A stretch of 33,769 nucleotides of DNA from an uncultured Oscillospiraceae bacterium (GTDB lineage: Bacteria > Bacillota > Clostridia > Oscillospirales > Acutalibacteraceae), in contig USQH01000001.1 of assembly GCA_900556765.1 (NCBI GenBank), forward strand, positions 1 to 33,769, in the 5' to 3' direction. A program made the position numbers and the translations under genes. Position 1 is the stretch's first letter. Each line of letters begins with the position of its first letter. Below, one piece after another: positions 1 to 33,769 of this stretch. The notes under the pieces are model-generated. The model made no database searches, was not told the DNA's origin, and worked only from the letters and a program-made list of their open reading frames with translations.

Positions 1-41
1 TGCTGCGGCAAAATCCGTGCTGCGGCAAAATATACGCAAAA

Positions 42-80
42 GCGGTCTGCATTTAAAATGCAGACCGCTGATTTTTTATT
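42..80 (+). terminator. Intrinsic terminator hairpin, possibly bidirectional
   Basis: Inverted repeat AGCGGTCTGCAT / ATGCAGACCGCT (42-70) is followed by T6 at 73-78. An A-run precedes the stem, so minus-strand transcripts leaving tspO could also stop here. Confidence 0.7.
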
Positions 81-117
81 TTGTTCCGCACGGTGACCGC
101 ACAGTAACCGCGTATCA

Positions 118-207
118 ATCACTCGGTCACGCACATGAACTACTCGCCGCCTACTTTCCGATCACTCGGTCACGCACGGCGTCCATGCCGATCGCTCGGT
201 CACGCAC
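118..207. repeat. Three copies of 17-mer ATC(A/G)CTCGGTCACGCAC (118-134, 161-177, 191-207)
   Basis: Read directly, with spacing of 43 and 30 bp. It sits between the tspO stop (270) and the hairpin at 42-80. Confidence 0.85.
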
Positions 208-269
208 ATTGCCCCACAGCAACCCACTCGCCTACCATTTGGCGGCTGCTCGAACACGCGCGGTGACTC

Positions 270-743
270 TCAGTTAAGCACGGCGACACCGATGTTAAGA
301 TACAGCGCGAAGCACAGCCATATCAAATAGGGCAGCGTCAAATAACCCGCGCGCTCGTCGATGTGAGAAAAGCGAATTACCATCACGATCACCGCCGCAA
401 TCAGCAAAAGCAGCTCAAATATCGCCACCGTATACAACCCGAATCGGAAAAACAGTACCGGCCACAAAAAATTGAGCGCAAGCTGCAAATAATATGCCGT
501 CATCGCCTCTTGGCGGTTCGCGCCGCCGGTCATGCTGACGATGTAGGCGGCATATCCCATCATCAGGTACAGCACCGTCCACACGATCGGGAAAAGCCAA
601 CCCGGCGGAGATGCAGGCGGTTTGTTCATAACTGCGTACCGCTCCGAAAACGAGCCGGACGCAAACGCCGCCAAGCCGCCGACCGCCAGCGGAATTATCA
701 GCGCAATGAGCAGTTTTTTCAAATTTACAACGGCAACCTTCAT
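270..743 (-). CDS. tspO: TspO/MBR family (tryptophan-rich sensory) membrane protein
   Basis: Five hydrophobic helices and aromatic-rich motifs typical of TspO (PPGWLFPIVWTVLY, ALNFLWPVLFF, PYLIWLCFALYLN). The ORF-track start at 782 is a TTG. ATG at 743 (MKVAVVNLKK) is preferred. Confidence 0.85.
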   Translation of the reverse strand: MKVAVVNLKKLLIALIIPLAVGGLAAFASGSFSERYAVMNKPPASPPGWLFPIVWTVLYLMMGYAAYIVSMTGGANRQEAMTAYYLQLALNFLWPVLFFRFGLYTVAIFELLLLIAAVIVMVIRFSHIDERAGYLTLPYLIWLCFALYLNIGVAVLN

Positions 744-971
744 GATTTTACCCCGTTCCGCCGCCGCTTTTTTAGGCGGCAAGTTATCTGATAAGAGTTT
801 ATGCCGTTTTTGGTAAAATTATTACAGGCGCGCCGCAAAGTACCGCCCGAAATCCAGCCGTTTGCCGACGTACTGCGCAACGCACGAGCGCCGCCGTCCC
901 GTGTGCATGAAAGAAGCGGCGTCTTCGCAAACGAAAAACGCCGCCCGATGTGACTGTTATGCGCCTTAAAC

Positions 972-1598
972 TCAGTCCTTTTTCAGCTTTGCCAGCAGGC
1001 AGAACGCGTTGCCGCCTACCACATTGCCGAGCGTAATGACAACAAGCGGCAAAATCCACCTGTCGATGCTCATCGACAGCATAAAATAGAACATATCGGC
1101 GACGCTGTGCTCAAATCCCGCCAAAATGAATACGCTCACGCACAGCACAACGACCAGCGCCGATGAAAAATTGCGCTTTTCGCCCTGAGTAATATATGTA
1201 TCAACGGCGATAAACATCATTATGCCGCAGAAAACGCCAAGCACGAACAGGCTCGGCAGTCCATCGGCGACCTTTGTTTCGGAAACCGAAGTACAGCGGT
1301 CGATTATTTTATCAAACACACGGGTACAGCGAACAAGTCCGGCTGCCGCCGCCGCACCGATGAAATTGCCCGCCCATACCAGCAGGGTGAACAGTATGTA
1401 CGACGGCTTGTTTTTTACAATATAAGGCGCCTTGCCCGTAAACAGGTTCAGCCCGAAGCTGAGCACGCACAGCAGTCCGACGCTGAACAGGATCGACCCT
1501 GCGACGGCGTTCTCAACCGACAGATAGACCACACAGCCGATGCTGATAGCAAATCCCGCCAGCACGGCAAGCGCAAGGTCACGCAAGCATTTTTTCAT
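972..1598 (-). CDS. Formate/nitrite transporter (FNT) family protein, short form
   Basis: GFEHSVADMFY matches the conserved GFEHS(I/V)ANM segment of FNT channels. It has multiple hydrophobic helices. At 208 aa it is shorter than FocA/NirC. Confidence 0.75.
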   Translation of the reverse strand: MKKCLRDLALAVLAGFAISIGCVVYLSVENAVAGSILFSVGLLCVLSFGLNLFTGKAPYIVKNKPSYILFTLLVWAGNFIGAAAAAGLVRCTRVFDKIIDRCTSVSETKVADGLPSLFVLGVFCGIMMFIAVDTYITQGEKRNFSSALVVVLCVSVFILAGFEHSVADMFYFMLSMSIDRWILPLVVITLGNVVGGNAFCLLAKLKKD

Positions 1599-1683
1599 TT
1601 TTCATACCCCTCATTTTACCTTTATGTATTTATTTATAACGGCATAGACGCCGCAAAAAAACGGTATTTTTTCTCCGCACGGC

Positions 1684-2865
1684 TCACGCTGTCTTTTTTT
1701 CGCGCGATACGGCGAGCGCAATCAGCAGCACTGCCGGGAATATCATCGCGCCGAGCATTCCGGCACGCAGGTTGCCGCCGAATAAATCGGACACGAAGCC
1801 GACGGTAATCGGCCCGAGGGTGCAGCCGAGATCTCCTGCAAGAGCCAGCAGTGCGAAAAGCGCCATTCCGCCGCTTTGGTACTGCTTTGATGCATAAGAA
1901 AAGGTGCCGGGCCACAGCACGCCGTTTGCAAATCCGCACAGAGCGCATCCGACCAGCGACAGCACCGGCAGCGGCGACAGCGCCGCCAAGAGGTAGCTGA
2001 AGATTCCGAGCACACTGCACAGCGCCATAAAGCGTTCCAGCCGAATACGGTCGCTCATGCGCGCGTAAAGCACCCTCGCGCTGCCGGCGAGCAGGGCAAA
2101 GGCGCACGGTCCGGCGATGTCGCCGACCGTTTTGGACACGCCGAGCGCCGACTCGGTAAACGCCGACGCCCACTGGCACATGGCGATCTCACTGCCGCCG
2201 GCGCAGGTCATCATCAGCGCCGATTTCCAAAAGACCGGCGAGCGCAAAATCTCCTTCAGCGGCGCGCTGACGCCGTTTTCGCCCAGCTGATTTATCGGCA
2301 CAGCGGTAAACAGGAACATATTGCACGCCGGCAGCAGCGCCCAGATAAAGGACATATACCGCCAGTTTTCAACGCCGAAAGCAGCGAAAAACGCGGTCGA
2401 TACCAATATTACCGCCGCCTGTCCCCAGCAGTAAAAGGAGTGCAGCAGGCTCATCGCCGCCTCCTTGCGCGAGGTCGGGCATGCCTCGACGATGGGGCTG
2501 ACAAGCACCTCGATCAGTCCGCTGCCGGAGCCGTATATCAGTATTGCGATCAAAATGCCGGTAAACGGCGGCATAATGTACGGCAGCACGCCGAGCGCGA
2601 CCAGTCCCGCGGCGGCAAACGCGTGCGCGGCGACCACCGAGATGCGGTAGCCGATGCGGTCGACGAATTTGGTCGAAAGCCCGTCCACGACCAGTTGTAT
2701 AAAAAAGTTTATGGCGGAAACGGCGGATATCTGTGACAGCGACAGCCCGAAATCGCGGTTAAAGCTGACATAGAGCAACGGCGCAAAATTGCACACGATA
2801 GCCTGCGTAACATAGCCGACGTAACTTGCCTTGATAGTCATGTTGTAGTTTTTGCTTATCTTCAT
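1684..2865 (-). CDS. MFS transporter
   Basis: About 12 hydrophobic segments and an MFS motif-A-like loop (FVDRIGYR) after TM2. ATG at 2865 (MKISKNY) is preferred over GTG at 2904. Confidence 0.8.
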   Translation of the reverse strand: MKISKNYNMTIKASYVGYVTQAIVCNFAPLLYVSFNRDFGLSLSQISAVSAINFFIQLVVDGLSTKFVDRIGYRISVVAAHAFAAAGLVALGVLPYIMPPFTGILIAILIYGSGSGLIEVLVSPIVEACPTSRKEAAMSLLHSFYCWGQAAVILVSTAFFAAFGVENWRYMSFIWALLPACNMFLFTAVPINQLGENGVSAPLKEILRSPVFWKSALMMTCAGGSEIAMCQWASAFTESALGVSKTVGDIAGPCAFALLAGSARVLYARMSDRIRLERFMALCSVLGIFSYLLAALSPLPVLSLVGCALCGFANGVLWPGTFSYASKQYQSGGMALFALLALAGDLGCTLGPITVGFVSDLFGGNLRAGMLGAMIFPAVLLIALAVSREKKTA

Positions 2866-2909
2866 TTTATCACATCCGAAATGCATTTGATGATATGTTA
2901 GCACACTGT

Positions 2910-2933
2910 CAACAAATTTACAATTGTTTGTTG
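2910..2933. promoter_or_regulatory. Inverted repeat CAACAAA-N10-TTTGTTG in divergent promoter region (candidate operator)
   Basis: 7-bp perfect arms at 2910-2916 and 2927-2933, between the divergent MFS and zinc-ribbon genes. No regulator gene is adjacent. Confidence 0.3.
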
Positions 2934-3016
2934 AATATCCGACGCAAATGTGTTATATTTTTTATTAGTAATCGGGATAGTTGTATCCGATAAATATAAT
3001 TTGGAGGTATTTTTCT

Positions 3017-3871
3017 ATGTTCTGCAAAAATTGCGGTGCTCAGTTAAACGACGGCGCGGCGTTCTGCACAAGCTGCGGCGCGCAGACGGACGCTCAGACT
3101 GAGCAACCGGAGGCAAGCGCTCAGCCGGTGAATAATGCTCAGCCGGAGCAGCCGTTCCAGCCCACCATGCCGGTACAGGAGGCGGCTCAGTTCGGCGCCG
3201 TCAGCACCATGCTCGGCAGATTTTCGGCGGTTTTCTCCGACACCCTTTTCCTTGTAATATGCATTCTTGTCAGTGCAAACGCTGCATTTTCGCTCTTTAG
3301 CGGCAGTATAAATGTGCTGAGCGTGCTGTTTACCATTTTCCTTTGGCTGACTTATGTCGGCGCTAAAAAGGGTGAGATCAGCGGCAAGTATATGCGTTAC
3401 ACCAGCGGCACGGTCTTTGCAACATATGTTGTCGGTTGGGTCGTTGCGGGCGTATGCGCTCTCGGCGCTCTCATTTCGCTGGCTTCCGGTGGTTTGATCG
3501 CTTCGATATTGTCCGAAATCAGCAGTGATTATTCTTATGCACTAGGCTCATTGTTCTCCGGCGGTATCGGAGTTTTGGCAGCTATCATATTCCTGATTGT
3601 CGGAGCCGCAATTGCCGTTCTCAACTACTTCGGCGTTTTGACCATGCACAAGCTGGCTAAGTCAATGTACATGAGCGTTGAGTCGGGCGTTGAGCAGCTT
3701 GAAAAGGTTGATTCAGCTAAAACATGGATGCTCGTTTTCGGCATTGTCTACGGCATCGGTGCGCTGGGTTCCGTTGGCGATATTAAGTCGTTCCTGGCAG
3801 AGGGCAGCCTTGCCGCCGCATACATTGTCGCGTATGTTTGGCTCGGCAAAAACTTCGTAAAAAAGGCATAA
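3017..3871 (+). CDS. Zinc-ribbon domain membrane protein (hypothetical)
   Basis: GGAGG at 3003-3007 lies 9 nt before ATG 3017. The N-terminus MFCKNCGAQLNDGAAFCTSCGAQ has two CxxC pairs, followed by a Q/P-rich linker and several TM helices. The ORF-track start 2981 was trimmed. Confidence 0.75.
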   Translation: MFCKNCGAQLNDGAAFCTSCGAQTDAQTEQPEASAQPVNNAQPEQPFQPTMPVQEAAQFGAVSTMLGRFSAVFSDTLFLVICILVSANAAFSLFSGSINVLSVLFTIFLWLTYVGAKKGEISGKYMRYTSGTVFATYVVGWVVAGVCALGALISLASGGLIASILSEISSDYSYALGSLFSGGIGVLAAIIFLIVGAAIAVLNYFGVLTMHKLAKSMYMSVESGVEQLEKVDSAKTWMLVFGIVYGIGALGSVGDIKSFLAEGSLAAAYIVAYVWLGKNFVKKA

Positions 3872-3908
3872 TCGCGCCATAAGCAACAGTTAAAACTACA
3901 TATACAGC

Positions 3909-3949
3909 AAAAGGAACAGGTTCAGCAAATTTGAACCTGTTCCTTTTTT
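3909..3949 (+). terminator. Bidirectional intrinsic terminator
   Basis: Stem GGAACAGGTTCA (3913-3924) pairs with TGAACCTGTTCC (3932-3943). It is flanked by A4 upstream and T6 downstream, between convergent genes. Confidence 0.8.
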
Positions 3950-4124
3950 GCTTTCGGCTGAGTTGTAACCGGCATTTTTTTAATAACAACGGAGTGCGCA
4001 AACCGGCGGCACGGTGCGCGGATTGACAGGACGGCGCATGAAAATCAATTACGCGGCGCGCGAATCGGTGACACGGCACGTGCAAGTTCCCACCTCATCA
4101 AACGGAAAACGGCGTGTTCGGCGG

Positions 4125-5192
4125 CTAAATATCCCTCAGCAACCGCTCGGTGATCTGCGCCGTCGCATCCAAATCGCAGGAGGCGGCGTACAGGCTTTGC
4201 AGCAAACGGGTCTGCTCCCTTGCCTCGTCGAGCGACGCCGCCGCGCCGCGCAGCAGCTCGTCACACGCTTTGCGGTTAAATGAAAGCCGCTGGCGGTGCT
4301 TTTTCATCACCGGAATATCGGTAAATCGCCGCGCATGATACCTCCGTCGATCGGCGTCGAGCGAAATAAACCTGTTTTCGGTACAAAAAGCGACACGCGC
4401 ATCGGGCACAATGACCTGCTCGGCGACCTCGCCGGCAAACAGCGGACTCAGCCCCGTCACTATGTCGTAACCAAGCTCCAGCGCGGTGTGCCGCACCGCG
4501 GTCATGATCACACGCGCCGCCGCGCCGTAGTCGTCGTCAATTATCAGCAGGCTGTCGGCGGCACTGACCAATGCGTCGCCGTCGAACGCGATACCGTCGG
4601 GCGTGACGGCGGAAAGATAGCACAGCCGTTCGGTGCCGCTGCGTTTTTGCCGCCGCCCGAGCAGACGCGCCGTCGACATCATCGCAAACTGTGCCGCCTT
4701 TTTGCCGTCGGTGCAGTCCGCCGCGATGCGGAACGAGTCCCCAAGCAGTGACGATGCCGCCGACATATACCGTGACGCACGCGCATAAAGCGAATCGCGT
4801 GCGGAGTAGACCGTTTCGACCGCGTTGATCTCGCTTTGCAGCCGTTTGGCACTGCACGCGGCGTTGAAATCGACTGTTATCTCGCGCAGACAGGGGCGCA
4901 CCGCGCATATCAGGTGAGGAAAATCGCCCGAAATGACCGCAACGCCCGCACTCGGCGCAAAAACGCCCTCAACCCTCTTGGGATCGAGCGGATCGACCGC
5001 CGTCCAAATCTCGGCGCCGTGCGACAGCAGCTTGCCTGCGGCGGCGGTCATCGCCTGTGCGCGGCCCGTACCCGCCGCTCCGTAAAGAATGTACACACGC
5101 TCGTATCCGCTTGCGGCGTCGGCAAGCAGCGAGCAAAAGCCGTCCGCGCGGACGGCCGACAGAAAGCACCGATCGGGATATGTAAAAGACAT
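4125..5192 (-). CDS. P-loop NTPase-like protein with degenerate Walker A (resembles the Firmicute uncharacterised ATPase family I recall as PRK06851)
   Basis: N-terminal pattern FLSAVRADGF...RVYILYGAAGTGRAQAM...VAVISGDFPH parallels GGxTxxGF...ILKGGPGTGKS...DGTAPH of that family. Walker A reads GAAGTGRA (K to R, S/T to A). LLIIDDD is Walker-B-like. Confidence 0.55.
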   Translation of the reverse strand: MSFTYPDRCFLSAVRADGFCSLLADAASGYERVYILYGAAGTGRAQAMTAAAGKLLSHGAEIWTAVDPLDPKRVEGVFAPSAGVAVISGDFPHLICAVRPCLREITVDFNAACSAKRLQSEINAVETVYSARDSLYARASRYMSAASSLLGDSFRIAADCTDGKKAAQFAMMSTARLLGRRQKRSGTERLCYLSAVTPDGIAFDGDALVSAADSLLIIDDDYGAAARVIMTAVRHTALELGYDIVTGLSPLFAGEVAEQVIVPDARVAFCTENRFISLDADRRRYHARRFTDIPVMKKHRQRLSFNRKACDELLRGAAASLDEAREQTRLLQSLYAASCDLDATAQITERLLRDI

Positions 5193-5251
5193 AGCAAAAC
5201 CTCGCGTATGAAAAAAGTTTTGCTATATTCTATTCGCCCGACGAGGTTTTG

Positions 5252-5380
5252 TTACAGCGCGGTTATCCAGTCGATAAGCGCCGCGCCGAAGTAGCCGACC
5301 GCTATAAGCGCAAAGCACAGCATGGTAAAGGCAAAGGCGCGCAGCGCTATCGCCGTGCTTTTGCCGGAATTTTTATTCAT
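5252..5380 (-). CDS. Small hydrophobic protein (42 aa), hypothetical
   Basis: MNKNSGKSTAIALRAFAFTMLCFALIAVGYFGAALIDWITAL has one TM helix. GGGGTGA lies 5 nt before the ATG at 5380. It is co-directional with and 60 bp upstream of 4125..5192. Confidence 0.4.
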   Translation of the reverse strand: MNKNSGKSTAIALRAFAFTMLCFALIAVGYFGAALIDWITAL

Positions 5381-5576
5381 CCGTATCACCCCACGGTTAG
5401 TATCGGCGGCGGCGCGCATTTTATTCCGCGCGGACAAAATCAATCGGAAAAGCTCCCCGCATACAATGATATAGGGGAGTTTTTACCGCCGCGTTTTGTA
5501 AAAGTATGACATCCTCCATTTACCGCTTGATAGCGGTCGCGGCAGGGATTAGAATTTTATTACGGAGGAGAATATT

Positions 5577-6149
5577 ATGCATATTTTTTTCGATTCACCC
5601 CAGCAGTTTAAGATCGAACTTGACCGCGAGGATATGAACGAGCTTAACATAACCTTTGAGCAGATGGATTACAACGACGAGCACACGCGCGAGGTGCTTC
5701 AGGGACTGCTCCACCGTATCGGTGCGCCGGCAGGATTCGACGCCGAATCGGGCAGAATAATAATTGAGGTCTTTCCGAGCCCCGACGACGGATGCGTAGT
5801 TCGGTTCACGGCGGTCGAAGCGGAGCGCGCCACGCCGACCGTTCGTATGCGCCGCGTCAGCCGCGAACCCGAGGTGTATCGGTTCGAGAACGCCGCCGAT
5901 ATGCTGGCGGCGGTGTCGGCGATGCACGATACCGTCGGTCAGGACAACGACATTCCGTGCGAGCTGTACCTGCTTGACGGATATTATCAGGCTGTGGTGT
6001 ATATCGACCGCGATGAAAAGCGAGCGCCGCGTATACTCAGCGAATTCGGAAGCCGCGTAGGGACGGGAACGGCGGCAGCGGCGTTCACCGCCGAGCACGG
6101 GCAGCTGATAAGCGAAAATGTCGCCGCCGATATCGGAAAATACTTATAG
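5577..6149 (+). CDS. mecA: MecA-family adaptor protein
   Basis: GGAGGAG RBS. The N-terminus (FKIELDREDMNELNITFEQMDYNDEHTREVL) and C-terminus (VYRFENAADM...LYLLDGYYQAVVYID...ILSEFG...AEHGQLISENVAADIGKYL) align by eye to B. subtilis MecA (LRFGDFEDV...YSFENRYYLYVDF...ILLEYA...EEYGKLIISEHALETIKKHF). Confidence 0.7.
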   Translation: MHIFFDSPQQFKIELDREDMNELNITFEQMDYNDEHTREVLQGLLHRIGAPAGFDAESGRIIIEVFPSPDDGCVVRFTAVEAERATPTVRMRRVSREPEVYRFENAADMLAAVSAMHDTVGQDNDIPCELYLLDGYYQAVVYIDRDEKRAPRILSEFGSRVGTGTAAAAFTAEHGQLISENVAADIGKYL

Positions 6150-6600
6150 AACAAAATACCGGATATGACATATTCTGACGGGCAATATCGTGACAAAACG
6201 CCGTAAGCGTGACAAAATATCACATACGCGCGGCAAACTGCAAGCCATAATTGTGACTGAATATCGCAAATGCAGCGTGACAGCAGATCACAAAGGCGCA
6301 GTAATCCGTTGCAAATGTGCCAAAACATCACAAGCACGAAACAATCCGCGAGCAGCAATCGTTGTATAAAATTACAAACACAATCGCCACAGCAAAACAC
6401 ATCCGTGACACCTGTTCACGCACCGCGCCGCCGACTACGCACCGCGCCGCCAACTACGCACCGCGCCGCCAACTACGCACCGTGCTACCCATCCACGGAC
6501 TGCGCTACTTATTCACGCACGTTGACACCCACTTACACACGGTGACAGCAGATCACGCTCCTAACAAAGCATCAAAAACGTAAACGTGACAGCAAAGCAC
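6150..6600. repeat. 450-bp non-coding repeat-word region: GTGACA words plus 19/20-bp tandem units (6421-6517)
   Basis: GTGACA occurs at 6190, 6209, 6277, 6405, 6542 and 6586. The identical 15-mer GTGACAGCAGATCAC occurs at 6277 and 6542. Tandem units CACCGCGCCGCC(G/A)ACTACG sit at 6421-6439, 6440-6458 and 6459-6477, followed by degenerate 20-mers. Confidence 0.9.
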
Positions 6601-6602
6601 AA

Positions 6603-6633
6603 GCCGCCCGAACAGCAGTACCGTTCGGGCGGC
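6603..6633 (-). terminator. Terminator hairpin downstream of the P-type ATPase
   Basis: 11-bp perfect stem GCCGCCCGAAC / GTTCGGGCGGC with a 9-nt loop, 30 bp after the ATPase stop. Only a weak T-rich tail (TTGTGCTTTG) follows on the minus strand. Confidence 0.5.
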
Positions 6634-6664
6634 TCAATATACGCCGATATTTTTAATATGCGCC

Positions 6665-9094
6665 TTATCTCACCAGACGCGCGGAATTGAGCACGGTTAT
6701 CATCATCACGACCACGTCGGCGGCAACCGCCAGCCACATTATCGGGTAAATAAGCGCCGTCGCCATAACCGCCAGCTTGACCGCCAGCGGAAACGCGATG
6801 TTGAACCGCACCGCGCGCATGGTCTTTCGGCTGATTTTGATGGCATCGGGCAGTGCCGCGAGTGAATCGCCCGTCAACACGGCGTCGGCGGCTTCAATAG
6901 CCGCGTCGGTGCCGAGACCCATTGCAAATCCGACATCCGCGGCGGCAAGCACGGGCGCATCGTTGATGCCGTCACCCACAAATACGACTCCGTTCGACTG
7001 CTCGCGCAGAGCGGCGACGCGCGTCACCTTATCCTCCGGCAGCAGTCCGGCGGCAACGCGGTTTATTCCCACCGCGGCAGCTGTCCGCTCGGCGCTGTCG
7101 GCGTTGTCGCCTGTCAGCAGAGTCAGCTTATCCACGCCGAGCGAGCGCAGCTCGCTCATTACCTGAGCCGCATTGTCACGCGCGCGGTCGGCAAAGGTCA
7201 TGCCGCCGATAAGACGGCCGTCGACCGCAACGTAAATGCGACACTCGGGCAATTCCGCAGTGTCGATTCCGCGGCTTTGCAGCAGCGCCGCCGAACCGCA
7301 AACGATAGTCTGCGCGCCATCGTAAACTATTCCGCGCGCCGGCAGCTCGGTGTAGCTGCCCTCCGGCACGGCACAGTCGCTCGCGGCGACGGCGGCACGC
7401 GCGATCGGATGCGCGGAGTTAAATTCGGCTATTCTCGCCGCGTCAAGCACATTTGAACGCTCGGCGCCGCCTACGGTGTACACATTTTCAACGGTAAGCG
7501 TGCCGTCGGTGATCGTTCCAGTTTTATCAAACGCGGCGGCGTCGACCTTGGCCAATTTTTCAACATATTTGCCGCCTTTGATAAGCACGCCCTTTTTGGA
7601 TGCGGCTCCGACGCCCGCGAAAAAGGCGAGCGGCACCGATATTACCAGCGCACACGGGCAGGATGCAACCAGTATCGCCAGCGCCTTATACATCCACTCG
7701 GAGAAACTGCCGCCGAACAGCGGCGGCAAAACCGCGACCAGTACGCACACACCGATGACCACCGGCGTGTAAATTTTTGCAAATCGGGTAATAAAACGCT
7801 CGGAGCTGCCCTTTGCCGCCGTCGAATTTTCGACCAGGCGGATTATGCGCGCGGCGGCGGATTCGTCCGCCTCAGCAGTAGCGGTAACGTGCAGCAGTCC
7901 CTCGCCGTTGACCATTCCGCTCATAAGCGCTGTTCCGACGGCGGCGGCAATCGGCACGCTTTCGCCGGTGATTGCGGATGCGTCAATGTCGGACGCGCCG
8001 CTTACAACTGTGCAGTCGACCGGTACGCGCTCAAACGGGCGAACTATCAGCTCGTCACCGACCTTAACGTCGTCGGCGGAGACAACACTGCCGTCGGCGA
8101 GACGCGCCGTGTCGGGGCGTATCTCGGTCAGCTTTTCAATCGACTTACGGCTGCGACGCGCCGCCGCCGATTCTACTCTGTTGCCGATAAAGGACAGTAT
8201 CATTACCATTGCCGCCTCGGTAAATTCACCGATAGCGCAGGCGGCAACCACCGCGACGGTCATCAACAGCGACTCGTCGATATCGCGGTGTATCAGTCCG
8301 CGCACTCCCTCAATTGCGGTGCGCCAGCCGGCGATGACCGCCGACAGCACCATCAGTACGGCGCTTGCCGTCTCGCCGAGAGTGCCTTTGACAAAAGTGC
8401 TGACCGCAAATCCGGCGACAAACAGCGCCAGTGACAGCGCCAGCGTGATATAAAAGCTCGACGACGATCCGCCGTGATCGTGTTCATGTTCATGCTCGTG
8501 CGCATCGGAGTGTTCATGTGAATGTTCATGCTCATGCGCATCGGAATGTCCGTGTCCATGTTCGTGCGCATAAGAATGTTCATGAAAATGTCCGCCGTTT
8601 TCGGCGTCATGTGCATGGACGTGCCCGTCATTATGCTCATGCGCGGCAGCACTTTCGCCGTTTGTGACCGACTGCTCCGCGTTTTCATTTTTCCGCTCGC
8701 AAAGCATTTCGCCAACCTCTGCCGCAACCGTTCCGTTGTTGTTCAAAGCCGAAGCGCCCTCATTCGCCGCACTGACTTCGCTCGCCGCATTCGCCCGGCG
8801 TCCCATATCGGACGCACCAGCCGACTGCTCGCTGTTTTCCGACGGTCTGCCAAGCACAAGCCGCTTGGCAGCCGAATTGTACGCCTTTGCGATCACGCCG
8901 TGGCCGGTGGAGCCGACAATGCGCTGAACCGTATTCAGCAGATCGGCGTCAGGGGATTCGGCGGTGATCCTCAGTCTTCCTGTGGCGAGATTTATTTCGG
9001 CATCGCTGACAAACGGCAGCCGCTTTACATCGCGCACCACCCGCTCGCCGCAGCCCGAGCAATGAAGTCCGTCCAGTGTGTATTCATAGATCAT
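6665..9094 (-). CDS. Heavy-metal (Cd/Zn/Co-type) translocating P1B-type ATPase with N-terminal HMA domain and His-rich tract
   Basis: HMA CxxC (GLHCSGCGERV), a His-rich block (HEHSYAHEHGHGHSDAHEHEHSHEHSDAHEHEHEHDH), the CPC motif (SCPCALV), DKTGT, and GDGINDAP. Confidence 0.9.
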   Translation of the reverse strand: MIYEYTLDGLHCSGCGERVVRDVKRLPFVSDAEINLATGRLRITAESPDADLLNTVQRIVGSTGHGVIAKAYNSAAKRLVLGRPSENSEQSAGASDMGRRANAASEVSAANEGASALNNNGTVAAEVGEMLCERKNENAEQSVTNGESAAAHEHNDGHVHAHDAENGGHFHEHSYAHEHGHGHSDAHEHEHSHEHSDAHEHEHEHDHGGSSSSFYITLALSLALFVAGFAVSTFVKGTLGETASAVLMVLSAVIAGWRTAIEGVRGLIHRDIDESLLMTVAVVAACAIGEFTEAAMVMILSFIGNRVESAAARRSRKSIEKLTEIRPDTARLADGSVVSADDVKVGDELIVRPFERVPVDCTVVSGASDIDASAITGESVPIAAAVGTALMSGMVNGEGLLHVTATAEADESAAARIIRLVENSTAAKGSSERFITRFAKIYTPVVIGVCVLVAVLPPLFGGSFSEWMYKALAILVASCPCALVISVPLAFFAGVGAASKKGVLIKGGKYVEKLAKVDAAAFDKTGTITDGTLTVENVYTVGGAERSNVLDAARIAEFNSAHPIARAAVAASDCAVPEGSYTELPARGIVYDGAQTIVCGSAALLQSRGIDTAELPECRIYVAVDGRLIGGMTFADRARDNAAQVMSELRSLGVDKLTLLTGDNADSAERTAAAVGINRVAAGLLPEDKVTRVAALREQSNGVVFVGDGINDAPVLAAADVGFAMGLGTDAAIEAADAVLTGDSLAALPDAIKISRKTMRAVRFNIAFPLAVKLAVMATALIYPIMWLAVAADVVVMMITVLNSARLVR

Positions 9095-9122
9095 ATTCTG
9101 TTTCGCCCCTTTGCTAAATCAA

Positions 9123-9183
9123 AAACATGAACATTTATTCATATGTTTGATAATATACTATCACACACTGTTATATTTGTCAA
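9123..9183 (-). promoter_or_regulatory. Sigma-A-type promoter of the ATPase with an ArsR/SmtB-like operator just downstream of the -10
   Basis: On the minus strand, TTGACA (9178-9183) is followed by 17 nt and then TG-n-TAGTAT (9155-9160). An imperfect palindrome AAACATGAACATTTATTCATATGTTT (9123-9148) contains TGAACA-TT-TATTCA, one mismatch from the TGAACA-NN-TGTTCA core of 12-2-12 operators. Confidence 0.45.
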
Positions 9184-9361
9184 CATTAAAAAATAAATAA
9201 TTTTCATAATAATACTTTAACGCGCGCGAACAATAATATCATCGGACAAAAATTTACTTTTTGTTCTTAAAAAAATTACCTTTAATATCGTGTTTTTACT
9301 CGGTCACAATACTAATGCAAGCGCTGAAAACAAATTACAACGAGATAGGAGTGTATCTGAC

Positions 9362-9550
9362 ATGGCAAACAAGAATATCGTTCCTGAGGCTCGCGAAGCT
9401 CTCGACCGCTTCAAGATGGAAGCTGCTTCCGAGGTCGGTGTTAACCTCAAGCAGGGTTACAACGGCGATCTGACCTCTCGTCAGGCCGGTTCGGTCGGCG
9501 GACAGATGGTCAAGAAGATGATCCAGTCTTACGAAGCTAACATGAAATAA
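9362..9550 (+). CDS. Alpha/beta-type small acid-soluble spore protein (SASP)
   Basis: MANKNIVPEAREALDRFKMEAASEVGVNL...GDLTSRQAGSVGGQMVKKMI is the hallmark SASP sequence. An AGGAG RBS is present. The ORF-track start 9290 was trimmed to ATG 9362. Confidence 0.9.
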   Translation: MANKNIVPEAREALDRFKMEAASEVGVNLKQGYNGDLTSRQAGSVGGQMVKKMIQSYEANMK

Positions 9551-9570
9551 GCTTTTTTAAAAAGCGCAGA

Positions 9571-9601
9571 GGCGTTTTCACCGAGTGTGAAAGCGCCTTT
9601 T
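9571..9601 (+). terminator. Intrinsic terminator after the SASP gene
   Basis: 11-bp stem GGCGTTTTCAC / GTGAAAGCGCC (one G-U pair), a 5-nt loop, then TTTT. Confidence 0.7.
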
Positions 9602-9644
9602 GCCTGTGTTTTTATATTGATTTTAGGAAATTTTCTTAAATTTC

Positions 9645-9672
9645 TTGACAAATGCAATTTTTGGGGTATAAT
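9645..9672 (+). promoter_or_regulatory. Consensus sigma-A promoter for tRNA-Gln
   Basis: TTGACA (9645-9650), a 16-nt spacer, then TATAAT (9667-9672), 13 nt before the tRNA 5' end. Confidence 0.75.
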
Positions 9673-9685
9673 AACTCTTGTTCGG

Positions 9686-9760
9686 TGGGGTATCGCCAAG
9701 CGGTAAGGCATTGGACTCTGACTCCAACAGTCGGTGGTTCGAATCCATCTACCCCAGCCA
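9686..9760 (+). tRNA. tRNA-Gln (anticodon CUG), CCA encoded
   Basis: Hand-folded cloverleaf. Acceptor TGGGGTA/TACCCCA, anticodon stem TTGGA/TCCAA with loop CTCTGAC, and T-arm GGTGG-TTCGAAT-CCATC. The 5' half is nearly identical to E. coli tRNA-Gln (UGGGGUAUCGCCAAGCGGUAAGGCA). Confidence 0.9.
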
Positions 9761-9762
9761 AA

Positions 9763-9794
9763 AAATCCTCGTTCTTCGGAACGAGGATTTTTTT
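9763..9794 (+). terminator. Intrinsic terminator after tRNA-Gln
   Basis: 12-bp perfect stem AAATCCTCGTTC / GAACGAGGATTT with a TTCG loop and a T-tract running to 9794. Confidence 0.85.
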
Positions 9795-9973
9795 ATGTGT
9801 TTCTTTTTGAATGTTCATCATTCATTTTACAGAATCTTAGAATGAATATTGCACGAATTGAATTTTACGCGAATATTGACCGGCAAACTCGCAGCCCTGC
9901 GCTTCCGCTGTTTTTGCAGATTTTACGAAGTCTGTACTGTCGGTTGGTTTTGCAATTCTTTCGGTGCCGCCTA

Positions 9974-10108
9974 TTCGATCAGCGGTACGCCATCCTGTTC
10001 CGGCAGACGAAAGGTATAGAAGATTGCAATCGGGTTGCCGCAGGTGCGGGAATACTTTATCGGCTTTTCATAGACCTCGATCCGCCGGATAAACCCCCGC
10101 AGCAGTTC
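9974..10108 (-). pseudogene. C-terminal remnant of a large serine recombinase (DUF4368-like tail)
   Basis: The minus-strand frame reads ELLRGFIRRIEVYEKPIKYSRTCGNPIAIFYTFRLPEQDGVPLIE*. An in-frame TGA lies immediately upstream. The IEVYE...I.I.Y.F pattern matches the C-terminal domain of TndX-like recombinases as I remember it. Confidence 0.4.
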
Positions 10109-10312
10109 TCAAGCAACACAACTTTGCCTCTCTCTTGCCGACACTGTCAGCGGTATGAGAGAGGCAACCGTAATTGACGCAAAAGCAACCGACAACAGCC
10201 TTGTAATTTGTCTTTTGCGATCTTTATGTGATCTTTATTTTAATAAACATCTCTCCCGAAACTATACTATGATCGGCACAGTTGTACATATATATACCCG
10301 ACCTAAAAACTT

Positions 10313-11401
10313 TTAATCTACCTTTTCTATATAACCGCTGATTGCTTGCGAATACATATTATCGTCCGTCACCGGTTTATAGCGTTTTCCGTCATACACA
10401 TCCGTGAAGCCGTTTGTCGCACGGTAAATTTCATTTGTTTGTGTATCGTAAACGCGCTCGTAGCCAAGCGTTGCGTCGCTTTGCTTTTGGCTCATAATGT
10501 CTTGGCTCTTATTGCGATTTTCCCATGAGGACATAATGCCGTCCATTGATTCATTAAAATTCTTACTGATCTGCTTTGAAAGCGCAAGCTGATCGTTGCT
10601 TGCCTTATTTGTAGCATCGATAAAACTGTCGGTATACTTAAGGCTTGCCAGACACTTGAAGAGAACTTCACTCCATTCAAGCAATGTGTCCTTGACTGCG
10701 GTAACGCCCATTACATTGTAAGCCATGTAGTAGCCGCCGTCCACTGTTTGCAACTGATAGTTTATAACCGTGCCGTCCGAAATAGGAAATTTGCCGAAAT
10801 CCACAACACTGGCGGTAAACATTCCTTCCGCCGGGCCTGCATCATCAGTATAATCAGCGCGCAATATTTCATCACCGAGAGAAAAAGTACCGTATTCGCT
10901 CTTTGCGGCAAAGCGATCTGTAACCACAAAACCGTCCAAAATAGTTTTGAACAAGCCCTCTGTTGACGGGTCCTCCAATACCGGTGCTTTGGCAAATTGC
11001 GCGGCCGTCTGATCGCCGCTGTTATACATCTTCTGCCACACATCCTTGCCGGTCTGCGAATGCAGAAGCGGTTCCATCTTCAGTATGAAGAACATCGTAT
11101 TGCGAGTATCATTGGGATCGTTTACGAAAATGTAGCTTTTTATGTTCGCTCCGCCGGTCGTAACTTTCCACCCCTTGGGGATAGTTATACTGAAATCGGA
11201 TGTTTCGTACTTTTCCAGCTGCACGGATTTTGCTTCTGCTTGCGTTATCTTAATTTTTTTGTCTGCGTCCTCAGTTGTAACAACAGTATCGATATCTGTA
11301 TTGCTGCTTTCAATCCCGGTCTTTCCTTTGCATCCGCTCATAGAAAGCATCATGGTTGCAACTATGATAAACGCCATTGCTTTAATAATCCTCTTATTCA
11401 T
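10313..11401 (-). CDS. Lipoprotein, function unknown (low-GC gene)
   Basis: Signal peptide with a lipobox (MNKRIIKAMAFIIVATMMLSMSGC). GAGGAAAGG RBS. Codon usage is visibly more A/T-ending than in neighbouring genes. Confidence 0.75.
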   Translation of the reverse strand: MNKRIIKAMAFIIVATMMLSMSGCKGKTGIESSNTDIDTVVTTEDADKKIKITQAEAKSVQLEKYETSDFSITIPKGWKVTTGGANIKSYIFVNDPNDTRNTMFFILKMEPLLHSQTGKDVWQKMYNSGDQTAAQFAKAPVLEDPSTEGLFKTILDGFVVTDRFAAKSEYGTFSLGDEILRADYTDDAGPAEGMFTASVVDFGKFPISDGTVINYQLQTVDGGYYMAYNVMGVTAVKDTLLEWSEVLFKCLASLKYTDSFIDATNKASNDQLALSKQISKNFNESMDGIMSSWENRNKSQDIMSQKQSDATLGYERVYDTQTNEIYRATNGFTDVYDGKRYKPVTDDNMYSQAISGYIEKVD

Positions 11402-11782
11402 AAGCCTTTCCTCGCTTTTTCCTTGACGCAATTTCAAAGTTAATAGCGTATATATTTATACACGATAATTATAGCATAAACAGCATTGTGACCGTAGCAT
11501 GTTTTCCAAAATGTCAATTGACTCTTTTGGAAATTCGTCTTGTAAAGCCCTTTCTCTTTACGAAAAAATGCTGTATTGTATAATGATGTTAAATAAATCA
11601 TAACGGAGCAGAATTTATGAAATTCAGCAAAAATAAAATGCGCAGAACAGTATTTTTCCGAACTTTCTGAAAGTATCTGGTGCCGCTGCGCTTTTGAGCA
11701 AAGCGATCGCCGTATACCATGCCGACGGCAAATACTATCTCACAAAGTCCCTGCGCGGCCGCTTTTTTGCGCGGCAGTCGTA

Positions 11783-12298
11783 CTACGACAGGGGAACCGC
11801 CACCGCCAGTATCTCTCCGCAGGCGATCATTGGCCCCGAATTGCCCGACGGCTGGCTGTTAAAATCATCCTGATGCGCGTGGATGATGACCGTCCTGCCG
11901 ATCACATCGGTAGCCGAAAACCGATTCGTCAGCACGGCGTACCACGCGTGACCCGCGTTTCCGAACAGCGGCGGCAGGTCGCCCGCGTGAAACGGATGTT
12001 CACAGCCGTTCGGGTTAAAATGCCCGTCGGCGTCTGCGAACGGATCGGCGGCAGTTCCCGTGCAACTGCTTCCCGAGTGGATATGCAGCGCAAATATCGG
12101 CAGATCGCATCGACCGCTGCCCTGCGGCAAGCCGTATATGTCGGGAACTACGTAAACTCCCTCCTCCGCCTGATAAAAACAGACGGTGCCGCTGATATTC
12201 GGATACTGCGGCGAGCCTTCGACGAAAGCTATGGCGGTCGGCTGACTGCGCCACAGCGCGAAAAACACATCGGCGGGTAAATATCGGTTATTGTTCAT
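11783..12298 (-). CDS. Cu/Zn superoxide dismutase family protein, no signal peptide
   Basis: HIHSGSSC, GHFNP, EHPFHAGDLP, IIHAHQDD and GPMIACG cover the SodC Cu and Zn ligands. GGAGG RBS before ATG 12298. The 137-aa upstream extension in the ORF track (to 12709) was rejected. Confidence 0.8.
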   Translation of the reverse strand: MNNNRYLPADVFFALWRSQPTAIAFVEGSPQYPNISGTVCFYQAEEGVYVVPDIYGLPQGSGRCDLPIFALHIHSGSSCTGTAADPFADADGHFNPNGCEHPFHAGDLPPLFGNAGHAWYAVLTNRFSATDVIGRTVIIHAHQDDFNSQPSGNSGPMIACGEILAVAVPLS

Positions 12299-12810
12299 AA
12301 AAAATCGCCTCCGACACATTGTATGCCGCCAACGGTGACCGCATGAAAACGTAAAATCACACAACTGCAATGACATCGCGCTTAAAAAGCCGCTTGCAGC
12401 CGCATTATAATAGCCGTTACAGCCTATCACAACCGGCGCAAATTGCCGTCGGCAGCAAATACCGCTCATAAACGGCGTGCTTTGCCCCAAAAAGCGCATA
12501 CCTTTTACAGACGGCGTGACTCGTCGGAAGCGCACGGCAAACTGACCGATAATGCACCGCGTCGCCCTCTCACGCGCAGCTCTGCAATCCGCATGGCACG
12601 CGCTGTCGGTCGGAAACCCCTTGGTTCTTGCATACAGTTTCCATTTTTGACAAGGGGATTTACACGCACTGCGCCACCCGTTCACGCGTGCATAATTCAC
12701 ACTGCACATTTGCCTCTCTGCATTTTTGAACGTCGGTTATTCAGCGCTGTCAGATAAATTACGAGATAGTCGAAATCGCGCATATTACGGGTTTTTACGG
12801 CATTTTCCTC

Positions 12811-12839
12811 TTGATAAGCATAATGTCGTGTGATATACT
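12811..12839 (+). promoter_or_regulatory. Extended -10 sigma-A promoter positioned for a leaderless DUF2752 mRNA
   Basis: TTGATA (12811-12816), 17 nt, then TG-a-TATACT (12831-12839). Only 7 nt separate the -10 from ATG 12847, and there is no RBS. Confidence 0.55.
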
Positions 12840-12846
12840 TTAACAA

Positions 12847-13206
12847 ATGGTACATATAAATAATTTTAAATTAAAATTGGTACTGACTCTGCTGTTTGCC
12901 GCCGCCGTTGCGGTAATGTGGATGCTGGACGCAAAATGTATTTTTTTATCGCTTTTCCACTTTCCCTGCCCCTCGTGCGGAATGACACGCGCATGGATGT
13001 TCGCCTTGCGGCTTGATTTTGCAGGAGCGATGGCTTATCATCCGATGTTTTGGTCGGTACCGTTGCTTTACCTGTATCTGCTGTTTGACGGTCGTCTTTT
13101 CGGAAAAAAGGCGCTTGACCGCACAGTTTTGATCACCGTTGCAGTCGGCTTTGCGGTAACGTACGTTTATCGGCTCGCCGTCGCCGACAGTTTAATATGT
13201 TTATAA
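12847..13206 (+). CDS. DUF2752 domain membrane protein
   Basis: The CPSCGMTRA motif and four hydrophobic helices are characteristic of DUF2752. Confidence 0.75.
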   Translation: MVHINNFKLKLVLTLLFAAAVAVMWMLDAKCIFLSLFHFPCPSCGMTRAWMFALRLDFAGAMAYHPMFWSVPLLYLYLLFDGRLFGKKALDRTVLITVAVGFAVTYVYRLAVADSLICL

Positions 13207-13240
13207 AACCTGATATACAGGTATATTGGAGGTTTTTTCA

Positions 13241-13648
13241 ATGATTTGCAGAAATTGCGGAAATCAAATGGATAATGCTGCCGTAGTGTGCGTTAAATGC
13301 GGTGTTGCCGCCGGTCAAGGTCAGAACTTTTGTCCTAACTGCGGCGCACAGACTACCCCCGGTGCCGTAGTATGCACTCAGTGCGGCGTAGCCCTGGCTC
13401 AGCCGATTCCGGCAGGTGAGCAGAAATCAAAGATTGCTGCCGGTCTGCTCGGTATTTTCCTCGGCGGTGTCGGCGTACACAATTTTTATCTCGGTTACAC
13501 CGGCAAAGCAGTCGCACAGCTTCTTATCGCCGTGCTTACCTGCGGCATAGGAGCCACTGTCACCAGCATTTGGGGACTGGTCGAGGGTATAATGATCCTT
13601 ACAGGCTCGATTGACAAGGACGCAAAGGGCATTCCGCTCAAGGACTGA
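13241..13648 (+). CDS. TM2 domain protein with double zinc-ribbon N-terminus
   Basis: GGAGG at 13228-13232. MICRNCGNQM...CVKCG...CPNCGAQ...CTQCG, followed by a TM2-like segment GIFLGGVGVHNFYLGYTGKAVAQLL. Confidence 0.8.
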   Translation: MICRNCGNQMDNAAVVCVKCGVAAGQGQNFCPNCGAQTTPGAVVCTQCGVALAQPIPAGEQKSKIAAGLLGIFLGGVGVHNFYLGYTGKAVAQLLIAVLTCGIGATVTSIWGLVEGIMILTGSIDKDAKGIPLKD

Positions 13649-13667
13649 TCCGTATACGCACGAAAAA

Positions 13668-13696
13668 GGCCGTCGGTACACCGACGGTCTTTTTTT
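13668..13696 (+). terminator. Intrinsic terminator
   Basis: Stem GGCCGTCGG / CCGACGGTC with a 4-nt loop, followed by T7. Confidence 0.8.
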
Positions 13697-13759
13697 ATTC
13701 TCGTTATTTATGCGCGTTTTTCAATATACGTTTGTGTGATCGCACCGACAGCATCACAT

Positions 13760-14095
13760 TCAGCCGATCATAGCCTTTACCAGCGAATAGAGCAGGAATA
13801 TAGCGGCGATTACCGCCGCCGTGCAAAGGCAGGTGGTCACCGCCGTTTTGCGGGCGGCACGTGACTGCTCACGATCCCGTTCGGACGGGTGTGCCTCAGC
13901 CGCCGCGGTTTGGCTGGATGCGGTCTGAGAGATTGCGCTGTCGGCAGTCTTGTTCTGAACCGGTGAAGTTCCCGACATAGCGACTTCGGTCGGTGCGGTT
14001 TCGGCGGCGTGCGCCTGACGCGCACCGCATTTGAAGCAGTATTTTTCTCCGTCGTTGAGCTTTGCTCCGCAGTCTTGGCAAAACATTTTCATCAC
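13760..14095 (-). CDS. Zinc-ribbon membrane-anchored protein (hypothetical)
   Basis: MFCQDCGAKLNDGEKYCFKCGARQ, a low-complexity linker, then a C-terminal TM helix. The start is ambiguous (GTG 14095, ATG 14092 or ATG 14086). A TTGACT-18-TATAAT promoter lies on the minus strand at 14103-14132. Confidence 0.7.
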   Translation of the reverse strand: MMKMFCQDCGAKLNDGEKYCFKCGARQAHAAETAPTEVAMSGTSPVQNKTADSAISQTASSQTAAAEAHPSERDREQSRAARKTAVTTCLCTAAVIAAIFLLYSLVKAMIG

Positions 14096-14336
14096 CGTGT
14101 TTATTATATATTACAGCTGCCGGAAAAGTCAAATCCGGCGTTTTTTTGCACGAAAAATCCTCATTGTCAAAGAAAAAACAGCGTGTTAAACGCCGAGGGA
14201 TTCCCGACCGACAGCGCGCACCGTGTAAATTGCGGCTCAGTGCGTGGATGTGTAGCATCGCACGTGCAATTAAACGCCTCCGCCACGCCATGCGGTGCGC
14301 CTGTTCGCCAAGCTATAACTTAGTTCTGCAGTGCGG

Positions 14337-15170
14337 CTATTCACCGAGTTGTAGCTTAGTCATACGCGCCCAATGAAAAATATACTGCTGCACGATGCCT
14401 GCGTACGGCACTGCCGCCTGCGGCAATCCCGAGTCGCCGAAAAGCTGCGCCATCGCGCGCCTGATCCACACATCAACCGGGAAGCACTCGATACGACCCC
14501 AGCCGAACAACAGCGCGCAGTCAGCGACCTTCGGCCCGACGCCGTTAACGGTCATGAGCGTCTTTCTCGCCTCGTCTATCGGCGCGTCGTACAGCACCGC
14601 CGCGTCTATCTCGCCCGACGCGAATTTTCGCGCCGCGTCCAAAATGTATTTTGCGCGGAATCCGCTCCTCAGCGGTGCCAGATCCTCCACGCAGAGCGGT
14701 GCGAGCGTCTTTGCGTCCGGGAATGTAAATCCGCCGTTTGCCAGCGGCTCGCCGAAGCTCTCGCACAGCCGCCCGATGATGCCCTTTATGCGCGGAATAT
14801 TGTTGTTCGCCGATATTATAAAGGAGCAGACCGCCTCCCACGGCTCCTGCCGCAGGATATGTATGCCGCCGGCGAACTCTATCGCCTGCGCTATGATGGG
14901 ATCGCCCGACACCGCCGCCTTAACAGCACCGTAGTCGCGGTCCATGTCGAAGTAGCCGCGCCATATCCGCTCGTATTCGTCGACGTCGACGCCGAGCAGC
15001 GTGACCCTGTCGCCCGTTTGAGTCAGGCGCAGCTCTCTGCCGAGGGCGATGCCGCTCCACACGCCGTCCTGCTCGCTCCAGCGAAAAGCCTGACCGCAGT
15101 CGAGCGTCTGCGCGACGTTCATATCGGTGGTAATGACGGTGTTTGCGCCGTCGTAGGTTACCTTGTTCAT
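14337..15170 (-). CDS. ogg: 8-oxoguanine DNA glycosylase, OGG1-type (HhH-GPD)
   Basis: VNGVGPKVADCALLFGWGRIECFPVDVWIRR aligns with the human OGG1 active-site segment GVGTKVADCICL...VPVDVHMW, including the catalytic Lys and Asp. An N-terminal CGQAFRW motif is present. Confidence 0.85.
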   Translation of the reverse strand: MNKVTYDGANTVITTDMNVAQTLDCGQAFRWSEQDGVWSGIALGRELRLTQTGDRVTLLGVDVDEYERIWRGYFDMDRDYGAVKAAVSGDPIIAQAIEFAGGIHILRQEPWEAVCSFIISANNNIPRIKGIIGRLCESFGEPLANGGFTFPDAKTLAPLCVEDLAPLRSGFRAKYILDAARKFASGEIDAAVLYDAPIDEARKTLMTVNGVGPKVADCALLFGWGRIECFPVDVWIRRAMAQLFGDSGLPQAAVPYAGIVQQYIFHWARMTKLQLGE

Positions 15171-15349
15171 TATTTTGCCGCTCCGTTACCGTAAAAATGA
15201 ATTTTGTATATAGCCATTATAGCAAATGTGTGATATAATTTACAACAGTATTGATGCCCGACGGCGGAAGATTTCTCCGCTCGGCGGAGCAAAACGCACA
15301 AATTCCCTTTTTGTCCGTAACTATATTTGCAAAGCGCGGAGGAAAAACG

Positions 15350-17683
15350 ATGAGAGAAAAGATACTTTTTGACGACGGCTGGCTGTTCCATTTGGGCGAG
15401 GTCGAGCGCCGCACGCCCTCAAACAAGGGCGCGCTCTACACCGGAGCAAAGACGTCGCGCGCACGCTGGGGCGCCGCAAGCGAAAATTACAACGACGCTC
15501 CCGACGGCTACTGGATCGCTCACGAACAGCTCGCCGAAAAATGGGTGACTGTCGATCTGCCGCACGACTACATGATCGAAAAAACGCCGAGCGAGGAAAA
15601 TAACAACGCCCTCGGCTTTGTCGAGTACGAAAACGCATGGTACAGAAAGCACATTTCCTTCGGCGCCGAGGATATGGATAAGCGCATCTCTTTCATTTTC
15701 GACGGCGTTGCCACCAACGCCACCGTTTACTTCAACGGCGTTTTGGTCGCACACAATTACTGCGGCTACACCTCCTTCGAGGTCGACGTGACCGACTTCA
15801 TCCGCTTCTGTCAGGACAATGTGCTCGCCGTCTATGTCGACGCGGTGTCTCAGGACGGCTGGTGGTACGGCGGCGGCGGTATCTACCGCCATGTTTGGCT
15901 GCAAAAGACCGACCGCGTCTCGGTCGACCTATACGGCGTATACCTTAAGCCGCGCCACGAGAGCGCCGACGACTGGCGCGTCGACGTTGAAACAACCGTC
16001 CGCAACGACGGCGACGAGGACGCCGATATCCGCGTCGTGACCACATTTTTCGCTCCCGACGGCGGCGTTGCCGCCACCGCCGAGACAACCGCGTTATCGG
16101 CCGCGCGCGACATCATGACGCTCAAATACGGCACGGCAGTATCCGCGCCGCTGCTGTGGGATGTTGACAGTCCGCGTCTCTACACCGCCGAGACGGTGAT
16201 ATACAAAAACGGCGAGCCGTGCGACAGCGTGCGCGACCGCTTCGGTTTCCGTGAATTTCATTTTGACCCCGACAACGGCCTCATTTTAAACGGCCGCCAT
16301 GTCGTTATAAAGGGCGTTTGCGCGCACCTCGATTTCGGGCTGACCGGCAAAGCCGTTCCCGACAATATTCAGCGGTACAAAATCGAGCTGATAAAACAGA
16401 TGGGCGCAAACGGCTATCGCACCGCCCACTATCCCCATTCCGACGCGACCATGGACGCCCTTGACGAAATGGGCTTCATCGTCATGGACGAGACGCGCCG
16501 ATTTGAGTCGACCGAGGAGGGCAAAAAACAGCTCGAAATGCTGATAAAGCGCGACCGCAACCGTCCGTCGGTGTTCATGTGGTCGATCGGCAACGAGGAG
16601 CCGTGGCACGGCAAGGAGATGGGCGTGCGTATCACGCGCAACCTAAAGGCGTTTGTAAAACGGCTGGACGACACGCGCCCCGTCACAACCGCCATTTCCG
16701 ACGGGCCGCTTGATTCGCCTGTCGCAAAATATCTTGACATTATCGGCGTCAACTACAATCTGGAGTCGCTCGACGCCATTCATAAAAAGCATCCCGCGCT
16801 GCCCATTGCCGTCAGCGAATGCTGCGCCACATCCAGCACGCGGGGCTGGTACTTTGACGCCTGCGCCGAGCGCGGCTACCTGCCTGCCTATGACATGAAA
16901 ACCAACGACTGGTGGTGGAGCCGCGAGCGTACGCAAAAGTACCTCGCCGAACGCCCCTTTGTCGCCGGATGGTATCAGTGGGACGCGTTCGAGCACCGCG
17001 GCGAAGCGGTTTGGCCGCGCGTTTGCTCTCAGGCGGGCGCTATCGACCTTTTCTTGCAGAAAAAGGACGCGTTTTATCAAAATCTGTCCCACTGGAGCGA
17101 CGAGCCGATGGTGCATCTGCTGCCCCACTGGAATCACGACGGCCGCATAGGCGAGATTTTGCCCGTGTGGGCATACACAAACTGCGAGGAGCTGGAGCTG
17201 ATCGTCAACGGCGAAAGCCTCGGCAGACAGCCGATTGAGCGCTACGGTCACGGCGAGTGGCAGGTGGCGTATCAGCCGGGCGAGATACGCGTGCGCGCAT
17301 ATAACGGCGGCAAACCGGTTGCCGAGGATGTACGCAAAACGACCGGCAGACCGGTCGCTCTGAAGCTGATATGCGACACGCCCGAGCTTGCCGCCAACGG
17401 TCGGGACACCGCTCTGTTCACCTGCACCTGCGTCGACGCCGACGGCAACACCGTGCCCGACGCCGCACCGTTCGTTTCATTCCACGCGAACGCCCTCGGT
17501 AAAGTGATCGGCACCGGCTCCGACATCAGCGATCACCGTCCCGTTCCCTGCACCGACCGCAAAATGCGTGCCGGAAGCATATCGGTCGCTGTCAAGGTCG
17601 GAAAGACCGGCGGCGTACTGAGGCTCTATGCCGAGAGCGAGGGGCTGACCGGCGCGTATATCGAAGTGCCGCTCGGTAAGTAA
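15350..17683 (+). CDS. Glycoside hydrolase family 2 (beta-galactosidase/glucuronidase-like)
   Basis: GGAGG at 15338-15342. GH2 hallmarks are WVTVDLPHDY, NGYRTAHYP and WSIGNEE (acid/base Glu). Length is 777 aa. The ORF-track start 15251 was trimmed. Confidence 0.85.
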   Translation: MREKILFDDGWLFHLGEVERRTPSNKGALYTGAKTSRARWGAASENYNDAPDGYWIAHEQLAEKWVTVDLPHDYMIEKTPSEENNNALGFVEYENAWYRKHISFGAEDMDKRISFIFDGVATNATVYFNGVLVAHNYCGYTSFEVDVTDFIRFCQDNVLAVYVDAVSQDGWWYGGGGIYRHVWLQKTDRVSVDLYGVYLKPRHESADDWRVDVETTVRNDGDEDADIRVVTTFFAPDGGVAATAETTALSAARDIMTLKYGTAVSAPLLWDVDSPRLYTAETVIYKNGEPCDSVRDRFGFREFHFDPDNGLILNGRHVVIKGVCAHLDFGLTGKAVPDNIQRYKIELIKQMGANGYRTAHYPHSDATMDALDEMGFIVMDETRRFESTEEGKKQLEMLIKRDRNRPSVFMWSIGNEEPWHGKEMGVRITRNLKAFVKRLDDTRPVTTAISDGPLDSPVAKYLDIIGVNYNLESLDAIHKKHPALPIAVSECCATSSTRGWYFDACAERGYLPAYDMKTNDWWWSRERTQKYLAERPFVAGWYQWDAFEHRGEAVWPRVCSQAGAIDLFLQKKDAFYQNLSHWSDEPMVHLLPHWNHDGRIGEILPVWAYTNCEELELIVNGESLGRQPIERYGHGEWQVAYQPGEIRVRAYNGGKPVAEDVRKTTGRPVALKLICDTPELAANGRDTALFTCTCVDADGNTVPDAAPFVSFHANALGKVIGTGSDISDHRPVPCTDRKMRAGSISVAVKVGKTGGVLRLYAESEGLTGAYIEVPLGK

Positions 17684-18048
17684 ATTTATGCTCCGGAAAT
17701 AAGCGCAGGGAATAAGCGCATATTGCGTATAATTCACGCTGAGCGAGCAAGTGTGCCCCGAGTTTAAACACGCGCTCATTAAACAATCGCGCATTGCTTA
17801 TAATTCACGCTGAGCGAGTAAACGCACTCTGCGTATGGATTTCCGTCCATCGGATAAACACACCCTGCGTTTGATTTTTGCTCAACGAATACACACTCTC
17901 TGCGTTTGAGCTTGCGCTCGGAAAACACACTCATTTTGTGTTCGATTTTTGCTCAGCGAGCAAACTCGCTCAGCGAATAATTTAATCCCCGATTCACTCG
18001 GCGAGCAAGTTACATTCAACCAAAATAACCGAAAAGGATATATTACAT
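17684..18048. repeat. About 71-bp periodic degenerate repeats containing GCT(G/C)AGCGAGCAA
   Basis: TATAATTCACGCTGAGCGAG occurs at 17728 and 17799. GATTTTTGCTCA occurs at 17873 and 17944. A TGCTC-AGC-GAGCA dyad sits at 17950-17962. Confidence 0.85.
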
Positions 18049-18765
18049 ATGAGAGACGATATTTGCACCATACCGGTATCGGAGGGCTTTGAGGAAAAGG
18101 ACGGCTGTCCCATTTGCCGTATGCGCGCCATAGCCGAAAAGCGCGTCATCGACTACATAATGGGCGCGGCGATGATGGAGCCGGACGTACGGCTGAACAC
18201 CAACGAGCTTGGCTTTTGCTCATGCCACTTTGACCAGATGATGAAGGCCGGCAACCGACTTTCGCTGGCGCTGATACTGGACAGCCATTTGCAGGAGATC
18301 GACAAGCAGATTTTTGCTGACGGAAAAATATTCAAACCAAGCGAGAAAAAGACGCTGTACCGCGCGGTACGGCTTGAGGAGACCTGCTTTGTCTGCTCAA
18401 AGCTCAATTTCGGCATGGCGAACATGATCGACACCGTATACCGCGTGTACGAGAGCGACAAGGAATTTCGCGCGCTGTTTTCGGAGCAGACTGAGCTGTG
18501 CCTGCCCCATTACCGGCTGCTGATGCAGTACATTCCGGAGAAAATGGACAGCGACATCAAAAAGCAGTTCAAATCGGAGGCGAAACGGCTGGCGCAGGGC
18601 TATCTGAAGGAACTGTGCGGCGATGTTCGCCACTTTTGCGAAATGTTTGACTATCACAACAACGGCGAGGACGCCGACTGGGGCAACAGCAAGGATTCCA
18701 TCGAGCGCGCGGTTGCCTATCTCAACGGCGAGCTGACCGCCCGCGACCGCAAACGCATTAAGTGA
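18049..18765 (+). CDS. Cys-rich hypothetical protein (possibly the clostridial DUF6062 family; unverified)
   Basis: AAAGGA RBS. Contains CPICR...CSCH...CFVC...C..H metal-site-like motifs. I did not recognise a known catalytic motif. Confidence 0.65.
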   Translation: MRDDICTIPVSEGFEEKDGCPICRMRAIAEKRVIDYIMGAAMMEPDVRLNTNELGFCSCHFDQMMKAGNRLSLALILDSHLQEIDKQIFADGKIFKPSEKKTLYRAVRLEETCFVCSKLNFGMANMIDTVYRVYESDKEFRALFSEQTELCLPHYRLLMQYIPEKMDSDIKKQFKSEAKRLAQGYLKELCGDVRHFCEMFDYHNNGEDADWGNSKDSIERAVAYLNGELTARDRKRIK

Positions 18766-18788
18766 CGATGTAACGTCTCCCAAATGTG

Positions 18789-19045
18789 AATTGACAGCGC
18801 AGTGCGTGGACGAGTGTCACGGCGCGTGTATAGATAGCGCGGCGCGTGAACGAGTATCACGGTGCGTGACTGGTTGGCTTGGCGCGTGCATAGATAGCGC
18901 AGTGCGTGAATTGACAGCGCGGTGTGCGATTGACAGCACGGCGCGCGATCGAGTATCACGGCGTGCGAATTGACAGCGCGGTGCGTAATCAAGTGTCACG
19001 GCGTGCGATTTTCAGTCACGGGCGCAAAAATCAGTTTCACTGTGA
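18789..19045. repeat. About 13 tandem degenerate 20-bp units ending in GCGTG
   Basis: Exact 20-bp register from 18789 to 18928 (7 units), then 19-21-bp units. Unit types are AATTGACAGCGCRGTGCGTG, RACGAGTRTCACGGYGCGTG and YATAGATAGCGCRGYGCGTG. Confidence 0.9.
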
Positions 19046-19133
19046 TAACCGGTCACGGTGGGCGGCAAGTCCCATTTCACAAACCTAAAAAGCTCACATT
19101 TACTCATAAAAACCACCCTCAACGGAGATATAT

Positions 19134-19607
19134 ATGGACAGCAAAAACGATATCAAAACCAACGTAATGCGGCTGCTTGACGGCAAAAAAATCGCCTACA
19201 CGCCGCATTATTACGACGGAGCCGTCAGCGGCAGTGAAATTTGCGCAGCCCTCGGTCAGGACCCTCATCGGGTGTTCAAAACGCTGGTGACCGTCGGAAA
19301 AAGCGGCACGCACTATGTTTTCGTCGTGCCGGTCGCGGGCGAGCTTGACCTTAAAAAAGCTGCCAAAGCGGTCGGTGAAAAATCGGTCGAAATGATAAAA
19401 TCGAAAGATCTGCTGCCGCTGACCGGCTACATTCACGGCGGCTGCTCGCCCATCGGAATGAAAAAATTTTTTACTACCGTCGTCGACGGCTCGGGGCAGG
19501 ACTTTGATACGATAATGTTCAGCGCCGGCAAAATCGGCTATCAGGTCGAAATGCCTCTCGCCGCCCTGCAAAAGATGATACGCCTGACGCTTGCCGACCT
19601 CACCTGA
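19134..19607 (+). CDS. ybaK: Cys-tRNA(Pro)/Cys-tRNA(Cys) deacylase YbaK
   Basis: Size and motifs (NVMRLLD...KTLV...GYIHGGCSPIGMKK) are typical of YbaK/EbsC. GGAG RBS. Confidence 0.8.
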   Translation: MDSKNDIKTNVMRLLDGKKIAYTPHYYDGAVSGSEICAALGQDPHRVFKTLVTVGKSGTHYVFVVPVAGELDLKKAAKAVGEKSVEMIKSKDLLPLTGYIHGGCSPIGMKKFFTTVVDGSGQDFDTIMFSAGKIGYQVEMPLAALQKMIRLTLADLT

Positions 19608-19883
19608 CGCCGATTTTTAATCGCACAGCCGCTCATATTTCGGTGCAGACGGTTAAAATCGGCTGAAACAAACTGCCGAGCGTTCGGTTAGAATATTCCA
19701 TACGCACCGAACACTCCCGTGAAAAACCGAAAACTACCAGTTTAAAAGCCCTCGAACACACCGAACGGCTTTTTCAAAATGCACCGAGCGCACCGATCAC
19801 TCAAAAAAACACCCCAAGCGGCACAAAAAGCGCCGATTGCACAATACAAAACTGACTGAAAGCGAATGATTTAATTGACCGAA

Positions 19884-20246
19884 ATGCGGAAAACGACCGA
19901 AAGCCAGGAGCAGATAAGCCTCTTTCAGTGGGCGCGTATGTCGACCGGACTGTATCCGGAGCTGAAGCTGCTTTTTCACGTACCGAACGAGGGCAAACGC
20001 ACCCGTTATACGGGCGGCAAACTGCTCGCGGAGGGCTTGCGACCCGGCGTGCCGGATGTCTGCCTGCCGGTACCAAACCGCAAATATCACGGACTTTTCA
20101 TTGAAATGAAGGTCGGCAGAAACAAGCCGACCGACAACCAGCAATTTTGGCTCTCCTCACTTGCCGAACAGGGCTACTGTACCGATGTCGCCTACGGCTG
20201 GCTGGATGCAAAAATAATAATCGAAAACTACCTCAACGACCGGTAA
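19884..20246 (+). CDS. VRR-NUC domain nuclease
   Basis: PD-(D/E)xK core GVPDVCLPVP...GLFIEMKV plus QISLFQWA and the C-terminal GY..DVAYGW pattern typical of VRR-NUC. The RBS is weak. ATG 19884 is preferred over TTG 19875. Confidence 0.7.
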   Translation: MRKTTESQEQISLFQWARMSTGLYPELKLLFHVPNEGKRTRYTGGKLLAEGLRPGVPDVCLPVPNRKYHGLFIEMKVGRNKPTDNQQFWLSSLAEQGYCTDVAYGWLDAKIIIENYLNDR

Positions 20247-20368
20247 AAAAGAGAAAATTAACCGATAAAAAAAGCGGCAATCAACATATGAAAAAACGAT
20301 AATCAACCTGTACTCGACCGATAAGATCGGGAGACAGCGACCGCTGAATTTCATTCGGAGGAGCAAAA

Positions 20369-20530
20369 ATGCTTATGAACAACAATTGCCCATGTAAAAA
20401 GAAAAAATGCGAGCGGCACGGTAATTGCGCCGCCTGCCGCGATCATCACGCCGAAAAGCAGCGCCGATATCCCGTCGCGTGCGAAAAGGGCAAAAAAGAA
20501 TCAGAAAAAATTTTAAAAAATCAACAGTGA
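20369..20530 (+). CDS. Small Cys/His-rich protein, 53 aa (below the ORF-track cutoff)
   Basis: GGAGG (20358-20362) lies 6 nt before ATG 20369. The translation is MLMNNNCPCKKKKCERHGNCAACRDHHAEKQRRYPVACEKGKKESEKILKNQQ*, with the pattern CxC-x4-CxxH-x2-CxxC-x2-HH. Confidence 0.6.
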   Translation: MLMNNNCPCKKKKCERHGNCAACRDHHAEKQRRYPVACEKGKKESEKILKNQQ

Positions 20531-20691
20531 GCTGCTTAAATTGTTGAAATTGCAATGCGTCTCAATTTGAATTTTAATAAAACAGTGCCGTCGGAAACGC
20601 CGTCGGATATTATTTTTTCCACAAACACTTATAATAAGTATAATCGCTTCTTTTTTCGGGCAAACTAACCGCAAAAAGGAGCGATTATTTT

Positions 20692-21123
20692 ATGAACCAG
20701 ACAAACCGTCTTTTAAGCGACATTTACCGCACGGCAGCCATCGGCAAGGACACACTGTCGGCAGTGATAAATTCGGCGGACGACGCCGAGCTGATCCGTG
20801 ACCTGAGCATGAAACGCGCCGAATACCGCGACATTAAAAACGTCGCCGCCAAAAATCTGGCGCGCAACGGCATAAAGCCGCCTCGCAACAGCGCCGAAAG
20901 CATTTCCGGCATGGCACGCACCTCGATGAAAATGCACCTGATACGCCGTGACGATCCGTCGGCGATCGCCAAAATGGTCATTCAGGGCAACACCATGTCG
21001 ATGATCGGGCTCATCCGCAGCAGCAACCGCTATTCACAGGCGGACGGTGCGGTGGTCGATCAGGCGAAGAATTTTGCAAAATCGGAGCAGAACTTTATCA
21101 ACAAAATGAAAAATTACCTGTAA
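20692..21123 (+). CDS. Hypothetical helical protein (143 aa)
   Basis: AAGGAG RBS, a clean ORF and a strong terminator downstream. No family recognised. Confidence 0.6.
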   Translation: MNQTNRLLSDIYRTAAIGKDTLSAVINSADDAELIRDLSMKRAEYRDIKNVAAKNLARNGIKPPRNSAESISGMARTSMKMHLIRRDDPSAIAKMVIQGNTMSMIGLIRSSNRYSQADGAVVDQAKNFAKSEQNFINKMKNYL

Positions 21124-21144
21124 AAAAGTTATTTTTCACATAAA

Positions 21145-21179
21145 GCGGCGGGGCAAAACACCCCGCCGCCGTTCTTTTT
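21145..21179 (+). terminator. Intrinsic terminator upstream of the dnaA promoter
   Basis: Stem GCGGCGGGG / CCCCGCCGC with a 7-nt loop, followed by CGTTCTTTTT. Confidence 0.8.
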
Positions 21180-21312
21180 ATGCGGCTGATGCCGCTATGT
21201 CGCCAAAGCAGCGTTTTTTTAAGCGCGGACGGGTTCGGCAGGGCGCATGATATATATTATTTCACGCGGCTGAAATGTCAGTGAAAGTCATGCAAAAAAA
21301 TACATTTTTCCC

Positions 21313-21341
21313 TTGTAAAACAGCCGTTTTTGTGGTACAAT
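21313..21341 (+). promoter_or_regulatory. dnaA sigma-A promoter
   Basis: TTGTAA (21313-21318), 17 nt, then TACAAT (21336-21341). This gives a 5' leader of about 95 nt that contains a 12-bp hairpin at 21373-21405. Confidence 0.6.
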
Positions 21342-21440
21342 CAGAGTGTATTATTATGTATATTTTTTCGACGCAAAAACGACCGCCTTTTGACGGCGTT
21401 TTTGCCTTATCATAAGTCTGTGTCAGGGGGTTGTATTTAT

Positions 21441-22748
21441 ATGCAGACTTTTCAGGACGTGTGGGACGAGGTAGACCGCTTCTGCGCCACAAAGGTGGGC
21501 GACGTTGCCTACAATATGTGGATTCATTCAATAACGCCGGTCGATTTCAAAAACGGCGAGGCTGTGCTGCGTGTGCCGCACAACATACATAAAAAGGTCA
21601 TTGAACAGACCTATTCGGAGCTTTTCCGCACTGCGTTCCAAAATATTATGGGCTTTCCCGTCGGGCTTCGCATCCTGTGCGATGAGCTGCCCGACTCCAC
21701 CACAAATCACGCCATTCCCGCCGAGCCGAGCGGCTACGAGTACACATTCGACACCTACATCGTCGGCTCGTCCAACCGATTCGCTCACGCGGCGTCCATG
21801 GCGGTCGCCGAGCAGCCGTCCATCGTGTACAATCCGCTGGTCATTTACGGCAACTCCGGCGTGGGCAAGACCCATCTGATGCTGGCAATATACAACTTCG
21901 TCAAGTACAAGTACTCCGAAAAGGGCATTTTGTACGTCCGTTCGGAGGAGTTTATCAACGACTTCATTTCCAACGTACGCGAGGGTCACATGGAGGAGTT
22001 CCGTGACCGCTACCGCAACATCGACATCCTGCTCATCGACGATATTCAGTTCATCGCCGGTAAGGAGGAGACAATGGTCGAGTTCTTCAATACCTTCAAT
22101 ACCCTTTATCTCAATAAAAAGCAGATAGTCGTCACATCCGACCGTCCGCCGAAGGATATCAAGGCTCTTGACGAGCGTATCCGCTCGCGGCTTGAAAGCG
22201 GACTGATTACCGATATCGCTCCGCCGGAATTTGAGACGCGCGTCGGCATCATAAAGCGCAAGGCGCAGATGATCGGACTTGACCTCGACGACGATGTTGT
22301 CTACTACATCGCCGACCAGATAAAGCAGAATATCCGCCAGCTTGAGGGTACGGTAAAGAAACTGCAAATGAATTATCAAATCGACGGGGCGCGTCCGACC
22401 GTTGCCTACGTTCAGAATGTCATCCGCGACATCAAAAACGATTTCCAGCCCGAACCGGTTACCGTGACCAAGATAATCGACGAGGTCGCACGCACATATT
22501 CGATATCGGTCAGCGACATCATGTCAAAAAAGCAGAACGCTCCCGTAACAAAGGTGCGCCAGATATGCATGTACATCGTGCGCGAGATAACCGACATGAA
22601 GCTTGAAAAAATAGGCCAGCAGTTCGGTAAAAACCACGCGACGGTGCTTCATTCGATCAATAAGGTGTCCCAGCTTATGCAGACTCAGCCTAAGGAAAAG
22701 GACGTTATTGAGGATATTATTAAGAATCTGCAATCCGAGAATAATTGA
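21441..22748 (+). CDS. dnaA: Chromosomal replication initiator DnaA
   Basis: MQTFQDVWDEV start, Walker A GNSGVGKTHL, box VII/sensor motifs and the C-terminal DNA-binding helix (HATVLHSINKV). The ORF-track start 21330 was trimmed to ATG 21441. Confidence 0.95.
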   Translation: MQTFQDVWDEVDRFCATKVGDVAYNMWIHSITPVDFKNGEAVLRVPHNIHKKVIEQTYSELFRTAFQNIMGFPVGLRILCDELPDSTTNHAIPAEPSGYEYTFDTYIVGSSNRFAHAASMAVAEQPSIVYNPLVIYGNSGVGKTHLMLAIYNFVKYKYSEKGILYVRSEEFINDFISNVREGHMEEFRDRYRNIDILLIDDIQFIAGKEETMVEFFNTFNTLYLNKKQIVVTSDRPPKDIKALDERIRSRLESGLITDIAPPEFETRVGIIKRKAQMIGLDLDDDVVYYIADQIKQNIRQLEGTVKKLQMNYQIDGARPTVAYVQNVIRDIKNDFQPEPVTVTKIIDEVARTYSISVSDIMSKKQNAPVTKVRQICMYIVREITDMKLEKIGQQFGKNHATVLHSINKVSQLMQTQPKEKDVIEDIIKNLQSENN

Positions 22749-23497
22749 TCGGTGCGTGAACGGGTGGCGCGGCGCATGAGGCGGCATTACCGTTTGTGAA
22801 TCGGCGATGCGGCGCATGAACCGGCATTACCGTTTGTGAATCGGCGGTGTGGCATATGAATCAGCAACACAGTGTGTGATTTTAAGTCACCGTGCATGTG
22901 AGTTAATGCCACGGCGTTTGAGTCAGTCACATGGCAATACGACGACACGATGTAAATTTAGATTACCGTGTGCGCGAATCAGCGTCATCGTATGTGCGTG
23001 AATATCGCGGAGCGAAGGCACAGATTCCATAGTGTGTAAAATTCAGTTACCTTGTTCGTGAGTTAATGCCATCTTGTTCGTGAATATCACGGCGCGCGTA
23101 AATTGACAGCACCTCATTTGCGGTTTATTCAGAGCATGAATTTATATTACGACGGTTGCAACATACATTATGTGATATGCATTAGTGCTGTGATGCATAT
23201 AAAGCCCTAAAATTTCCGAATCGAAAAAAGATTAACTTTTTTAACAGAATTTTCAACAATTAACTTTAAAGCTGTGTTGAACTTTTTAAAAACTCATTTT
23301 CATTCAACATTTTAACATTATTTCAAAAATATTTCAAAACTACAAAAAGCAGGACAAGCTCCTGCCGCTGCTGAGAAAAATCACCTTTTCAACATTTCAT
23401 CAGCCTCTACTGCTGATACTGTTTTATTTTATTTTTTATATAAAAAAATCTGCGATTTTTCGTTTTTCAGGCAATTCAGAGAGGAGATATCAACATC
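22749..23497. other. Candidate oriC (dnaA-dnaN spacer): GC-rich repeat half plus AT-rich half with DUE-like tract
   Basis: A 749-bp spacer in the position of Firmicute oriC. Region 22749-23110 is repeat words. Region 23200-23497 is strongly AT-rich and holds a 28-nt pure A/T run at 23422-23449. TTTTCAACA occurs at 23250 and 23386, with variants at 23301 and, inverted, at 23273. Confidence 0.6.
22771..22850. repeat. Two tandem 40-bp units (36/40 identical)
   Basis: GGCGCATGAGGCGGCATTACCGTTTGTGAATCGGCGATGC followed by GGCGCATGAACCGGCATTACCGTTTGTGAATCGGCGGTGT. Confidence 0.9.
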
Positions 23498-24601
23498 ATG
23501 AAATTTACCTGTGACAGAGACACGATCTGCGAAGCGGCAAGCCACGTATCACGCGTTGTTTCTCAGAAAACCGCCGTTACCGCCCTTTCGGGCATTCTTT
23601 TCACAGCCGACCGCGGCAAGGTAACCCTCTGCGGCTACGATCTCGAGACCGGCATGGAGACCGCCGTCGACGGCACTATCGAGGAAAGCGGAAGAGTGAT
23701 ACTGGACGCAAAGCTTTTCTGCGACATCGTCCGCCGTCTGCCCGAGGAAAAGATCACCGTCGCCATTGACGAGCGGCTGATGTGCAAGATCACCTCCGGC
23801 AATTCCAAATTTTCGCTTGTCGGCATCAATCCCGACGAATATCCCGAGCTGCCTCAGGTGCTTAACGCACAGTCGCTCTCCATTCCTGCCGAAATGCTCA
23901 GCTCTATGGTCAGACAAACCATCTTTTCAACCGCCATTCCCGGCGACACAAAGCCGGTTCACACCGGACTTTTGTACGAGATTGAGAACGGTATGCTGAA
24001 AATAATCGGCGTCGACGGTTTCCGCGTCGCCATGCGTCAGGAAAAGATCAACTTTGACGGCAGAATGAGATTTATCGTTCCCGCGCGTGCAATGAGTGAG
24101 GTTGTGCGCCTGCTCGACACCGACGAGGATGTAAAGATCGCCATGTCAAAGCGCCACATCATCTTCACCGTCGGTGATTTCACTATCATATCGCGCCTGC
24201 TTGACGGCGATTTTCTGGACTACGAGCGTGTTTTGCCGGAGAGCATTGAGACCTCCGCAGTCATTGACACCCGTATGCTTATCGACACCGTCGAGCGCGT
24301 CAGCCAGGTCATTATCGACAAGGATCGCCGCCGCACACCGGTCAAGTGCAATCTGACCGACGGGCTGTTTATCGCCACCTGCACCACCGACGCCGGTAGT
24401 GCGTCCGACGAAATACCGATTGATATGGACGGCGTGCCTATCGAAATCGGATTTAACTACCGCTATCTTTTGGAGGCTTTGCGCGCGACCGAGACCGACA
24501 AGATCGTTTTGCAGTTCCATTCACCGATAAAACCTCTGCTTATCCGTCCGATTGACGGCGACAGCTTCCTTTATATCGTACTGCCGGTGAGAATGAAATG
24601 A
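23498..24601 (+). CDS. dnaN: DNA polymerase III beta sliding clamp
   Basis: GAGGAG RBS. A 367-aa three-domain beta-clamp sequence (MKFTCDRD...LPVRMK) in the position after dnaA. Confidence 0.95.
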   Translation: MKFTCDRDTICEAASHVSRVVSQKTAVTALSGILFTADRGKVTLCGYDLETGMETAVDGTIEESGRVILDAKLFCDIVRRLPEEKITVAIDERLMCKITSGNSKFSLVGINPDEYPELPQVLNAQSLSIPAEMLSSMVRQTIFSTAIPGDTKPVHTGLLYEIENGMLKIIGVDGFRVAMRQEKINFDGRMRFIVPARAMSEVVRLLDTDEDVKIAMSKRHIIFTVGDFTIISRLLDGDFLDYERVLPESIETSAVIDTRMLIDTVERVSQVIIDKDRRRTPVKCNLTDGLFIATCTTDAGSASDEIPIDMDGVPIEIGFNYRYLLEALRATETDKIVLQFHSPIKPLLIRPIDGDSFLYIVLPVRMK

Positions 24602-24810
24602 ACGAAATAAGAATTACTACCGAATTTATACGGCTTGACAGCTTTTTAAAGCTTGCGAACGCGGTCGGCAGCGGCGGTCAGGCAAAGATGCTCATTCAGG
24701 ACGGTCAGGTCACTGTTAACGGCGAGGTATGCACCATGCGCGGAAAGAAGCTGTACGGCGGCGAAAAGGTTGAGTTTGACGGCGAGACCTTTTCGGTCGT
24801 AAAGGAATGA
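24598..24810 (+). CDS. yaaA: S4-domain RNA-binding protein YaaA
   Basis: A 70-aa S4-like sequence (IRLDSFLKLANAVGSGGQAKMLIQDGQVTVNGEV). Its ATGA overlaps the dnaN stop. Conserved position. Confidence 0.85.
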   Translation: MNEIRITTEFIRLDSFLKLANAVGSGGQAKMLIQDGQVTVNGEVCTMRGKKLYGGEKVEFDGETFSVVKE

Positions 24811-24817
24811 GCGCGTT

Positions 24818-25957
24818 ATGATCGTCCGACGGATACGGTTTGACCGATTTCGCAATATCGACAGCGGAGACGTTTCGTTTTGCGACGGTATAAACGTCAT
24901 CTACGGTGAAAACGCACAGGGAAAAACCAATATTTTGGAGGCGTTGTGGCTCTTTACCGGTGCGAAAAGCTTTCGCGCGGCAAAGGAAAGTGAGCTTGTC
25001 GCCTACGACAAAAGCAGTGCTGAGCTGAAGCTCGATTTTTTTGCCGAAAATCGCGAACAGTCTGCCGAAATTACCGTCGGTGAGGGCAAGCACGCGTCAT
25101 TGAACGGGATCGAGAGAGGCAGTGTGTCCAAATTCGGCGGCATGATAAAGGGCGTCATATTTTCGCCCGATCACCTGAGCCTGATAAAGGACGGACCTGC
25201 CGCACGCCGCCGTTTCATCGATGCCGCCGTAATTCAGCTAAAGAGCGGCTATGCATCGCTGCTCGCAAAATATAACCGTGCAGTCACACAGCGAAATTCG
25301 GTGCTGCGTGACGTGCGCTTTCATGCCGATTTGTTGGCGATTCTCGACGCTTATGAGCGTCAGGTCGCACTGCTCGGCGCAAAGATAATACGCCACCGAC
25401 TGCGCTATTTGCAGCTTATCAATAAATACGCGCCCGACATATACAGCGGTCTGTCGGGCGGCAGAGAAAGCATAGGCATAGCCTATATCCGCGATTGTGC
25501 CGAGTCGAATGACGAGCCGGACAGGATATTGCCCGACGGCGAGCTGCCGAGCGCGGAGAGCATTGCCGCCGACCTGTTCGAGCGGCTGAAAGCCTGCCGC
25601 GATGCCGATATTCTGAGCGGAGTGACCTCGGTCGGACCGCACAGAGACGACCTTTTGATAACTATCAACGGGCGTGCGGCGCGCCGTTTCGGCTCTCAGG
25701 GACAGCAGCGCTCCTGTGTGCTGACGCTGAAGCTGTGCGAGGCATCGGTGCTGTTTGAAACGGCCGGCGAGCAGCCGCTTATATTGCTCGACGACGTGAT
25801 GAGCGAGCTGGATGAACAGCGCCAGGACTATATTCTGAACCACATTGGCAACCGACAGGTGTTTATCACCTGCTGTGATAAAAATACGATCGACAAGCTG
25901 AAACGCGGACGTGCCTTTTTGATCGAAAACGGACGCATACAGCCTGACGGAGAGTGA
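24818..25957 (+). CDS. recF: DNA replication/repair protein RecF
   Basis: Walker A GENAQGKTNILEA, signature GSQGQQRS and Walker B LILLDDVMSELD. Confidence 0.95.
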   Translation: MIVRRIRFDRFRNIDSGDVSFCDGINVIYGENAQGKTNILEALWLFTGAKSFRAAKESELVAYDKSSAELKLDFFAENREQSAEITVGEGKHASLNGIERGSVSKFGGMIKGVIFSPDHLSLIKDGPAARRRFIDAAVIQLKSGYASLLAKYNRAVTQRNSVLRDVRFHADLLAILDAYERQVALLGAKIIRHRLRYLQLINKYAPDIYSGLSGGRESIGIAYIRDCAESNDEPDRILPDGELPSAESIAADLFERLKACRDADILSGVTSVGPHRDDLLITINGRAARRFGSQGQQRSCVLTLKLCEASVLFETAGEQPLILLDDVMSELDEQRQDYILNHIGNRQVFITCCDKNTIDKLKRGRAFLIENGRIQPDGE

Positions 25958-25960
25958 AAA

Positions 25961-26221
25961 ATGTATCTGCATTTGGGCATGGACACGGTGGTAAGAGACG
26001 AGGACATCATCGGCATTTTCGATATGGACAGCACCACGGTGTCAAAGCGGACACGCGATTTTTTGAATAAGGCACAGCGCGACGGCGACGTTATCAGCGT
26101 TGCGGAGGATCTGCCGCGGTCGTTTGTCGTATGCCGTGACAAAACGCGCAGCAGCGGCCACGCCGTTTATTTGTCCCAAATCACACCCCAGACGTTGATG
26201 CGCCGCGGAAAAAACTTGTGA
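25961..26221 (+). CDS. remB: DUF370 protein (RemB/YaaB-like)
   Basis: The motif IIGIFDMDSTTVSK...R.F is typical of DUF370. Conserved position between recF and gyrB. Confidence 0.8.
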   Translation: MYLHLGMDTVVRDEDIIGIFDMDSTTVSKRTRDFLNKAQRDGDVISVAEDLPRSFVVCRDKTRSSGHAVYLSQITPQTLMRRGKNL

Positions 26222-26281
26222 GAGTTCCGCGGAGAATATTTTTGTAAAAATTCCGAAGCGAAATCTTTATTATAGCCCTGT

Positions 26282-26518
26282 CTCGCAAATTTTTGTGGAA
26301 ACTTTGCCTCGTAAATTTTTGCGGGAACTTCGCCTCGTAAATTTTTGCGGGAACTTCGCCTCGTAAATTTTTGTGAGAGTTCCGTCTCTAAAATGCTTGC
26401 GAAAACGGCATTTTTCGGCGCAGGCAGAGAGTTTCCATTGTCAAATAGGGAAAACGGCTTGCAAGCGCCGAGAGAATTTTGCAAGCGCCCAGGGAATTTT
26501 GCAAGTGCCGCGAGAATT
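26282..26518. repeat. Tandem repeats between remB and gyrB: 26-bp units x4-5 (26282-26411) and 20-bp units x3 (26459-26518)
   Basis: CTCGTAAATTTTTGCGGGAACTTCGC is identical at 26308 and 26334, with variants at 26282, 26360 and 26386. TTGCAAG(C/T)GCCNNGRGAATT occurs at 26459, 26479 and 26499. TTGTGAGAGTTCCG occurs at 26216 and 26371. Confidence 0.9.
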
Positions 26519-26614
26519 TTCATCTAACGGCACACGGTAGGTATCAGAGATTAAAAATTCCGCATTATGCGATATATATACACTACAAATCCACATGATA
26601 AGGAGCATAAAAAG

Positions 26615-28582
26615 GTGAGTAACGAAAACAGCGTAAATAATTTCAACGCGCCGGTCACCGAAAAATACGATGAGTCGTCCATTCAGGTACTGGAGGGACT
26701 TGAGGCGGTCAGAAAGCGCCCCGGTATGTACATCGGTTCGACCGGTGAACGCGGTCTGCACCACCTCGTTTACGAGATCGTGGACAACGCTATCGATGAG
26801 GCTCTTGCCGGCTACTGCACCCATATCGAGGTCGACATTCTGCCCGACGACATCATTCGCGTCACCGATAACGGCCGCGGTATTCCTGTCGGCATCCACC
26901 CCAAAATGGGTATCCCGACCGTGGAAGTGGTATACACCATTCTTCACGCCGGCGGTAAATTCGGCGACGGCGGCTACAAGGTCGCCGGCGGTCTGCACGG
27001 CGTAGGTGCATCGGTCGTAAACGCGCTGAGCGAATATCTTGAGGTTGTCGTACATAACGGCGAGCATATTTACAAGCAGAGGTACGAGCGCGGAAAGGTC
27101 GCCACCAAGCTGAATGTGATCGGCGATACCGACCGCACGGGAACAACCGTCACTTTCAAGCCCGATCCGACCCTTTTCACCGATACCACCGTTTACGATT
27201 TCGACATTCTTGCAAAGCGCCTGCAGGAGCAGTCCTTCCTCAACGCGGGTATAAAAATCACTCTGACCGACCGCCGCGACGAAGATAATGTCCGCAGTGA
27301 AACCTTCCACTACGAGGGCGGTATCAAGAGCTACTGCGAGTACCTGCTTTCAAAGAAGAAAAAGGACGCTCTGCATGAAGATGTCATCTATATGTCCGCC
27401 GCGACCGACACGGCGTCGGCGGAGGTCGCCCTGCAATTCAATACGGGCTACGACACACAGATAATTTCCTTTGCAAATACAATGCATACCATCGACGGAG
27501 GTACGCACGAGTCGGCGTTTAAGACCTCGCTGACCCGTGTTATCAACTCCTATGCTAAAAAATTCAAGTTCTTAAAGGACAGCGATACCAACCTCAAGGG
27601 CGAGGACGTTCAGGAGGGAATGATCGCCGTCGTCAGCGTAAAGCTGGAGGACGCGCAGTTTGAGTCGCAGACAAAGGCAAAGCTGGGCAACACCTCAATG
27701 GGAACGATGGTCAGCCAGATGATCGGCGAGCAGTTTATGGACTATCTGGAGAATAATCCCGCCACAGCAAAGATAATCATAAACAAGACCATTGCATCCG
27801 CGTCCGCCCGTGAGGCGGCGCAAAAGGCGCGCGAGACTTCACGCAGCCGCACCGGACTGGCAAAGGCGCGTATGCCCGAGAAACTGACCGACTGCATATC
27901 GGACGACGTGACAAAGACAGAGCTTTACATCGTCGAGGGAGATTCGGCAGGCGGCTCCGCCTGCGACGGCAGAAACTCGACATATCAGGCAATACTGCCG
28001 CTGTGGGGCAAGATGCTGAACGTCGAAAAGGCGCGTATTGACAAGGTTTTCGGTAATGACAAGCTGACGCCCGTCGTCGTCGCCCTCGGAACGGGAATAG
28101 GCGACGATTTCGACATCGCAAAGCTCAGATATCACAAAATAATCGTTATGGCGGATGCCGACGTTGACGGCGCGCATATTCGCGTGCTGCTGCTGACCTT
28201 CTTTTTCCGCTATATGCCCGAGCTTATCGAGCAGGGACACGTCTTTTTGGCTCAGCCGCCGCTGTTCAAGGTGACGGCAAAGGGGTCAAAGGGTAAAAAC
28301 TTCCGCTACGCCTTCTCCGACGAGGAGCGCGACACATTCATCGAGCAGCTCGGCGGCAGTGAAAAGGTTGACGTACAGCGTTACAAAGGTCTCGGTGAGA
28401 TGGATCCCGAGCAGCTTTGGGAGACCACCATGGATCCCGAAACACGCACAATGCTAAAGGTCGATATGGCCGACGCGGAGGCAGCCGACGCGACATTCAC
28501 CCTGCTGATGGGCGACGAGGTCGAGCCGAGACGCAAATTCATCGAGGACAACGCGCTGAACGTTGTCAATCTTGATATATAA
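26615..28582 (+). CDS. gyrB: DNA gyrase subunit B
   Basis: GHKL ATPase motifs (HHLVYEIVDNAIDEA), Toprim EGDSAGG and PLWGKMLNVEKA. GTG 26615 with AAGGAG 9 nt upstream is preferred over ATG 26567. Confidence 0.93.
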   Translation: MSNENSVNNFNAPVTEKYDESSIQVLEGLEAVRKRPGMYIGSTGERGLHHLVYEIVDNAIDEALAGYCTHIEVDILPDDIIRVTDNGRGIPVGIHPKMGIPTVEVVYTILHAGGKFGDGGYKVAGGLHGVGASVVNALSEYLEVVVHNGEHIYKQRYERGKVATKLNVIGDTDRTGTTVTFKPDPTLFTDTTVYDFDILAKRLQEQSFLNAGIKITLTDRRDEDNVRSETFHYEGGIKSYCEYLLSKKKKDALHEDVIYMSAATDTASAEVALQFNTGYDTQIISFANTMHTIDGGTHESAFKTSLTRVINSYAKKFKFLKDSDTNLKGEDVQEGMIAVVSVKLEDAQFESQTKAKLGNTSMGTMVSQMIGEQFMDYLENNPATAKIIINKTIASASAREAAQKARETSRSRTGLAKARMPEKLTDCISDDVTKTELYIVEGDSAGGSACDGRNSTYQAILPLWGKMLNVEKARIDKVFGNDKLTPVVVALGTGIGDDFDIAKLRYHKIIVMADADVDGAHIRVLLLTFFFRYMPELIEQGHVFLAQPPLFKVTAKGSKGKNFRYAFSDEERDTFIEQLGGSEKVDVQRYKGLGEMDPEQLWETTMDPETRTMLKVDMADAEAADATFTLLMGDEVEPRRKFIEDNALNVVNLDI

Positions 28583-28597
28583 GGAGGCGGACGAGAA

Positions 28598-31210
28598 ATG
28601 GCAAGCAAGGAAACAGTTTACTGGCCCAAGGACGAGGATACCAAGATCGTCCCCGTGGAAATAGTCGAGGAGGTAAGAAAGAGCTTTCTTGACTACGGTA
28701 TGTCGGTCATAGTCAGCCGTGCGCTGCCTGATGTGCGCGACGGCTTCAAGCCCGTCCACCGCCGCATACTTTATACAATGTACGAAAACAACCTGACGCC
28801 CGACAAGCCCTACCGCAAGTGCGCGGATACGGTCGGTTCGGTGCTCGGACGCTATCATCCGCACGGCGATGCGTCGGTCTACGACGCCATGGTCAGAATG
28901 GCACAGGACTTCTCCCTGCGCTATCCGATGATCGACGGTCACGGTAACTTCGGCTCGATCGACGGTTATCCGGCGGCGGCATACAGGTACACCGAGTCAC
29001 GCATGAACAAGCTGTCGCTGCACATGATGGACGACATCGACAAGGAAACGGTCGATTTTGTATCCAACTATGACGACCGTCTGAAGGAGCCGAGCGTCCT
29101 GCCCTCACGCTTCCCGAACCTGCTGGTAAACGGCTCGCAGGGTATCGCCGTCGGCATGACGACTAATATTCCGCCGCACAACCTCGGTGAGGTCATCGAC
29201 GGTATGTGCTGTCTGATCGACAACCCCGACGCAGGCATTGAGGACCTTTGCCAGTACATAAAAGGCCCGGATTTCCCGACCGGCGGCATTGTTATGGGTA
29301 TGTCGGGCATTCGCGCCGCCTACGCCACCGGACGCGGCAAGATCGTCATGCGCGGAAAGACCGAGATCGAGGAAAAGCACAACGGCAAATTCCGCATTAT
29401 TATCACAGAAATTCCCTACGGCGTTAATAAAAAAGCGCTGGTTAAGTCCATATACGACCTCGCCGTCGAGAAACGCGTCGAGGGCATTGAGGACGTCGTC
29501 GACCATTCGAGCAAGCGCGACGGCGGTATACGCATCGTCGTCGACCTAAAGCGCGACGCAAATCCGCAGGTCGTGCTAAACAAGCTGTTCGCTTATACCC
29601 AGCTCCAAAGCACCTTCGGAGCTATCATGCTGGCTCTGGTAAACGGCAGACCGAAGGTTCTCACGCTCAAGGAGATGCTGCAAAACTACATCGACTTCCA
29701 GTGCGAGGTGGTCGAACGCCGCACCCGTTTCGATCTCAGAAAGGCGGAGGAGCGCGCCCACATTTTAGAGGGACTCAAAAAAGCGCTCGACTTCATTGAC
29801 GAGGTCATCGCCATTCTGCGCTCGTCCAAATCGGTGCCCGAGGGCAAGGAAGCACTCATGGCGCGCTTTGATTTTACCGAAATTCAGGCGACCGCCATCG
29901 TTCAGATGCGTTTGGGACAGCTCACCGGACTGGAACGCGAAAAAATTGAGGAAGAACTGGCGGCTCTGCACGAGAAAATCCGCGAGCTGAAGGAGATACT
30001 TGCCAGCCACGAGCGTATTCTTGACATCGTAAAGACCGAGGCACTCAATATTCGCGACAAGTATGCCGATGACCGCCGTACCGAGATCACCGCAGTCAGC
30101 GGAGATGTCGATATAGAGGATCTGATCCCCGATGAGGAGAACGTCATTACCCTCTCCGAGATGGGCTACATTAAGCGCGTCGTCTCCAACGAATTTGAAA
30201 TACAGAAGCAGGGCGGCAGAGGCCGCAAGGGCGCTACCATGCGCGACGAGGACATGACCAAGTTTATGTTTGTCTGCTCGTCCCACGACCGCCTGCTCTT
30301 CTTCACCAATATGGGCAGAATGTATAAGCTCAAGGCTTACGAAGTGCCGGAGGGCAGCCGCACGGCAAAGGGACTGAACATTGTCAATGTCTTGCCGCTG
30401 CTGCCGGACGAAAAGGTCAGCGTCATGATAAAAGCGAACGACCTGTCCGAGGAGGGCAAGTACCTGTGCATGGTCACCCGTCACGGTATCATCAAGCGCA
30501 CCGAGCTGAATAAGTACGATTCCAACCGCAAGGGCGGCATAAACGCCATCGTCCTCGACGAGGGCGACGAGCTGAAGTGGGTTCAGATGACCAACGGCAG
30601 CGATCAGCTTCTCATCGCCACCCGCGACGGCATGGCAATCCGCTTTAATGAGACCGACTGCCGTCCGATTGGCAGAACGGCGCGCGGCGTAAAGGCGCTC
30701 ACTCTGCGCGAGGGCGACGAGGTGGTCGGAATGGTTGCTGTCGACGATAACAAGACGCTGCTGACCGTTACCGAGACCGGTTTCGGACGCCGCTCCCACT
30801 TCGATAATTACCGCGTCCAGTCGCGCGGCGGCAAGGGTATCATTAACTACCGCACCGCCAAATTCGGCAAGGTCGCGTCGGTGCAGGCGGTCGATCAGAA
30901 CGACGACGCCATACTTATCACCAGCGGCGGCATCGTTATACGATTCTATACCGAAAATGTCAGCGTCATTTCCCGTCCGGGCAAGGGCCTGATCGTTATG
31001 CGCCCCGACGAGGGTACATTTGTTAAGTCGATGGAGCTTGCCGAGCACAGCGACGAGGAGGCTACCGCGGAGATAATCGACGACGGCAGCGCAGCCGACG
31101 GCACCGAGACCGCCGAAGAAGCAGCACAGGCGGCAGACGAGGCGGTTGAAACGATCGAATCGGTCGAAGCGGCTGAAGCGGCTGAAACCGTTGCCGCGCC
31201 TGAAGAATAA
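28598..31210 (+). CDS. gyrA: DNA gyrase subunit A (with about 55-aa acidic C-terminal tail)
   Basis: AAGGAGG RBS, RALPDVRDGFKPVHRRILY, QRDR GRYHPHGDASVYDAMVRMAQ, catalytic Tyr in AAYRYTE, and beta-pinwheel repeats. Confidence 0.95.
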   Translation: MASKETVYWPKDEDTKIVPVEIVEEVRKSFLDYGMSVIVSRALPDVRDGFKPVHRRILYTMYENNLTPDKPYRKCADTVGSVLGRYHPHGDASVYDAMVRMAQDFSLRYPMIDGHGNFGSIDGYPAAAYRYTESRMNKLSLHMMDDIDKETVDFVSNYDDRLKEPSVLPSRFPNLLVNGSQGIAVGMTTNIPPHNLGEVIDGMCCLIDNPDAGIEDLCQYIKGPDFPTGGIVMGMSGIRAAYATGRGKIVMRGKTEIEEKHNGKFRIIITEIPYGVNKKALVKSIYDLAVEKRVEGIEDVVDHSSKRDGGIRIVVDLKRDANPQVVLNKLFAYTQLQSTFGAIMLALVNGRPKVLTLKEMLQNYIDFQCEVVERRTRFDLRKAEERAHILEGLKKALDFIDEVIAILRSSKSVPEGKEALMARFDFTEIQATAIVQMRLGQLTGLEREKIEEELAALHEKIRELKEILASHERILDIVKTEALNIRDKYADDRRTEITAVSGDVDIEDLIPDEENVITLSEMGYIKRVVSNEFEIQKQGGRGRKGATMRDEDMTKFMFVCSSHDRLLFFTNMGRMYKLKAYEVPEGSRTAKGLNIVNVLPLLPDEKVSVMIKANDLSEEGKYLCMVTRHGIIKRTELNKYDSNRKGGINAIVLDEGDELKWVQMTNGSDQLLIATRDGMAIRFNETDCRPIGRTARGVKALTLREGDEVVGMVAVDDNKTLLTVTETGFGRRSHFDNYRVQSRGGKGIINYRTAKFGKVASVQAVDQNDDAILITSGGIVIRFYTENVSVISRPGKGLIVMRPDEGTFVKSMELAEHSDEEATAEIIDDGSAADGTETAEEAAQAADEAVETIESVEAAEAAETVAAPEE

Positions 31211-31215
31211 TCTCC

Positions 31216-31338
31216 GACGCGGTCACACCCAATACCGCAGTGGAGAAATAACATCTGACGCGGTCACACCCGTTACCGCACCCGAGGAATAATCTTCGAC
31301 GCGGTCGCACCCGTTACCACACCTGAGGAATATTATTC
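31216..31338. repeat. Three tandem 41-bp units right after the gyrA stop
   Basis: GACGCGGTC(A/G)CACCC(A/G)(A/T)TACC(G/A)CA... starts at 31216, 31257 and 31298. Confidence 0.9.
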
Positions 31339-31398
31339 GATCCAGCACGGTTCTCAGAGGTTGCCGAACATTATACACTTGACTCGAGGTAAGCAAAA

Positions 31399-31611
31399 AT
31401 GGGCAAGGCACACTGGATACAGCATACCCATCTTTTCAGAGCTGATGAGTACGAATGTTCTGCCTGCAACGCCTTATTTGATAAGCCTTATGTCATCTGT
31501 CCGAACTGCTGTGATCAGATGGGTGGCTGGGTTAAGTATGATGCTTCTTGGGTTGATGAAATGGCGGAATACGACGACATGTTTGGCGACGATGATAATG
31601 ACGACGATTAA
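31399..31611 (+). CDS. Small acidic zinc-ribbon-like protein (70 aa), hypothetical
   Basis: GAGGT lies 8 nt before the ATG. Contains CSAC...CPNCC and ends in an acidic tail DDMFGDDDNDDD. A good terminator follows. Confidence 0.5.
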   Translation: MGKAHWIQHTHLFRADEYECSACNALFDKPYVICPNCCDQMGGWVKYDASWVDEMAEYDDMFGDDDNDDD

Positions 31612-31675
31612 CCTTTGATCAAAGTCAAGCGCTGTTTCAAAAACAATCCAAAACGTAAACAAATTTAAACAAAAG

Positions 31676-31710
31676 GGATCGACCTGTTTTTTGCAGGCCG
31701 ATCCTTTTTA
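31676..31710 (+). terminator. Intrinsic terminator
   Basis: Stem GGATCGACCTG / CAGGCCGATCC (one mismatch), a T6 loop, then T5. Confidence 0.8.
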
Positions 31711-32180
31711 TATAGTAAGATTATTGTATCGTGCGCTTTTATAATGTACGACAGGTTTATAGGGAACGAGTTTTAATCAGTGTTTATACGGAACGGTTTT
31801 TAATGCCGATTGAGACTGCTTAAGCTGTGGAATACATATAATTTTTTTAATAACGAGCAAAGCGACGGCAGACTTCAAAAACAGTTTTTATATCAAACCT
31901 CCTGCTGATACGGTCGAACATTCAATAGTCGGCGCTGTTTTCGTTTGTATTCGCCTTTTTTTGCAAATGCAGTCATTGATATAACAGTATAAGTAACCGC
32001 ATTTCAATTATATAGCACGCCCCTAACCAACAAATACCAATACAATAATATAAGGTTTCCAAGCGGCTTTCACAGCATAAACAAAAAGCGCGGCGTTTTG
32101 TAAAAAACACCGTGCTTTGCATAACAAGAAGCATATAAAGCAGGCGATACGAGGATTTTTGCACCCGTATCGCCGTATAA

Positions 32181-32714
32181 TCATCTTTTTTTCTGCAACG
32201 CCATGAGGTTTTGCAGAATTTTTATCAGAGCGATGACCAAAAATCCGGCAATAACGTACATTATCGCACCGATCAGACTGTCGATTACCGACGATATCAT
32301 CGCTCCTGCTGACGCAACGTCGCCATCTGCGCCGAATATGGCAAGCATATCGCCCACGAATGACACCGGTGCGATCAGAAACAGCACGCAGCTTATCACG
32401 CGCATGACCATGCAGACAGTTTTTCCGGAATCGGAATACAATCCGCTGAGGGAGTTTTCTTCATAGCGATGCGCCGAGTAGCCGTCCAGCGACGGACGCC
32501 GCTCCTCCGTTTCTCCGTCGCCGAAGAACCGCACTGCATCGCCGCCGTTCGCATTGTCCTTTGCCGAATAGTGGCGCACTCCGGTGCCGCTTTCGTTTTT
32601 GTAATCGGTGTAATCGGGACCGTCGTCGGCAGGAGCTTTGCCCTTTTTTCGCGGACGCTCCTCAAAATCGTCGTCAATCACCGAAATGATGTCGTTATCG
32701 TTTTTCTTAGCCAT
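32181..32714 (-). CDS. Hypothetical membrane protein (charged N-terminal half, two C-terminal TM helices)
   Basis: GGAGG RBS on the minus strand before ATG 32714. A hairpin GGCGATACG/CGTATCGCC lies downstream at 32135-32166. Confidence 0.65.
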   Translation of the reverse strand: MAKKNDNDIISVIDDDFEERPRKKGKAPADDGPDYTDYKNESGTGVRHYSAKDNANGGDAVRFFGDGETEERRPSLDGYSAHRYEENSLSGLYSDSGKTVCMVMRVISCVLFLIAPVSFVGDMLAIFGADGDVASAGAMISSVIDSLIGAIMYVIAGFLVIALIKILQNLMALQKKR

Positions 32715-32779
32715 TGGCGGTTCAACCTCCGATAAAATTTAGCCTGATTTTTAAGCGGTTTTGCCTTGCTTTCGCTGCT

Positions 32780-32946
32780 CTCATGCACCGCGCTACGTTC
32801 TCGCATACCGTGCCACATTCTCGCGCACCGTGCTACGTTCTCATGCACCGCGCTACGCTCTCACGCACCGTGCCATGCTCTCACGCACCGTGCCATGCTC
32901 TCATTCACTGTGTGATTGATTTCCACGTTGTGGGCGGTTTTGGCGT
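32780..32946. repeat. Array 1: six exact-register 20-bp units plus a conserved terminal motif
   Basis: Units CTCAYGCACCGYGCYAYGYT span 32780-32899. They are followed by a degenerate unit and then TGATTTCCACGTTGTGGGCG (32927-32946). Confidence 0.9.
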
Positions 32947-33132
32947 TCATGCAGGTCGTACATACCGACACCATCTGCACGAAAATCACACAACGATTGT
33001 GCGCTGATGTACTTTATTTTCACACTGTGCGTACCTTTTTACGCCGTGCGAGTTGTCGACATGAACTATCCCATAATGCCGGTGACCGTTTCCTCTTGAC
33101 AATGGGGGCTTGCCACGCCGCCGAATTGCGTT

Positions 33133-33259
33133 CTCGCATACCGTGCTACGTTCTCACGCACCGCGCTACGTTCTCATGCGCTGTGTCATGCTCTCACGCG
33201 CTGTGTCATGCTCTCACGCACTCTCACGCACCGTGTGACTGATTTCCACGTTGTGGGCG
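33133..33259. repeat. Array 2: four and a half 20-bp units plus the same terminal motif
   Basis: Units span 33133-33222. The identical 20-mer TGATTTCCACGTTGTGGGCG follows at 33240-33259, 313 bp from its copy in array 1. Confidence 0.9.
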
Positions 33260-33326
33260 TCTTTGCGGGGCAGCTTGCGCGCCGTTTTCACGCCGCTTGA
33301 GCGCCGTAAATGTCACATTGTCTTGC

Positions 33327-33769
33327 TCAGCCGATCTTTTCGGCGCCGCCCATATAGGGGCGAAGCGCTTCGGGGATGCGTATTGAGCCGTCTGCCTGCA
33401 AATTGTTCTCCAGGAATGCGATAAGCATTCTCGGCGGGGCGACGACGGTGTTGTTGAGGGTGTGGGCGAGGTAGGTTCCTTTTTCGCCCTTAATGCGAAT
33501 TTTCAGGCGGCGTGCCTGAGCATCGCCGAGGTTGGAACAGCTTCCGACCTCAAAATATTTCTTCTGACGCGGTGACCACGCCTCAACGTCAAGCGACTTG
33601 ACCTTCAGGTCGGCAAGATCGCCCGAGCAGCAGCCGAGGGTACGCACAGGAATATCCATCGAGCGGAAGAGGTCGACGGTGTTTTTCCAAAGCTGATCGT
33701 ACCAGTAGTCGCTGTCCTCCGGCTTGCAGACGACGATCATCTCCTGCTTTTCAAACTGGTGGATGCGGT
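33327..33769 (-). CDS. serS: Seryl-tRNA synthetase, C-terminal part (truncated by the window edge)
   Basis: The frame is open to the edge (RIHQFEKQEMIVVCKPEDS...). The class II motif 3 region and the C-terminal IPEALRPYMGG are typical of SerRS. Confidence 0.9.
   Translation of the reverse strand, partial: RIHQFEKQEMIVVCKPEDSDYWYDQLWKNTVDLFRSMDIPVRTLGCCSGDLADLKVKSLDVEAWSPRQKKYFEVGSCSNLGDAQARRLKIRIKGEKGTYLAHTLNNTVVAPPRMLIAFLENNLQADGSIRIPEALRPYMGGAEKIG

Follow-up and report, generated by a model that had tools for sequence, protein, structure and literature searches.

Among the described systems, the MIRU-VNTR loci of Mycobacterium tuberculosis and other bacterial VNTRs are intergenic direct repeats of tens of base pairs, dispersed and variable in copy number between strains, and the tandem arrays described here show the same features. 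They were found in DNA of an uncultured Oscillospiraceae gut bacterium of the Acutalibacteraceae (assembly GCA_900556765.1, contig USQH01000001.1), in a stretch of 33,769 nt that was analysed as a whole and is called the window. MIRU units are 40-100 bp long, whereas the units found here measure 19-20 bp; the arrays are also far more degenerate, show a core-plus-linker structure, are mixed with longer modules into higher-order repeats, differ between strains in unit order too, and do not carry the small ORFs by which MIRUs couple adjacent genes. BOX elements of Streptococcus pneumoniae (boxA-boxB(n)-boxC) are likewise modular, intergenic, dispersed and species-specific, with a variable internal module and no protein; however, their modules of 45-59 bp have predicted stable folds, while the arrays show a 20-bp module, no fixed end modules and no folding excess. 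Enterobacterial REP/BIME elements share with the arrays the GC-rich intergenic mosaic, the frequent location between stop codon and terminator and the strain-variable cluster size, but REPs are imperfect palindromes of 20-40 nt, alternating and linked to RAYT, whereas the arrays are direct repeats with a dyad of at most 4-5 bp in a minority of units. Eukaryotic minisatellites of the Jeffreys type also have a short GC-rich core common to loci, with the rest of the unit different, and their alleles vary to an extreme degree in how many units they contain and how variant units are interspersed; the arrays depart from them in their bacterial haploid context, and a Chi-like role of the core is disfavoured here. 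Finally, plasmid and phage iterons and the centromere-like parS and ram sites resemble the arrays in direct repeats of 17-22 bp (about two helical turns) and GC-rich dyad words with TCACG/CGTGA, although the arrays occupy at least eight chromosomal loci with no adjoining rep or par gene and are hypervariable and decaying.

The arrays are probably a lineage-specific dispersed minisatellite (VNTR) family whose changes come from slippage and unequal recombination; folding tests and comparisons with Rfam, Pfam and plasmid and phage records detected no function for them. As in VNTRs, they are non-coding head-to-tail repeats at several loci with copy-number polymorphism within the species, and they look like fast-evolving repeat DNA, not like a regulatory or chromosome-organising device. 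The data of this species cover about 55 kb around dnaA, and the strain set comprises 20 or more independent assemblies with 98.5-100% gene identity. Spacers of at least 150 bp were counted and significance of motif counts was assessed with dinucleotide-preserving shuffles of the window. The features are the following:

81-269, minus strand: spacer 3' of tspO, with three spaced cores GTGCGTGACCGAG at 127-134, 170-177 and 200-207
3994-4082, plus strand: degenerate units of about 20 bp, three matrix matches, 65% identity to the 18.8-kb array
6403-6520, minus strand: 19-bp array (6418-6482, 3.4 copies, 97% match) with flanking family units
12552-12689, minus strand: two family units, found by the matrix and repeat comparison
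14155-14266, plus strand: module H (about 81 nt, CATTGTCAAAGA...GACAGCGCG), then one unit
18786-19010, plus strand: main array of 11 units arranged head-to-tail, each of 20 nt except one of 19 nt
19042-19056, no strand: GTGA-N7-TCAC dyad in unique sequence, within the strain-invariant 128 bp upstream of ybaK
22749-22879, plus strand: 40-bp units of two diverged 20-mers each, directly 3' of the dnaA stop codon
22876-22890, no strand: GTGA-N7-TCAC dyad in the dnaA-dnaN spacer
26282-26406 and 26459-26520, plus strand: 26-bp array and a different 20-bp array upstream of gyrB, neither of the family
31188-31340, plus strand: 41-bp array of 3.7 copies downstream of gyrA, not of the family
32777-32908, minus strand: 20-bp array of 6.3 copies, CTCACGCACCGTGCCATGCT on the plus strand
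32910-33129, no strand: 220-nt non-repeat head between the two arrays of the serS-side locus
33129-33235, minus strand: second 20-bp array of the serS side, about five units

The unit consists of a moderately conserved 12-nt core, CRCGGYGCGTGA (CRCGGYGC/GTGA), and an 8-nt linker specific to the locus; in the main array it reads GTGA, a linker of one of four or five types and CRCGGYGC. The motif GTGCGTGA was observed 15 times against 1.81 expected from shuffles, 14 of them in spacers, and CACGNNNCGTG six times against 1.04, a count that none of 100 shuffles reached. CRCGGYGCGTG with at most one mismatch was found 33 times (8.95 in shuffles) and a 20-nt unit matrix gave 42 matches (3.5 in shuffles), 36 of them within six spacers. 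Repeat comparison interlinks 3994-4053, 6403-6505, 12552-12689, 14235-14266, 18797-19008, 22747-22835 and 32823-33201, and pairs of repeats across loci are 65-88% identical. All units of one array lie head-to-tail in one orientation, and over the window the arrays divide 4:4 between the two strands. TRF periods are 19, 20, 40 and 60 bp, and a 19/20/40-bp register is present in five long spacers.

The preliminary description, which had proposed a family of degenerate arrays with a CACG-N3-CGTG dyad, was right that a related repeat family exists, as shown by TRF, shuffles and the unit matrix, but overstated its extent and the dyad. The arrays reported with an exact 20-bp register were recovered by TRF at 18786-19027, 32777-32908 and 33129-33219, and 6421-6517, read as 19/20-bp units, corresponds in part to the TRF 19-bp array at 6418-6482, with family units at its flanks. 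Nearly every long spacer had been called repetitive and twelve of more than 150 bp listed, whereas 21 of at least 150 bp were counted (7.8 kb, 23% of the window); matrix matches occur in six and the core motif in eight, so that the family is present in six to eight of the 21, and at least seven contain no arrays. The listed spacers do add up to 4168 bp (12.3%), in line with the estimate of about 4 kb and 12%, but TRF-detectable arrays amount to only 1157 bp (3.4% of the window). Nor do the listed spacers hold a single family: 17684-18048, 19608-19883, 26222-26560 and 31211-31398 show zero matrix matches and no core motif and, by sequence comparison, are different repeats. The N3 dyad, far from being a hallmark, appears in 5% of 256 unit junctions pooled over strains, and its supposed lone copy at 4072-4082 sits inside the degenerate array with three matrix matches. 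The G-rich strand is the sense strand in the four co-directional cases named, but in a fifth co-directional spacer, 14096-14336, it is antisense to both genes; in the window this spacer contains a single family unit, in other strains tens of them.

At the individual loci, a strong terminator acting in both directions (41-69) and the tspO stop codon (270) enclose the cores of 81-269, and this spacer is the visible end of a tspO-rny spacer of roughly 977 bp. The units at 3994-4082 have a terminator (3909-3947) on one side and, on the other, the end of gene 4125-5192, whose stop codon faces them because it is read on the minus strand. Four GTGA-N7-TCAC dyads, at 6209, 6277, 6405 and 6542, were found in the spacer of the 6403-6520 array; 12571-12624 (54 nt) is 74% complementary to module H at 14193-14246, and TRF delimits the 40-bp units of the dnaA-dnaN spacer to 22769-22879.

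Alignments between strains break exactly at the arrays, despite genes 98.5-100% identical. The DUF6062-ybaK spacer, which contains the 18.8-kb array, measures 303, 368, 590 or 609 bp (five alleles in 11 strains), one allele having equal length with its units in a different order, and its flanks of 20 bp and 128 bp are invariant. The spacer at 14096-14336 has eight alleles, of 236 bp in the window and of 330-1267 bp elsewhere, the longer ones assembled from H, units of 20 bp and module M of 85 nt; the four dnaA-dnaN alleles are 551, 810, 822 and 850 bp from anchor to anchor, and the serS-side spacer is 1057 bp in strain L120 against 612 bp, all these lengths being subject to the caveat that short-read assemblies can mis-size long arrays. 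On the serS side, head and array form a higher-order repeat with one further duplication in L120, and H or H+M, which are modules of the 14.2-kb locus, are inserted into the 18.8-kb array in some strains only. Copy number differs up to 5-fold among near-identical strains. The same alleles were found in independent samples and with different assemblers (the window, L016, L017 and L021 share one set, and L019, L022 and L025 another), and because identical alleles recur in independent assemblies the arrays are taken as real. Within the time over which strains diverge, units are added, lost and rearranged in the arrays and modules are exchanged among loci; the arrays also enlarge the intergenic fraction.

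In sister species with DnaA 86-87% identical, the orthologous spacers are compact and show no arrays, with zero GTGCGTGA and 0-0.2% TRF cover. The trmE-gidA spacer is 26-72 bp in these array-free sisters against about 700 bp here, and coding sequence accounts for a fraction of 0.89-0.90 in them and of 0.73-0.82 here. Intergenic DNA makes up about a quarter of the window region; much of what exceeds the sister species consists of tandem repeats with fast turnover, an unusual situation given that bacterial genomes are biased towards deletion. A second species, labelled Acutalibacteraceae and with 85% identity in DnaA, has variable arrays of its own, with 22-31-bp units and the core GGTGCGTG, and its soj-spo0J spacer contains two, four or at least 16 units; repeat periods near two helical turns (19-22 bp) are found in both species. 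Array-rich and array-free sister species offer a natural experiment on the origin and persistence of minisatellites in bacteria.

The 19-20-bp head-to-tail units, sometimes interleaved with H (about 81 nt), M (about 85 nt) and the 220-nt head, build up higher-order repeats. The changes would come about by slippage during replication and by homologous recombination, unequal or ectopic, from core to core. Copies would later decay, chiefly by transitions at CpG-type positions, and the arrays would be neutral or selfish, tolerated in the slack between terminators and promoters, with the cell not dependent on them. Decay rather than constraint is seen in the units: GTGA is intact in 48% and the full core GYGCGTGA in 27% (256 junctions pooled over strains), the N3 dyad is present in 5%, and variation in the core amounts to 315 transitions and 109 transversions. 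Counting against a neutral reading, eight core positions are 77-95% conserved among 167 distinct units and the periods lie near two helical turns. Pure neutrality leaves unexplained that at least eight loci and two species have the core in common when the linkers are wholly different, and a sequence-specific agent could maintain or spread it through binding, recombination preference or mobility.

A separate, spacing-specific dyad, GTGA-N7-TCAC, offers the most promising candidate for a protein-binding site, and its unique promoter-proximal copies, present across the genus, make it a testable candidate operator. It occurs nine times at N7 in 53 kb, against zero to two at each other spacing from N0 to N12. 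In this species all copies are intergenic, with at least 12 different 7-nt spacers, and the N7-only pattern is also found in sister species. Upstream of gidA, one copy is placed inside a promoter-like TTGCAT-17-TATAAT, in the interval from -35 to -10; species L130 has two copies upstream of its gidA, and the second species has a similar dyad with an AT-rich spacer, likewise in the dnaA-dnaN spacer (L139, position 11628). The dyad spans the linker and is formed anew, with a 20-bp period, by adjacent units of some types; because some units recreate this genus-wide dyad, the family may have been seeded from an operator-like sequence. The idea of a dimer site in the preliminary description survives as a spacing-specific dyad, but as GTGA-N7-TCAC and not as CACG-N3-CGTG. 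Operators of GlnR/TnrA are 17 bp long and lie upstream of nitrogen-metabolism genes. Their box, TGTNA-N7-TNACA (PMC4335299), has the same half-site spacing; the outer T is present in eight and the outer A in three of ten unique sites, and the genes adjoining the sites are not nitrogen genes.

On sequence grounds, the arrays could be multi-site platforms for a putative dimeric protein recognising GTGA-N7-TCAC or the core, and their role would be to titrate that protein, to regulate cooperatively or to organise the nucleoid or the origin. We consider this unlikely, although the sharp N7 specificity, the intergenic-only dyads with their varied spacers, the repetition of the pattern in sister species, the dyads in unique invariant sequence at ybaK, in the promoter-like sequence upstream of gidA and upstream of gidA in L130, the dyads recreated by some adjacent units and the possible analogy with the GlnR/TnrA box geometry (PMC4335299) would fit it. 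The N7 dyad is present in only 12% of units and the N3 dyad in 5%, one GTGA half-site in two carries a mutation, the 32.8-kb arrays are nearly devoid of a TCAC partner, and copy number varies up to 5-fold between strains. Furthermore, the sister species without arrays still have the dyad, at unique sites, parS lies apart from the arrays, and the likeness to GlnR/TnrA is one of geometry.

The origin-proximal binding array proposed earlier is not supported, with its dyad in only 5% of units, arrays missing from the orthologous spacers of the closest array-free sisters, up to 5-fold variable copy number, and a distinct canonical parS, TGTTTCACGTGAAACA, located elsewhere. A perfect parS was found in the noc-soj spacer (L119, about position 6330), and the window shows neither a DnaA-box cluster adjoining dnaA nor a GC-skew switch, so that the presence of oriC there is doubtful. 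The units have TCACG/CGTGA 3 or 7 nt apart and lack the TGTT/AACA arms of parS (TGTTNCACGTGAAACA, a 16-bp palindrome). RacA ram sites are GC-rich 14-bp inverted repeats, TGACGCCGGCGTCA, clustered near oriC in genomes with racA; the unit sequence differs from the ram consensus, and tandem decaying hypervariable arrays are unlike single conserved sites. Iterons are direct repeats of conserved number beside a rep gene and an AT-rich unwinding element, whereas the arrays lie at eight or more loci with unrelated neighbour genes and variable copy number, and matched no plasmid or phage record.

It is rather improbable that the core is the recognition sequence of a clade-specific protein, either a dimer related to the GTGA-N7-TCAC reader or a nicking or recombination enzyme. 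If true, such a protein would occupy the arrays as a large tunable decoy or architectural platform, or drive their expansion and spread between loci; the core would then be no passive relic, and the bacterium would have a minisatellite system driven by a protein.

Transcribed REP-like hairpins that stabilise or terminate upstream mRNA 3' ends, also proposed earlier, are very improbable. The arrays at tspO, at the 4125-5192 gene and at mecA are placed after a stop codon and before the first strong terminator, and the G-rich strand is sense at about six of nine loci, a weak majority; however, array folding is no better than that of dinucleotide shuffles on either strand (z = -0.07, -0.42, -0.83 and +0.07), no Rfam family matched, and, where a strong terminator could be placed, arrays occur in 3' UTR positions in both orientations, with one locus antisense to both neighbours. 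The units are direct repeats and do not alternate as in BIMEs, form no hairpin and have dyads of only 4-5 bp in 5-12% of cases, in agreement with the earlier statement that they are not REP/BIME elements. In the about 55 kb examined there is no RAYT gene (IS200/IS605-like Y1 transposase). The exclusion of CRISPR and of coding sequence was also correct. CRISPR arrays have identical 23-47-bp repeats, unique spacers of similar length, and cas genes or a leader, whereas the arrays show a degenerate 12-nt core and 8-nt linkers of four to six recurring types, with no cas genes in their neighbourhood. Units of 19 and 20 nt alternate, and array ORFs gave no Pfam match. MITEs are unit-length insertions with terminal inverted repeats (TIRs) and a target-site duplication (TSD); for H and H+M the observations are presence/absence polymorphism inside an array and bounds formed by the core, with no recognisable TIRs or TSDs.

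By analogy with the human minisatellite core, the core might be a Chi-like AddAB hotspot and the arrays self-amplifying recombination hotspots, which we regard as a very remote prospect. The core contains GCGCGTG, the Chi of Lactococcus and streptococci (PMC5959072), and, within genes of the window, isolated GYGCGTG favours one strand by 16:2, but this skew ranks 11th of 105 among 7-mers of the same composition, GCGCGTG is not over-represented in sister species (one observed, 0.7 expected), and the arrays lie 4:4 on the two strands. GAAGCGG is the better Chi candidate: it is over-represented and also shows a skew (sister species 16:3, more distant relatives 58:12).

Faulty assembly of short metagenome reads is a hardly credible source of the arrays and of their variation, since, although two scaffolds have runs of N inside arrays and many contigs of the species are short, identical alleles come from independent samples and different assemblers, unit degeneracy is high enough for reads to resolve and the flanks are identical. 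Arrays of this minisatellite family are a practical source of contig breaks, N-gaps and spurious ORF calls; a "gene" of 244 amino acids is called within one array. They can also be used as strain markers for tracking this uncultured gut species in metagenomes. The remA-gyrB spacer, whose repeats are not of the family, is also variable in length among strains (220-465 bp).

The repeat family of the intergenic spacers is real and statistically solid. The arrays delimited by TRF in the window are as follows:

6418-6482: array of 19-bp units
18786-19027: array of 20-bp units, between DUF6062 and ybaK (18.8-kb array)
22769-22879: array of 40-bp units
32777-32908: array of 20-bp units, serS side
33129-33219: array of 20-bp units, serS side

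Against dinucleotide-preserving shuffles, CACGNNNCGTG was observed six times (1.04 expected), GTGCGTGA 15 times (1.81 expected), with 14 of these copies inside spacers, and CRCGGYGCGTG with at most one mismatch 33 times (8.95 expected). A position matrix derived from 20 units gave 42 matches, 36 of them within six spacers, in relation to 3.5 in shuffles. Furthermore, an unbiased k-mer ranking of spacers versus genes was headed by CGTGA, GTGCGT, GTGACA and GTGCGTG; the last one is enriched 12-fold and found in nine of 15 long spacers (flanks counted in). Gapless repeat extension interlinked seven spacers at 65-88% identity. TRF, motif counts and matrix uphold the core of the preliminary description, which had reported this repeat family, although its scope was overstated. 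A register of about 20 bp had been assigned to most long spacers; registers of 19, 20 or 40 bp occur in five only. Arrays are absent from at least seven further long spacers of the window, and those detectable by TRF cover 3.4% of it rather than 12%. In addition, four of the 12 spacers originally listed hold unrelated repeats:

17684-18048: unrelated repeats
19608-19883: unrelated repeats
26222-26560: 26-bp unit and a different 20-bp unit
31211-31398: 41-bp unit

Cut at the core, the 18.8-kb array yields clean 20-nt units, with one of 19 nt, of the form GTGA, 8-nt linker and CRCGGYGC. Its linkers belong to four or five recurring types, including ATTGACAG, ACGAGTRT, ATAGATAG and CTGGTTGG; the serS-side arrays (32.8 kb) show the same core with another linker set (GARYRTRG). 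The units pooled from all strains comprise 256 instances, which represent 167 distinct 20-mers. Eight positions (G1, T2, G3, A4, C13, C15, G17 and G19) are conserved at 77-95% in this set and linker conservation is poor; GTGA is unmutated in 48% of the units and the entire core GYGCGTGA in 27%. The dyad CACG-N3-CGTG, previously described for the best-conserved units, was found at 5% of the junctions among the 256 instances. Core variation amounts to 315 transitions versus 109 transversions, an excess that would fit decay of a CG-rich ancestral core, putatively CGCGGCGCGCG, to CACGGTGCGTG-type variants. Longer modules accompany the units:

H: about 81 nt, window 14155-14235, interleaved with units
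M: about 85 nt, other strains only, interleaved with units
Head: 220 nt, between the two serS-side arrays

The decisive evidence on the arrays comes from comparison with other assemblies. Via exact-protein look-ups, the species was found in over 20 independent assemblies, whose genes are 98.5-100% identical and whose alignment breaks fall precisely on the arrays.

Spacer length alleles among assemblies of the same species
DUF6062-ybaK: 303, 368, 590 and 609 bp
14096-14336: 236 (window), 330, 534, 610, 628, 647, 1227 and 1267 bp
dnaA-dnaN, anchor to anchor: 551, 810, 822 and 850 bp
serS side: 612 and 1057 bp
remA-gyrB: 220-465 bp
mecA-ATPase: 498-751 bp

In the DUF6062-ybaK spacer the initial 20 bp and the final 128 bp are unchanged across strains, and one 368-bp allele has the length of the window's but another unit order. 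Alleles of the 14096-14336 spacer consist of differing numbers of H, 20-bp units and M, and the 1057-bp serS-side allele contains one head-plus-array block more than the 612-bp allele. Some strains show H alone, or H and M, inserted within the 18.8-kb array; this H matches the 14.2-kb copy at about 80% identity, therefore sequence moves between loci. Different assemblers and independent samples gave the same alleles again, which argues against an artefact, although two public scaffolds do have runs of N in arrays of 17-bp and 22-bp units (L135 10824-10923 and L139 ~5650-5750, respectively). The arrays are dispersed, non-coding and hypervariable in unit number and order, their loci share modules, and their copies are decaying. 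They give rise to gaps in assemblies and to false gene predictions, such as a 244-aa "gene" annotated within the serS-side array of L120 (9032-9766).

The G-rich strand of the arrays is distributed as follows:

Plus strand: 3950, 14.2 kb, 18.8 kb and 22.7 kb
Minus strand: 81, 6150, 12299 and 32.7 kb

The four cases for which a common sense-strand reading had been proposed were read correctly, but the co-directional 14.2-kb locus is antisense, as are two arrays flanked by a stop codon and a strong terminator. Including the flanks, about six arrays are sense versus three antisense, which is not significant, and array orientation follows no consistent rule.

The window contains tspO, a P-type ATPase gene, tRNA-Gln, OGG, a GH2 glycosidase gene, DUF6062, ybaK, dnaA-dnaN-recF-remA-gyrB-gyrA and the 3' end of serS. 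Only ~75% of it is coding when the gene calls of public assemblies are carried over, in relation to 73-82% in the flanks and 89-90% in array-free sister species, and its 21 spacers of at least 150 bp sum to 7.8 kb. The P-type ATPase gene has a coding tandem repeat of 30/36 bp (8481-8586) in a metal-binding-type repeat region, and its protein ranges between 809 and 826 aa across strains. Between sodC and OGG there is a strain-variable island (12300-14100 in the window, ~2800-6000 in L019/L020), where the window has DUF2752, TM2 and zinc-ribbon genes and some strains have HTH_3/XRE-type genes instead. Compared with L127-L134, the dnaA-gyrA block (21441-31210) is inverted relative to its neighbors trmE...serS and tspO; in five sister species all these genes run in the same direction.

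The host belongs to the Oscillospirales and is uncultured; a sister cluster at 85% DnaA identity is labelled Acutalibacteraceae in NCBI. With the species representatives of GTDB, its GyrA reaches only 69% identity at best, therefore this species is absent from that set; those relatives lack the arrays. Sister species were delimited by DnaA homologues of 85-87% identity. The nearest array-free ones, in three groups (P0005, P0007 and P0004), show compact orthologous spacers: trmE-gidA measures 26-72 bp versus ~700 bp in this species, and remA-gyrB 121-134 bp. In these groups GTGCGTGA has zero occurrences and TRF cover is 0-0.2%; the coding fraction, computed for P0005 and P0007, is 0.89-0.90. 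In the P0003 species, the few arrays present (10-18 bp) are unrelated. The P0006/P0133 group possesses variable arrays of its own, built on the same core; the family therefore goes back to that split or earlier, or else passed between both species. Overall, its presence is patchy across the genus, and any single locus can do without it. Arrays of P0006/P0133 and of the window flanks are the following:

P0006/P0133: 31-mer unit TAAGGATTTAGGCGCGGTGCGTGTCTCTGCG
P0006/P0133, soj-spo0J spacer: 22-mer unit GGCGCAGGGTGCGTGTGCGAGC, copy number 2, 4 or ≥16 depending on the strain (three strains)
Window flank, tspO-rny spacer: 977 bp, 17-bp arrays
Window flank, secF-dockerin spacer: 954 bp
Window flank, trmE-gidA spacer: 19-bp array (CCCAATTGCGCGGAGTAAG)

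The arrays are probably a family of minisatellites that is either neutral or selfish. Slippage during replication, together with unequal recombination from core to core, would make them grow and shrink, ectopic recombination or gene conversion would spread modules across loci, and CpG-type transitions would erode old copies; the slack between terminators and promoters would be where they are tolerated. The family is best filed among dispersed bacterial minisatellites or VNTRs, with MIRU, BOX and BIME as nearest analogues, and it also resembles the core-sharing minisatellites of eukaryotes. The arrays lack tested defining features of each of REP/BIME, CRISPR, parS, ram sites and iterons. They are useful for strain typing and explain assembly breaks and spurious ORFs; the contrast between array-rich and array-free sister species is of value too, as is the candidate operator that the analysis brought up.

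The weak point of the selfish or neutral reading is the shared core. Because linkers differ completely by locus and species, eight core positions are conserved and periods cluster at 19-22 bp, some sequence-specific agent could be at work. The most promising clue to it is the dyad GTGA-N7-TCAC, distinct from the one formerly proposed and located at:

Window: 6209, 6277, 6405, 6542, 18846, 19042 and 22876
L119: 2529
L130: 50 and 82
L132: 12947 and 20546
L139: 2259, 11628 and 14572

It occurs nine times in 53 kb of this species, versus 0-2 times for each other spacing from N0 to N12, and the exclusive N7 spacing also holds in sister species. All copies in this species are intergenic, with at least 12 different 7-nt spacers among copies. 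Upstream of ybaK the dyad occupies unique sequence that does not vary among strains, and two species have it in their dnaA-dnaN spacer. A promoter-like element upstream of gidA, one of the unique promoter-proximal sites, contains one copy between its -35 and -10; in another species two copies precede gidA. GlnR/TnrA boxes, TGTNA-N7-TNACA (PMC4335299), have equal geometry, which is a resemblance and not an identification. GTGA-N7-TCAC is a candidate operator of a dimeric regulator. Some array units and module M re-create it; nevertheless, as only 12% of units carry it, the arrays are read as amplified, decaying operator-like sequence instead of working operator arrays. It is rather doubtful that they act as a binding platform.

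A Chi-like role of the core is unlikely. GCGCGTG, which serves as Chi in lactococci and streptococci (PMC5959072), is part of the core, but this heptamer is not over-represented in sister species; GAAGCGG, by contrast, is both over-represented and strand-skewed. This Staphylococcus aureus Chi shows strong skew in relatives (58:12 and 16:3; L001-L015, L127-L133) and no clear skew in the window (7:4), and is a candidate Chi of the clade.

RNA hairpin arrays, one of the two functions first suggested, and ssDNA hairpin arrays were rejected since folding does not exceed that of shuffles on either strand (z = -0.07, -0.42, -0.83 and +0.07); Rfam gave zero family matches at gathering and relaxed thresholds alike. 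Coding repeats were discarded as ORFs through the arrays have no Pfam family match, a plasmid or phage iteron origin as no similarity to plasmid or phage records was found, and Z-DNA as alternating purine-pyrimidine runs in the core, judged by eye, reach just 5-7 bp. The other suggestion, an origin-proximal binding array, involves a premise that is itself unproven, since neither DnaA-box clusters (TTATCCACA, at most one mismatch) on either side of dnaA in six species (window 20247-23497; L127, L130-L133) nor a GC-skew switch inside the window was found. The same lack of a box cluster rejects DnaA-box identity, and in this genus oriC may be located apart from dnaA. The arrays are not parS either, which is a clearly different site: a perfect copy (TGTTTCACGTGAAACA) is conserved in the noc-soj spacer beyond the window (L119 ~6330, ~3 kb past its right end, and L130 ~4740).

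RemA is reported to bind AT-rich 7-bp repeats with 3-bp spacing (PMC8481266), unlike the GC-rich 20-mers, and was rejected as a ligand of the main arrays. Sister species show separate 10-bp-period direct repeats directly upstream of remA (L131 5914-6160, L139 14454-14650 and L130 14039-14112), including 12 copies of GTGACA-N4-GTGACA and seven of GCGACCAACG; these may fit RemA sites and, given that spacing, may be autoregulatory.

No published description of the core motif or the repeat family was found in the literature. A scan for two-unit core patterns returned 90 stretches from the JGI metagenome and three from IMG/VR, all unrelated environmental tandem repeats, mostly of high GC, with zero stretches from this species and zero added loci. 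In some unrelated environmental or viral contigs of high GC (L041/L118, an IMG/VR viral contig, L085, L086 and L103), the perfect palindrome GTCACGGTGCGTGAC is repeated in tandem every 20 bp; it is the 13-nt palindrome of the best units here, and its copies may be iterons or operators in those contigs.
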